Source: Raillietiella orientalis
Lineage: Eukaryota
DNA: 40,354 nucleotides
Reading direction: 5' to 3'
Assembly (NCBI GenBank): GCA_036172245.1
Contig: JAYWIR010000179.1
Location: 1-40,354 of the forward strand
Shown here: in pieces, positions 1-40,354 of the stretch
How positions within the stretch are numbered: position 1 is the first letter of the stretch
How the letters are laid out: the number at the start of each line of letters is the position of its first letter
Notes under the pieces: model-generated
Told to the model about the DNA's origin: nothing
The model's input: the letters and a program-made list of their open reading frames with translations, nothing else
Databases searched by the model: none
Translations under genes and position numbers: made by a program

Positions 1-240
1 CCTCTTGAAGATGGACGAGTATTCTTAGGTACAAAGGACGAAGCCCTAATTTACATCCTATCCTACAGGAGTGGCATCTGCCCGGGTACTGGACGCGCAT
101 CTCAGGTTCGGCGGAATATCTCCGCCAAGTACTGGGAGGCGTCATCCTCCGGAATCTCTAAGACTGGGACCGAATGAAGGCCTCGGTCCGCGAATTCTGC
201 GAGGAGTTCCCTGTGTACTGCCTGCCCCTGGGGTTTGATG
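1..240 (+). pseudogene. Outermost host element Z, ORF2 fragment 1 (end of AP endonuclease and start of linker), degenerate
   Basis: Translates as ...EWHLPGYWTRISGSAEYLRQVLGGVILRNL*DWDRMKASVREFCEEFPVYCLPLGF, matching the WRLPGDW...DWD.LK.SVREFC segment of the other copies. It is cut at 240 by the 3' end of element A. Confidence 0.85.
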
Positions 241-271
241 TTGCCACCCAAGTACGCCCGGGGCGTTTATT
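241..271 (-). terminator. 3' terminal AATAAA + hairpin of A
   Basis: AATAAA CG CCCCGG GCGTA CTTGGG T GGCAA. Confidence 0.75.
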
Positions 272-457
272 AAAACTCTACAAAAACGTGGTACGAGGTC
301 TTACTAATGGCTGCACAACTTCGGACCTGCTGAGACGCCGGGACGCCGGGACGCAGTCCGGCGGGATGCTGCTCGGCAGTGGAGGGCAGTTTGGGGGAAA
401 ACAAAAAAAATAAAATAAAGAAAAACAAAAGGAGTTTGGAAGGAATAAAATGGATCA

Positions 458-2352
458 CTATCCACTAGGAGGAGGGCCCATCCTTCGCAGGATGCCCTCT
501 AGGTCCTTCTGCGATTGTCCCAGATGGGGCCATCTCGCAGCTCTTTGCATGAAGCTCACAGCGTACGGGATGACTTCCCTCTCGTTGGCATCCACTCCTT
601 CGTCGCAAGTGTCAGTCTAAGCCGCCACGATGCCCCGTATGCAGCAGAGGGCTGCGACAGCTGCAGCGGGCTGCAGGGCGTCCCGCAAGAAGAGGGGCCG
701 AAGAACGTCTCTGGGCGCGCTGCCCATTGGGAGCCCGAGGGTCGTCCCGAACCGTTCCCACAGGGGTCGGAGGGCAGCACAGTCAACATGTAGGTGGGGG
801 AACGATTTCCGCTCCTCACACCTGGCACACTCAGGCCTTACACTTCCCCGCGTCCAGTGGAAGCGCCGCGCGTTGCAGGGTAAACCCCAGTGCAGCAGCA
901 GTAGTGCCGACTCTTGCCACTTTAGCGGGAGAAGCCTGGATCCGATTAATACTAAGGGCCACTTCAGGTCAACCGTCGGGATGCCGAGCAGCTCGTCCCA
1001 TCTAACAAGTCCACTTGGGAGGGCACTCGGGGTCGTGGCACCTGCCAGTTCCTCCATGGTCCAACCGCTCATTTTTTTTTCCCTGCCTGCGATCCGGCAG
1101 GAGATGTGCCACTTCGGCGTCCGCCCGCTGGTTAGAGCCCTTCGTAAGAAGGGCAGCGTCGAAGGCAAAGGGGTGGTCTCTGCCCACGTGCACCTGGCGG
1201 GACACTCCAGAGTGGTCCGCAGGGTGCAGCAGGCGTTGAATCCGATTCGCAGGCGGTACCATTCACGTCCAGTCTGGAGGTTCAGCTTGGCCCACGTCCC
1301 AACGGATTCCTCCAGCCAAGCGAAGGAGTTGGCGGGGCTGCATACCGTCCAGCCGTTCTCTCTTACCAGGGATTCCATGCGCCCAAGGAGAAGGCCGCAA
1401 CTCCTGACCTTCCGACCGTGGCACAGAAGGAAAGACGCGAGTACTTGCGTCCTCGATATACGGCTGGCAAGGATGCGGGCCGGGACGCACCAGGGGGTGT
1501 TCCACGTCTTTGCTGCGATGGCTAGGGTGCGCCATCGCAGCTGTATGTCCATGTGCTCCAACGTCAGGAGTCCAAGACCACCGTCCCGACGCGGAGCGCA
1601 TATGTGCTTAAGAGGTGCACGAGGCCTCCCACTGCCCCAGAGGGCGATGCGGACAAGGTCTTTAGTCCTCTTCTTCAGATCAAGGGGGACGGGGCACACA
1701 AAGAGCAGGAGCGGAGGATGGAAGCCGCGAACGCGTTCCACACCGCGGCCCGTTCCGGCAGAAGGAACTTGCCTTCCAGGAACGGGTCGATTGCCAACTC
1801 TTCCTTTTGGAGACGAACTGACCAGGCTTCTGCGAGGCAGGATTCCCCCAACGGGACACTCAGGTACTTCAGGTACCTGGCCGTGGAAATCCCCAAGCAA
1901 ATTCAGTCAGGCCGTCCATCCCACGTCGCACCCACCGGTACCACCGACGACTTCGCCTTGCTAACCTGCAATCCAGTCCCACGGTTTAGCAGATCGAAGA
2001 AATCCTCGACTGCGGCTGCCAGGGCGGACATCGGCAACATCAGCAGAAGATCGTCGGCGTACGCAGCCACTGCGGGCGTGCCGGGGCACGAGCTAGGCAA
2101 GCCAGCCAAGGTCACCCTGTACGCTCTCAGCACCAAATCAAAGTAGGTGCTGAAGAGCAGGGGACTAAGGCTATCGCCCTGACGTATGCCCCGCCGCACC
2201 GGCACGCCGTACGTTGTTTGTGCGCTGGAGGAGACGTTGATTAGCGCTTTACGCCAGCAAGAGCGCAGGTAGCAGTGAAGAGAGGGTGGGAAGCCCATGA
2301 GACCCAAAAGCTCCAACAGTAGCTCCTGGTCCACGCAGTCGAACCCCTTGTG
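458..2352 (-). pseudogene. Element A ORF2 piece 4 (RT C-terminal half and zinc finger)
   Basis: FDCVDQELL...RGIRQGDSLSPLLF...AYADD...YLKYL...CARCEERKSFPHLHVDC, with stops and frameshifts. Confidence 0.88.
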
Positions 2353-2363
2353 TGCTCCAGGGT

Positions 2364-2370
2364 GGACGTG
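2364..2370 (+). promoter_or_regulatory. DPE-like RGACGTG motif at the 5' end of B
   Basis: GGACGTG 11 nt inside the TSD-defined end; conserved in all seven visible 5' ends. Function is inferred. Confidence 0.55.
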
Positions 2371-2446
2371 TTTTCTTGGTGCTCCTCGTGCCAGGAAGTC
2401 TCCCTTAGTGCAAGCGTCGTGTGGTTCGGTGGTCGATCAGGCAGCG

Positions 2447-4122
2447 ATGCCAGACGCGACCACCAGGGATGGCCAGGGGGCAGCAGAAACGCCGCCCCCA
2501 GAGGCGATGGAGAGCCAGGGGGCGGCGGCAACGTCGCCCTTGGAGTCGATGGAGGCGAGGGCATCCGCCCCCACAGAATCGGTCCCCGCTGCAACGCGGG
2601 CGTGGAGCGCCGTTGTGTCGGCGCCATCGCCTGCAGCCGCGGCGGAATTGTCGGCCTATGTAGAGGAGGGGTACAAACCCTCATTGTTCTACAAGGTAGG
2701 CAATTTATATTCTTTAGAGAGCGCGCGCGCCTTCTCGAAGGGCAGGCGCGCTCTCGATGTGAAAGAGGAGGAGCTCAGCGCTATGACCATCGGCAGCGGG
2801 GATCAGTACGTTAAGGTCATCTGCAAACAAGCAGAGCTGGCCCAATGACTGCTTAAAACCATCGTTGTGATGGGGACGCGCAGGCTTCTCCCCACTACGG
2901 CGGACCGCAGCATGGTGGTCCACCTGTTAGGTGTTACCGCGCGGATGCGCAAGGAACAGGTTCGCGCCGCGTTGGAGGAATACGGAACGGTCCACGCGCC
3001 GTGGACGAAAGTTAGTCCTTTCGAGGACTACACGGGGCTACAACACGGCCTCACTGCTGCGCGCGTGACCGTTCGGGAGGGCTGCACTCTTCCCCACAAA
3101 CTGGTGGTCGAAGGCGAAACCGTCGACCTCTGGTATGTGGGGAAGCCGAAATACTGCGGCTTCTGCAATACGTCGGGCCACCTCAAAAAGAGGTGTCCCA
3201 ATGTGCAGTGCCAAGTATGCGGCACAATGGACCACACGAGGGAGGTGTGCCCAAAAGCAGCAGTGCGGGTAATTTCCATGAGAAACCTTAAAAAACGCGC
3301 TCGGCTTCTGCAGAAAAGGCTGGCGGCGAAAGCTGCCGCGAAGGCTGTGCCACCACCGACCAAGACCCAGGCCGCACTCGAGACCCCGGCGACCAACGCC
3401 GAAAAAGTTGAGGGAGCATGCGAGGAGACTGAGTGGCAAGTGGCAACTGCCAAAAAATCAAAGAAGGAGAGGAGGATGAAAAAGAAAATCGCCTACCAAC
3501 AGAAGAAGAAAGAGCAGGGTAGCGCGATAATTAAAGAGTGCAGCGTCGTTGTCGAACGCGTTCTCGATGTTGCCGAACGCTGCCGGAAAGAACTCGCCGC
3601 TACCGACGACCTCCCCTTTGTTGACACAGTCAACAGCGAGGGGAGCGAGCCGGCGGCGGCGTCCGTCATTGACACAACCATCGATGACGTAGCCTTTGCG
3701 CGAGCCGCGGAGGAGCTGGCAGCTTCGTTGCAGCCAGAACCCTCCAAGACTGGCAAGAAGGCCGTAAGGCATCCGGCCTCCCCTCAGGGATCCCCCACTT
3801 CCGACCCCGAGGTGGAGGCCGGAAGCGCAGCCTCCGTTTCCGCGGCACCCCGCAAGATGGCTGGACGTAAGTCCACAAAGCCGAGGAAGCTCGTCTCCCC
3901 CGTCGAGGGGGAAGAGATGGCTTCCGTAAGCAAGGGTGCCATGAGCGTGGGAAACTCGCGGGACCCGTCGCCCGAGAGAAACCCACGCGCGGACACGGAG
4001 GGGATGGAGGGGTGGAGGCCGAACAGGTGCCTCAGGTGCCTGAGAAGGCCGAAACCCCCATGGACATCTTGCCCGCCTCGCAAGAGGAGGGCTCCCTCAC
4101 ACCTTAATCTTCCCAGCAGTAA
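2447..4122 (+). pseudogene. Element B ORF1 (zinc-knuckle protein), premature TGA at 2846 and frameshift near 4010
   Basis: Contains CGFCNTSGHLKKRC and CQVCGTMDHTREVC, and ends in the TAATG overlap at 4120-4124. Confidence 0.87.
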
Positions 4123-4285
4123 TGCCAAGAATCTCCTCCCGCCGTCGTCTGCGCATCGCCGTTTGCAACGCGAACGGCATGACAGACGCCGGCAGGAGAC
4201 GAGACATGGCCGCCCTTCTGGAGTCTTACGACCTTGCGCTGCTGCAGGTGATCCACGTGATCTCTGCAGAAGAAGCGCAGGAGAT
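4122..4285 (+). pseudogene. Element B ORF2 piece 1 (AP endonuclease N-terminus)
   Basis: MPRISSRRRLRIAVCNANGM...LLQVIHVISAEEAQEI, interrupted by C. Confidence 0.85.
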
Positions 4286-4315
4286 TTCTCACCCGGTCAT
4301 GCCGGGGCGTTTATT
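4286..4315 (-). terminator. 3' terminal AATAAA + hairpin of C
   Basis: AATAAA CG CCCCGG CATGA CCGGG T GAGAA. Confidence 0.8.
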
Positions 4316-4639
4316 CCATATAACATAACCAAAAGAAAACCAGTTATACAAAATAAACCAGTTGGGAACCAAACTCCCAACCGACGACTGAACAAGAATG
4401 AAGAGAATATTGCTGGCACGCAGGCCAGAGTAAAAGTTTTGTGAACGGTGTGGAAGGGCAGGGAACACAAAGAAACCAAAATAAAATAAAAACAATAAAT
4501 AAGGAGGACGGGATAAGGGTCTTTGGGATCGCTCTGGAAGACACGGGGATAAAAGCATGGGCACCGGAAATTTTCCGAGGGAACGGGGATGGGGTATAAG
4601 TGGGCGAGAGGTCGCAGGGGTCACCGGATAACGGTGTTC

Positions 4640-7600
4640 TCAAAGGTCTGTAAACCGGCGATGTATGCCGCTGATGTCCTCATTAAACTTGTCACGAAGA
4701 TGAGACCACCTTGAAGCCTTCTCCATGAATTGAGCTGCAAGCAGGTGAGCCTCCTTTCGCTGCGCTGACAACTCCAGGGCGCAGCGGGCCTTCACGATGG
4801 CGCGAACGCAACACATAGTTGCGACAATCGCGCCAACCGAAAGTCCATTTCTGCTGAAGAAGCGCCGCAGCACATCAATGGCAGTGCCTCCTTGTGGCAT
4901 GATGGCCGGAATGAGCCTTCGCCACAGTTCCCGGAGGTCACCGCAGTCCAGCAAAAGGTGCGGAAAAGACTCGATCTCTCCGCACCTTAAACAGTTTGGC
5001 AAAGCAGCTCCCCCGAAAACGATGCTTCGCTTCCTAATACAGTGTAATGCACAATGTAAAAAGAGCAGCACATCTTGTTTCCACTGAAGGGGGAACACGG
5101 AGCTGTCCAAACAAACGGGAAGAACCACTATCTCTCCGGAGGGCACACTTCAATGTTCGCTCCACCGAAGCAGGCCCTTCGCCCGATTCCGAGGTGTGGC
5201 GGCTTGCACCAGCTCCTTTGTCGTCCAGCTGCCGAGGAGCTTACTGACTCCCGCTATTTAGCAGGAGAACTCCCATTCTGCCGGTAGGCAACCGTCGTTG
5301 CGTGCCCTGAGGGCAGACAGCGCTGCGGCGAGTGGTGTGGCGGCCAGACGATCCGACAACTTCTTGTCCTGCATGACTTCGTCCATTTGATGACTGAGGA
5401 GAAGTCGCAGGCGTCGAAGATCTTCCAAGCGCGTTCCTTCGGAAGCTGCCCACGATGAAAAAGATTCCTGTCGCTATGCATTAATGTTCATGGGGCTGCA
5501 GGAGATCCAGATTTGGGCTTCCAGCAGTGAGGACAGCTGCCTCAGCGGAAAGCCAAACCCTATTCTGATGTGTCGAAATCAGTCCCTCGCTTCACGAGCA
5601 GCGCCTCAGTATAAGGCGTGCGGGTAAGCACCAGGGCGTACACCACAGCTTGGGACAGAGCCGCAGCATGCGAAACTGCACCTGCAGTTCGATGCTCTTT
5701 AAGTCGAGGATGCCCAAGCCTGCATCCTGACGCGGCGCCACCAAGTCTTTAAGTCTAACACGGGATCTTGCAGCGCCCCACAGCGCTTTGCGTAGAAAGC
5801 GCTGCGCCCAGACTTTCACTTCCTGAGGGGGTGGAAAAACAAAAAACAAAGGGCGGAGTAGGGGGGCAACGAAGGTGTTCCAGATGCAGGCCCGTTCCGG
5901 CAAGACGAACTCGCCTCCTGAAAACGGGCCAAGTGCACGCTCTGCCTTCCGAAGGCAGTCCGACCACGCTTCTGAGTTGCAGAAGTCGCTCAACGGCACG
6001 CCAAGGTACCTGAGGGACCTGCCCGTGGGGATCCCCAGGTCGATCCAGTCGGACTGCCCCTCCCACGTCGCACCAACCGGAACAACCATACACTTACTCC
6101 TGTTAACGCTCACGCCCGCACCGCGACGAATCAACTCAAAGAAGTCTTCAAGCGATGTCGCCGGGGTGGACATGGGCAACAGGAGAAGCAGGTCGTCGGC
6201 ATAGGCTGCCACGGCCGGCGTACCTGGACAGGAGCTCGGCAGGTTGGCTAGCGTCAGCCTGTAAGCCTCCAGCACCAATTCGAAACAGATGCTGAAGAGC
6301 AGCGGGCTTAAGCTATCACCCTGCCTAATTCCTCGTCGTACCGGCACGCCATACACGTGACAGCCACTGAAAACAATGGATGTAATCGCGTGGCGCCAGC
6401 AGGAGCGCAAGTACGCCAACAGGGATGCAGGAAGACACAGACGTTCCAAAAGCTCAAGAAGAAGCTTTTGGTTCACGCAATCGAAAGCTTTGTGCAAATC
6501 GACTGCAACCGCCAAGGCTCCCGGTGTCTCCCTTTGCGTTTCGCGCCTCCGTCGGTGAGAGATCGAAGGCGTCGCTTCCGCACGACGATCCACCGCCACA
6601 CGATGCTGCAATTGCAGCCATGTGCGGATGAACAAGAGATTCGCGTCCATGGACCGCCCAGGAACAGCGTACGTCTGCTCCGGACTTACCAAGGATTCCG
6701 CGATCCTACTCATCCGCGCCACCCAAAGTTTCGAGAGCAACTTGACGTCCGAATTCACTAATGTGATCGGACGCCAGTTGTTCAGTTGGCGCAAATCTCC
6801 GCCTTTCGGCAGTAGACGCACCTTCGCTGAGCGAAACGAGGCGGGGACATCGCCCGAGTCTCGCATCAGCGACGAGAGTTGGAGCACCAGCGGGATGAGC
6901 TCCGCCGCAAAACACTGAAAGAATTCCGCGGGGAGCCCATCTTCGCCTGGCGCTTTTCGTCTCTTGAGCCCCGTGATGGCCGAGGAAATTTTCTCTGTTG
7001 TGAAGGGCTCATCAAGACGCGCGCGTTCCTATTCGTCTGCAACAGGTGCATCAATCGGCAGAAGCACCCGAGAGAGGCTGCGTTCCGTCGGTGCCTCTGC
7101 ATACAGAGAAGAGTAATAGCGCCTGACTATCCGTCGCACGTCGGCTGGAGCCGAGCATTCCCGGTCCTGGTCGTCGAGCCGAACTGTCGACCCTGACTGC
7201 CAGACCTCGCGCTCGGCCTTGGCTTTGAAATCGGATAATCGACCAACGTCCGCGCGCCTGGAAAAGGAGCGGGCCTTCAGAAAATCTCTGCTGTTGGCTA
7301 CGCCCTCTCCGAAGCCGCGCGGAAGCTGGTGCAAGGGAAACCGGCAGCAGAACTCGCGGACCGATCTTTTCAGCCGTCCCAGTCCTCGAGCTCACTTATG
7401 GCAAAGCCGAGGAGGTACTGGCGAAGATGCTCAGCCGCCTCCGGGTGGCTTAGCCAGTCTCCCGGTTTCCTCCAAAAACAGTTTGGAGGCCCCTTGCCTG
7501 GCGGGAGCAACTCGAACTCGAGCCTGTTGTGGTCAGAAAGCACGGACGGCACGGGACCTCTCCGACCCACTCGACAGAGCAAGTGTTCATCCAGATATAC

Positions 7601-8194
7601 GTGGTCCGGCGTTGCTGCCATAACAGGGTCGCTAGCGAACAAGTTGCACGCGTGCACGGACTCGCACATCTCTTCCGCTAGCAACTTTTCCCTTTTGTGG
7701 GATCTATTCTCGGAAAGCAGGTGGACGTTAAAGTCCCCCGCAATGAGATGGGCCACAGTAGGGTGAAATCGAGTGAGCCACTGGCTTTGAAGGGTACCAA
7801 AGGACTCAATCCTTTCGGCCCATCGTCCAAAACCGCTCGGCGCGTACACGTTGGTTACGACAAGGTCGATCGAGTCGGACCACTTGAGTACAAGCTGTCC
7901 CACTCGACCTTCCGTGTCGAAACGAACACTGCGCACCGCTCCCGCCAAAGTTCCTCGCACGAGGAAAGCGACGCCGCACGTACGTGCAACGCCGCACCTA
8001 TAAAGTAGCGTTCCGCCCGCGCGCCGTTCGCTTTCGGCAGCCTGCTCTCCGGAGATGCTGTGAATCTCCTGCAGGAGCGTCAAGTCGAAGGCACGCAGAA
8101 CGTCAGCCACTAGTCGCCTCTTCTCCTCGTTCTGGAGCCCGTTGACGTTCCAAGACGTTACGGCAACACGACGAGAAGACGCGATTGCCCTCAT
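4640..8194 (-). pseudogene. Element C ORF2 (endonuclease, RT, zinc finger), frameshifted
   Basis: SWNVNGL, LQEIH, AGDFN, LSDH; DLHKAFD, RGIRQGDSLSP, YADD; CLRCGEIESFPHLLLDC. Confidence 0.9.
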
Positions 8195-10097
8195 CACTGC
8201 TGGGAAAGCGAGGCCGTGCTGCTCGCCTCACTCGGCGAGCGGGCAGTAAGCAGCACGACGGGCTGGAGGGCGCGGTCGCCACCGGCCTCAACTGTGCTGC
8301 ACGTAATCGGGTGCTCCTCCCCGGGTTCAGGACCTGTGGGTTCCGGGGAAGCACTCGCCGTTCCGCGGCGAGTATGTCACGCCTCAGGGCTTCAGCCCTG
8401 CGGGCGCTCGCTCCCGCGCGAGTAACGCGTCGTTCAGCGGCGCTATCGGACTCCTTTGCGGAGTCTGATGCTCGCACGATCGACGTGCGCTTGCATCCGT
8501 CCGATTGCACCGGAATGGTCTTCTCGGCGGTCACAGAAGCGGACTTGCACGCGTTGAAGGCGCTGGCTTTTTCCTTAGAAGAGGCACAAGCCGCGCGTGT
8601 TTTCGTATTCCCTCGACTGCTTTTTCCTTTGGAAGAGCTCAGGGATGGATGTTGCGGAGCTTTTTTTGGAGATTTTTCTTTCCTACTCTCCACAATCTTT
8701 TATACGCTTTCGCGATTTTCGGAGGCTTCCGCGACAGTAGTTGCGGAAACCTCCGGGATTTTCGCTGCGTTCTCTGAGGGCGTTGCTTTCGCTACGCATT
8801 TAAAAGGCGGCAACGGAGTCACCTTCTTGACAGTCAAGAGATTGCTCCTCTCCTGCCGAGTCGGCGATGGGGCGACTGCATGCAGCGTGCTTTTGCTCGT
8901 TGCGACGCTGCTTTTTACGGCTTTCGTAGCCTTTGCAGAGGGGCTTGCGCTGCAGTGGAGCTGTCCGGAACTCGGAAGGGACAACGGAACGGCGCAAGAA
9001 GTCTTCCCACTGTTGCGATCTTCCTGTTTTCCTACCTTTCTCACCAGGGTGTTACGGAGATTTCCTGGTTCCTGGCTCGGAGAGGTGCCTGCGAGTTCGG
9101 CAGAGAGGGAAGACACGGCACGCGTCAAACCCTCACGCCCCTTTTTCATTGGCTTCCCCGCCGTCACCTTCCCCTTTCGGGGCGTTGCGGGCGGGGATGC
9201 TTTCTTTTCATCCGCGGATCGCTCGTGGTTTTTTGCGAGTTTTCGCGGACGACGTTTTTTATTTGCCGCTGCGGCTTTTCGTGCAGTGGTCTCTTGAACC
9301 CGACGAATTTCTGCTGCGGCTCTTTTTCTTGCAAGTACCGGGCACTTTTTGATTTCGTGCCCGGAATCTTTGCAATAGCGGCATCTTGGAGAGGGGCACT
9401 CTTTAATTCGGTGGCCATCCTTGCCGCACTGCTTGCACGCGCGAGTCTGGCCTATGAATCACAGGTGAACGACCGTGCCGTTCACCTGCAGCTGCTCAGG
9501 CACAACACGCCTGTTCGCGACGGTGATCCGCGCGGAGGCTTGTCCAATGTGGACAGAGGGGAAATCCTTTAGAGGATTTGGTCTCCTCCACAAAGCGTGC
9601 ACTGTGGCGAACTTTGCCAGCACACTTACGACATCGCGGTTGGAGATTTCCGGTTCGATGTCGGACAATTGAACGACAAAATAGTCGTTCATCGCGGTAG
9701 GTAGGACTTCCTTGCCATTCATGGTCAACGGCGTACGAAGAAGGCGCTGCACAAGTGCTGCGTTCTTGCACCGAATCTTCGTATATTCCATCCTGCCAGC
9801 AGGCATTATGGCAAGGAGTTCCTCCTCGCGAACGCCGATCCGGACGTGCTCATCATTGAGCTCACGACCGATTCTCCCGTTGAGGGGCCCACTGACCTTA
9901 TAACGGAGTGCAGGCATGTATCCTGATGACACATATGCCTGGAACTCCGCATCGCAGGGTCCTGGTCTTTGGGAGGTAACGGCGGCGTAACTCCTCACCG
10001 GGGGCGAGGACACCATTACGGAGGATGGGGCCAATTCAAGTGCAGCTGAAGTGCATCCAGTGGCTTGCTCTTCTACACTATTTTGTGTACTGGCCAT
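8194..10097 (-). pseudogene. Element C ORF1 (zinc-knuckle protein with long K/A/S-rich tail), stop at 9459 plus later disruptions
   Basis: MASTQNSV...HL*FIGQTRACKQCGKDGHRIKEC...CRYCKDSGHEIKKC, ending in the TGATG overlap at 8192-8196. Confidence 0.85.
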
Positions 10098-12620
10098 GTT
10101 GCACTATGCTACTTGGCAGATTGCACAGGAACACACAACTGCGAGCTAAAACGCGGGCACAAAGTTGCCCGATCGTTGGCGCTGATAGACGCGGATACAC
10201 GTCTGCACTGTACGAGCCCGGGAGATGAAACGCATCTCCGGAGGGCGGCTATGGTACAGGTGTGGGAGAGCGAAAAGTTGCGGTGTCGCCTACCTGCTTT
10301 GGCCAGCCGTCGAGGCCGCGGCTCGGGGCGTACGGTTCGACGATCACGGTCTTGTCGGCCAGCTGACTCTCAGTTGGTCCGACTCGATCGACCTCATCAT
10401 CACGATCGGTTACGCGCCGAGCGGAGCGGACCTGACGAACAGGAGGTCCAGCAAAGAATTTTTCCTTGCTCTCCATCGCGACTGGTTGACCGAGGCAGGC
10501 GTGCGGAATGCCCATCTGGTTGCAGGCGATTTTTACGTTCGTCTGAAACCGGATGGGTCCAATCACGAGCGGAACCTAGTCTACAAGGTGTGCCAGGAGG
10601 TGCACACTTGTAATTTGTTGGTCAGTGTACCAGGGATAGAGGACAACATCGATCACGTGTTTCTTGACGAGCACCTGTGCACTCGTGTGGGTAAGCGCTG
10701 CAAGTTACCGTGCGAGTTGTCCGAACATCGACAAATCGTGATTGAAATCCATCCGCGCGACAGGGGCCCCCCTCGTCAGCGTGGCGTTTGCCAGGGGACT
10801 GGCTTAAGCTTCCGGACGCGACGGAACATCTCCGCACGTTCATACGGAGCTTCAGGATGCAGACACTTCAGGATTTCGACCGCTTAGAACGGTCGGTCCA
10901 GGAGTTCTGCGACCAGTTCCTTCTGCACCGCTTACCTACGGGTTTTGGGACCTGGGTCCGTAACGAACGAGCCTACCTGCAGGCCCGTCGTTTCGCCAGG
11001 ACCCCCGACATCCGCAGACTGGCGGAATACAAAGCGGGAGCCGAGAGGCAAGCCTGGCAGTCAGGATCGGCCAGCCTGCTGGACGATCAGGGCCAGGAGC
11101 ATTCGGCACCCGCTCAGATCCGCGGTCTGCTGTGGCGTTTTTACTCCTACCTGTACGCAAGAACGTCTCCCGAGCGAGATTTCTCCCGACTTCTGCTTCC
11201 GGAAGGCGCTCCTGCGAACGGGGAAGAGGAGAAAAAGTCCCTCAACGAGCATTTCACGATGGGCGAGATTATCTCGTCCATCGGAAAGCTCAAGAGGCGC
11301 AAGGATCTAGGGGAGGACGGCCTGTCCGCGGAGTTTTATCAAACTTTCGAGGCTGAGCTAACCACCCTGGTACAACAACTCACCTTGCTGTTACGCGAGA
11401 CAGGTGACGTTCCCGCCTCGTTTCGTTCGGCAAAGGTGCGCCTTCTCTCTAAGGGAGGAGATCTGAGAAGCTTCAACAACTGGCGTCCCATGACAATAGT
11501 GAATGCGGATGCCAAGTTGACATCTAAGGCTTGAGCTGAGCGCATGGGACGGGCTGCAAACCCCTTCATCAGCCCGGAACAGACGTATGCTGTTGCGATG
11601 CGAAGCATGGAGGCGAACCTATTCCCCGCTTCCACCTGGCTAGAGCTTCAACATGAAAGGAGCTTGGTGCGCAGCCGGAATTCCGGTGCGTGCGCCGGCA
11701 AGGGGTTGGATGGTCGGGTGGGGGAGGGAGCCCTTGCGGTCGCAATCGACTTGGAAAAGCATTCGATTGTGTCGACCAGAATCTCCTTCTGGAGCTTCTG
11801 GAACGCTTGGACTTCCCGGCCTCATTAGTGGCCTATCTGCACTCCTGCTAGCGCGACGCGCTCATCAATGTTACTTTCAGCGGGCAGACCGTGCACGGCG
11901 TGCCGGTACGGCGTGGGATCCAAAAGGGAGACAGCCTGAGCCCCTTGCTCTTCAGTACCTACTTTGAGCTGGTACTGAGAGCGTACAGGGGAACTCTGGC
12001 GCACTTGCCGCACGACTGTGCCGGTACGCCGGCCGTTTCAGCATACGCGGACGACCTTTTGCTGCTGCTCCCTATGTCTACCCCGGCTTTGGCGGTCAAG
12101 GAGTTCTTCGACCTGCTGCATCGGGGAACCGGACTTACGGTGAACAGGGCGAAGTCGTCCGTGATGCCAGTTGGTGCGGCGTGGGCAGGGCAGCAGGACT
12201 GGGTCCGTTTGGGGATCCCCACAATGAGGTACTTCAAGTACCTTGGTGTGGTTGGGGGACTACTCCCCTGCGGAAGCGTGGTCCGGCTGCCTCCAAAAAG
12301 TAGAGACGGCGATCGGCCCGTTCCGAGGCGGCAGGTTTTTCCTGCCTGAACGGGCCGCGGTTTGGAACACGTTCGCGGCTTCTCTCCTCTGTTCCCTGCT
12401 TTTTGTTTGCCCCCCCACAGAGAGGATTAAAAAGCGGACCAAGGACCTCCTCCGTATCGCCCTTTGGGGCAACGGGAGGGCCCGAGTCCGCTTAAAGGAC
12501 TTGTGCGCTCCTCGTCGGGAAGGTGGTCTGGGCCTCCTGACGCTGGAGCGACTGGAGCTTTAGCTCCAGTTCCGCTTGTCGGCACTCGTTCCAGAGTTGT
12601 GGTGCACCTGTTGGTGCGAC
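8857..12620 (+). repeat. Left arm of a large inverted repeat (partner ~36590-40354) spanning the C/B junction
   Basis: Near-identical ORFs on opposite strands (e.g. 10225..10887 vs 38324..38986), with shared stops and frameshifts. The right boundary is approximate. Confidence 0.9.
10198..10204 (-). promoter_or_regulatory. DPE-like RGACGTG motif at the 5' end of C
   Basis: AGACGTG 10 nt inside the end. Confidence 0.55.
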
Positions 12621-13640
12621 CCTGCACGTCTCCTTCTCCAGCAAGCCACCGGCAAGACGGGACTGAGGTCGTTTCTTGCACTCCTTCGCCGCGTCAACCG
12701 ATGCGGACTCCAGCTACGGAGGGTGGCTGCGCTGTATCGGAAAAACCCAGGATTGCTCACCTGTCGCCCGTTGAACGGTAGTGCCTGGTTGCAGGAAACC
12801 GTTCGAACGTGAAGACAGTTCGGCATGTAACGCTCCCAACAGGAACGAAGGTTCCTGTTTGGGGGTTACAGAAGTTGCACGCTCCGCGAGATCCTGGAGG
12901 ATCCAAAGAAGAGAGCGTGGGCAGGAAGAACCCCCCTCGCTGCTGCGCTGCCCTCCCTGATGGAAGATCTGGACAGCGATGTTGCGGCGAAGTAAAAGGT
13001 TTTTGTTAGAATCTCCGGAAAGGAGAAGAAGATAGGAGAGTGGAAGACGGGCCAGTTAACAGACGCTGCGTCCCCGAGTACGCCTCCCAATGGACTTCTG
13101 CGCTGGGGCGCGCTGCTCGATGTTCCCATTGAACATCTAAAGTGGCCCCCGGTGCTCATGAACACTTCCGGACTTCCCTTAAAATGGCAGGAGTCGGCTC
13201 TCCTGTTGCAGCACTGGGGACTCCCCTGCAACGCCCGCCGACACCACTGGAACTGGGAAGCGGTGGACCCCAATTGCGTCAGGTGTGGGGAACGGGAGTC
13301 CCTCCCCCACCTGCTAGTGGATTGTGTTGCCCTTCGTCCCCTTTGGTTTCGCTTTGCCGCGGCCATCGGAATCCCATGCAACAACCGCAGGGACGCACTG
13401 AAAGCCCTCTTCGTTGCCAACGCCCTTCGGCCAGCGGCCTTGTTAGCAGCTTTGTGCTGCCTACACGGGATCGTCACCGCTTGGAGCAAGGCTACGGGAG
13501 GACAACGCGACCAGGGTGCCATCTAGCCAACCTCCCAGTCCCTGAGGAGGGCGTCCCGATGGCCCCACCTGGATCCCGGAATACAGAAGGAGCTTGCCGG
13601 CATCCTGCAAAGGATGCAACGGCCCCACCAGCAACTGTGA
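10215..13640 (+). pseudogene. Element B ORF2 piece 2 (rest of endonuclease, RT, zinc finger), multiple stops and frameshifts
   Basis: YAPSG, AGDFY, NWRPMTIVN, RGIQKGDSLSP, AYADD and CVRCGERESLPHLLVDC occur across ORFs from 10225 to 13526. Confidence 0.88.
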
Positions 13641-13827
13641 CCCCTTCCCTTACCCTCCCAACTTTTCTTTTCTTTTTTGTTTTGTTTTTTGTTTTTCCCC
13701 CTTCCCTGTTCTGCCGTGGTGGACTGTACCGGTCTGCGAACTGGTGACCCGGCAGGCTCTGTGTTTCTTCGTGCGTGGCTGGAGCAATGGTGCAGCCACC
13801 GCACGTCTTTGTAAAAGTTTATTTTAC

Positions 13828-13858
13828 AATAAACGCCCCGGCGAAATCCGAGTGAAAA
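13828..13858 (+). terminator. 3' terminal AATAAA + hairpin of B
   Basis: AATAAA CG CCCCGG CGAAAT CCGAG T GAAAA. Confidence 0.8.
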
Positions 13859-14783
13859 TCGAACGCCTTGTGGAGATCGACTGCGAGCCCTAGGGCCCCC
13901 TTCCCTGCCCGGGGGTCCCTTCCCAGCCCGGCTGGCGGCCCCAATGTGGGGTTGCCGACTTTCCCTATCCCTTTCTTTTCTCTTCTCTGTAGGTGCACCC
14001 ATGTGCTTGCGAAGAAGAGGTTGGCATCCATACTTCGCCTGGGAACAGCATAATTCTTCTCCGGGCTAATTACGGATTCTGCCACCTGCCCCAGACGCGA
14101 AGCCCATAGCCCTGCGATCAACTTGACGTAAGTATTCACGATCGTGATCGGACGCAAGTTCTTTAAATTCCTGAGGTCTCCCCCTTTCGGAAGGAGCCTC
14201 ACTGTGGCTGACCGAAAGGAGGCGGGAACATCGCCTTAGTCTCGGATCAGCCTGATCAACTTAAGCAGCAGGGGTGCCAGCTCTTCCGCGAAGCTCTGAA
14301 AGAACTCCGCGGGCAAGCCGTCTTCCCCTGGAGCTTTACGTCTCTTGAGCCTTTTGATACCGGCGAGAATTTCGCCGGTGTTAAAAGGCTTGTCGAGGCT
14401 TTCCATCTCCTCCTCCCCTATTGCCGAGCGCCATCCGGAAGCAAGCGCCGAGAGGCGTTTCGATCCGGGGGCTCCCTGGCGTAAAGGGAGGAATAGAAAC
14501 TCCGCACGAGATGCCGTACCGACGCCGGGGACGAAAATTCCCGGCCCTGGTCGTCCAGCAAGCTGGCCGACCCGGATTGCCAGGTTTGGCGTTCGGCCCT
14601 GGCGCGGTACTCGGCCAGGCGACGGACATAAGGGGTTCTCTCGTACCTACGAGCCTGTAAATAGGCCCGATGGTTGCGAGCACCCTAGCGGAATCCGGGG
14701 GGCAGGCGATCCAGGGGGAACTGCTCACAGAACTCGCGGACCGATTTCTTAAAAAGGTCCCAGTCCTGGAGATTCCGGAGCGT
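13859..14783 (-). pseudogene. Element A ORF2 piece 3 (linker and RT N-terminal half)
   Basis: TLRNLQDWD...KRRKAPGEDGLPAEF...LLPKGGDLRNLKNLRPITIVN...AVDLHKAFD, bounded by the TSDs of D and B. Confidence 0.88.
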
Positions 14784-14788
14784 CGAGC

Positions 14789-14795
14789 GGACGTG
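14789..14795 (+). promoter_or_regulatory. DPE-like RGACGTG motif at the 5' end of D
   Basis: GGACGTG 5 nt inside the end. Confidence 0.55.
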
Positions 14796-14865
14796 TCTTT
14801 TCGTTGCTCCTGAGTTTCATTTCGGTATGTGCTTGTGCGTGGTGTGGGTGGAGGAGTAGGCAGAA

Positions 14866-16524
14866 ATGCTTGATACCACCAACGGTGAGTATCCGGGGGA
14901 GATGACGTCATTGCCCCCGGAGCAGATGGAGGTGGGGGCTCCCGCATCAGTGGAGGCTCCCGCCAGCACGGATGCGCCCCCGGCCCTACCCAGGGCTTGG
15001 AACGCCATGGCTGCGGCACCTACGCCAGCGGCTATGGCGGAAATGCCCGCTTCTCTGGAGGAGGGGTATAACCCACCCCTTCTATATAAGGTAGGCGGTT
15101 TATATTCTCCCGAGAACGCGCGCGCCTTTTCGTGGGCGATGCGCGTTCTCGGTGTACAAAAAGAGGAGCTTCTGTCTATGTCCGTCAGAAGCGGGGGTCA
15201 ATTTGTGGAAGTTATCTGCAAGGAGGCAACTCTTGCCCAGAGACTTCTGCGAACCCCCGTAATTATGGGCAGCCGGAGGCTTCTTCCAATTACTGAAGAC
15301 CGGTCGGTGATTATTCACCTGACCGGTATCACGTTCCGGATGACGAAGGAGGGCCTCCGGAACGAATTAGAAAAATTTGCAACTGTCCACGCGCTGTGGG
15401 GTAAGCCTACTCCTTTTCTTGATTACGACGGGGTGCTTGGCGGCCTGGGTGCAGCGCGAGTGACGGTTCGCGAAGGATGAGAGTTTCCCCACAAACTCAC
15501 CGTCAACGGTGAATCCGTTGACGTGTGGTGCGTGGGTAAACCCAAGTTTTGCAGCTGCTGCAGCAGCTGTGGTCACCTTAAAATGAGGTGTCCGAGCGTG
15601 CAGTGCCAGCACTGCAAACAAGCGGGGCACACCCGTCTGGTGTGCCCCCAAAACACAGTCCGCGTCGTGTCCGCGAAAAACGCGAGAAAGCGCGCGGCTA
15701 AAAAGAGGAAAAAACTGGCGGCTCGTGCTGCTGCTAAGGAGGTCACTTCCGCCACCAAGGCGAAGGCCAGCCCCGAGACCTTGGCGAAAAACGCGGAAAA
15801 GGTCGAGGGCGAGGGTCAAGAGCCAGCGTGGCAGAAGGTCGACCCCAAGAAAAACTCCCCTAAGAAGGGAAAGAACGTGGCGAAACGGAGCGAAACCGCT
15901 CCGCGCCGCGAAAAAACCAAAAGCTACTGCGTCGTTGTAGAGCGGATTGCCGCCATCGACGAATGCGGCGCTAAAGAACTCGCTGCTGCCCCTGCACAAC
16001 CCTCCGTTGACAAAGTCAACAAGGAGGGGAGCGAGGCGGCGGCGTCCGTCATCGAGCCCACGCTCGATGACGTCGCCTTCAAGCGCGCCGCGGAGGAGCT
16101 GGCTGCCTCGTTGCAGCCGGCCGCCCCCAAGGCTGGCAAGAAGACTGTCAGGCGTCCGGCTTCCCCTCAGGAGTCGGCCACTTCCGACCTCGAGGTGAAA
16201 GCCGGAAACACAGCATATATCTCCTCGGCACCCCGCAAAAAGGCAGGACGAAAGTCCACAATGCCCCGGAAGATCGTCTCCCCCGACGAAGGGGAAGAGA
16301 TGGCTTCCGGCTGCGAGGGTGCGATAAGCGTGGGAAACTCACGGGACCCGTCTCCCGAGACAATCCCACGCTCCGGCACGGAGGGGATGGAGGTGGTGGA
16401 GGCCGAACAGGAACCCCAGGCGCCTGAAGAGGCCTCCGTCCTCGTTCCCATGGTCCTCGTACCGATGGACCTTTCCTACACCTGCTCCGCGGCAGGTGTC
16501 GCGACGCCACTTTCCCAGCCATAA
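14866..16524 (+). pseudogene. Element D ORF1 (zinc-knuckle protein), single in-frame TGA at 15478
   Basis: ORFs 14866..15480 and 15523..16524 are in the same frame. Contains CSCCSSCGHLKMRC and CQHCKQAGHTRLVC, and ends in a TAATG overlap. Confidence 0.88.
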
Positions 16525-19500
16525 TGCCGAGAATCGCCTCTCGCCGTCGTCTTCTGATCGCCTGTTGGAATGTGAACGGGCTAAGCGACGACGAGAAGAG
16601 GCGTGACGTGGCCGCCACCCTGGCATCCTTCGATCTGGTGCTGCTGCAGGAGATCCACGTGATCTCCGCAGATCAAGCCCGGGAGATCGAACGGATCTCG
16701 GGTGAGCGGCTGTTGTGGCGTTGCGGCACCGCGAAATCAAGCGGTGTCGCCTTCCTGCTTCGGCCAGCCATCGAGACCGCAATTAAGGACGTTCGGTTCG
16801 ATGACGCAGGTCGCGTCGGTCAGCTGACTCTCAGCTGGTCCGACTCTATCGACCTGGTCGTCACCAACCTATACGCTCCTAGCGGAAACAACGCCTTGAG
16901 GGCGAAAGCAAGAAGGGAATTCTACCTTGCCCTGAGACGCGATTGGCTGACCGATGCAGGAGTTCGCAAAGCGCACCTTATCGCAGGTGATTTCAACCTG
17001 CGCCTGCTTTCAGGTGCTCCGGATACACTGAACGTCCGCGTCAACGAGTTGTACGCAGAAATGAACACGCGCAATTTGTTGGCCGGGGGCACGGCCATGG
17101 AAAGCAGCATCGATCACCTGTACCTTGATCAGCACCTATGCTCTCGGGTGGGCAGGCGCGGCAAGGTACCATCCGAGCTGTAAGACCATGGTCGGATCAT
17201 GTTCGAAGTGCGTCCGCGCGATAAGCGCCTTCCTCGTCAGCGTGGCGTCTGCCAGGGGACTGGCTGAGGTTTCCCGACGCGGCGGAGCACCTCCGCGCGT
17301 TTATTTGGAGCTTCAGGATGCAGACACTTCAGAACTGGGACCGCTTTAAGCGGTCGGTCCAGGAGTTCTGCGATCAGTTCCCCCTGCATCGCCTACCTGC
17401 GGGCTTTGGGAAGGGGCCGCGTAACGAAAGGTGCTATCTTCAGGCCCGACGTTACGCGAGAACCCACGACATGCGCAGGTTAACAGAGTATCGAGCGGGA
17501 GCCGAGAGGGAAGCCTGGCAATCCGGGTTCGCCAGCTTGCTGGACGACCAGGGCCGGGAGCTCTCGGTTCCCGCTCAGAAACGCGGGATAGTGAGGAAAT
17601 TTTGCTCCTCCCTGTACGCCAGGGCGCCTCCAAAGCGAGACGTCTCACGACTTCTGCTTCCGGAAGGTGCTCCAGCGATCGGGGAGGAGGAGAAAAGAAG
17701 CCTCGACGAGCCTTTCACGATGGACGAGATCCTCTCGGCCATCGGAAAGCTCAAAAGGCGGAAGGCTCCAGGGGAGGACGGCCTGCCTGCGGAGTTTTAT
17801 CAAACTTTCGCGGCAGAGCTTACTTCCCTGGTACATCAGCTCACATTGCTGATCCGTGAAACAGGTGACGTTCCCACTTCGTTTCGTTCAGCAAAGGTGC
17901 GACTCCTCCCGAAGGAAGGAGACCTAAGGAGCATGAACAACTGGCGTCCCATCACAATAGTGAATGCGGACGCCGAGTTGATAGCCATGCTGTGGGCAGA
18001 GCGTTTGGGACGGGTCGCCAACATCTTCATCAGCTCGGAACAGACATATGCTGTTCCCAAGCGAAGTATGGAGGCGAAACTGTTCCACGCTTCCACATGG
18101 TTAGAGCTCCAACAAGGGAGGAGCATAATAAGCAACCGGAATTCCGATGCGTCCGTCGGTGGGGGACGGGATGGTCGGGAGGGGAGAAAAGCCCTCGCGT
18201 TCGCAGTCGATTTTCATAAAGCATTCGATTACCTCGAACAGAATCTCCTTTTGGGGCTTCGGGAACACTTGGGCTTCCCGGCCTCTTTGCTGGCCTACCT
18301 GCGCTCCAGCTGGTGCGACGCGCTTATTAATGTTTTTTTTAGTGTATCCACCGTGTACGGCGTACCGGTGCGACGCGGCATACGGCAGGGAGACAGCCTC
18401 AGCCCCTTGCTCTTCAGCGCCTATTTCGAATTGGTGCTGAGTGCGTACAGGGAGACTCTGGCGCACCTGCCGTGCGATTGTCCCGGTACGCCTGCGGTTT
18501 CGGCGTACGCGGACGACCTTCTGCTGCTGCTGCCTATGTCCACCCCGGCTGCGGCGGTCGAGGAGTTCTTCGACCTGCTGAGTCGGGGAACAGGACTGAC
18601 GGTGAACAGGGCGAAGTCGTCCGTAATGCCAGTCTGAGCGGCGTGGGCAGGGTAGCAGGACTGGGTCCGTTTGGGGATCCGCACGGTGAGGTACTTCAAG
18701 TACCTTGGTGTGCCGTTGGTGGACTACTCTCCTGCGGAAGCGTGGTCCGGCTGCCTTCAGATGGCTCAGGCGGCGATCGGCCCGTTCCAGGACGGCAGGA
18801 TCTACCTGCAGGAACGGGCCGCGGCGTGGAACGCGTTTGCGGCACCCTTCCTTCGCCCCTTGCTTTTTGTTTGCCCCCCCTCAGCGGAGTCAAAGAAGAG
18901 GACGAAGGACCTCCTAAGGATCGCCCTTTAAGGCAGAGGGAGGCCCCAAGTCCGTCTTTCGAACTTGTGCGCTCCTCGTCCGGATGGTGGTCTGGGTCTC
19001 CTGACGTTGGAGCGGCTGGAGCTACAGCTCCAGTTCCGAGTTGTTGCCTTTATGGCAGAAAATTGGTGCACCCCTTGGTGCCTCCCTGCACGTCTCCTCT
19101 TCGAGCGGGAGACAGGCAATGCGGGACTCTCGTCCTACTTTGCACTCCGAAGCCCCATCTGCCACTGCGGACTTCAACTTCGGAGGGCGGCCAAGCTCGT
19201 GAAGAACAACTCGGCGCGGATCCTCGTACGCCCCGCGAACGGTCCTGCCTGGTTGCAGGAAACCGTCCGCACGTGAGCGATGATTCAGGAGCAGAGCCCG
19301 CAACACGAGCAAATAGCTCTGTTCGGGCCGCACGCCCGCCGCACGCTCCGAGAAAGCATCGAGAATCCCCGAAGGAGAGCGTGGGCACAAAGAACCTCCC
19401 TTGCTGCGGTACTGCCTACCCTACTGGAACATCTGGGCAGCGACGTCGCGGCACAATGGGAGGTTACTTTCCAGATCGCCAGCAGGGCAAAGAAGATCGG

Positions 19501-19668
19501 GGATTGAAGAACGGGTCAGCTCTCCAACGCTGCGACCCCGAGGACCACCCCAAATGGACTCTTGCGCTGGAGAGAGCAACTGGATGTTCCTGAGGAACAT
19601 CTCGAGAGGCCCCCGGTGCTCATGGACTCGCGCACCCTCCCTATGAAATGGCAACAGTCGGCACTGCT
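16524..19668 (+). pseudogene. Element D ORF2 piece 1 (endonuclease, RT, most of C-terminal region)
   Basis: CWNVNGL, LQEIH, AGDFN; DFHKAFD, RGIRQGDSLSP, YADD. Has several stops and is interrupted by F at KWQQSAL. Confidence 0.9.
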
Positions 19669-19698
19669 TTTACACCCGGATGCGCCGGGGCGTTTATT
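19669..19698 (-). terminator. 3' terminal AATAAA + hairpin of F
   Basis: AATAAA CG CCCCGG CGCAT CCGGG T GTAAA. Confidence 0.8.
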
Positions 19699-19918
19699 TC
19701 TTTAATAAAAAAAAAATAAACAAGCAAGTGTAGGGCTATCGCCCCTACAGTGTTCAGAACATGGTCTTCTGAACTCGCCGATTGGGCAGCACGCAGGCTC
19801 CCAAGGTCCACTCGGCAGCGGAGGGGGAAGGGACGAATAGAAAAAAGCAAAAAGAAAACACTATTTACAAAAGCCGGGAGGGGTTGGGGAAGGGATCACG
19901 TTCCGCTGGAGACGTCCT

Positions 19919-22900
19919 CTACATCCTTTGCAGGATGCCGGCAAGTTCAAACTGCATGTGTCCCAGATGGGTCCATCTGGCTGCCGTCCTCAGGAAGCGC
20001 AGGGCGTAGCACAAGATGTCCCTATCGTTCGGTCCACCAGTGCCGGTGCTCCAAGCTGCTACAATCTCTCGTAGGCAGCAGAGGCCTGCAAGGGCTGCGG
20101 CAGACGAAAGGGCGTCGCGCACGAAGAGGCGCTTTAAAACGTCTCTGGCAGCGTGCAAGGGTGCCCCAACGGCTGTTGCAAAGCGCAACCACAGGGGCCG
20201 GAGGACAACACAGTCAACGAGCAGGTGCGGGAGAGTTTCTCGTTCCCCGCACCTGACACAGTTTGGGTCCACAACCCCCCTCGTCCAATGAGAGCGGCGA
20301 GCGTTGCTGGGGAGTCCCCAGTGCAACACCAGGAACGCCGACACCTGCCACTTTAGGGGGAGGGCCCGAGTATTCCTCAGCACTGGGGGCCACTCGAGTT
20401 CATCCCGCGGGATGCACAGCACCTCGCCCCAGTTCAACAGTCCTCTCGGTGGGGAAACTTGGGATCGCGGCATCAGCAAGCTGACCCGTGGTCCAACCAC
20501 CTTGTTCTTTCTCAGTGTCCCTGATCGTACACCGGACCTCCCACATGGCCGGCTGGCTACTGCCCAGATGTTCCTTGAGGTGGGACAGAGCTGTGGCAAG
20601 GGAGGTCCCCTCAGCCCACGCACTCAAGGCGGGCTGCACGATGATGTCCTGCAGCGAGCGGCTCTTATGATAGGAGTGCAGCATTCGCTGCCGCAACTCC
20701 GGGCTCGCTTCCTCGATCTGGGCCCACGTGCGAAGGCTTTCCTGCAAGCAGGAAGTGCCGTTCGCGGGCCGGCAGGAGATCCAGGTGTTCTTCCTGGTCA
20801 GCTTCGCCACCCGCCGAAGAGCCAGTCCGCAGTGGAACAGGTACCGGCGTTTGCGGCGCGCTAGGAAGGTAGACAGTCCCGCGCAGCCGCCGACTCGCTG
20901 AACCAGGCATCGTGCAGGCTCGCACCAGCTGGCGCTCCACAACTTCGACACTAGGGCGATTGTTCGGAACTGCAGCTGCAGTTCGAGGCGCTCCAGCGTG
21001 AGGAGGCCAAGGTCCCCATCGCGACGAGGGGCGCACAAGTCGTTTCAACGCGCGCGGGGCATTCCTCTGCCCCAGATGGCGATTCTGAGGAGGTCCTTTG
21101 TACGTGTTCTCACACCACGGGGTGGGGGACAAACAAAAAGCAAGGAGCGAAACAGGGGGGCCACGAAAGTGTTCCACAGCACGGCCCGTTCCGGCAAGAA
21201 GAACTTGCCATCCAGGAACGGGCCGATCGCTCTCTCGGCCTTTTGGAGGCAGCAAGACCATTGTTCCGCTGGGGAGTAGTCCCCCAACGGCACACCGAGG
21301 TACTTAAGGTACCGTACCGTGGGGATCCCCAAGCGAGACCAGTCTAGCTGCCCTGCCCACGAGGAACCCACTGCAACCACGGACGACTTTGCTCTGTTCA
21401 CCTCCAGTCCTGTCCCGCGACGCAGCAGCTCGAAAAAGCTTTCGACCGCCGACGCCGGGGTAGACATGGGGAGCAGCAGCAGAAGATCGTCCTCATACGC
21501 CGCCAAGGCCGGTGTACCTGGGCACACGCGCGGCAGGCGACCAAGAGTCTCCCTGCATGCCCTCAGCACCAACTCGAAGTAGGTGCTGAAGAGCAAGGGG
21601 CTCAAGCTATCACCCTGCCGTATCCCGCGGCGCACCGGCACACCGAACACGTTCCTTCCCCTGAAAGAAATGTTGGTCAGCGCGTCGCGCCAGCAAGAGC
21701 GCAGAAAGGCCAATAAGGAGGCCGGGAAGCACAAGCGCTCCAGAAGCTCCAGCAGGAGCTCCTGGTCGACACTGTCGAATGCTTTCCGCAAATCGACAGC
21801 GACTGCGAGGGCCCCTTCTCTCTCCCGACTATCCCGCGAATCACCAGCGGACGTCCCGCAAATCGGGCTGCCGACCTTGTTCCCCCCATTCATTCTGGTT
21901 CTTTGAAGTTCGAACCAGGTGTTCGCGAAGAGCAGGTTGGCGTCCATGCTTCGCCCGGGAACAGCGTAGGTCTCCTCCGGGCTGATGAAGCTTTCCGCCA
22001 CCCGCCCCATTCGCTCCAAACATAGCTTCGCAACCAGCTTGGCGTCCGCGTTCAGTACGGTAATCGGACGTCAATTGCTGAGCTTCCGTTAGTCTCCTCC
22101 TTTTGGTAGGAGACGCATACGTGCCGATCGGAAGGAGGTGGGAACGTCTCCTGTCTCCCGGATCTGCAGCGTTAGCCGCTGCACCAGGGGAGCCAGCTCC
22201 GCTGCGAAGCACTGAAAAAACTCCGCGGGCAGGCCGTCTTCCCCCGGTGACTTCCGCCTTTTGAGCTTCCCAATTGCGGTGATGATTTCACCCATCGTGA
22301 AAGGCTCGTCCAGGCGTACTCTCTCTTCTTCCCCGATCGCCGGGGCACTGTCCGGAAGCAAAAATTGGGAAAATTCCCGGTCCGGAGGCACCCTGGTGTA
22401 CAGGGAAGAATAATAGCCGCGCACTAGGCTACTCACCTCTGCCGGGGCCGAGTGCTCTTGGCCTCCGTCGTCCAGTAGGCTGGGCGACCCCGATTGCCAG
22501 GCCTGCCGCTCGGCCCCGGCTTTAAATTCCGCCAGTATTCGGACGTCTGATGTTCGGGAGTAACGACGGGCCTGCAGGTAAGCCCTATCGTTCCGAACAC
22601 CTTCTCCAAATGCTTTCGGGAGACGGTCCATGGGGAACTGTTGGCAGAACTCTCGCACCGAGACTTTCAAATCGTCCCAGTCGTCGAGCGTCTGCAGGCT
22701 GAAACCTGGCAAGAACGCGCGGAGGTGTTCCGCTGCGCCTGGCTTGGTCAGCCAGTCCCCCGGTAGACGCCACGCCTGCGCGGGGGGCCCACCGTCGCGC
22801 GGGCGAATGACGAGTTCCACACGGGAGTGGTCGGAGACTGCGGACTGTATCTTACCTCGCCTGCCCACGCGACAGCGCTGGTGATCGTCGAGGAAGACGT

Positions 22901-23486
22901 GGTCCACGCTCCGTTCCATCCCGGTATCCCCGGCTAACAAGTTGGATGCGTGCACCGCAGCGCACATCTCGTTAACCGAGGTGGCCTCTGTCCTCCCCGC
23001 ACCTGATAGCAGGCGAATATTAAAATCGCCGGCTATCAGGTGCGCCGTGCGCGCCCCTGCCTCCGACAGCCAGTCGCGCTTGAACGCACGGAAAAACGCC
23101 GTCCGTGCCACGCGCGCGTGACCGCCGCTCGGCGCGTACACGTTCGTGACGACGAGAATGATGGAGTCGGACCACCTGAAGGTGATTTGCCCGACCCGAC
23201 CTGCCTCATCGAAACGAACTTTCCGCACCGCGCGTTGTAAGGCAGGCTTCAGAAGGAAAGCGACCCCGCGCGTACGGCGGTGGCCGCATCGCCACATAAG
23301 CTGACCACCTGCTATCCGTTCGATCTCCCGCGCATGTTCTGCGGAAATCTCATGGATCTCCTGCAGCAGCACGAGGTCGAAGGCTTGCAAGGTGGCAGCT
23401 ATGTCTCGTCTCCTGCCGTCATCGCAAAGCCCGTTGACGTTCCAGCTGGCGATGCGTATTTGACGGCAGGTGGCGAGTCCCGGCAT
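19919..23486 (-). pseudogene. Element F ORF2 (endonuclease, RT, zinc finger) with stops and a YEDD variant of the RT motif
   Basis: 465-aa uninterrupted endonuclease plus linker, then DLRKAFD, RGIRQGD, AYEDD and CVRCGERETLPHLLVDC. Confidence 0.9.
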
Positions 23487-25085
23487 TACTGCTGGGAAAG
23501 TGATGCTGCGTCTCCCGCCTCACCTAGGGGCGGGACGCAGGCTTTCTCCTGTGCGGTGGGGGGCGGCTCGACGACCCCCTCCGTCTCCATCGGCTCCGTC
23601 TCGGCCGATCGTGGGAGTTCAGGACTCGTGTCCATCTCTCCCACGCTCGCCGCACCCTCGTTTCCGGAGGATTCCCCTTCCTCGGAGGAGACGATCCTCC
23701 TCGGGTTACGGATTTTCCTTCCGGTCTTCCTCGGGGGTGCAGATGCGGATGGTGCGTGTCCGGTCTCCGGGTCCGAGTCCGAGGTCCCGGTCCCCTCCTC
23801 TCGGCCGGACGTCGAACGGCCTTCTTCCCGACCTTTGCGGGAGGCTGCTGACTGGCGGCGAGCTCGGCGGCGGCTTTTGCAAAGCCCGCGTCATCGCGGC
23901 TCTCCCCCTCGCCGCAGCCCTCGGACTCTGTTTGCACAGCGACGGGGCTGTCAGCGTTGTTGCACACGGCAACGTCCTGTTCGCACGGCACTTCGGAGTC
24001 TGCAAGGCGCTCCAGTGCGACCGTGCATTTTTTCAGTCCCTGCTTTTTCGCGGGTTTCGCGGTTTTTACAGGGACTTTATTTTTATTATTTACGTCCTTT
24101 TTTTCTTTCTTTTTCTTTGGACTGACCTTTAGCCAGCCAGGCTCTTCTCCTTCCACCTCGGTTGCCTGCGTTTCTGCAGACGGGGTGGTCGGGATGCCCT
24201 TTTTGGCTGGCACCGGGTCAACCGTATTTTCAGACGGCGGCCTGGTCTTGCCAGGCTTCTTGCTCGCGTTCGTGCCGCTCACGGCAGCAGGCGGCGCGCG
24301 CGAAGTCTTTTTGGGGCACACTTCTTCCGTGTGCCCGATTGCCTCGCACTTGCGGCAGGTGATGTTGGGGCAGCGTTTCTTCACGTGCCCCGTACCATCA
24401 CAAAACGCACAGTATTTGGGTTTCCCCAGATACCAGAAGTCGACAGAATCTCCGTCGACTACTAGTTTATGGGGAACCCCAATGTCCTTATTCACAGTCA
24501 CACGTGCCGCGGCGAGTCCGCTCAGGAGTCCGTCATAAGTACGGAACCTGTTGGGCTTCAGCCACAGCGCGTGTACGTTCCGAATTTGCTGAGTTCAGCC
24601 CTGACGGCGCTCGGTGACATCGGCACGGTGATTCCACGGAGGTGGACAACTATTGAGTTGTCCACCGGGACAGGGAAGATCTGGCGGCCCTCGACCCTGA
24701 CGGGGGTTCGCAGCAGTCTTTGCGCCAACCCTGCTTCTTTGCAGGTCAACTCGACATGCTGTCCCCCGCTGCGGATAAAGAGATCCAGCAGATCCTCCTT
24801 GTTAACGTTCAAACGGTGGAGCTCCTTCTCGAAGGAGCGCGCCACATGGTCATCAAACACCCGGCCTACCTTATACAGCAGACTCGGGTTGTAGTTGTAG
24901 GCCTTGTAGGCCTGGGCCTCGGCGATGGCCGCTGCAGATGGCGCGACGACCGCGGCGCTGTAGTCCGTCGCCGGCGGGGGGGACGGAGCTTCCGGGGCAG
25001 GTGCCTTTATCTCCATGGGTACGGGGGACGTTCGCCCGGCCCCCACCCTACATTCACTAGTGGCGGGATCAGGCATTTCTGCCAT
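23486..25085 (-). pseudogene. Element F ORF1 (zinc-knuckle protein), frameshifted
   Basis: MAEMPDPATSEC...; CAFCDGTGHVKKRC and CRKCEAIGHTEEVC; TAATG overlap at 23484-23488. Confidence 0.85.
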
Positions 25086-25149
25086 CCTCCGACCACTGAT
25101 GCACCGCACTACACCAATAAAGTCGAGCGAGTCAGGAGCGCGCAGAGAA

Positions 25150-25156
25150 CACGTCT
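25150..25156 (-). promoter_or_regulatory. DPE-like RGACGTG motif at the 5' end of F
   Basis: AGACGTG 4 nt inside the end. Confidence 0.55.
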
Positions 25157-25160
25157 GACC

Positions 25161-25608
25161 GTCGGCACTGCTGGTGTTGCATTGGGGGCTTCCTTGCCAC
25201 GCCCGCCGACACCACTGGACGCGGGGGGGTGTCAACCCTAATTGTGTCAGTTGCGGGGAGAGGGAATACCTCCCCCACCTGTTAGTGGATTGTGTTGCCC
25301 TCCGTCCCTTGTGGGAACGCTTTGCCGCAGCCCTGGGGATCCCCGGGGGCAACCCCAGAGACTCTTTGCGCCCCGTCTTCGTCCGTGACGCCCTGCCTCT
25401 ATCGGCCTCGCTTGCAGCCCTGTGCTGCCAACGCAAGATCGTCGTGGCATGGAGCAAAGCGACAGGAGGATCCAGCGACAGGGATGCCAACGTGTATGCC
25501 GCCCGTTTCCTCAGGATAGCGACGCGATGGCCCCATCTGGAACCACACAAGCAGAAACAGCTTGCCGGCATCCTCCAGAGGATGACGGACCCTCCCAGCA
25601 GACTCTGA
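25161..25608 (+). pseudogene. Element D ORF2 piece 2 (C-terminal zinc finger)
   Basis: SALLVLHWGLPCHARR...CVSCGEREYLPHLLVDC...ILQRMTDPPSRL*. Confidence 0.9.
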
Positions 25609-25790
25609 TCCCTTCCCGCTCCCTCCCTGATTTTTGTTTATTTTTTGTTTTCTTTTTGTTTCGTTCCCCCTCCCCTCTGCTGCCAAGGTCGACCGCGCCT
25701 GTCTGCGCACCGGTAGCCCAACAGGCTACATCTTTCCAGGGCGTGGCTAACTACTGGTCCAGTCACAGATTGTATAGGTTTATTCGTGAG

Positions 25791-25820
25791 AATAAACGTC
25801 CCGGCGCACCCGGGTTTCAA
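25791..25820 (+). terminator. 3' terminal AATAAA + hairpin of D
   Basis: AATAAA CG TCCCGG CGCAC CCGGG T TTCAA. Confidence 0.8.
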
Positions 25821-26163
25821 TGGAGATTCCGGAGCGTGACGCCTCTCAGGTATTCGCGAAGGTGTTCCTTCGCACCTAAGAGTCGCGTCCAGTTCCCCGG
25901 CAGACGCCAATTTCTGGAGGGCGGTCCTTTATCGCGAGGCCGCATCTCGAAAATTAGCCGGGAATGGTCCGACAACGTCGACGCAACCCTTCCCCGTTTG
26001 CCGACCCGTGAACACAGGTCGGCGTCGAGGAAGACGTGGTCGATGCTGCGGACCATTCCTTTCTCACCCGCGAACAAGTTGCGCGCACGCATGGCGGCGC
26101 ACAACTCGTTCATCGCATTCACTTGTGTTACCGGCTCACCTGTTAGTAGGCGGAGATTGAAAT
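25821..26163 (-). pseudogene. Element A ORF2 piece 2 (AP endonuclease C-terminal part)
   Basis: FNLRLL...SIDHVFLD...LSDH...WRLPGNW...GVTLRNL, bounded by the TSDs of E and D. Confidence 0.88.
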
Positions 26164-26193
26164 TTATCACCCGGTCACGCCGGGGCGTTTATT
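26164..26193 (-). terminator. 3' terminal AATAAA + hairpin of E
   Basis: AATAAA CG CCCCGG CGTGA CCGGG T GATAA. Confidence 0.8.
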
Positions 26194-26476
26194 AATAATA
26201 ATAAACTGGTCAGGGACAATGTCCTTGACCAACAGAACGACAGAGAACATATAAAAATTACCGGCACGCAGGCCTGGTAAACAAACCGCTCGCAGCGCGG
26301 AAGGAATGAGGGGAAACAAACAAAAATCAAAAACTGGAGGGAAGGGTAACGGGTTTTTGGTTAGGCTCCGTACTCACGGGGATTTATACGATGAGCACCT
26401 AAAATGTTCCGGAGCCTATGGGGACGCGGGTGTAAAAAGAAAATACAAATTTAGTTTATGGAGGGTAGGGCAATGA

Positions 26477-29400
26477 TCACCGGGCTGGCCGCTGATGAGG
26501 GTGTGTAAACCGGCGGTGTATTGCGGCGAGATTCCTCTTTGTCTCCTCTGTCAAATGAGGCCATCTAGCGGATGCTCCCATGTAGAAGGATGCTTTGCTG
26601 ATTACCTCTTGGTGCTGTCCGTTGATTACCAACGCCTGGCGGACGGAAACTATCGCGCGTATGCAACCGATGGATGCAATCCTTGCGCTTAGTGAAAGCC
26701 CGCTCGGCGTGAAGAATCGTCGCAGCAAGTCTCTTGCGGTGTCCACGGGATGCAATAGTGCTGTTGCCAGCCTACGCCACAGTCCTTGTAGGACACCGCA
26801 GTCCAGAAGTAGGTGCGGAATCGACTCCGTCGATCCGCACCGAACGCAGTTCGCAGACGCATGTCCCCCGGAGTCACGATGCCAACGCTCGTTGCAATGA
26901 AAACCCCAGTGAACGAAAAGCAGCACGGCTTGTTTCCAAGCAAGGGGGAGCAGCGAACTGTCCATACACTGTGGAGGGACTACAAGTTCTTCGGGGGTGA
27001 CAGCAAGTTCTTCTGCCCACCGGAAGAGTCCCTTTGCAGTAACACGAGGAGTGGCGGCGTCCGCCAACTCACTTGTCTTCCAGGTGCCAAGGAGTATGGT
27101 TCTTCCCGCTATCGTGCAGGAAACCTCCCATTTCGCCGGTTGGTAACTGTCGTTTCTTGCCCTGAGGGCAGACAGCGCTGCGGCAAGAGGCGTGGCAGCC
27201 AGGGTAGAAAACTTTACCTCGTCCTGCAGTACTTCTTCCAAGGATCGTGGAAAAAATTGACGCAGGGGGCGAAGATCTTCAGGGCGTATTCCTTGGAACG
27301 CCGCCCAGGATTCAACAGACTCCTGCCGCCAAGCTTCAAAGTTCATTGGGTTGCAGGAGATCCAAGAGTGTGCTTCCAGAAGTGCGGTCAACTGCCGCAA
27401 TGGAAAACCGAAACCCCGCTTCCTGTATTGAGTGCCCGGCAAAAGCGAGAGAAATCCTCCGCTGCCGGCGCATCTCCGCAGGAGGATGCGAGCTGGCACA
27501 CACAGGGGGGATGTCCATAGCTGGGCACACAGTGCCAGCAGTCGGAACTGCACCTGCAGTCCGATTCGCTCCATTGTCAGGATACCCAAACCAGCATCCC
27601 GACGCGGAGCTGAAAAATCTTTAAGGCGGATCCTGGATCTCGCCGGACCCCAGAGAGCGTTCCTGAGCAGGCGCTTAGCCCGCTGTTTTGCCGCATAGGG
27701 GGGATCCAAAACAAAAAACAGGGGACGGAGGAGGGGGGCCACAAATGTGTTCCAAATAGTCGCCCGTTCCTGCAAGGTAAACTTGCCGTTAAAGAACGGG
27801 CTGATGGCCAACTCTGCTTTCTGAAGACAGTCCGCCCACGCTTCGGCTGCGCCGAAAGCGCCCAACGGAACGCCAAGGTACTTAAAGTACCCGCCCGTGG
27901 GGATCCCCAGGCGGATCCAGTCGGACTGCCCCTCCCACGACGTACCCACAGGAACGATCACGCTCTTCTCTCTGTTCACGCTCACGCCCGCTCCCCGACG
28001 AATCAGGTCGAAGAAATCCTCGACACTGGACGCCGGGGTGGACATGGGGAGCAGAAGAAGCAGGTCATCAGCGTAGGCGGCCACGGCAGGCGTTCCCGGG
28101 CAGGAGCTTGGCAAGTGAGACAGCGTCAGCCTGTATGCCCTTAGCACCAACTCAAAGAAGATGCTGAAAAGCAACGGGCTTAAGCTGTCGCCCTGTCGGA
28201 TGCCCCTACGAACGGGAATACCATACACGCGGCAGCCGCTGAAAGTAATGCAGGTTAGCGCGTGGCGCCAGCACGCACGCAAATACAGCAGGAGTTGCGC
28301 CGGGAACCCAAGCCGTTCCATAAGCTCCAAAAGCAGCTTCTGGTTTACGCAGTCGAACGCCTTGTGGAGATCGACCGCGACCGCCAAGGCACCTGGCGTT
28401 GCCTCCTGCCGTCGGCGCCTGTTCTTCTTGCTTGCGGCAGTGACTTTCGCAGCAGCCTGGCTTTGCTGCGCCACAACTTCCTGCAGCTGCATCCATGTAC
28501 GCGCGAAAAGGATGTTCGCCTCCATGGATCGTCCCGGAACCGCGTAGGTTTGTTCCGGGCTCACCACAGATTCCGCGATACTTCCTAACCGCGCAACCCA
28601 CAGCTTGGAAAACAACTTGACGTCCGAGGTCACCAAGGTGATCGGACGCCAGTTGTTAAGTTGACGCAAGTCTCCGCCTTTCGGTAGGAGACGCACCTTC
28701 GCTGAGCGGAAGGAATCCGGGACATTCCCGGATTCACTCATCAGCGTCGCGAGTTTCAGCATCAAGGGAATGAGCTCCACTGCAAAGCACTGATAAAACT
28801 CTGCAGGGAGCCCATCCTCGCCTGGCGCCTTTCGTCTCTTCAGCCCAGCGATTGCGGACGAAAATTCATCCGCCGTGAAGGGCTCGTTGAGACGTTCGCG
28901 TTCCTCCTTGCCGACAACACGAGCATCCTGAAACAGGAGTATCTCAGAAAGAATATCCTCCGTCGGGGATTCCGCGTAGAGCGAGGAGTAGTAGCGTCTC
29001 ACAATGCGGCGTACTTCGGCTGGGGCCAAACATTCCTGGCCCTTGTCGTCCAACAGGCATGCTGCTCCGGACTGCCAGACCTGGCGCTCGGCCCTCGCCT
29101 TGTACTCTGCGAGACGCCCGACATCCGCGCGTCTCTAAAACGTGCGGGCCTGCAGAAAGTCTCTACTGCTGGCCACGCCCTCTCCAAAACCGCGTGGAAG
29201 CCGGTGCAAGGGGATTTGGCAACAGAACTCGCGGACAGATCTTTTGAGATCGTCCCAGTCCGCAAGTTCTTGAATGGCAAAGCCCCGGAGGTATCCACGT
29301 AGATGCTCCGCAGCCTCCGGTTGGCTAAGCCAATCCGCCTGCAGCCTCCAGCTTTGCAACGGAGGCCCCCTGCCTGGCGGAAGGATCTCAAACTCCAACC

Positions 29401-30070
29401 TGTGGTGGTCAGAAAGCTCAGTCAACAATCTTCCTCTCCTACCCACACGCGAATGCAGGTTTTCATCGAGGAAAACGCGATCGAGCGATCTTTCCATTCC
29501 AGGTTCGCTGACCATCAAGTTGGCGGCGTGCACGGACGCGCACATCTCGATGGGCAGCGCGCGCTCCCTCGGGCGGCTCCAATCGTCGGAGAGCAGGCGG
29601 ACGTTGAATTCCCCAGCGACGAGGTGCGTCACTTGGAAGCCGGAGTTGTTGAGCCAGTGGCTCTGCACGTCACCAAAGAAAGCTACTCTTTCTTCGAGGT
29701 AGCGAGAGCCACTCGGCGCATAGACGTTCGTAACGACGAGATCGATGGACTCGGACCACTTGATGACAAGCTGGCCTATCCGTCCGTCGTCATCGAAACG
29801 AACACTACGCACCGCTTCCGCCATTTGTCCTCTTACGAGGAACGCGACGCCGCACGTGTGTGCGCCGCCGCACCGCCAATGTAGCGTTCCGCCTGCGCGC
29901 TCCTCGATTTCGGCTGCCTGCTCGTCGGAGATTACGTGAATCTCCTGCAGCAGCGCGAGGTCGAAAAGGCGCAGGGCGTTGGCTACTAATCGCCTCTTCT
30001 CGTCGTTCTGCAGTCCGTTCACGTTCCAACACGTTACGGACAGACGACGAGAAGACGCGATTCCCCGCAT
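26477..30070 (-). pseudogene. Element E ORF2, ~1197 codons, near-intact (single in-frame TAG at 29135-29137; GDFN changed to GEFN)
   Basis: ORFs 29135..30070 and 26477..29053 are in one frame. Endonuclease, RT (DLHKAFD, RGIRQGD, YADD, KYLG) and CVRC..HLLLDC motifs are present. Confidence 0.93.
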
Positions 30071-31991
30071 TACTGCTGGGAAGGTGGCAGCTTTTTGCTC
30101 GCTTTATCCGGCGAGCAGACGGCGAGCAGCACGACTGGCTGGAGGGGACGGTCGCCACCGTCCTCTGTCGTGCTGCATGCATGTAATGCCTCCACGCCAG
30201 GCTGAACCCCGTCGGGTTTCGTTGAGACTTCGCGTTGCTTCGCGGCGAGCGTTGCCTGGCTGCCTACTTTTGATCGGCGCGCACACGCTTTCGAACGAGT
30301 TGTCCTCGTCTCGGTGATCGGAACGGCATCCATTTCGGAGTCCGACCGGCGCATGTTCGATCGGGTTTTGGCCTTCCGCGAAGCAGTGACAGGTTCTGCT
30401 GGATTGACAGCTGTCCTGTTTTCGTTTTCCGTCACCAGAGCATCGCTTTTGGTGACGGCTGCTTTCCCGGCGCGCGCGTTTTCAGCGTTCTCACGCGCAG
30501 TTGCACGAGGGACCTTTGCTGAAGTCTTCTTTACTTCATTACGGTTACTCACTTCGCGTGGCGCCGTAAATGGAGATTGTGCTCCATGGCCATCTTTGAA
30601 GCCATCCGCGTCTTTGGACGGGAGCACTTTCGATGGCTCCGACACGCTCGTCATGGACGCTGCTTTCGGAAGGGCTTTTAATCCCTTCGTTGGCATGGCA
30701 TCCGCGCCAGTCGAGAGCTTGCTCTCCGACTGCGACGGCGTGAGATTTTTCTCCGCTTTCGCGGTGTTGGATCGCGACGCGGATTTTATTTTGCCGACTT
30801 TCGAAGTCGACACGGCACAACCCTTCTTACCCGATTTGGGCTTCTCAGCCACTGCAGGAGGTGAAGGAATGGATCTGACGGTACTGGAAATGTTCTTACC
30901 GCCGTTGTCCATTGGCGTCCCTGCCGGTTGCTCGAACTCCGAGAGAGCCGGGCGTGCTTGGGAAGGACAGCTATTGCGCCTAGGGGGACTTACCATTGCC
31001 CCGGATTCCCCGCACCCTTTCTTTTGCGGCTCCCCTGCCGCGAGAGGGGGTGCGCAGGGCTTCGCGTGCGAGGTTTCCTGCTGCTTTGGGGCGAAATTCC
31101 GCCTCGCGTTTTTACCGAATTTCTGCCGTGGGGTCTCCAGGTTTTTCGCAGATTTTTTCTTTTTATCCGCGCTTTGTTTTTTAAAATGGAGCTCCGCGGC
31201 TGCCTTTTTCGCAAAAGATCCGGGCAATTTTTCAATTGGTGCCCGGATAGTTTGCAATAACGGCATTTTCCAGAGGGGCATTTATCCAAACAATGCCCCT
31301 CCTTCCCGCATTGCTTGCACGTTTTTGCTTTGCCCACGAACCACAGGTGAACGACCGTGTCTTTCACCTGTAGTTTGGTGGGCAGCAGACGGCGGTCCGG
31401 CATTGTAAGCCGGACTCCAGCGACTCCGCTGTGTATGGACGGGAAGTCCTTGAGGTTGCTACGCACCCTCCACAGCGCATGGACCGTGGCGAATTTCGCC
31501 AACGCGTTCCGAAGATCAGTATCGGAGATTTCCGACTCGATGTCGAAAATCTCCACCACAAATGAGTCGTCCATGGCGGCCGGGAAGACCTTCTGGCCAC
31601 GGATCGACAACGGGGTGCGCAGCAAGCGTTGCACAAGTGCAGCGTCTTTGCAACGCACCTTGAAATAGCCCATGTCTTTTACGGGCATAATGGCGAAAAG
31701 GTCCTCCTCCCGCACGCCAACACGGGTCAGTTCATCGTTGAACTGATTCCCGTCGCGCGCAGAAAGAAAACCACTCACCTTATATCGGAGAGCAGGTCTA
31801 TAGCCTTGGGCTACGTATGCCCGCAACTCCGACTCGTCGAGTGGTTTCCCTTTGACGGCCGCTGTCGCAGCAACGTCAGCAAAACTCCTCTCCATTGGCG
31901 AGAAAGACGAAGTGGAGGCGGCCGTCGGTTCCGCGATTGCAGATCCGGATGCTGTTCCTCCAACTTCAGTAGCTTCAAGTTGGGTCGACAT
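30070..31991 (-). pseudogene. Element E ORF1 (zinc-knuckle protein), one frameshift in an A-run near 31205
   Basis: Contains CKQCGKEGHCLDKC and CRYCKLSGHQLKNC. Built from ORFs 30990..32015 and 30070..31281, ending in a TAATG overlap. Confidence 0.88.
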
Positions 31992-32056
31992 AGTCGTCAA
32001 AATGTACGACGCCAAGATGAAGCGGATGAAAGCACGGAGACGAGAGCGAAGAAAAA

Positions 32057-32063
32057 CACGTCC
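32057..32063 (-). promoter_or_regulatory. DPE-like RGACGTG motif at the 5' end of E
   Basis: GGACGTG 6 nt inside the end. Confidence 0.55.
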
Positions 32064-32069
32064 GCACTC

Positions 32070-32538
32070 GATTGAAATCTCCCGCTATGAGGTGAGCCTT
32101 CCGCACGCTCGTGTTCGCCAGCCAGTCGCGCTTCAAGGATTCAAGCAGCCTGGTACGGTTGCTGTATCCCTTTTGACCGGTTGGGGCGTACACATTCGTG
32201 ACGATCAGATCGATCGAGTCCGACCAGCCGAGAGTCAGCTGACCGACCCGACCGTCGTCATCGAAGCGCACGCCCTTCACGGCAGCGTCGATGGCCGGCT
32301 TCACGAAGAACGCGACCCCGCAGGTGTTGCGGAGGCCGCATCGCCAATACAGCCGACCCCTTGCGATCGTCTCGATTTCCTGGGCGTCTGCCGCAGTGAT
32401 CACGTGGATCTCCTGCAGCAGCGCCAGGTCGAGCTCACGCAGGGTGTCGGCTGTATCTCGCCTGTTGCCGTCGTCGCGCAGCCCGTTGACGTTCCAACAG
32501 ACCGCGCGAATCCGACGGCGACTGGCGAGCCCAGGTGT
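32070..32538 (-). pseudogene. Element A ORF2 piece 1 (AP endonuclease N-terminal part)
   Basis: Motifs CWNVNGL, LLQEIH, TNVYAP and AHLIAGDFN. The start codon is mutated (TAACA instead of TAATG). Interrupted by E. Confidence 0.88.
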
Positions 32539-34411
32539 TAGTCCAGGGAAAACGGCGATGCGGCGTCCGCCACCTGCTGGGACGGGACGCTAGGTGGAGG
32601 GGGAGGAGGGACAGGTACTGAAGGCACCTTTTCCTCCTCCTCCATCGGTGCCGGCGCGTCGGCCGGATCACCCGCACGTGGAGTCGCGCCTACCTGTTCG
32701 CCTTCCTCCATGTGTTCGGGCTGCTCAGGTTTCGCGACTGCAGGGAGGATTTCACCCCCCTGCTCTCCCTCCTCCATGGGGGTGGCAGACTCGACGGCTT
32801 CCGGACGTGGGTATTCCCCCTCCGGGATTCCCACGCTGCCGCTTCCTTCCGGTTTCTCCTCCTCGCTGGTGGAGGGGAGGCGCCTCCTGGGTTTCTGGGA
32901 CTTGCGTCCCGACTTCCTGGGGGTGCCTCCGAGGAGGAGGATCCGCTTCCGGCCCCCAGGTCGCACTCACCTGCGGGGGCCTTCTTCGTCGGAGCCGACC
33001 TGCGTACGCCCTTGCGCGACGGGGTTTCGCGCTCGGCGAGCGTTGCTGCGAGCTCCTCCGCCGCTTTCTCGAAGGCCGCGTCTTCGCCAGCGGCGACCGT
33101 TGCCGCGGGCTGCTCCGCGACCTTATCGAGCGCGGCGTCCTCGTTGACGGCGAACGTTGCCGCGGGCTCCTCCGCGACTTTATCGAGCGCGGCGTCCTGG
33201 CTGTCGGCGCGCGAGTCTCGCGTCTCACCCTCTACACGTAGATTGGGCTCGTCCACGCGAGTATTCATCGCGTCCGCATCAGCTGTTCCGCGAACATTGC
33301 CGCGGGCGGACTCGGGAGGAACGGCTAAGCGTTCCAGTGCTACCGAGCATTCGTGGAGTTTTTTTTTTGAAAGCGGCGCGGCTTTTTTCTTGTTGCCGGC
33401 AGTTTTCTTCTCCGAATTTTCTTCTATCATCACTTTCTTTTTTTTCTCTTTTCCGGCCTGAACCAGCTGCCAACCCTTCTCCATTCCCGCGTCCACAAGA
33501 GCTATTTCCTCCGACGTCTGTACGGGAGGAAGGGAGGCTGGCAGTTGGGAACGGCCATTTTCGCGAGCTGGTCTCTCTACCAGCTTTCCACGTTTTCCCT
33601 GCGCCCTTTTGGCGGCAGGGGGCAGCGGGGTGGGGCGCTTGGGGCACACGCGCCGAACGTGACCCTTTTCGCCGCATAGGTGGCACACAATGTTCGGGCA
33701 CCTTTTTCGTAGATGCCCTACTGCATTGCAGTAGCCACAAAATTGGCGTTTTCCCACGTACCAGAGGTCCACCGCTTCTTGGCAGACCTCCAGCTTATGG
33801 GGAAGCGCACCACCCTCTTTTACCGTGATACGCGCCGCAGCTTGACCTCCGAAAAGGCTATTGTAGCCTTGGAAAATCGTGGACTTCGGCCACAACGCGT
33901 GCACTTCTCCGTGCTTTTGAAGCTGTTCTCGAACCGCTGACCTCGTCATGCGACTGGAGATCCCAGTGAGATGGACCACCACCGAGCGGTCCATCGTTAT
34001 CGGCAAGATCTTCCGACCATCAACGATCAGCGGGTCGGTGATCAGGTGTCGGGCCAAGGTGATATCCTTGCATAACACCTCGACCCGCTGCCCGCCGCTG
34101 AGGACGCAGAGGCCGTCGAGATCTTTTTCAAAAATATTGGCGTCCTGCAGCGCCTTCGTAAAGGCGCGTGCAGTTCGCCCATCGAAAAGGTTGCCTACCT
34201 TGTAGACTAGCGAGGGTTTATACCCCGCTTTCTTGTAGGCTTCCATCTCGGCCATGGCTTCCACGCTAGGCGCGGCCACCATGGCGCTCCAGGACCTCGG
34301 CGTCGCTGGAGACGATTCCGGGGCGGATGCCCCTGATCCAGTAGGCTGTGGGGACGAACAAGCCTCCATCACGCCTACTTCCATCGCGGTGTCCTCTAGC
34401 AACGCTGCCAT
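32538..34411 (-). pseudogene. Element A ORF1 (gag-like nucleic-acid-binding protein, two CCHC knuckles), one frameshift near 32950
   Basis: Contains CGYCNAVGHLRKRC and CHLCGEKGHVRRVC. Built from ORFs 32690..34435 and 32538..32966; the stop abuts the ORF2 start. Confidence 0.85.
33040..33198 (-). repeat. 57-bp (19-aa) tandem repeat, about 2.7 units, inside A ORF1
   Basis: DAALDKVAEEPAATFAVNE / DAALDKVAEQPAATVAAGE / DAAFEKAAEELAAT. Confidence 0.8.
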
Positions 34412-34492
34412 CGGACACCGACGATGTGCACGCACAAATCACTTAAGAAGAAAAAACACTCGCTTTGCCACGCAGGCGGAGCGCAGAAAAAG

Positions 34493-34499
34493 CACGTCC
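34493..34499 (-). promoter_or_regulatory. DPE-like RGACGTG motif at the 5' end of A
   Basis: GGACGTG about 11 nt inside the end. Confidence 0.55.
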
Positions 34500-34510
34500 G
34501 CTCTCCACAG

Positions 34511-35348
34511 CGGGGATTCGGCGGGGAGCTGCGGAACGACCAGGCATACCACGACGCCCGTCTTTACTCTAGGACTCCCGACGTTCGACGCCTGGCGGAG
34601 TATAAAGCTGGGGCTGAGCGACAGACCTGGCAATCCGGGTCGCACAGCTTGCTGGACCCCCAAGGCCAGGAATGCTCAGGTCCGGCGAAAATAAACCGCA
34701 TTTTACGGAACTATTACTCCTCCTTGTACGCGCGTAGAACAACAGAGCGCGCCGTGGCGCAGCGCTTGCTGCCGCAAGGCGCCCCGCGCTGCAGGAGGAG
34801 CAGGCACATCAACTCGAGGACACTTTCTCGATGGCGGAGATCATCTTCACCATTGGAAAGCTCAGAAAGAGGAAAACACCAGATGAAGAAGGTCTGCCCG
34901 CGAAGTTCTACCAATGCTTCGTGGCGGAGCTGGCCCCCCTGGTGCATCGGCTTCGCATGCTGATCCGAGAACAAGGGTACGTCCCCAAATCGTTCCGGTT
35001 AGCTAGAGTACGTCCTCTGCCGTAAGGAGGAGACAATCGCAACGTAGGCAACTAACGTCTTATCACAGTAGTGAATGTGGATGCGAAGTTGCTTGTCAAG
35101 CTTTGGGCTGAGCGACTGGGACGGGTAGCGGATTCCGTGGTGAGTCCGGAGCAGATATACGCTGTTCTCGAAAAAAGCATGGAGGCCAAACTGTTCCTCG
35201 CCAGTACATGGTGGCTGTTTCAACAAAGCGAAGACCAGGGAGGTCAAGAGAATCCTGGATTCTTTTCTGACTAGTGAGGGGACGCCCATCATGGAAGAGT
35301 TGCGCCCGATGCCCTTGCGGTTGCAGTGGATCTGCGTAAAGCGTTTGA
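34511..35348 (+). pseudogene. Host element Z, ORF2 fragment 2 (linker and RT N-terminal half up to DLRKAFD), degenerate
   Basis: Resumes where fragment 1 stops (RGFGGELRNDQAYHDARLYSRTPDVRRLAEY...), then KRKTPDEEGLPAKFYQ, VNVDAKLLVK, SPEQIY and AVDLRKAFD, with several stops and frameshifts. It is cut by the 3' end of G. Confidence 0.85.
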
Positions 35349-35379
35349 TTTTTACCCGGATTACCTCGGGTCGTTTATT
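35349..35379 (-). terminator. 3' terminal AATAAA + hairpin of G
   Basis: AATAAA CG ACCCG AGGTAATC CGGGT AAAAA. Confidence 0.8.
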
Positions 35380-35563
35380 AAAAAATAAACTTTATAAAGA
35401 AATTATTTATGGCTGTGGCAATGCTCGAGCCAGAGGCGAGGAACCACGGAGCCTGCCAATTTACCGGTTTCTAGACCAGTACGTTTCACCAAGGCAGCAG
35501 GGAAAGGGGAGAAACAAAAAAATAAACAAAAAGAAACAAACGGTGGGAGGGAACGGGAAGGGA

Positions 35564-38500
35564 TCACTGATGCTGCTGGGGCCGGATCACTCCCTCTCAG
35601 GATGCTGGCAAGCTCTTGTTTGTTGTGAACATCCAGGTAAAGCCATCGCGACGCCTTCCTCAGGAATTGGGAGGCGCACTGGATGGCGTCCTGACCGCCT
35701 GGTCCTTCCGTCGCCGTGCTCCATGCGGCGACGATCCCACGAAGCCAGCACAAGGCTCCTATCGAGGACGCTGGCCGGAGGGCGTCGGCAACGAAGAAAG
35801 GTTTTAGTGCGTCCCTGGGGTTGCCGCAAGGGATACCGATGGTCGCAGCAAATCGGAACCAAAGGGGCCGAAGTGCAACACAATCCACTAGAAGGTGGGG
35901 GAGGGACTCCCGTTCCCCGCACCTTACACAATTGGGATCCACCGCTCCTCAGGTGCAGTGGTGTCGACGGGCGTTGCAGGGGAGTCCCCAGTGCTGCAAC
36001 AGGAATGCCGATTCTTGCCATTTTAGGGGGAGGATGGAAGTGTTCGTAAGAAACGGGTGCCACTTCAGATGTTCAGTCGGAACATCCAGCAGCGCTTTCC
36101 AGCGCAGAAGTCCATTAGGAGGCGTACTCGGGGTCGCAGCATCAGTTAGCAGGCCCGCCTTCCACTCTCTCTGCTTCTTGTCCTTCCCTCAGATTTTTAT
36201 TGTAACCTTCCACTTCGCCGCAACATTGCTGTCCCGATGTTCCACAAGGGAGTCCAGCGCAGCAGCGAGGGAGGTTCTTCCTGACCAGGCTCTCTTCTTA
36301 GGATCCTCCAGGATCTCACGAAGCGTGTAACTTCTGTAACACCCAAACAGGAACCTTCGTTCCTGATGGCAGGGTTGCATGCCGAACTGTCCCCACGTGC
36401 GAACGGTTTCCTGCAACCAGGCACTGCTGTTCGCGGGGAGACAGGTAATCCATCCTTGATTTTTCCTTGCCAGCGCAGCCACCCTCCATAGCTGAAGCCC
36501 ACATCGGTTGATGCGGCTTCGATGGAGTGCAAGAAACGGCGTAAGTCCCGTCTTGCCGGTATCTTCCTGAAGGAGGAGACGTGCAGGGACGCACCAACAG
36601 GTGCACCACAACTCTGAAACGAGTGCCGACAAGCGGAACTGGAGCTGAAGCTCCAGCCGCTCCAGCGTCAGGAGGCCCAGACCACCATCCCGACGAGGAG
36701 CGCACAAGTCCTTTAAGCGGACTCGGACCCTCCCGTTGCCCCAAAGGGCGATACGGAGGAGGTCCTTGGTCCGCTTTTTAATCCTCTCTGTGGGGGGGCA
36801 AACAAAAAGCAGGGGGCGGAGGAGAGGAGCCGCGAAAGTGTTCCAAACCGCGGCCCGTTCAGGCAGGAAAAACCTGCCGCCTCGGAACGGGCCGATTGCC
36901 GTCTCTGCTTTTTGAAGGCAGCCGGACCACGCTTACGCAGGGGAGTAGTCCCCCGACGGCACACCAAGGTACTTCAAGTACCTCAGCGTAAGAATTCCCA
37001 AACGGAACCAGTCCTGCTGCCCTGCCCACGCCGCACCAACTGGCATCACGGACGACTTCGCCCTGTTCACCGCAAGCCCGGTTCCTCGATTCAGCAGGTC
37101 GAAGAACTTCTCGACCGCCAAAGCCGGGGTAGACATAGGGAGCAGCAGCAGAAGGTCGTCCGCGTATGCTGAAACGGCCGGCGTACCGGCACAGTCGTGC
37201 GGCAAGTGCGCCAGAGTTCCCCTGTACGCTCTCAGTACCAGCTCAAAGTAGGTACTGAAGAGCAAGGGGCTCAGGCTGTCTCCCTTTCGGATCCCACGCC
37301 GTACCGGCACGCCGTGCAAGGTCTGCCCGCTGAAAGTAACATTGATGAGCGCGTCGCGCCAGCAGGAGTGCAGATAGGCCACTAATGAGGCCGGAAAGTC
37401 CAAGCGTTCCAGAAGCTCCAGAAGGAGATTCTGGTCGACGCAATCGAATGCTTTTCGCAAGTTGATTGCGACCGCAAGGGCTTCCTCCCCCGCCCGACCA
37501 TCCAACCCCTTGCCGGCGCACGCACCGGAATTCCGGCTGCGCACCAAGCTCCTTTCATGTTGAAGCTCTAGCCAGGTGGAAGCGGGGAATAGGTTCGCCT
37601 CCATGCTTCGCATCGCAACAGCATACGTCTGTTCCGGGCTGATGAAGGGGTTTGCAACCCGTCCCATGCGCTCAGCTCAAGCCTTAGATGTCAACTTGGC
37701 ATCCGCATTCACTATTGTCATGGGACGCCAGTTGTTCAAGCTCCTCAGATCTCCTCCCTTAGAGAGAAGCCGCACCTTTGCCGAACGAAACGAGGCGGGA
37801 ACGTCACCTGTCTCGCGTATCAGCAAGGTGAGTTGTTGTACCAGGGTGGTTAGCTAAGCATCAAAAGTTTGATAAAACTCCGCGGACAGGCCGTTTTCCC
37901 CTAGATCCTTGCGCCTCTTGAGCTTTCCGATGGCCGAGATGATCTCGCTTATCGTGAAAGGCTCGTTGAGGGACTTTTTCTCCTCTTCCCCGTTCGCAGG
38001 AGCGCCTTCCGGAAGCAGAAGTTGGGAGAAATCTCGCTCGGGAGGCGTTCTTGCGTACAGGGAGGAGTAAAAACGCCACAGCAGACCGCGGATCTGAGCG
38101 GGTGCCGAATGCTCCTGGCCCTGATCGTCTAGCAAGCTGGCCGATCCTGACTGCCAGGCTTGCCTCTCGGCTCCCGCTTTGTATTCCGCCAGTCTGCGGA
38201 TGTCGGGGCTCCTGGCGAAACGACGGGCCTGCAGGTAGGCTCGTTCGTTACGGACCCAGGTCCCAAAACCCGTAGGTAAGCGGTGCAGAAGGATCTGGTC
38301 GCAGAACTCCTGGACCGACCGTTCTAAGCGGTCGAGATCCTGAAGTGTCTGCATCCTGAAGCTCCGTATGAACGTGCGGAGATGTTCCGTCGCGTCCGGA
38401 AGCTTAAGCCAGTCCCCTGGCAAACGCCACGCTGACGAGGGGGGCCCCTGTCGCGCGGATGGATTTCAATCACGATTGGTCGATGTTCGGACAACTCGCA

Positions 38501-38996
38501 CGGTAACTTGCAGCGCTTACCCACACGAGTGCACAGGTGCTCGTCAAGGAACACGTGATCGATGTTGTCCTCTATCCCTGGTACACTGACCAACAAATTA
38601 CAAGTGTGCACCTCCTGGCACACCTTGTAGACTAGGTCCCGCTCGTGATTGGACCCATCCGGTTTCAGACGAACGTCAAAATCGCCTGCAACCAGATGGG
38701 CATTCCGCACGCCTGCCTCGGTCAACCAGTCGCGATGGAGGGCAAGGAAAAATTCTTTGCTGGACCTCCTGTTCGTCAGGTCCGCTCCGCTCGGGGCGTA
38801 ACCGATCGTGATGATGAGGTCGATCGAGTCGGACCAACTGAGAGTCAGCTGGCCGACAAGACCGTGATCGTCGAACCGTACGCCCCGAGCCGCGGCCTCG
38901 ACGGCTGGCCAAAGCAGGTAGGCGACACCGCAACTTTTCGCTCTCCCACACCTGTACCATAGCCGCCCTCCGGAGATGCGTTTCATCTCCCGGGCT
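35564..38996 (-). pseudogene. Element G ORF2 (partial endonuclease, RT, zinc finger), disrupted
   Basis: ORFs 38324..38986, 37854..38423, 36933..37667, 36189..36707 and 35403..35942; motifs NLRKAFD, YADD and CVRCGERESLPHLLVDC. Confidence 0.88.
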
Positions 38997-39006
38997 CGTA
39001 CAGTGC

Positions 39007-39013
39007 AGACGTG
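39007..39013 (+). promoter_or_regulatory. DPE-like RGACGTG motif at the 5' end of C'
   Basis: AGACGTG 10 nt inside the end. Confidence 0.55.
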
Positions 39014-39113
39014 TATCCGCGTCTATCCGCGCCAACGATCGGGCAACTTTGTGCCCGCGTTTTCGTTCGCAGTTGTGTGTTCCTGTGCAATCTGCCAAGT
39101 AGCATAGTGCAAC

Positions 39114-40354
39114 ATGGCCAGTACACAAAATAGTGTAGAGGAGCAAGCCACTGGATGCACTTCAGCTGCACTTGAATTGGCCCCATCCTCCGTAATGGTG
39201 TCCTCGCCCCCGGTGAGGAGTTACGCCGCCGTTACCTCCCAAAGACCAGGACCCTGCGATGCGGAGTTCCAGGCATATGTGTCATCAGGATACATGCCTG
39301 CACTCCGTTATAAGGTCAGTGGGCCCCTCAACGGGAGAATCGGTCGTGAGCTCAATGATCAGCACGTCCGGATCGGCGTTCGCGAGGAGGAACTCCTTGC
39401 CATAATGCCTGCTGGCAGGATGGAATATACGAAGATTCGGTGCAAGAACGCAGCACTTGTGCAGCGCCTTCTTCGTACGCCGTTGACCATGTATGGCAAG
39501 GAAGTCCTACCTACCGCGATGAACGACTATTTTGTCGTTCAATTGTCCGAAATCGAACCGGAAATCTCCAACCGCGATGTCGTAAGTGTGCTGGCAAAGT
39601 TCGCCACCGTGCACGCTCTGTGGAGTAGGCCAAATCCTCTAAAGGATTTCCCCTCTGTCCACATTGGACAAGCCTCCGCGCGGATCACCGTCGCGAACAG
39701 GCGTGTTGTGCCTGAGCAGCTGCAGGTGAACGGCACGGTCGTTCACCTGTGGTTCATAGGCCAGACTCGCGCGTGCGAGCAGTGCGGCAAGGATGGGCAC
39801 CGAATGAAAGAGTGCCCCTCTCCAAGATGCCGCTATGGCAAAGATTCCGGGCACGAAATCAAAAAGTGCCCGGTACTTGCAAGAAAAAGAGCCGCAGCAG
39901 AAATTCGTCGGGTTCAAGAGACCACTGCACGAAAAGCCGCAGCGGCAAATAAAAAACGTCGTCCGCCAAAACTCGTAAAAAACCACCAGCGATCCGCGGA
40001 TGAAAAGAAAGCATCCAAGCCCGCAACAATCCGAAAGGGGAAAGTGACGGCGGGGAAACCAATGAAAAAGGGGCGCAAGGGTTTGACGCGTGCCGTGTCT
40101 TCCCTCTCTGCCGAACTCGCAGGCACCTCTCCGAGCCAGGAACCAGGAAATCTCCGTAACACCCTGGTGGGAAAGGTAGGAAAACAGGAAGATCGCAACA
40201 GTGCGAAGACTTCTTGCGCCGTTCCGTTGTCCCTTTCGAGTTCCGGACAGCCCCACTGCAGCGCAGGCCCCTCTACAAAGGCTACGAAAGCCGTAAAAAG
40301 CAGCGTCGCGACGAACAAAAGCACGCTGCATGCAGTCGACCCATCGCCGACTCG
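39114..40354 (+). CDS. Element C' ORF1 (zinc-knuckle protein), apparently open to the window end
   Basis: ATG at 39114 (MASTQNSV...). It has TGG where C has TGA, and the second knuckle reads CRYGKDSGH (Cys to Gly). Confidence 0.75.
   Translation, partial: MASTQNSVEEQATGCTSAALELAPSSVMVSSPPVRSYAAVTSQRPGPCDAEFQAYVSSGYMPALRYKVSGPLNGRIGRELNDQHVRIGVREEELLAIMPAGRMEYTKIRCKNAALVQRLLRTPLTMYGKEVLPTAMNDYFVVQLSEIEPEISNRDVVSVLAKFATVHALWSRPNPLKDFPSVHIGQASARITVANRRVVPEQLQVNGTVVHLWFIGQTRACEQCGKDGHRMKECPSPRCRYGKDSGHEIKKCPVLARKRAAAEIRRVQETTARKAAAANKKRRPPKLVKNHQRSADEKKASKPATIRKGKVTAGKPMKKGRKGLTRAVSSLSAELAGTSPSQEPGNLRNTLVGKVGKQEDRNSAKTSCAVPLSLSSSGQPHCSAGPSTKATKAVKSSVATNKSTLHAVDPSPT

Follow-up and report, generated by a model that had tools for sequence, protein, structure and literature searches.

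In some green algae, islands of self-nesting LINEs are regarded as putative centromeres, and in the published accounts used here it is not settled how such LINEs locate their own copies. The stretch of DNA analysed in this work, 40,354 nt from Raillietiella orientalis (the window), consists of LINEs within LINEs and raises the question of whether their insertion was targeted to resident relatives.

The window is filled by nine nested LINEs

The parse Z[A[B[C],D[F],E],G[C']] accounts for all 40,354 nt of the window. In a base-level tally, 40,280 nt belong to element pieces and 74 nt to second copies of the TSDs, and the nest structure given in a preliminary description is thereby borne out to the base. 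Nine elements lie in four nesting levels within 40 kb, which is the clustered nesting known from Zepp and ZeppL. The parse also gives the order of insertion. The pieces and the landmarks in them are the following.

1-240, plus strand: left fragment of Z, the outermost host; ORF2 about aa 236-306 (tblastn); abuts the 3' end of A
241-2352, minus strand: A piece 1; 3' terminal motif at 241-271, 3' UTR, C-terminal part of ORF2 up to the KAFD codons
2339-2352: left TSD copy of B, at the end of A piece 1
2353-4285, plus strand: B piece 1; 5' end and ORF1, followed by ORF2 as far as about aa 62
about 2364-2371: 5' end motif of B, GGACGTGT, in B piece 1
4275-4285: left TSD copy of C, at the end of B piece 1
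4286-10215, minus strand: C over its full length of 5930 nt (clade I), with the 3' motif at 4286-4315 and the 5' motif at 10197-10205
10216-13858, plus strand: B piece 2; ORF2 about aa 62-1199, 3' motif at 13828-13858
10216-10226: right TSD copy of C, at the start of B piece 2
13859-14783, minus strand: A piece 2; ORF2 about aa 272-584
13859-13872: right TSD copy of B, TCGAACGCCTTGTG, at the start of A piece 2
14767-14783: left TSD copy of D, at the end of A piece 2
14784-19668, plus strand: D piece 1; 5' motif at 14788-14796, ORF1, ORF2 to about aa 1060
19657-19668: left TSD copy of F, at the end of D piece 1
19669-25160, minus strand: F over its full length of 5492 nt, with the 3' motif at 19669-19698 and the 5' motif at 25149-25157
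25161-25820, plus strand: D piece 2; C-terminus of ORF2, 3' motif at 25791-25820
25161-25172: right TSD copy of F, at the start of D piece 2
25821-26163, minus strand: A piece 3; ORF2 about aa 166-272
25821-25837: right TSD copy of D, at the start of A piece 3
26155-26163: left TSD copy of E, at the end of A piece 3
26164-32069, minus strand: E over its full length of 5906 nt (clade I), with the 3' motif at 26164-26193 and the 5' motif at 32056-32064
32070-34511, minus strand: A piece 4; N-terminus of ORF2, ORF1 (582 aa open), 5' motif at 34492-34500
32070-32078: right TSD copy of E, at the start of A piece 4
34512-35348, plus strand: right fragment of Z; ORF2 about aa 304-584, terminating in the KAFD codons, the insertion point of G
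35349-38995, minus strand: G, partial; 3' motif at 35349-35379, ORF2 about aa 62-1197
38996-40354, plus strand: C', 5' part only, leaving the window; 5' motif at 39006-39014, ORF1

C' splits G where C splits B, and the G/C' boundary was corrected to 38995/38996. The absence of other transposon classes and of host DNA, also claimed before, was confirmed in the 40 kb. Pfam searches of the 216 six-frame ORFs of at least 90 aa returned solely RVT_1, Exo_endo_phos, zf-CCHC and zf-RVT. Neither Rfam families nor tRNAs were found across the window, the tandem repeats were limited to four short rows, all within elements, and snRNA, 5S, tRNA or microsatellite targets did not occur within the window.

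The elements are of the LINE type and 5.5-5.9 kb long, with an ORF2 encoding an endonuclease-reverse transcriptase. The nucleotide identity of ORF2 is 55-76% in every pair but B-G (93%), in agreement with the several diverged lineages described earlier. All copies in the window are dead. The best preserved is E, which has one in-frame stop in ORF2 and, as judged by eye from the translations, probably one frameshift in ORF1.

Junctions and reading frames

Exact TSDs flank D (17/17 bp), F (12/12) and E (9/9). For B (13/14) and C (9/11) they are near-exact; TSDs of 9-17 bp had been ascribed to all five elements. The TSD of A is degenerate with 6/11 matches, and the 5' side of G lies outside the window. 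When the inserts were excised in silico, single tblastn HSPs ran in frame over the joints in five of the six testable cases (B, D and E in A, C in B, F in D). The joint of A in Z requires a 1-nt adjustment, and the claim that the host frames resume after each excision holds, with this exception, for the six.

The empty site of F was found in the public sequencing run X1. In one contig, 19656 is directly followed by 25161, and the sequence extends for 126 and 248 nt to the two sides; it represents a D-like copy that is devoid of F and has a single TSD copy. X1 was the sole sequencing run matched; it contains 14% of the sampled words, in contigs only. In the contig rows listed, most window junctions are unbridged; record 2 ends at 10213 and record 6 reaches only 16 nt into A. 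Three loose ends of X1 contigs were searched against the window, of which two gave no match and one was C sequence (5348-5369). Among the sequencing runs searched, no RNA run with sampled window words was found.

The eight insertion points correspond to reference ORF2 aa ~62 (twice), 166, 272, 305, 584 (twice) and 1060. All of them fall within ORF2, which makes up 62-65% of the element length, and these positions agree with the earlier account. Seven of the eight inserts are antisense to their host and E alone is in sense.

The elements are complete at both ends

All seven visible 5' ends are complete and share a conserved motif, RGACGTGY, at the element 5' end, 3-11 nt inward of the TSD. SRGACGTGY has 11 matches in the window, six of which are element 5' ends (against 3.2 expected). 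The seven visible 3' ends are also complete, and each carries the 3' terminal motif noticed in the preliminary description; the motif scan gave one additional chance match to AATAAACG. The 3' end consists of two hairpins, GTTTATT-loop-AATAAAC and CCCGG-loop-CCGGG, followed by three variable bases and a final AA. A poly(A) or A-rich tail, a feature of the L1 group, was absent from all seven, which end in hairpin-NNN-AA with a longest A run of 5. The terminal hairpins formed in five of the seven MFE structures and may take part in recognition by the RT. No two-sided change was observed across the five predicted pairs of the terminal hairpin; the upstream hairpin was misaligned and is judged from single folds only.

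A metagenome scan with the 3' motif gave 14 loci. None showed blastn or tblastn similarity to the elements, and these loci are therefore chance motif matches. Searches for related loci yielded no locus in the viral contigs and no relative in the genome contigs collection.

Protein domains resemble those of the L1 group

Exo_endo_phos was detected in five ORFs and RVT_1 in nine, above the Pfam cut-offs and in the order APE then RT that characterises ORF2 of L1-group non-LTR retrotransposons. The nearest solved protein was human L1 ORF2p (E 2.5e-41, RT region), and R2 proteins with solved structures gave E 1e-16 or weaker. Judged from solved structures rather than from a tree, L1 appears to be the LINE group to which the RT is closest. 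For zf-RVT, the Cys-rich zinc-binding region expected at the C-terminus in the L1 group, the scores were 28.1 bits in F, 26.6 in B and 17.3 in E, with a cut-off of 27.5.

In ORF1, two CCHC knuckles are invariant in six ORF1s, and Pfam also detected zf-CCHC. A structural model of ORF1 (pLDDT 70-93 for residues ~60-220) matched tandem-RRM proteins with a best E of 1.6e-5; an RRM in ORF1 was not found by Pfam. With two RRM-like folds and two CCHC knuckles, ORF1p is of Type I (RRM and CCHC knuckle), one of the features of the Tx1 clade. A Type I-like ORF1 is reported to be consistent with Tx1, which is described as an animal clade. Identity to database relatives is at most 30%, bar a few unnamed proteins, and, apart from the solved proteins above, none of the database matches bears a Tx1 or L1 label.

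B and G occupy the same site in two diverged hosts

B in A and G in Z enter their hosts at the identical nucleotide, both antisense, within the codons of the RT motif KAFD. The joints read ...AA/TCGAACGCC for B in A and ...AA/TCAAACGCT for G in Z, with the slash marking the joint. Around the site, the likeness between the hosts A and Z is 60-67%, and their differences number 53/44/86 in codon positions 1/2/3. For B and G the corresponding numbers are 55/48/78 over 12246-13616 and 14/12/32 over 13051-13450. The third-position excess in A/Z as well as in B/G indicates that both pairs diverged as coding lineages. Two derivations from one event were considered and excluded: a composite B[C] that was retrotransposed twice, because the 3' parts of B and G differ under coding constraint, and a single insertion behind A[B] and Z[G], with which the third-position excess in the divergence of the flanks does not agree. 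B and G were inserted independently.

With seven uniform insertions, an exact coincidence in any of the 21 pairs has a chance of about 0.002. The A junction lies 2 nt past GGGTTTGA. The window has six distinct GSGTTYGA sites, three of them with an insert; this motif was defined post hoc, when the data had already been seen. Six of the eight KAFD sites are free of inserts, the identical GCGTTCGA of E among them. The site specificity is that of one independent pair, B and G, and the other lineages were each seen once. We take the common site as a sign of targeting, and its reuse in hosts so far apart favours some form of targeting of relatives.

The site common to B and G had been overlooked in the preliminary description and is the strongest evidence for targeting.

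C and C' are not independent

C and C', and with them the 5' parts of B and G next to them, are 94-100% alike. The insertion of C' in G is therefore not independent of that of C in B, and not all of the eight insertions counted before are independent events. To judge from their likeness, these parts look homogenised. The simplest account would be gene conversion, after insertion, between the two inverted copies, which lie about 25 kb from each other; the tract would span 2.4 kb of the 5' parts of B and G in addition to C and C'. In two X1 contigs a C-type 3' end adjoins the same B-like site, and the flank agrees with B in 24 of 28 letters. C, C' and these X1 junctions may all be copies of one event. 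The X1 variants listed over C number 31, of which 11 equal C' and 20 are private, showing that X1 carries a third version of the C lineage.

Targeting of relatives and its alternatives

The island may have arisen by successive rounds of complete target-primed reverse transcription within one L1-group LINE family, in which at least seven diverged lineages took part and new copies were directed to resident relatives; we adopt this explanation tentatively. Staggered cuts would leave the TSDs of 9-17 bp. The targeting would be at least partly guided by sequence and specific for the lineage, the B/G lineage entering antisense into GCGTTYGA of the KAFD codons in other lineages and the C lineage a site ~62 codons into ORF2 of B-like elements. 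This mechanism of site recognition is one that we infer.

The restriction to ORF2 contributes little, since the preference is weak and not significant (P ~0.03-0.07). We calculated P = 0.026 for eight events, 0.041 for the seven independent ones and 0.065 when G was omitted as constrained by the window. The antisense bias (7/8) is not significant either. These values apply to a single 40 kb window selected for being a nest. The earlier proposal that relatives are the preferred target receives partial support from the exact reuse of the B/G site; the ORF2-only bias does not reach significance and not all events are independent. That relatives offer a safe harbour, and that insertion knocks out competitors, are conceivable consequences.

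Among six insertion sites, no common nick-site consensus was found. No motif links the sites of D, E and F to that of B/G or to one another. D is the nearest relative of B/G (75% nt) and E the nearest of C, yet both are inserted at other sites. Conserved windows hold no excess of the seven sites, and their mean conservation percentile of 0.52 excludes homology- or R-loop-guided targeting of conserved motifs as a general rule.

This lack of enrichment, the missing common motif at the D, E, F and C sites and the scatter of the insertion sites from ORF2 aa 62 to 1060 would fit insertion that is directed by region or chromatin into one chromosomal domain, for example a centromere, which consists of relatives by coincidence and whose sequence is not read. 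This has been proposed for Zepp and ZeppL, which are reported to build such clusters, one per chromosome. The B/G site would then be an endonuclease hot spot or chance. Such clustering is possible though unlikely, as B and G would coincide exactly only with the low chance given above. Moreover, the clusters of ZeppL consist, in the account used here, of about 60% ZeppL, a single family, and other transposons, whereas one family with at least seven lineages at 55-76% identity makes up 100% of the window.

In a reading that we judge rather unlikely, every lineage lives on its relatives as a homing hyperparasite and re-inserts at the same codon, so that a LINE-on-LINE parasitic network builds pure LINE islands. 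A master copy would reside at a fixed place in ORF2 of another LINE, its transcript would extend slightly into the flank, and the flank RNA would anneal to the homologous place in other relatives and prime reverse transcription. B/G would return in this way to KAFD and C/C' to the codon ~62 codons into ORF2. Since only ORF2 would be conserved enough between lineages to act as a guide, no insert would be found in ORF1 or the UTRs, and the near-identity of C and C' would be a co-conversion tract and not ordinary gene conversion. This reading is modelled on the co-transcribed target of R2/R1-type LINEs, where annealing of downstream target sequence on the RNA is reported to strengthen target-specific integration. 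R2/R1-type LINEs are of a different clade, and R2 reached only E 1e-16 against the elements here.

Passive accumulation, in which insertion is near-random and copies survive only in the dead transposon DNA of a compact genome with a sole active transposon, is improbable. It is in line with the death of every copy in the window and with the non-significant ORF2 and orientation biases; two X1 contigs, in which F-like sequence lies beside letters that have no match in the window, might also agree with it. However, it leaves the common site of B and G unexplained, as well as the total lack of host DNA among nine elements.

An assembly artefact or a plain segmental duplication as the source of the apparent nest and of the B[C]/G[C'] pair is very improbable: C/C' with the 5' part of B/G are so alike over the junction that they could confuse an assembler and the only run found, X1, is as sparse as stated, but at every junction a conserved element terminus directly meets a TSD, the remaining element pairs (55-76% alike) are too different for confusion, the B and G flanks at 60-67% are not one duplicated block, and the empty site of F is present in X1.

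Relation to known LINEs

Self-nesting LINEs of the Zepp/ZeppL type and transposon-targeting Tx1 families are already known, and a literature search for self-targeting LINEs gave nothing closer than Zepp and Tx1 among the papers listed. Zepp in Chlorella and Coccomyxa and ZeppL in Chlamydomonas and its relatives are L1-type LINEs with copies nested in copies, as here, and this nesting has been explained by targeting of the copies already present. They are described as GC-rich, in clusters with no or few genes, in which they resemble the window. Zepp arrays are reported to contain mostly 3' ends due to frequent 5' truncation, whereas the visible 5' ends here are all complete. ORF1p of the Coccomyxa element is described as HTH_1, in contrast to the RRM-like folds and CCHC knuckles of ORF1 here.

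The Tx1 clade is an L1-group clade with lineage-specific insertion into defined multicopy sequences, transposons included, and in this it may resemble the present elements. Published cases are Tx1 in Tx1D, Tx1-Mar in Mariner-N4_AMi, and Tx1-8_Crp and Tx1-4_AMi in LTR retrotransposons. The putative target here, the coding sequence of related LINEs, is absent among the Tx1 targets named in these reports. Human LINE-1 shares the APE-RT architecture of ORF2p and the TSD-flanked insertion. The elements here differ from it by a structured 3' end of two hairpins instead of a poly(A) tract, by the lack of 5' truncation and by an ORF1 that is not of the Transposase_22 type.

With their sharp ends, the absence of 5' truncation and the reuse of an exact site in diverged relatives, these elements offer a direct handle on how a LINE finds its copies. 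If their lineages home to ORF2 of relatives, LINE coding DNA would join the known specific targets of LINEs, and transposon lineages would compete with each other through insertional inactivation.

Composition and nesting of the window

The window has 40,354 bases, about 58% G+C and no N. A comparison of the window with itself revealed mutually related sequence throughout, at 65-76% identity and on both strands, with one inverted pair standing out at 89%. When 216 six-frame ORFs of at least 90 aa were searched with Pfam, only RVT_1 (reverse transcriptase, RT), Exo_endo_phos (AP-type endonuclease), CCHC zinc knuckles and zf-RVT were found, beyond which there was one sub-threshold chance match. 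Rfam families, tRNAs and satellites were looked for across the window and none was found. For the parse, two ORF1 types and the best-preserved ORF2 were used as tblastn probes.

26480-30103, minus strand: best-preserved ORF2 (element E), 1208 aa, one in-frame stop

All fragments were placed in the order Z[A[B[C],D[F],E],G[C']], where brackets denote insertion inside an element, which bears out the nest proposed in the preliminary description. With exact boundaries the pieces account for 40,280 nt and the second copies of the target-site duplications (TSDs) for 74 nt, leaving no remainder.

Element lengths and matching positions between the two TSD copies
A: 5782 nt; 6/11
B: 5565 nt; 13/14
C: 5930 nt; 9/11
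D: 5533 nt; 17/17
E: 5906 nt; 9/9 (ATTTCAATC, 26155-26163 / 32070-32078)
F: 5492 nt; 12/12

The inserts were then excised in silico. For B, D and E in A, as for C in B and F in D, a single in-frame tblastn HSP ran through the junction; for A in Z a one-base shift was needed to restore the frame. E, the sole insert in sense orientation, lies within the codons for the endonuclease motif GDFN of A. In the public sequencing run X1 (90-99% identity to the window, 14% of sampled words present), one contig joins 19656 straight to 25161, extending 126 nt on one side and 248 nt on the other. It is a D-like element that lacks F and has only one TSD copy; since it aligned at 90% identity, it represents a paralogue, or the copy of a relative, rather than this locus. 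Two other X1 contigs leave F-like sequence at window positions 21406 and 24112 for AT-richer letters, which have no match in the window when up to 3 mismatches are allowed, and may be 5'-truncated copies beside other DNA in that genome. We conclude that the nest is genuine and arose through a succession of target-primed insertions, each of full length.

Element ends

The seven visible 3' ends all have AATAAACG followed by a hairpin (CCCGG-loop-CCGGG), after which come three variable bases and then AA; none has a poly(A) tract. One extra AATAAACG match, inside D, is by chance. Single folds predicted an upstream hairpin, GTTTATT-loop-AATAAAC, so that AATAAAC doubles as a stem arm. Both hairpins occurred in the minimum-energy fold of five of the seven ends, and no covariation was seen in them in the alignment fold. 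When metagenomes were scanned for the 3' motif, 14 loci came up, all unrelated to the elements, and no relatives were found in viral contigs and genome contigs. The 5' ends are complete in all seven visible cases and have RGACGTGY in common, preceded by variable bases and lying 3-11 nt inside the TSD, a feature absent from the preliminary description.

Positions of the 5' motif RGACGTGY
about 2364-2371
10197-10205
14788-14796
25149-25157
32056-32064
34492-34500
39006-39014

The longer form SRGACGTGY has 11 matches in the window against 3.2 expected, six of them at visible 5' ends. The motif is kept across clades whose UTRs otherwise fail to align, and may act as an internal promoter or as a signal by which the element end is recognised.

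Lineages and proteins

B and G share 93% nucleotide identity in ORF2, all other pairs 55-76%; C and E make up one clade, with A, B, D, F, G and Z as the remainder. From this divergence, the island holds at least seven lineages. Every copy is dead. The best preserved, E, has its ORF2 stop at 29135-29137 and, in translations judged by eye without alignment, probably also a frameshift in ORF1 after the knuckles. At 30073-32084 on the minus strand of the window, the ORF1 of E seems to resume in another frame as a 403-aa Lys/Ser/Ala-rich ORF, the start of which is similar to the end of ORF1 in C'.

Two CCHC knuckles are invariant in ORF1. Its predicted structure, of good confidence over residues of about 60-220, matches tandem-RRM proteins; Pfam did not detect an RRM in ORF1. 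As modelled, ORF1 has the Type I arrangement reported in L1 elements of plants and in Tx1-like elements (PMC5203782). The ORF1 coding sequences of A (33033-33209, 57 bp x 3.1) and B (2471-2561, 42 bp x 2.2) contain tandem repeats, which are expansions in low-complexity parts.

The closest solved protein was human LINE-1 ORF2p (E-value 2.5e-41), with R2 proteins at 1e-16 or weaker. In a search of 1.84 billion representative proteins no match was labelled Tx1 or L1, and only three stood out, at about 40% identity or more, the rest being near 30%. These were the unnamed protein P0001 (57% to E, 73% to F), a 132-aa fragment (60%) and a distant relative of 1555 aa, P0082 (37%; 33-39% per stretch). 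P0082 has four successive partial RT segments, each running from the equivalent of ORF2 aa 348 to aa 458-657, which may reflect a gene caller having read across a tandem or sense-nested array.

The inverted pair B[C] and G[C']

Identity varies along the length of this pair (8857-14627 / 40354-34583).

Identity along the inverted pair and its flanks
C/C', C-B junction and first 2.4 kb of B/G: 94-100%
B/G 12650-13450: 83-86%
B/G from 13451 through the 3' UTR: 73-76%
Host flanks, A versus Z: 60-67%

Over 10227-12245, where the two copies are nearly identical, the differences are even over codon positions 1/2/3 (20, 11, 21). A third-position excess was observed in the diverged part of B/G (55/48/78 overall; 14/12/32 in 13051-13450) and in the flanks of A and Z (53/44/86). 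This excess indicates that A and Z were coding while they diverged, as were the 3' parts of B and G, and hence that B and G are independent insertions. The 5' part of B/G together with C/C' appears to have become near-identical afterwards, for which gene conversion between the inverted copies is the simplest explanation. Between 8857-12650 and 40354-36560 identity is 94-100% and then falls stepwise to 84%, 74% and 63%; this mosaic looks like a conversion tract with one edge near 12,100-12,650. C' therefore does not count as an independent event, which leaves seven independent insertions.

Insertion sites

The elements had been proposed to insert only into ORF2, which makes up 62-65% of an element. 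All eight insertion points do fall there, but the statistics are weak: P is 0.026 for eight events, 0.041 for seven and 0.065 when G is set aside, as the window size forces G near A. An orientation bias does not hold up either: seven of the eight inserts are antisense to their host (one-sided 0.035), or six of seven among independent events (0.0625).

B in A and G in Z, both antisense, are joined at the identical nucleotide of the codons for KAFD, an RT motif within ORF2. In host sense, the sequence up to the junction ends in AAGGCGTTCGA for B and in AAAGCGTTTGA for G; the junction of A in Z lies 2 nt beyond GGGTTTGA. The chance of such an exact coincidence for any pair among seven uniform insertions is about 0.002. 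The motif GSGTTYGA, picked after seeing the data, carries an insert at three of six distinct window sites, and its frequency is not above chance (8 matches, 7.9 expected). Six of the eight KAFD sites in the window are empty. The D, E, F and C sites have no motif in common with B/G or with one another, and conservation at the seven insertion sites is not unusual (mean percentile 0.52). In two X1 contigs a C-type 3' end adjoins the B-like site that C occupies in the window, and 24 of the 28 flank letters agree with B; both contigs may simply be further copies of the insertion of C in B.

Discussion

We favour directed insertion into relatives at lineage-specific sites, a reading that stays tentative at just under even odds. 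Domain-directed clustering of the Zepp/ZeppL kind is rather less probable. Zepp and ZeppL nest within their own copies, but they are described as 5'-truncated, whereas the window elements are full-length with structured ends. In addition, one family makes up about 60% of a Chlamydomonas ZeppL cluster as described, in contrast to the pure island of many lineages here. Passive survival of insertions in dead DNA is unlikely, and an artefact very improbable. As to directed insertion into relatives, Tx1-clade families are described as targeting DNA transposons and LTR elements (PMC4494074), whereas the target here would be the coding sequence of related LINEs. Going by these descriptions, full-length copies, structured ends, the many lineages, purity and a LINE-coding target set the island apart from Zepp/ZeppL and Tx1.

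Follow-up and report, generated by a model that had tools for sequence, protein, structure and literature searches.

How does a cluster of retrotransposons inserted into one another come to have nearly every guest lying antisense to its host? The question is raised by a stretch of 40,354 nucleotides from Raillietiella orientalis (contig JAYWIR010000179.1), here called the window, in which nine L1-like non-LTR retrotransposons (full-length LINEs) tile 40,354 of 40,354 bases. The elements represent at least five diverged LINE families and are nested to a depth of four, counting the outer host, Z. Four lie on the plus strand (Z, B, D and C') and five on the minus strand (A, C, E, F and G). Seven of the eight host-guest pairs are antisense (A in Z, B in A, C in B, D in A, F in D, G in Z and C' in G), and E in A is the only sense pair. 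The initial annotation had proposed this nesting with these strands, and both were borne out, the coordinates matching down to the 3' terminus of A at 241 and the G/C' junction at 38997/38998.

The assignment to LINEs rests on domains found in 16 of the 67 ORFs scanned (RVT_1, 7; Exo_endo_phos, 5; zf-RVT, 2; zf-CCHC, 2). For zf-RVT (cut-off 27.5 bits) the matches scored 26.6 and 28.1, and for zf-CCHC (cut-off 20.8 bits) they scored 21.2 and 23.5, no single stretch passing alone. On each element the ORF2 order is an APE-type endonuclease followed by the reverse transcriptase (RT), as in the L1 superfamily. Six elements lie wholly in view and measure 5.5-5.9 kb. The closest database relative is 57% identical and the remaining ones ≤32%, and searches of metagenome, genome and viral collections yielded nothing related.

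The outermost host, Z (plus strand), contributes a first part at 1-240, where the endonuclease region ends and the RT region begins (tblastn match of c4_RT residues 2-61 at 57-236), and a middle part at 34512-35348, running from the RT N-terminal region to the KAFD codons (...GCGTTTGA at 35341-35348). Between them lies A (minus strand, 241-34511 with its inserts), whose four parts comprise the 3' UTR, with the terminus at 241, and the C-terminal half of the RT up to the KAFD codons (241-2352); the RT N-terminal region, with the KAFD codons forming site S2 (13859-14783); the middle of the endonuclease (25821-26163); and the endonuclease N-terminus, ORF1 with a CCHC knuckle and the 5' end (32070-34511, 5' motif at 34492-34499). 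Of the guests in A, B (plus strand, 2353-13858 with its insert) has its 5' end (GGACGTGT motif at 2364), ORF1 and endonuclease start at 2353-4285, and endonuclease, RT, zf-RVT and 3' UTR at 10214-13858, where it ends in a hairpin plus GTGAAAA at 13858. Its endonuclease region is interrupted at site S3 by the antisense, full-length C (minus strand, 4286-10213, 5928 bp), which shows a 3' hairpin end at 4286, RT, endonuclease, ORF1 with a CCHC knuckle and a 5' motif at 10197-10204. D (plus strand, 14784-25820 with its insert) lies antisense in A at site S4; its first part (14784-19668) holds the 5' end, ORF1, endonuclease and most of the RT, and its second (25161-25820) the ORF2 C-terminus, the 3' UTR and a hairpin end at 25820. 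The full-length F (minus strand, 19669-25160, 5492 bp) is inserted antisense in D at site S6. E, also full length (minus strand, 26164-32069, 5906 bp), lies in sense orientation inside the endonuclease GDFN codons of A, at site S5, and its ORF2 (26477-30103) is open except for one in-frame stop. Downstream, the 3' part of G (minus strand, 35349-38997; hairpin end at 35349, RT, endonuclease) is antisense in Z, its 5' part, 5' junction and duplication lying beyond the window, and the 5' part of C' (plus strand, 38998-40354), a copy of C, is antisense in G.

The boundaries behave as those of true insertions. Target-site duplications of 9-17 bp, as expected of the L1 superfamily, flank six of them: about 8/11 for A (left 230-240, GGGGTTTGATG, the last 11 nt of the first part of Z; right 34512-34523, decayed), 13/14 for B (left 2339-2352, TCGAACCCCTTGTG; right 13859-13872), 10/13 for C, 17/17 for D (left 14767-14783; right 25821-25837), 9/9 for E (left 26155-26163) and a perfect 12/12 for F (GTCGGCACTGCT at 19657-19668 and 25161-25172). 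Joining the flanks without the insert regained an open host frame at 6/6 sites tested. The public run X1, covered here by consensus strings of 20-30 letters for a few joints and for 6 of 82 loose ends, also contains an empty-site contig that corresponds to a copy without D and has a loose end behind 14783, and a joint from 19666 to 13267, corresponding to a copy without F. All seven visible 3' ends consist of AATAAACG, a CCCGG/CCGGG hairpin and 2-5 A, and the seven elements with a 5' end in view all reach the conserved GGACGTGT motif; the poly(A) or A-rich 3' tails and frequent 5' truncation that also characterize the L1 superfamily were not seen in this window. The insertions join their hosts precisely at the 3' end and with 4-14 extra nucleotides at the 5' end, a junction style that has been described for target-specific LINEs (PMC4640811).

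Whether seven antisense pairs out of eight call for an explanation depends on how many of them count. The segments 8857-14627, which spans the C/B junction, and 40354-34583 are near-copies of each other in inverted orientation, and the host-guest pairs are therefore not independent. Identity between the arms is 92-99% to about 12690, 83-85% to about 13500 and 72-75% in the 3' UTR, and falls to 58-66% in the host parts (A versus Z). C' is 94-99% identical to C, the C'/G junction is identical to that of C/B, and B is 92-99% identical to G over 10214-12690. The pair C'/G would have arisen from C/B through recombination or gene conversion, the breakpoint lying near 12690. B and G, being 92-99% identical over their 5' part, are likewise not fully independent sequences. 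The one-sided binomial probability of the antisense excess is 0.035 for 7/8 pairs, 0.0625 for 6/7 (C'/G and C/B counted once) and 0.109 for 5/6 (counted by target site). The excess does not exceed chance expectation and the statistic is weak, in keeping with the initial annotation, which had called the bias suggestive only, at p about 0.06. On balance, the apparent antisense bias is probably a small-sample outcome of five out of six site classes and not a general rule.

The reuse of target sites is a stronger result than the antisense count. At S2, B in A and G in Z are inserted at the same nucleotide of the RT KAFD codons, both antisense: the 3' end of B adjoins A directly after ...AAGGCGTTCGA, and that of G adjoins Z directly after ...AAAGCGTTTGA. 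The two hosts share 60.4% identity and do not group as sisters in the tree, and the 3' UTRs of B and G are only 72-75% identical. S1, the site of A in Z, recurs in a run X1 contig that joins a B-like host (to 10930), 20 S1-homologous letters, which differ from those of Z, and an A-like terminus (241); the strand at the 10930 to 241 joint is assumed to be unchanged, since no strand change was flagged. S5 recurs in two run X1 records, where a C-like 3' end in sense orientation is flanked by ATTTCGTTCTCCGTCTGC..., which aligns to ATTTCAATCTCCGCCTAC of A and marks the same nucleotide as the E insertion. At S1, S2 and S5, independent copies entered a multicopy target at the same nucleotide and strand, with two instances each, while S4 (D) and S6 (F) are each represented by one. 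For a host of ~5.6 kb, the chance of two insertions sharing nucleotide and strand is roughly 1 in 11,000 per comparison, and three such coincidences were found, the hosts either sharing 60% identity or belonging to a different family.

The orientation of the guests most likely follows family-specific and strand-specific endonuclease targets, as judged from this site reuse, and not a general antisense preference. We slightly favour the view that this LINE-only locus arose by family-specific insertion into fixed ORF2 sites of neighbouring elements, with the site dictating the strand. It would have grown as full-length L1-like elements entered resident ORF2s one after another by endonuclease-driven (target-primed) insertion, each family recognizing its own DNA site within conserved ORF2 coding sequence: the A family S1, in the LPxGF codons, the B/G family S2, in the RT motif KAFD, and the C/E clade S5, in the endonuclease motif GDFN. 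Lying on one strand, such a site would fix the orientation of the guest, S1 and S2 giving antisense and S5 giving sense guests. C was found at S3, not S5, and its insertion in B may be an off-target hit on an S5-resembling sequence on the antisense strand of B; read on the strand of C, the site is TTTC/ATCTCCCGG (the slash marking the junction) and its S5 counterpart TTTCAATCTCCGCC. We infer that the endonuclease itself, or target recognition more broadly, is sequence specific. A strand-asymmetric endonuclease target was among the causes offered in the initial annotation, and this part found support in a modified form, with three sites reused to the nucleotide and the strand fixed per family and site. 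The general antisense preference to which it had been attached did not, because the reused GDFN site yields sense guests (E in A and the C-family copy in run X1).

A bolder, tentative extension is that these LINEs form a guild of hyperparasites whose endonucleases recognize the catalytic-motif DNA of other LINEs' ORF2 (KAFD, GDFN, LPxGF), their own copies of the motif being synonymously altered. The B/G/D/F clade, for example, encodes the alanine of KAFD by GCA, against GCG in the occupied hosts A and Z. Two observations count against site-specific insertion in general: no motif is common to all seven target sites, and E carries 23 nt identical to the S2 site of A, yet is unoccupied there.

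Pure chance, with near-random insertion into an all-LINE region and shared sites spread by duplication or gene conversion of composites, is an improbable alternative, if the strongest of those considered. It fits the binomial values of 0.0625 and 0.109, the clear origin of C'/G as a copy of C/B (identical junction, 94-99% identity) and the absence of a visible motif common to all seven target sites. Three same-nucleotide coincidences, each at roughly 1 in 11,000 per comparison, speak against it, as does the 14-bp duplication that B has of its own; moreover, B/A and G/Z cannot be one duplicated composite because A and Z are not sisters. Slightly less probable still is filtering after insertion, in which sense guests, forming direct repeats with their host, are lost by recombination or deletion, or selected against for disturbing host-element transcripts, so that antisense guests survive. 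Hosts and guests are indeed related LINEs (58-80% identical), the near-identical inverted arms show that copies recombine or convert, and selection against sense L1 has been suggested for the orientation bias of human L1s within genes (PMC5717806). However, identities of 60-75% are low for homologous recombination, the hosts were already broken elements with no function to protect, and filtering accounts neither for reuse of a single nucleotide nor for the recurrence of the sense site S5.

Reuse of a single nucleotide also weighs on the remaining candidates, both of which had been raised in the initial annotation and both of which we regard as very unlikely. Were insertion coupled to R-loops or to transcription of the host, nicking would fall preferentially on the displaced sense strand of a transcribed host LINE and give antisense guests, and the first nick, as deduced from orientation and duplication position, does fall on the host sense strand in 5/6 site classes. 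Such coupling predicts scattered positions, not exact reuse, and sense insertions recurring at S5 contradict it; it leaves both unexplained and finds no support here. Selection by the host for a locus resembling a piRNA/siRNA cluster, with dsRNA or small RNAs directed at the families, is equally doubtful. Every nesting level but one is inverted, and read-through would give long hairpins from the arms at 8857-12690 and 40354-36520, which are 92-99% complementary, but the strands alternate (four plus, five minus) with no single antisense direction of the unistrand kind, and exact site reuse is again not accounted for. Unistrand clusters such as flamenco resemble the window in being TE-only loci with non-random TE orientation (PMC10643416). 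In flamenco-type clusters the TEs are antisense to one transcription direction, whereas strands in the window alternate with nesting depth, and a uniform antisense arrangement was not found there.

Insertion into fixed sites of neighbouring LINEs has partial parallels in known systems. The Zepp and Zepp-like (ZeppL) L1 LINEs of green algae are reported to insert into LINE copies and to build GC-rich nested clusters (PMC3446292, PMC8226300, bioRxiv 10.1101/2025.03.28.645958), and the window is likewise a LINE-only cluster of LINEs nested in LINEs (100% tiled, nine LINEs), a likeness in cluster structure. Zepp arrays are described as tandem and made up mostly of 3' ends, owing to frequent 5' truncation (PMC8226300), and full-length ZeppL elements as over 8 kb (bioRxiv 10.1101/2025.03.28.645958). 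The window elements, in contrast, are 5.5-5.9 kb long with intact 5' ends (7/7), belong to several diverged families, end in a hairpin without poly(A) and are mostly inverted relative to their host; tandem arrays of 5'-truncated 3' ends were not found among them, the elements being full length and 7/8 pairs inverted. A second parallel, in behaviour, is with the target-specific APE-type LINEs of the Tx1 and R1 clades, which are reported to enter a multicopy target at a fixed nucleotide (PMC4640811). The window elements share with them the APE-type endonuclease, fixed-nucleotide insertion and a precise 3' with a variable 5' junction, the specificity being deduced from two instances per site. The targets differ: those in the window are ORF2 catalytic-motif codons of other LINEs. 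Known targets of site-specific APE LINEs are rRNA, snRNA and tRNA genes, microsatellites, telomeric repeats and a DNA transposon. The sense preference of human L1-in-L1 insertions is linked to an A/T-rich nick site. It is a statistical preference, unlike the window, where the sites are GC-rich coding motifs, reused exactly and mostly antisense. Human nested L1s were counted as 21,559 sense versus 9,899 antisense, a sense bias of about 2.2-fold, with hotspots in the targeted TE, and the bias was ascribed by the authors to intrinsic sequence features of the elements (PMC2836564).

For orientation statistics, the locus is a caution that pairs involving site-specific guests are not independent trials, and runs of antisense nesting can arise without a transcription-coupled or small-RNA mechanism. 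If the guild reading is true, its LINEs would parasitize resident LINEs, putting competitors out of action and leaving host genes untouched, and would build up LINE-only islands in which the target strand dictates orientation. Should the site reuse be confirmed genome-wide, codons for the catalytic motifs of other LINEs would join the targets of site-specific LINEs as a new kind; such confirmation would also provide a concrete mechanism for the self-nesting growth of LINE-only islands, possibly centromere-like ones, and point to natural APE-type nucleases that recognize long, GC-rich sites.

All 40,354 of the 40,354 bases were assigned to nine L1-like non-LTR retrotransposons, by mapping proteins encoded by the two most intact copies onto the window and by self-comparison. 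The outermost element, Z (+; 1-240 and 34512-35348), harbours A (-; 241-34511, with own parts 241-2352, 13859-14783, 25821-26163 and 32070-34511) and G (-; 35349 onward). A in turn holds B (+; 2353-13858, own parts 2353-4285 and 10214-13858), into which C (-; 4286-10213) is inserted, D (+; 14784-25820, own parts 14784-19668 and 25161-25820), into which F (-; 19669-25160) is inserted, and E (-; 26164-32069), while a second copy of C, C' (+; 38998-40354), lies in G. The nesting and strands proposed in the initial annotation were right, end points 241 and 38997 included, and seven of the eight host-guest pairs are antisense, E in A being the sense pair. The GC content is 53-64% along the whole window, and a Pfam scan found LINE domains in 16 of 67 long ORFs (RVT_1 in 7, Exo_endo_phos in 5, zf-RVT in 2 and zf-CCHC in 2).

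Six elements (A to F) are visible from end to end. Each measures 5.5-5.9 kb, and none is thus 5'-truncated. All seven visible 3' ends (241, 4286, 13858, 19669, 25820, 26164 and 35349) share AATAAACG(C)CCCGG, a 5-6-nt loop, CCGGGTG and 2-5 A, giving a CCCGG/CCGGG hairpin without poly(A); the five stem pairs hardly vary, so that the fold is neither backed nor opposed by their comparison. The 5' ends carry G(C/T)(G/A)GACGTG(T/C) after 4-14 variable nucleotides in 7 of 7 visible cases (GGACGTGT, at 2364, 10204, 14789, 25156, 32063, 34499 and 39007). Full length and a hairpin 3' end are both unusual among L1-like elements. Target-site duplications agree at 17/17 positions for D, 12/12 for F, 9/9 for E, 13/14 for B, 10/13 for C and about 8/11 for A, where the duplication is decayed, and an open frame was regained at all six sites when the host flanks were joined with one copy of the duplication. 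The target-site duplications, the exact 3' and variable 5' junctions and the conserved hairpin at the 3' end fit target-primed reverse transcription, a reading grounded in established knowledge of LINEs, in which the reverse transcriptase (RT) would recognize a specific 3' structure and not a poly(A) tail.

Independent support for the nesting came from contigs of X1, the only public sequencing run sharing words with the window (share 0.15; type listed as 'DNA?'). These contigs are mostly 90-99% alike to the window and hence stem from further copies of these families. One runs from 14783 straight into the sequence after the right duplication of D, representing a D-empty site, and a second spans the two halves of D without F.

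The strong antisense bias suggested by the initial annotation is not established as a statistic. A one-sided binomial test gives 0.035 for 7/8 pairs, 0.0625 for 6/7 and 0.109 for 5/6; counted by site class, five antisense sites against one sense site are not significant, and the pairs are not independent because 8857-14627 is an inverted near-copy of 40354-34583. Identity along this repeat drops stepwise, from 92-99% in C/C' and the adjoining B/G sequence (up to about 12690) to 83-85% at the ORF2 C-terminus, 72-75% in the 3' UTR and 58-66% in the host parts (A versus Z). The fall is abrupt at about 12690 and again where the 3' UTR starts, and the inverted arms of 92-99% identity (8857-12690 and 40354-36520) are ~3.8 kb long and roughly 24 kb apart. 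The junction of C' with G is the same as that of C with B, down to the extra 5' nucleotides, which together with the high identity makes C'/G a copy of C/B. It most likely arose when B and G recombined or underwent gene conversion, with a breakpoint close to 12690 and C carried along; the far end of the near-identical tract falls beyond the window.

The insertions of B into A and of G into Z are a separate matter. A and Z share 60.4% identity over the 840 nt adjoining the inserts; both have nearer relatives among the other families (A-D 69%, Z-D 64%), and the tree does not place them as sisters. The 3' UTRs of B and G are about as unlike as those of separate families (compare B-D 72.5% and G-D 71.7%), and B is flanked by a 14-bp duplication of its own. 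An origin of both insertions from one segmental inverted duplication was ruled out by the 60% identity of A and Z and the greater closeness of each to other families. Judged from these comparisons, B entered A and G entered Z in separate events, and yet the 3' ends of both guests meet the host behind the same nucleotide within the same codons, both antisense (site S2). In host sense, the site reads GTC GAT CTC CAC AAG GCG TTC GA/ in A (VDLHKAFD; 13859-13881) and GTG GAT CTG CGT AAA GCG TTT GA/ in Z (VDLRKAF; 35326-35348), the slash marking the junction, in RT motif A. The alanine codon is GCG (GCGTTYGA) in both hosts hit and also in the unoccupied E, GCA in the B/G/D/F clade and GCT in C, a difference that could reflect immunity of B and G to their own target, or coincidence.

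Two further sites are reused in X1 contigs. In one contig, a B-like host (aligned to 10930) is followed by 20 letters and then by the terminus of A at 241. The 20 letters align to the site of A in Z (S1; LPxGF codons, around ORF2 residue 305) with the same end nucleotide, and differ from Z at about half of the positions, which indicates that an A-like element occupies this site in another host; the insertion is assumed to be antisense, no strand change having been flagged. In two other records, a C-like 3' end (at least 90% alike) is joined to a different flank, ATTTCGTTCTCCGTCTGCTGGGAG on the insert strand, that aligns to ATTTCAATCTCCGCCTACTAACAG of A, starting exactly where the 3' end of E meets A (site S5). 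The host codons here are GDFN, a catalytic motif of APE-type endonucleases. The 3' UTRs of C and E do not align, which identifies the insert as a member of the C family that sits in an A-like host in sense, as E does. The X1 evidence comprises 6 of 82 loose ends plus a handful of joints, all short consensus strings, and gives two instances per site; short-blast matches of the loose ends to the window were mostly noise, two being diverged homologous sequence. In a 5.6-kb host, a second insertion is expected by chance to strike an already used nucleotide and strand in ~1 in 11,000 comparisons, and three reused sites among a few dozen possible comparisons are far beyond chance. The sites of D in A and F in D are represented by one instance each. 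The target of C in B, read on the C strand as GCGTTTC/ATCTCCCGGGC (5' copy), resembles TTTCAATCTCCGCC of S5, and may be an S5 look-alike on the antisense strand of B.

Reuse of this kind indicates that target choice would be sequence-specific and family-specific. Since conserved coding DNA carries such a site on one strand, the site would set the orientation of the guest relative to its host, antisense at S1 and S2 and sense at S5. The most likely cause of the pattern, held with moderate confidence, would be target sites in host ORF2 that are specific to the family and to the strand. The strand-asymmetric endonuclease target put forward in the initial annotation thus survives in modified form, on the reuse of S1, S2 and S5. 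A general antisense rule is contradicted by the sense orientation at S5. Targeting coupled to transcription or R-loops would produce such a general rule, as would host selection for loci yielding dsRNA or piRNA; both are less likely, since each leaves the single-nucleotide reuse and the recurrent sense site S5 unexplained.

No convincing motif common to all target sites was found. The hexamer GGAGAT/ATCTCC is found within or next to the duplications of B, C, D and E (4280, 10221, 13872, 14768, 25822, 26152 and 32077); as a shared target it was rejected, being present at 4/6 sites but in 52 copies in the window and at a varying distance from the nick. GTTYGA occurs on the nicked strand only at S1 and S2, and its asymmetry in the window (23 sense, 15 antisense; hand count) is too weak to be the source of a general bias.

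The families are poorly represented in public data, as the best match to the E RT among 5.8 billion proteins was a metagenome protein (P0001; 57% identity, 619 aa, 2.9-kb contig), and the remaining matches had at most 32% identity. Searches for the E RT gave 47 pattern matches in genome contigs, none confirmed as related, and no loci in viral contigs; the conserved 3'-end pattern was found at two metagenome loci without blastn or tblastn similarity to the window, which are chance matches. The E ORF2 (26477-30103, -) is open over ~1,208 codons with one in-frame stop at 29135-29137, and this near-intact state suggests that E is young or recently inactivated. ORF1 of A contains three tandem 57-nt repeats (33026-33196, -; 75% alike), which probably encode a repeated coiled-coil-like segment; a weaker copy lies at 23836-23892.

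The precise 3' and variable 5' junctions match those described for target-specific LINEs; such elements of the APE type are reported chiefly from the Tx1 and R1 clades (PMC4640811). Nested human transposable elements are described as having hotspots of insertion and a bias in orientation (PMC2836564). Zepp and Zepp-like L1s of green algae target existing copies and build nested clusters (PMC3446292, PMC8226300 and 10.1101/2025.03.28.645958); these clusters are 5'-truncated tandem arrays, and a full-length ZeppL measures >8 kb, whereas the elements described here are full length at 5.5-5.9 kb. The limited literature searched yielded no description of LINEs that target the ORF2 catalytic-motif codons of other LINEs, and such targeting would, if borne out by a genome-wide census, add a kind of target to those of site-specific LINEs.

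Follow-up and report, generated by a model that had tools for sequence, protein, structure and literature searches.

The window, that is, the whole analyzed stretch of 40,354 nt from the 210-Mb genome of Raillietiella orientalis, consists of nested non-LTR retrotransposons with a CCHC-containing ORF1 and an ORF2 that encodes an APE endonuclease, a reverse transcriptase (RT), and a zinc finger. Element A lies in a host copy, elements B, D, and E lie in A, C lies in B, F in D, and G again in a host copy. Six of the seven insertions in the window are antisense to their own host, with A and G placed without support from a target-site duplication (TSD). Bases at the 3′ terminus are numbered from the one that follows the sequence G(G/A)GT (+1). 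The features of element C and the termini of the other elements are as follows.

4310..4315, minus strand: AATAAA hexamer of element C (pattern match)
4291..4309, minus strand: palindrome of element C, CG-C-CCCGG-CATGA-CCGGG-T, with a predicted 5-bp stem
4286..4290, minus strand: five terminal element-encoded bases of element C, GAGAA, the last base at 4286 (from the TSD start at +6)
4273..4285, minus strand: 3′ copy of the TSD of element C, located where element B encodes its endonuclease (C inserted antisense)
10214..10226, minus strand: 5′ copy of the TSD of element C, 10/13 matching, then the GACGTGT 5′ motif near 10204
4316..4642, minus strand: T-rich 3′ UTR of element C (from the sequence)
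4643..8227, minus strand: ORF2 of element C, APE endonuclease and RT, frameshifted
8703..10103, minus strand: ORF1 of element C, CCHC zinc knuckle, interrupted
241..271, minus strand: terminus of element A, GGCAA, stem decayed; first base of AATAAA at 271; TSD not found
13828..13858, plus strand: terminus of element B, GAAAA; first base of AATAAA at 13828; 5′ TSD copy at 2339, 12/13
19669..19698, minus strand: terminus of element F, GTAAA; first base of AATAAA at 19698; 12-bp TSD, 12/13, 5′ copy at 25172
25791..25820, plus strand: terminus of element D, TTCAA; first base of AATAAA at 25791; 17-bp TSD, 13/13, 5′ copy at 14767
26164..26193, minus strand: terminus of element E, GATAA; first base of AATAAA at 26193; 9-bp TSD candidate, 9/13, 5′ copy at 32078
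35349..35379, minus strand: terminus of element G, AAAAA; first base of AATAAA at 35379; TSD not found

With the G at 4290, the stem of element C is predicted to extend to 7 bp with one bulge. At the opposite end, full-length copies keep an RGACGTGT motif 4–12 nt inside their 5′ end (positions 2364, 10204, 14789, 25156, 32063, and 39007 of the window), which is a candidate internal promoter element. Positions 8857–14627 resemble positions 40354–34583, with 94–100% identity over the first 3.7 kb and then only 57–73% at the 3′ end and flank, a pattern of partial duplication, conversion, or recombination. We considered the B and G ends as one duplicated insertion and rejected this, because 3′ ends and flanks of such low identity place the two junctions in different host copies.

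The 3′ terminus in the window and across the genome

The initial annotation had described seven 3′ ends with their terminal 5-mers, and all of them are present (GGCAA, GAAAA, GAGAA, TTCAA, GATAA, GTAAA, and AAAAA). The fixed spacing that it had claimed is found as well, since every one of the seven elements stops 24 or 25 nt past AATAAA. A strict terminus pattern matches four times in the window and not once in 100 shuffles. The 3′ UTRs, which had been called divergent, are mostly unrelated, but those of B, D, and G proved detectably related at 56–68%. Over the 100 nt upstream of the seven ends, pairwise identity is 48–68%, compared with a mean of 49% and a maximum of 55% in shuffles.

Across the genome, the pattern AATAAACG-N-CCYGR-N3-9-CYKRGT has 2,129 matches, with none in the control; genome-wide match counts for repeats are lower bounds. 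Without the stem constraints, the pattern gives 3,112 matches versus 171 in the control. The number of five bases after the palindrome is fixed, but their last base is not always A as had been expected from the window: NNNAA follows in 1,823 of the 2,129 matches (86%), and NNNAT in 163 (8%). Individual ends were taken from 99 regions around the first 100 matches listed on contig C1, not picked by their tail, which together with the window yielded 105 distinct ends. A larger set of 133 ends consists of these 105 and of loci picked for variant hexamers or A-runs. Position +1 is usually G (91/105 ends), and a G at this position can lengthen the stem.

The absence of a poly(A) tail, also part of the initial annotation, holds in other copies. 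We looked there for variable poly(A), and a looser pattern, in which AATAAA was not required and NNN plus eight A's had to follow, returned only seven matches genome-wide. In the 128 ends that had not been picked for A-runs, the run of A's starting at +6 has a length of 0 in 84, 1 in 40, 2 in 3, and 3 in 1.

An exact AATAAA lies immediately 5′ of 1,170 of the 1,485 perfect hairpins in the genome (79%), and among 20 examined hairpins that lack it, most are preceded by one- or two-base variants of the hexamer. At four loci (L134, L146, L148, and L149), a perfect hairpin plus tail is found with a degenerate or absent AATAAA; some of these may be extremely 5′-truncated insertions of about 25 nt. 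Motif scans for the terminus gave no match in viral contigs and 23 matches in metagenome contigs, none of them beside an L1-like ORF and all taken as chance, and a protein-alignment scan of the metagenome contigs for relatives confirmed none.

The boundary between element and target

In the window, five of the seven ends have a recognizable 5′ copy of the TSD, each beginning at +6, and none was found for A and G. TSDs are 9–17 bp long, and many copies are short and 5′-truncated. An unanchored search of the 105 ends recovered an exact upstream match of 11 nt or more in 39. These matches begin at +6 in 16 ends, at +5 in 5, at +4 in 1, at +8 in 3, and elsewhere in 14, the last group being tandem insertions at an existing junction, or chance. 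When the search was anchored only on the exact TSD core from +8 to +15, an upstream match was obtained for 36 of the 133 ends, a few of them probably by chance and most of them belonging to short, 5′-truncated copies. At positions +1 to +5, the two copies agree in 8, 6, 9, 7, and 9 of these 36 ends, which is the chance level, and agreement jumps to 29 and 26 at +6 and +7. The element stops at +5 past the palindrome, and the target begins at +6. Because the TSDs begin there, the five terminal bases are part of the element, and we rejected the terminal AA as target sequence on the same ground.

The five terminal bases are inherited by subfamily. Positions +1 to +3 are the same in 65% of 48 pairs whose UTRs are at least 90% identical and whose flanks are unrelated (these pairs are not independent of each other) and in 6% of 7,464 pairs with unrelated UTRs. 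One subfamily ends in GTCAA in 9/9 copies, and most of the listed NNNAT ends stem from a single GGCAT subfamily. A TSD was identified in 9 of a sample of 30 GGCAT copies, and the base preceding its 5′ copy is T in six and C, A, and G in three; in three further AT-ending copies, this base is T, T, and C. A terminal T is hence found where the target base is not T in 4/12 copies (L201, L209, L221, and L081, with C, A, G, or C in the target). Since the T is absent from the target in these copies and poly(A) polymerase cannot add T, the RNA must be templated up to +5 or further. No base is copied from a tail, and poly(A) does not supply the last one. A terminal AA derived from poly(A) is therefore not supported as a general rule.

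In the GGCAT subfamily, 8/12 copies have a T in the target just ahead of the TSD; this excess may come from a preference of the endonuclease or from an overlap of one base between element and target. At one locus (L051, G000:C1:2162237), the UTR of the GGCAT subfamily is joined to the loop, tail, and target of another subfamily, possibly through a template switch.

The predicted terminal hairpin in two lineages

The CCCGG/CCGGG stem encloses a loop of 5 nt in 113 of the 133 ends and of 6 nt in 19, and prediction allows the stem to be lengthened by G-U and C-G pairs that flank a variable bulge. The stem had been described as largely kept, and it is nearly invariant, but the test for covariation suggested along with this description showed none: 0 of 7 pairs changed on both sides in 29 diverse ends, which were pattern-selected, part of the stem being fixed by the pattern. 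No recurring compensatory variant was seen among 100 of the 3,112 stem-unconstrained matches read by eye. At one CpG pair, 82 matches carry the G-U-compatible variant and 71 the A-C mismatch (p = 0.42), so that the test for G-U tolerance gave no excess of G-U-compatible over A-C variants; as both are equally common, the stem variants resemble what decay of inserted copies would produce. For four of five ends, the folding z-scores are weak (−0.8 to −1.6), with −3.95 for the fifth, and the core stem has a pair probability of >0.5 in 77 of the 133 ends when folded with upstream context. An upstream helix that would pair with AAUAAA was not adopted, since it is predicted in only 57 of the 133 ends. 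Given the lack of covariation in the window lineage, we only infer the hairpin at the RNA level, and the invariance of the stem points to a putative sequence-specific readout. Rfam returned no match at the gathering score in the window, including the histone 3′ stem-loop.

When the genome was searched at the protein level with a distant L1-like query, 42 of 4,314 candidates were scored, and the 13 without internal stops were examined. They represent a few subfamilies with 58–99% identity.

L180–L192, contigs C2, C19, C33, C35, C51, C71, C74, C107, C150, and C306 of this genome (G000): second lineage, ORF2 frames of 1,120–1,810 amino acids from stop to stop

In all 13 copies, as read directly from the sequence, AATAAA is separated by four bases from a bulged CCCCA...TGGGG hairpin, about four further bases complete the element without a tail, and none of the 13 carries the CCCGG motif. 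The exact end of this lineage is less well defined than that of the window lineage; its terminus has 186 matches genome-wide. The ORF2 of the second lineage is 25–30% identical to that of the window (about 26%). In a FastTree phylogeny of 41 RT sequences, the backbone of which is poorly resolved, the window and the second lineage are sisters with a support of 0.998. As the sister lineage has an unrelated hairpin in the same layout, the layout and not the sequence is the common property, and from this comparison the layout is probably old. In one subfamily of the second lineage, a compensatory CCG/CGG pair is found, with 7/8 CCG arms facing CGG, which amounts to one event.

Several copies of the second lineage (L180, L181, L182, L185, L187, and L192) are arranged head to tail or with very long flanking repeats (37, 47, and 194 bp), which suggests tandem arrays or self-targeting. 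Downstream of L188 lies an AT-rich flank that opens with an ATGATGA box.

Affiliation, initiation of reverse transcription, and target choice

The proteins contain the Pfam domains zf-CCHC, Exo_endo_phos, RVT_1, and zf-RVT, the last just below the cut-off. As in the L1 group, an ORF1 precedes an ORF2 with an N-terminal APE endonuclease, an RT, and a C-terminal zinc finger, and TSDs and 5′ truncation occur. The closest solved structure is human L1 ORF2p (E = 2.5e-41, versus 2e-16 for R2), and the RT of the window is placed among fish, plant, and oomycete L1-like RTs in the 41-sequence tree with its poorly resolved backbone. The nearest database relatives are 22–30% identical, save one metagenome fragment at 57%. 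A target sequence preference, as in the Tx1 clade, is present; the RT tree contained no labeled Tx1 sequence. The variable poly(A) tail that is the hallmark of relaxed mammalian-type L1 is absent, and a 3′ terminal sequence conserved across diverged families, a feature of stringent-type LINEs, is present. The family is an L1-group (L1/Tx1) element that behaves like a stringent LINE and not like a relaxed, poly(A)-primed L1.

The published systems are compared here as they appear in excerpts of the cited papers. LINE 3′ boundaries may consist of poly(A), short repeats, or neither, and recognition of the 3′ UTR is the rule outside mammalian L1 (reviewed in PMC2881922); stringent LINEs recognize 3′ stem-loops (PMC3747384). 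Among L1-clade elements, the monocot lineage 1a / LINE1-1_ZM and Chlamydomonas L1-1_CR are stringent and have a 3′ hairpin (PMC3747384). An L1-clade ORF2, a short conserved hairpin-capable 3′ sequence, and a divergent remainder of the UTR are common to them and to the window family. Whereas the stem of monocot 1a / L1-1_CR covaries and L1-1_CR ends in poly(A) (PMC3747384), the stem described here is fixed in sequence, lies 2 nt downstream of AATAAA, and has exactly five inherited bases and no tail behind it. With Tx1L, Keno, Kibi, Koshi, and Tx1-Mar, the family shares APE and RT domains, a CCHC ORF1, family-specific targets, and insertion into transposons; SINEU, a proposed passenger of Tx1-Mar, carries a poly(A) tail (PMC4494074). 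Vertebrate L1 has the same domain order, an AATAAA near the 3′ end, and TSDs, but its end consists of AATAAA and a poly(A) tail, in which priming takes place (PMC5381506, PMC3649969), whereas neither a tail nor an A-rich TSD start is found here. R2 and R1Bm likewise have precise 3′ junctions that are set by 3′ RNA elements (PMC3649969, PMC7265360), R2 priming without complementarity (PMC3649969) and R1Bm requiring downstream target sequence for accurate reverse transcription (PMC7265360). Both belong to other clades and are rDNA-specific, in contrast to the Pol II-type AATAAA and the many short targets of the window family. The L2-clade UnaL2 and the I factor share the non-poly(A) ends and stringent recognition, but end in the short repeats TGTAA and TAA (PMC3747384), which are not seen here.

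The fixed tail-less end suggests that the copying enzyme measures its start point from the hairpin, which would sharpen a strategy already described for other LINEs; the surprise is limited in that hairpin-marked and tail-less LINE ends are already known in general. A literature search by title and abstract start found no description of an L1 end that is templated, tail-less, and exact to the base; similar Tx1 ends may be described in Repbase, subscription papers, or supplements, which were outside its scope.

Of the initially proposed start at a measured distance from the hairpin, what stands is that the fixed, tail-less end is encoded by the element and keeps the same distance to a conserved palindrome in diverged subfamilies, as would be predicted for a start anchored on a hairpin. 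We give an even chance to a mechanism in which the hairpin serves ORF2p as an anchor for starting at a fixed base, and in which endonucleases specific to each subfamily choose the targets; the RNA and protein steps of this mechanism are deduced from the junction anatomy that we observe. Pol II transcripts would be processed via AAUAAA, and ORF2p would bind the adjacent AAUAAAC-G hairpin by sequence and shape. It would then keep the +5 base in the RT active site and disregard poly(A) or flank beyond. The endonuclease of the subfamily would nick a preferred site, priming would proceed without pairing of poly(A) to a T-tract, and a second nick 9–17 bp away would give rise to the TSD.

DNA alone cannot tell such an RT ruler from a fixed RNA end. 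It is unlikely, although by no means negligible, that the RNA itself ends at +5, with AAUAAA and the hairpin directing a precise cut, a tail of the transposition-competent RNA never being added or being trimmed back, and RT starting at the RNA 3′ end as in R2. This would agree with the AATAAA kept in 79% of perfect hairpins and would account for tails being so rare and for the scarcity of evident 3′ transductions (133 ends gave four far matches, of which none is a clear transduction). The usual cleavage window past AAUAAA includes 24–25 nt, which fits the spacing found. Histone mRNAs have no tail and are trimmed back to a protected hairpin with an invariant stem followed by 4–5 nt, and the sequence-invariant stem plus 4–5 nt resembles this arrangement, although the likeness is geometric only. 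However, cleavage directed by AAUAAA is normally coupled to polyadenylation, the window has no match to any Rfam family, and of the seven ends with eight A's a TSD candidate was found only for L151, where it is an A-run as well, so that the other six may be rare copied tails. The related idea that the RNA is cleaved after +3 and that RT copies exactly two A's of a poly(A) tail would explain the A at +4 in 100/105 and at +5 in 96/105 ends. We regard it as very improbable, as starts within a tail are expected to vary in length and T occupies +5 in the 163 ends that come mostly from the GGCAT subfamily, including the four copies with C, A, G, or C in the target (L201, L209, L221, and L081).

Rather improbable, too, is an R1Bm-like process, in which the RNA would read through into the TSD of its parent and these bases would pair with the nicked target, masking the RNA end and rendering the target motif heritable. 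Positions +6 to +9 are indeed identical in 52% of close pairs with unrelated flanks versus 1% of unrelated pairs, repeat insertions at an existing 3′ junction occur (L048, L051, L103, and L118), and in a few TSD pairs a difference at +6 leaves the 3′ copy nearer to the subfamily motif (L070, L079, L204, and L212), which would parallel the downstream requirement of R1Bm (PMC7265360, in excerpt). Other mismatches go the opposite way (L056, L069, and L195), and preferences upstream of the nick (G at −1; pyrimidine-rich in GGCAT copies) lie beyond any RNA-primer pairing. The constant +5 end in every subfamily would be left unexplained, so that a ruler would still be needed. We attach hardly any weight to a palindrome that works as double-stranded DNA, such as a host-factor binding site or a terminator-like element. 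An invariant stem sequence without covariation would suit such a role, but the palindrome is fixed in position relative to the cDNA start, and the hairpin of the sister lineage is bulged and non-symmetric, with the compensatory pair (7/8 arms, one subfamily, one event).

For poly(A) priming, L1-type enzymes are the textbook example, and to our knowledge the choice of the first template base by a LINE RT is known for few elements. It is possible, if doubtful, that poly(A) priming was dropped altogether in a deep branch of the L1 group that comprises the two sister lineages (about 26% ORF2 identity). Its RT would start at a measured base without pairing of RNA and target, which would free the endonuclease to change its target with each subfamily and leave scar-free 3′ junctions, an L1-type enzyme thus priming like R2. 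Thousands of natural insertions give a base-exact junction without a tail, and natural variants (the GGCAT end, the 5- and 6-nt loops, and the second hairpin type) are ready-made controls. If the ruler model is true, it would explain the quick divergence of target choice between subfamilies, and an L1-type enzyme with clean 3′ junctions would be on offer.

The motifs at the TSD start differ by subfamily (TCGA, CCAGTG, ACAAC, CYAGC, and CGCCG) and are not A-rich; CGCCG is the consensus of the 30 GGCAT copies. Over the 105 ends, the +6 base is A in 35, C in 40, G in 6, and T in 24, so that an A-rich TSD start is not found. A bias upstream of the nick also depends on the subfamily, with G at −1 in 4/4 GGCAA/CYAGC copies and a pyrimidine-rich sequence in GGCAT copies, although these numbers are small. 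Targets that differ on both sides of the nick would be as endonuclease choice predicts. Target preference is known for Tx1-clade elements (PMC4494074), and endonuclease-based target choice has been described (PMC1950540), both cited from excerpts. A regular expression for the endonuclease specificity loop found nothing. Copies of the C subfamily are inserted antisense at identical endonuclease codons in different host copies (L031, L034, and window positions 4273–4285).

Follow-up and report, generated by a model that had tools for sequence, protein, structure and literature searches.

Two related LINEs end at the same nucleotide of the KAFD reverse transcriptase motif in two different resident LINEs

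In the 40,354-nt stretch of DNA analyzed here (the window), two L1-like LINEs, B and G, each have their 3' end antisense in the KAFD motif of another LINE, as found by direct reading. Does the shared position reflect a target preference, or was it brought about by chance, by copying of DNA between loci, or by misassembly? On balance, we favor the view that B and G are separate target-primed insertions by one L1-like APE-type lineage and that the shared nucleotide reflects a target preference.

The whole window is one nest of LINEs (Table 1). The 3' ends (7/7) and a tblastn map together resolved eight elements within 40 kb, nested up to four deep. The outermost host, Z, contains G and F/A, a 34-kb interrupted element of which A is one part; F/A in turn contains H, D with E inside it, and B with C inside it. 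ORF2 residues are numbered after H, in which KAFD occupies aa 581-584. Element H has APE-type endonuclease and RT matches (PF03372, E 6e-10; PF00078, E 6e-22), and tblastn aligns B, G, A, and Z to this ORF2 as well. Among Atlas clusters, those nearest bear the name LINE-1 ORF2 and contain RVT_1 and zf-RVT; matches to named sequences are at most 30% identical. The full-length 5' motif is present on 6/6 5' ends visible in the window, and AATAAA lies 22-25 nt upstream of the end in every element. Flanking duplications match at 17/17 positions for D, 11/11 for E, 8/8 for H, and 13/14 for B, which thus carries the hallmarks of APE-type non-LTR insertion, a target-site duplication (14 bp) and an A-rich 3' end (AAAA). 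A twin-priming inversion was considered for the head-to-head arrangement of C and B and ruled out, as C is complete in itself and belongs to a different family, its RT being 67% alike to that of B. Likewise, 3' transduction of host sequence was ruled out, because both hosts keep their halves in register across the insertions and B is flanked by a duplication of its own.

Table 1. Pieces of the LINE nest and their positions in the window
Feature	Position	Strand	Description
Z left piece	24..240	+	outermost host LINE; ORF2 aa ~236-306; translation ...VREFCEEFPVYCLPLGFDV; tblastn map
F/A 3' piece	241..2350	-	ORF2 aa ~565-1202, 3' UTR, end ...GGGTGGCAA
Left copy of B target duplication	2337-2350		within F/A 3' piece
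B left piece	2351..4284	+	5' end, ORF1, ORF2 aa 1-~62
C	4285..10209	-	full-length LINE of another family; nested in B, EN aa ~57-62
B right piece	10210..13858	+	ORF2 aa ~57 to end, 3' UTR
B right-piece terminus	AATAAA at 13828		AATAAA, stem-loop, AAAA tail
Target site in A	13859..13872	-	right copy of B 14-bp duplication; CACAAGGCGTTCGA (H-K-A-F-D)
A	13859..14783	-	middle piece of F/A; ORF2 aa ~275-584; KAFD end at B junction
D	14784..25820	+	full-length LINE, nearest relative of B; in F/A at aa ~275-280, perfect 17-bp duplication
E	19668-25160	-	inside D at aa ~1060, 11-bp duplication
F/A piece	25821..26162	-	ORF2 aa ~165-280
H	26163..32069	-	full-length LINE; in F/A at aa ~166, sense orientation, 8-bp duplication
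F/A 5' piece	32070..34505	-	5' end GAGAGCGGACGTGC, ORF1, ORF2 aa 1-167
Z right piece	34506..35348	+	ORF2 aa ~304-584, end ...CGTAAAGCGTTTGA (R-K-A-F-D) at G junction
G	35349..39001	-	3' end ...GGGTAAAAA, 3' UTR, ORF2 back to aa ~57
C'	39002..40354	+	copy of C 5' part; same place in G as C in B; runs off window

The 3' junction strings given in a preliminary description of this DNA were each found as a single exact occurrence, at 13850-13872 (+) for B, with the junction at 13858|13859, and at 35335-35357 (-) for G, with the junction at 35349|35348. Past the B terminus, ...GAGTGAAAA, the sequence continues as TCGAACGCCTTGTG, which reads H-K-A-F-D(GA) in antisense; past the G terminus, ...GGGTAAAAA, it continues as TCAAACGCTTTACG, which reads R-K-A-F-D(GA) in antisense. 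Direct reading thus agrees with the claim that the two junctions share an identical codon position, namely after the GA of the KAFD Asp codon. For B, the target-site duplication (TCGAACCCCTTGTG on the left, TCGAACGCCTTGTG on the right) pins the junction down, whereas the G junction has a 1-nt ambiguity because the A run could take in the third base of the GAT codon. The 14-nt targets of B and G match at 10 and differ at 4 of 14 bases, and the poly-A tails are also unlike (AAAA in B, AAAAA in G). The B/G-type 3' terminus consists of AATAAACG, a stem-loop, and TCCGRGTRAAAA. The 5' junction of G is beyond base 40354, and its target duplication is not visible in the window. By eye alone, the target seems to resemble the element's own 3' end (AAACGCC...ATC), a likeness on which no argument here draws.

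How readily would chance produce such a pair? When seven independent insertions were simulated, a pair no more than 1 nt apart and in the same orientation arose in 0.5% of trials over the whole element, in 1.7% within ORF2, and in 2.8% when insertion was confined to sites with T after the nick. These figures make it unlikely that a merely regional preference, for resident LINE DNA, mostly in ORF2 and mostly antisense, combined with a weak nick preference, put two of seven insertions at one nucleotide by coincidence. No null model predicts, moreover, that the coinciding pair should also be the closest relatives among the inserts. Coincidence draws support from the scatter of the nest overall, the remaining five insertions lying at five distinct positions (ORF2 aa ~57, ~166, ~275-280, ~305, and ~1060), and from the smaller target space that follows from 7/7 insertions in ORF2 and 6/7 in antisense. 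At the other insertions in the window, the nick contexts have nothing in common except a weak A just before the nick. No nick consensus was found, and high nuclease specificity therefore does not characterize the superfamily. In addition, the KAFD coincidence was selected post hoc, by scanning the whole window. A contig from sequencing run X1 speaks the other way. Here an F/A-type 3' end lies antisense in a B-like host (...LHRLPPGFG), no more than 1 nt from the F/A site in Z (...LPLGFD), which hints that a second lineage, F/A, also reuses its own site. As a candidate nuclease motif, GTTYGA before the nick was rejected, as it fits only B and G among the eight junctions read.

The preliminary description had read B and G as separate insertions in different hosts by a subfamily specific for one of the most conserved RT motifs. 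Its first part stands. Site specificity of the B/G subfamily would go further than two copies can show, and D, the next relative in the window (~70-76% alike), sits elsewhere (ORF2 aa ~275-280). KAFD is conserved at the protein level, but its 20-nt span ranks only 938 of 4106 in nucleotide conservation among the families. Both B/G-type 3' ends in the window (2/2) occupy KAFD, and 6/8 KAFD sites in the window are without an insertion. Judged from these two copies, a real target preference of the B/G lineage is likely.

The two hosts have separate histories. A belongs to F/A, which has Z as its host; therefore, A and Z cannot be duplicates of each other. Their nucleotides are 62-65% alike, in keeping with the substantial divergence reported earlier, and D and E are closer (69-71%) to A, and to Z, than A is to Z. 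Between A and Z, dN/dS is 0.30 (pS 0.60, pN 0.28; 144 codons, 64% alike), the codon signature of divergence under purifying selection.

B and G are mutual nearest relatives over their last 1400 nt, with identities per quarter of 0.89, 0.85, 0.80, and 0.75; D is the next relative (0.61-0.72). The likeness of 70-80% first estimated by eye holds for the last ~400 bases (3' UTRs, 74-75%) and fails upstream, where it is 85% and then 95-100%. For the 3' parts, dN/dS is 0.40 (322 codons; dS 0.36, dN 0.145; Fisher p 2e-7), and part of the divergence therefore arose in active lineages; so the 3' parts of B and G come from distinct active sources. With hosts and insert 3' parts thus differing in their histories, target preference is the most likely reason for the shared nucleotide.

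The 5' parts of B and G present a different picture. Positions 8857-12650 and 40354-36555 are 95-100% alike over 3.8 kb, including nested C and, within B, positions 10210-~12650; the C/B junction is 100% identical between both copies. The mismatch density is ~1.6% over 9257-12057, 5-10% to 12657, and 10-31% to 13857, compared with ~37% in the hosts flanking B and G. The two elements are inverted relative to each other and 21 kb apart, and the near-identical block points to a later, gene-conversion-like exchange between them. As this block shows DNA exchange between the two loci, their full independence is not to be presumed.

Could exchange also account for the shared junction? This would require a single KAFD insertion copied between paralogous hosts by gene conversion or break repair, with patchy conversions leaving a 63-100% mosaic. 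The exchange just described is real, and the duplication around C is only 11/16 alike, so B is indeed a mosaic. However, homology flanking the site is just 62-65%, a poor recombination substrate, and identity drops stepwise toward the junction rather than being high across it. The duplication is of A type on both sides of B, whereas copying from the Z locus would leave sequence of Z type or no duplication at all. Finally, the dS of 0.36 and dN/dS of 0.40 in the 3' parts are unlike the neutral decay of a dead copied insert. We therefore regard such copying as quite improbable. A simple duplication, hinted at by an 89% inverted blastn match, is ruled out by the stepwise identity profile and nest topology, which, together with the A/Z dN/dS of ~0.30, uphold the earlier view that no simple recent duplication explains the locus.

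Misjoined reads of LINE copies are a very improbable source of either junction, of both, or of the near-identical block, since matching duplications flank every insertion with both ends in view and host pieces are in register at the amino acid level, unlike chimeric joins. This holds even though the region consists wholly of repeats 65-100% similar and only 16 of 667 X1 contigs are at least 99% alike on 1-20000, so that X1 gave the junctions no independent confirmation. Those 667 contigs were matched to 1-20000 at 80% likeness and are mostly <90% alike; 0.17 of sampled words were present in the run. Among the X1 matches listed (6 of 440 loose ends, 15 of 39 joints), no contig bridging 13858 was found. 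Two X1 joints, 6414>13859 and 2341>13874, were rejected as junctions, as they read as uninterrupted paralogous RT genes.

Under the favored reading, separate insertions with a target preference, each insertion would be antisense and would follow the GA in the catalytic Asp codon of RT motif A, each time in a different resident LINE. The junctions place the nick on the host sense strand after ...GCGTTCGA, with priming on the short A tail that comes after the conserved stem-loop at the 3' end; the second nick was 14 bp away in B. In R1/R2/Tx1-type elements, the address is read by the ORF2 protein, through its endonuclease or a DNA-binding surface. The ORF2 protein of B and G may likewise act as a sequence-selective endonuclease or DNA-binding surface. 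As a second route, the nicked host strand may pair with the flank on read-through transcripts of KAFD-resident copies, by which the site would be inherited without a specific nuclease. AATAAA near every end means that most transcripts probably stop there, which weakens the read-through idea. Afterward, the inverted copies would have exchanged DNA, a gene-conversion-like tract homogenizing C and the 5' part of B and G.

A broader proposal is possible but doubtful. Each LINE lineage would keep a heritable address in its rivals' ORF2, and the cluster would grow by antisense homing that disables the competitor's enzyme, the addresses perhaps being passed on by read-through flank pairing and not by a specific nuclease. 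The address would be the KAFD catalytic Asp codon for B/G and the LPxGFG codons at aa ~305 for F/A, and that of C may be EN aa ~57-62.

Site-specific LINEs are known to target rDNA, telomeres, small RNA genes, microsatellites, and one DNA transposon. Sequence-specific APE-type examples are R1Bm in 28S rDNA and Tx1L, of the L1 clade, in the DNA transposon Tx1D. The B/G case resembles R1Bm and Tx1L in having one defined sequence in a multicopy target, a fixed junction, and a short duplication, and the Tx1 target is also a transposon. It is unlike them in that the proposed target codes for an RT catalytic motif in rival LINEs of the same superfamily, and in that the two targets are only 10/14 bases alike, any specificity being drawn from two copies. 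Homing endonuclease genes, inteins, and group II introns lodge in conserved active-site codons, and the preliminary description drew an analogy to homing elements. Common to both would be a selfish element that occupies codons under the tightest constraint, from which the target can hardly escape by mutation. Unlike homing elements, B and G would insert by target-primed reverse transcription with a duplication; they lie antisense, destroy the host gene, and cannot be spliced out. In the window there were 0 Rfam matches at gathering score to a ribozyme or intron family, and the ORFs are LINE ORF1 and ORF2.

The layout of the nest is Zepp-like, with copies nested in one another; the likeness is one of cluster layout and GC. 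Zepp and ZeppL LINE clusters are described in the green algae Coccomyxa and Chlamydomonas, and both kinds of cluster are GC-rich (Zepp 61%, the window 55-63%) (PMC3446292, PMC8226300, PMC9940879). Unlike the Zepp arrays, which the relevant passage of PMC8226300 gives as mostly 5'-truncated 3' ends, the window has full-length 5' ends wherever one is visible (6/6). Zepp insertion is described as aimed at "existing copies", and the passages on it in PMC3446292, PMC8226300, and PMC9940879 name no fixed intra-element address. If true, a LINE with its address in the RT catalytic motif of its fellow LINEs would parasitize other parasites. It would also offer a concrete mechanism by which self-targeting builds up centromere-like clusters made of LINEs only, as in Zepp arrays. 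Inheritance of the address through transcript flanks, if it occurs, would represent a novel route to target specificity in retrotransposons.

Beyond the window, a metagenome scan with the shared 3' end motif gave 31 loci, of which 0/31 were similar to the window in protein or DNA, so that all are chance matches. Relatives of the H RT ORF were sought in genome contigs (47 pattern matches, 0 relatives) and in viral contigs (0 loci). A protein search returned one close relative, a 619-aa metagenome protein with 57% identity, all other matches being at most 30% identical.

The nested elements were resolved with a tblastn map and a reading of every junction, using as the ruler for positions the ORF2 of one of them, H (1209 aa, with KAFD, the RT motif A carrying the catalytic Asp, at aa 581-584). 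The window contains LINE retrotransposons of a single superfamily and nothing else (GC 55-63%). No Rfam family was found in it, indicating that no group II intron is present. The H ORF2 carries the Pfam domains Exo_endo_phos and RVT_1, the closest feature-space clusters bear the name LINE-1 ORF2, and of six frames scanned from the ORF1 regions, those of F/A and C contain a CCHC knuckle. A search of 5.8 billion sequences returned a single close protein relative, a metagenome protein with 57% identity, the rest sharing 30% or less. A GAGCGGACGTGTYTTT-like 5' end is common to all elements, as is a 3' end in which AATAAA is followed by a 5-bp stem-loop (CCCGG/CCGGG; G-U variants in F/A) and 2-5 A; exactly seven such 3' ends are present. 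None of the six visible 5' ends is truncated, which is uncommon among L1-like elements. Each of the seven insertions lies within the ORF2 of its host and none in ORF1 or UTRs, and six are antisense to the host, a bias that is suggestive, though the numbers are few.

Elements, shared ends, and divergence in the window
Feature	Positions	Strand	Value or remark
Z, outermost host LINE	24-240 and 34506-35348	+	
F/A, one element inserted in Z at aa ~305	241-34505	-	
A, middle piece of F/A	13859-14783		
H, in F/A at aa ~166	26163-32069		8-bp duplication
D, in F/A at aa ~275-280	14784-25820		perfect 17-bp duplication
E, in D at aa ~1060	19668-25160		11-bp duplication
B, in F/A	2351-13858		carries C
C, in B at EN (endonuclease region) aa ~57-62	4285-10209		
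G, in Z	35349-39001	-	carries C' at same place as C in B
Shared 3' ends	259, 4303, 13828, 19686, 25791, 26181, 35367		
Shared 5' end motif	2362, 14787, 32052, 34488		
B/G divergence (B coordinates)	9257-12057		about 1.6%
B/G divergence (B coordinates)	12057-12657		5-10%
B/G divergence (B coordinates)	12657-13457		10-24%
B/G divergence (B coordinates)	3' UTR, to 13857		24-31%
A/Z host divergence			about 37%

The preliminary description had placed the related copies B and G at the same nucleotide of KAFD in two hosts, and both junctions, read directly, bear this out. The 3' end of B, ...GAGTGAAAA, abuts TCGAACGCCTTGTG; that of G, ...GGGTAAAAA, adjoins TCAAACGCTTTACG, which represents the R-K-A-F-D codons of Z. 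Each junction string occurs once in the window, the two positions agree within 1 nt, and the two targets share 10 of their 14 bases. The 14 bases at the 3' flank of B recur with one mismatch at 2337-2350, ahead of its 5' end. Therefore, B inserted cleanly and at full length, and its 14-bp duplication spans the H-K-A-F-D codons of A. The nick for B falls on the host sense strand after ...TTCGA. The two sites in Z that are occupied (190-240 and 35330-35348) share the sense-strand sequence G-N-G-TTTGAT, as GGGGTTTGATG at aa ~305 and as AGCGTTTGAT at KAFD, and relative to this motif their nicks differ by 1-2 nt; the remaining window junctions do not fit it.

A single 5.8-kb inverted duplication, raised by the first blastn match at 89% identity, is ruled out for the junctions by the stepwise identity of the two copies. 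The hosts are not copies of each other, because A belongs to an element inserted in Z; compared over the 144 codons before KAFD, A and Z give pS 0.60, pN 0.28, and dN/dS 0.30, and both resemble D and E more than they resemble one another. B and G are closest to each other across the 3' coding part but differ there by dS 0.36 and dN 0.145, dN/dS 0.40 (322 codons; Fisher p 2e-7), so that part of their divergence arose during the activity of their sources. Moreover, the duplication of B is A-type on both sides and is not explained by copying from the Z locus. From these comparisons, we consider it likely that B and G are two separate retrotransposition events. The earlier statement that simple recent duplication is insufficient, made from visibly diverged 3' UTRs and differing host proteins, thus holds for the junctions, but the loci did exchange DNA later.

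This exchange, which the alignments mark as real, is seen in an inverted block (8857-~12650 versus 40354-36555) that is 95-100% alike and joins the 5' parts of C and B in one copy and C' and G in the other. At the C/B junction the two copies show 100% identity, which drops stepwise towards both ends of the block, a pattern that fits gene-conversion-like exchange between inverted copies 21 kb apart. The right end of the tract is near 12650. C and C' diverge by 5.3% at 8857-9256 and 1.6% at 9257-10256, which apparently puts the left end within C; if so, a C-type element was present at both loci before the exchange. B and G may thus each have carried a C-type element at one EN site (aa ~57-62) by then, which would make it another reused site. 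The duplication flanking C in B (4269-4284 versus 10210-10225) is just 11/16 alike, indicating that the left and right pieces of B come from different B-type alleles. The best conserved 20-nt stretch among six families (ORF2 aa ~50, LLQEIH; mean pairwise identity 0.91), e.g. 4245-4265 in B, lies directly upstream of the C insertion site in B and G.

A shared site could also arise by chance. We simulated seven independent insertions, counting as coincidence any pair within 1 nt in the same orientation; this occurred in 0.5% of cases over the whole element in both orientations, 1.7% within ORF2, and 2.8% when only sites at which a T follows the nick were allowed. The two inserts that coincide are also more closely related than any other pair. 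Strict specificity is opposed by the sample of two copies, by D, their next relative, which inserted elsewhere, by six of the eight KAFD sites in the window being empty, by the nick contexts of the other window insertions, which have no more in common than a weak A ahead of the nick, and by the rank of the KAFD 20-nt window in nucleotide conservation (938 of 4106). The proposal that the B/G subfamily targets KAFD is retained as a site preference of this lineage, the best reading and a moderately probable one.

In passages of PMC3446292, PMC8226300, and PMC9940879, Zepp and ZeppL are described as clusters of LINEs nested in one another that "target existing copies", and no constant position inside the element is given. 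A preprint (10.1101/2025.03.28.645958) gave no further information on target sites. Among the entries listed in a limited literature search for nested or target-specific non-LTR elements, the known targets rDNA, U2, 5S, and telomeres appeared, and none with an RT motif as target.

Both insertions are target-primed and antisense and follow the GA of the Asp codon; the second nick of B is staggered by 14 bp. A putative KAFD address could be read by ORF2p. Alternatively, the nicked host strand might pair with the host flank carried on read-through transcripts from elements that already occupy KAFD; downstream target sequence reportedly has a comparable role in R1Bm. AATAAA lies 22-25 nt ahead of every 3' end, so most transcripts probably lack read-through.

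Finally, we placed contigs of X1, a public sequencing run holding related sequence, on 1-20000 at 80% likeness (667 contigs, mostly <90% alike). Among the 15 of 39 joints and 6 of 440 loose ends listed, the joints 2341>13874 (12 letters between) and 6414>13859 read as paralogous RT genes without interruption and thus represent empty KAFD sites. In one contig, a B-like host sequence that runs to 10930, with a further 20 letters (...LHRLPPGFG), is followed by an antisense 3' end of F/A type (from 241). The host differs from Z, yet the junction falls within 1 nt of the position homologous to that of F/A in Z (...LPLGFD). This single contig, of which 20 letters were read, suggests that the F/A lineage too reuses its site.
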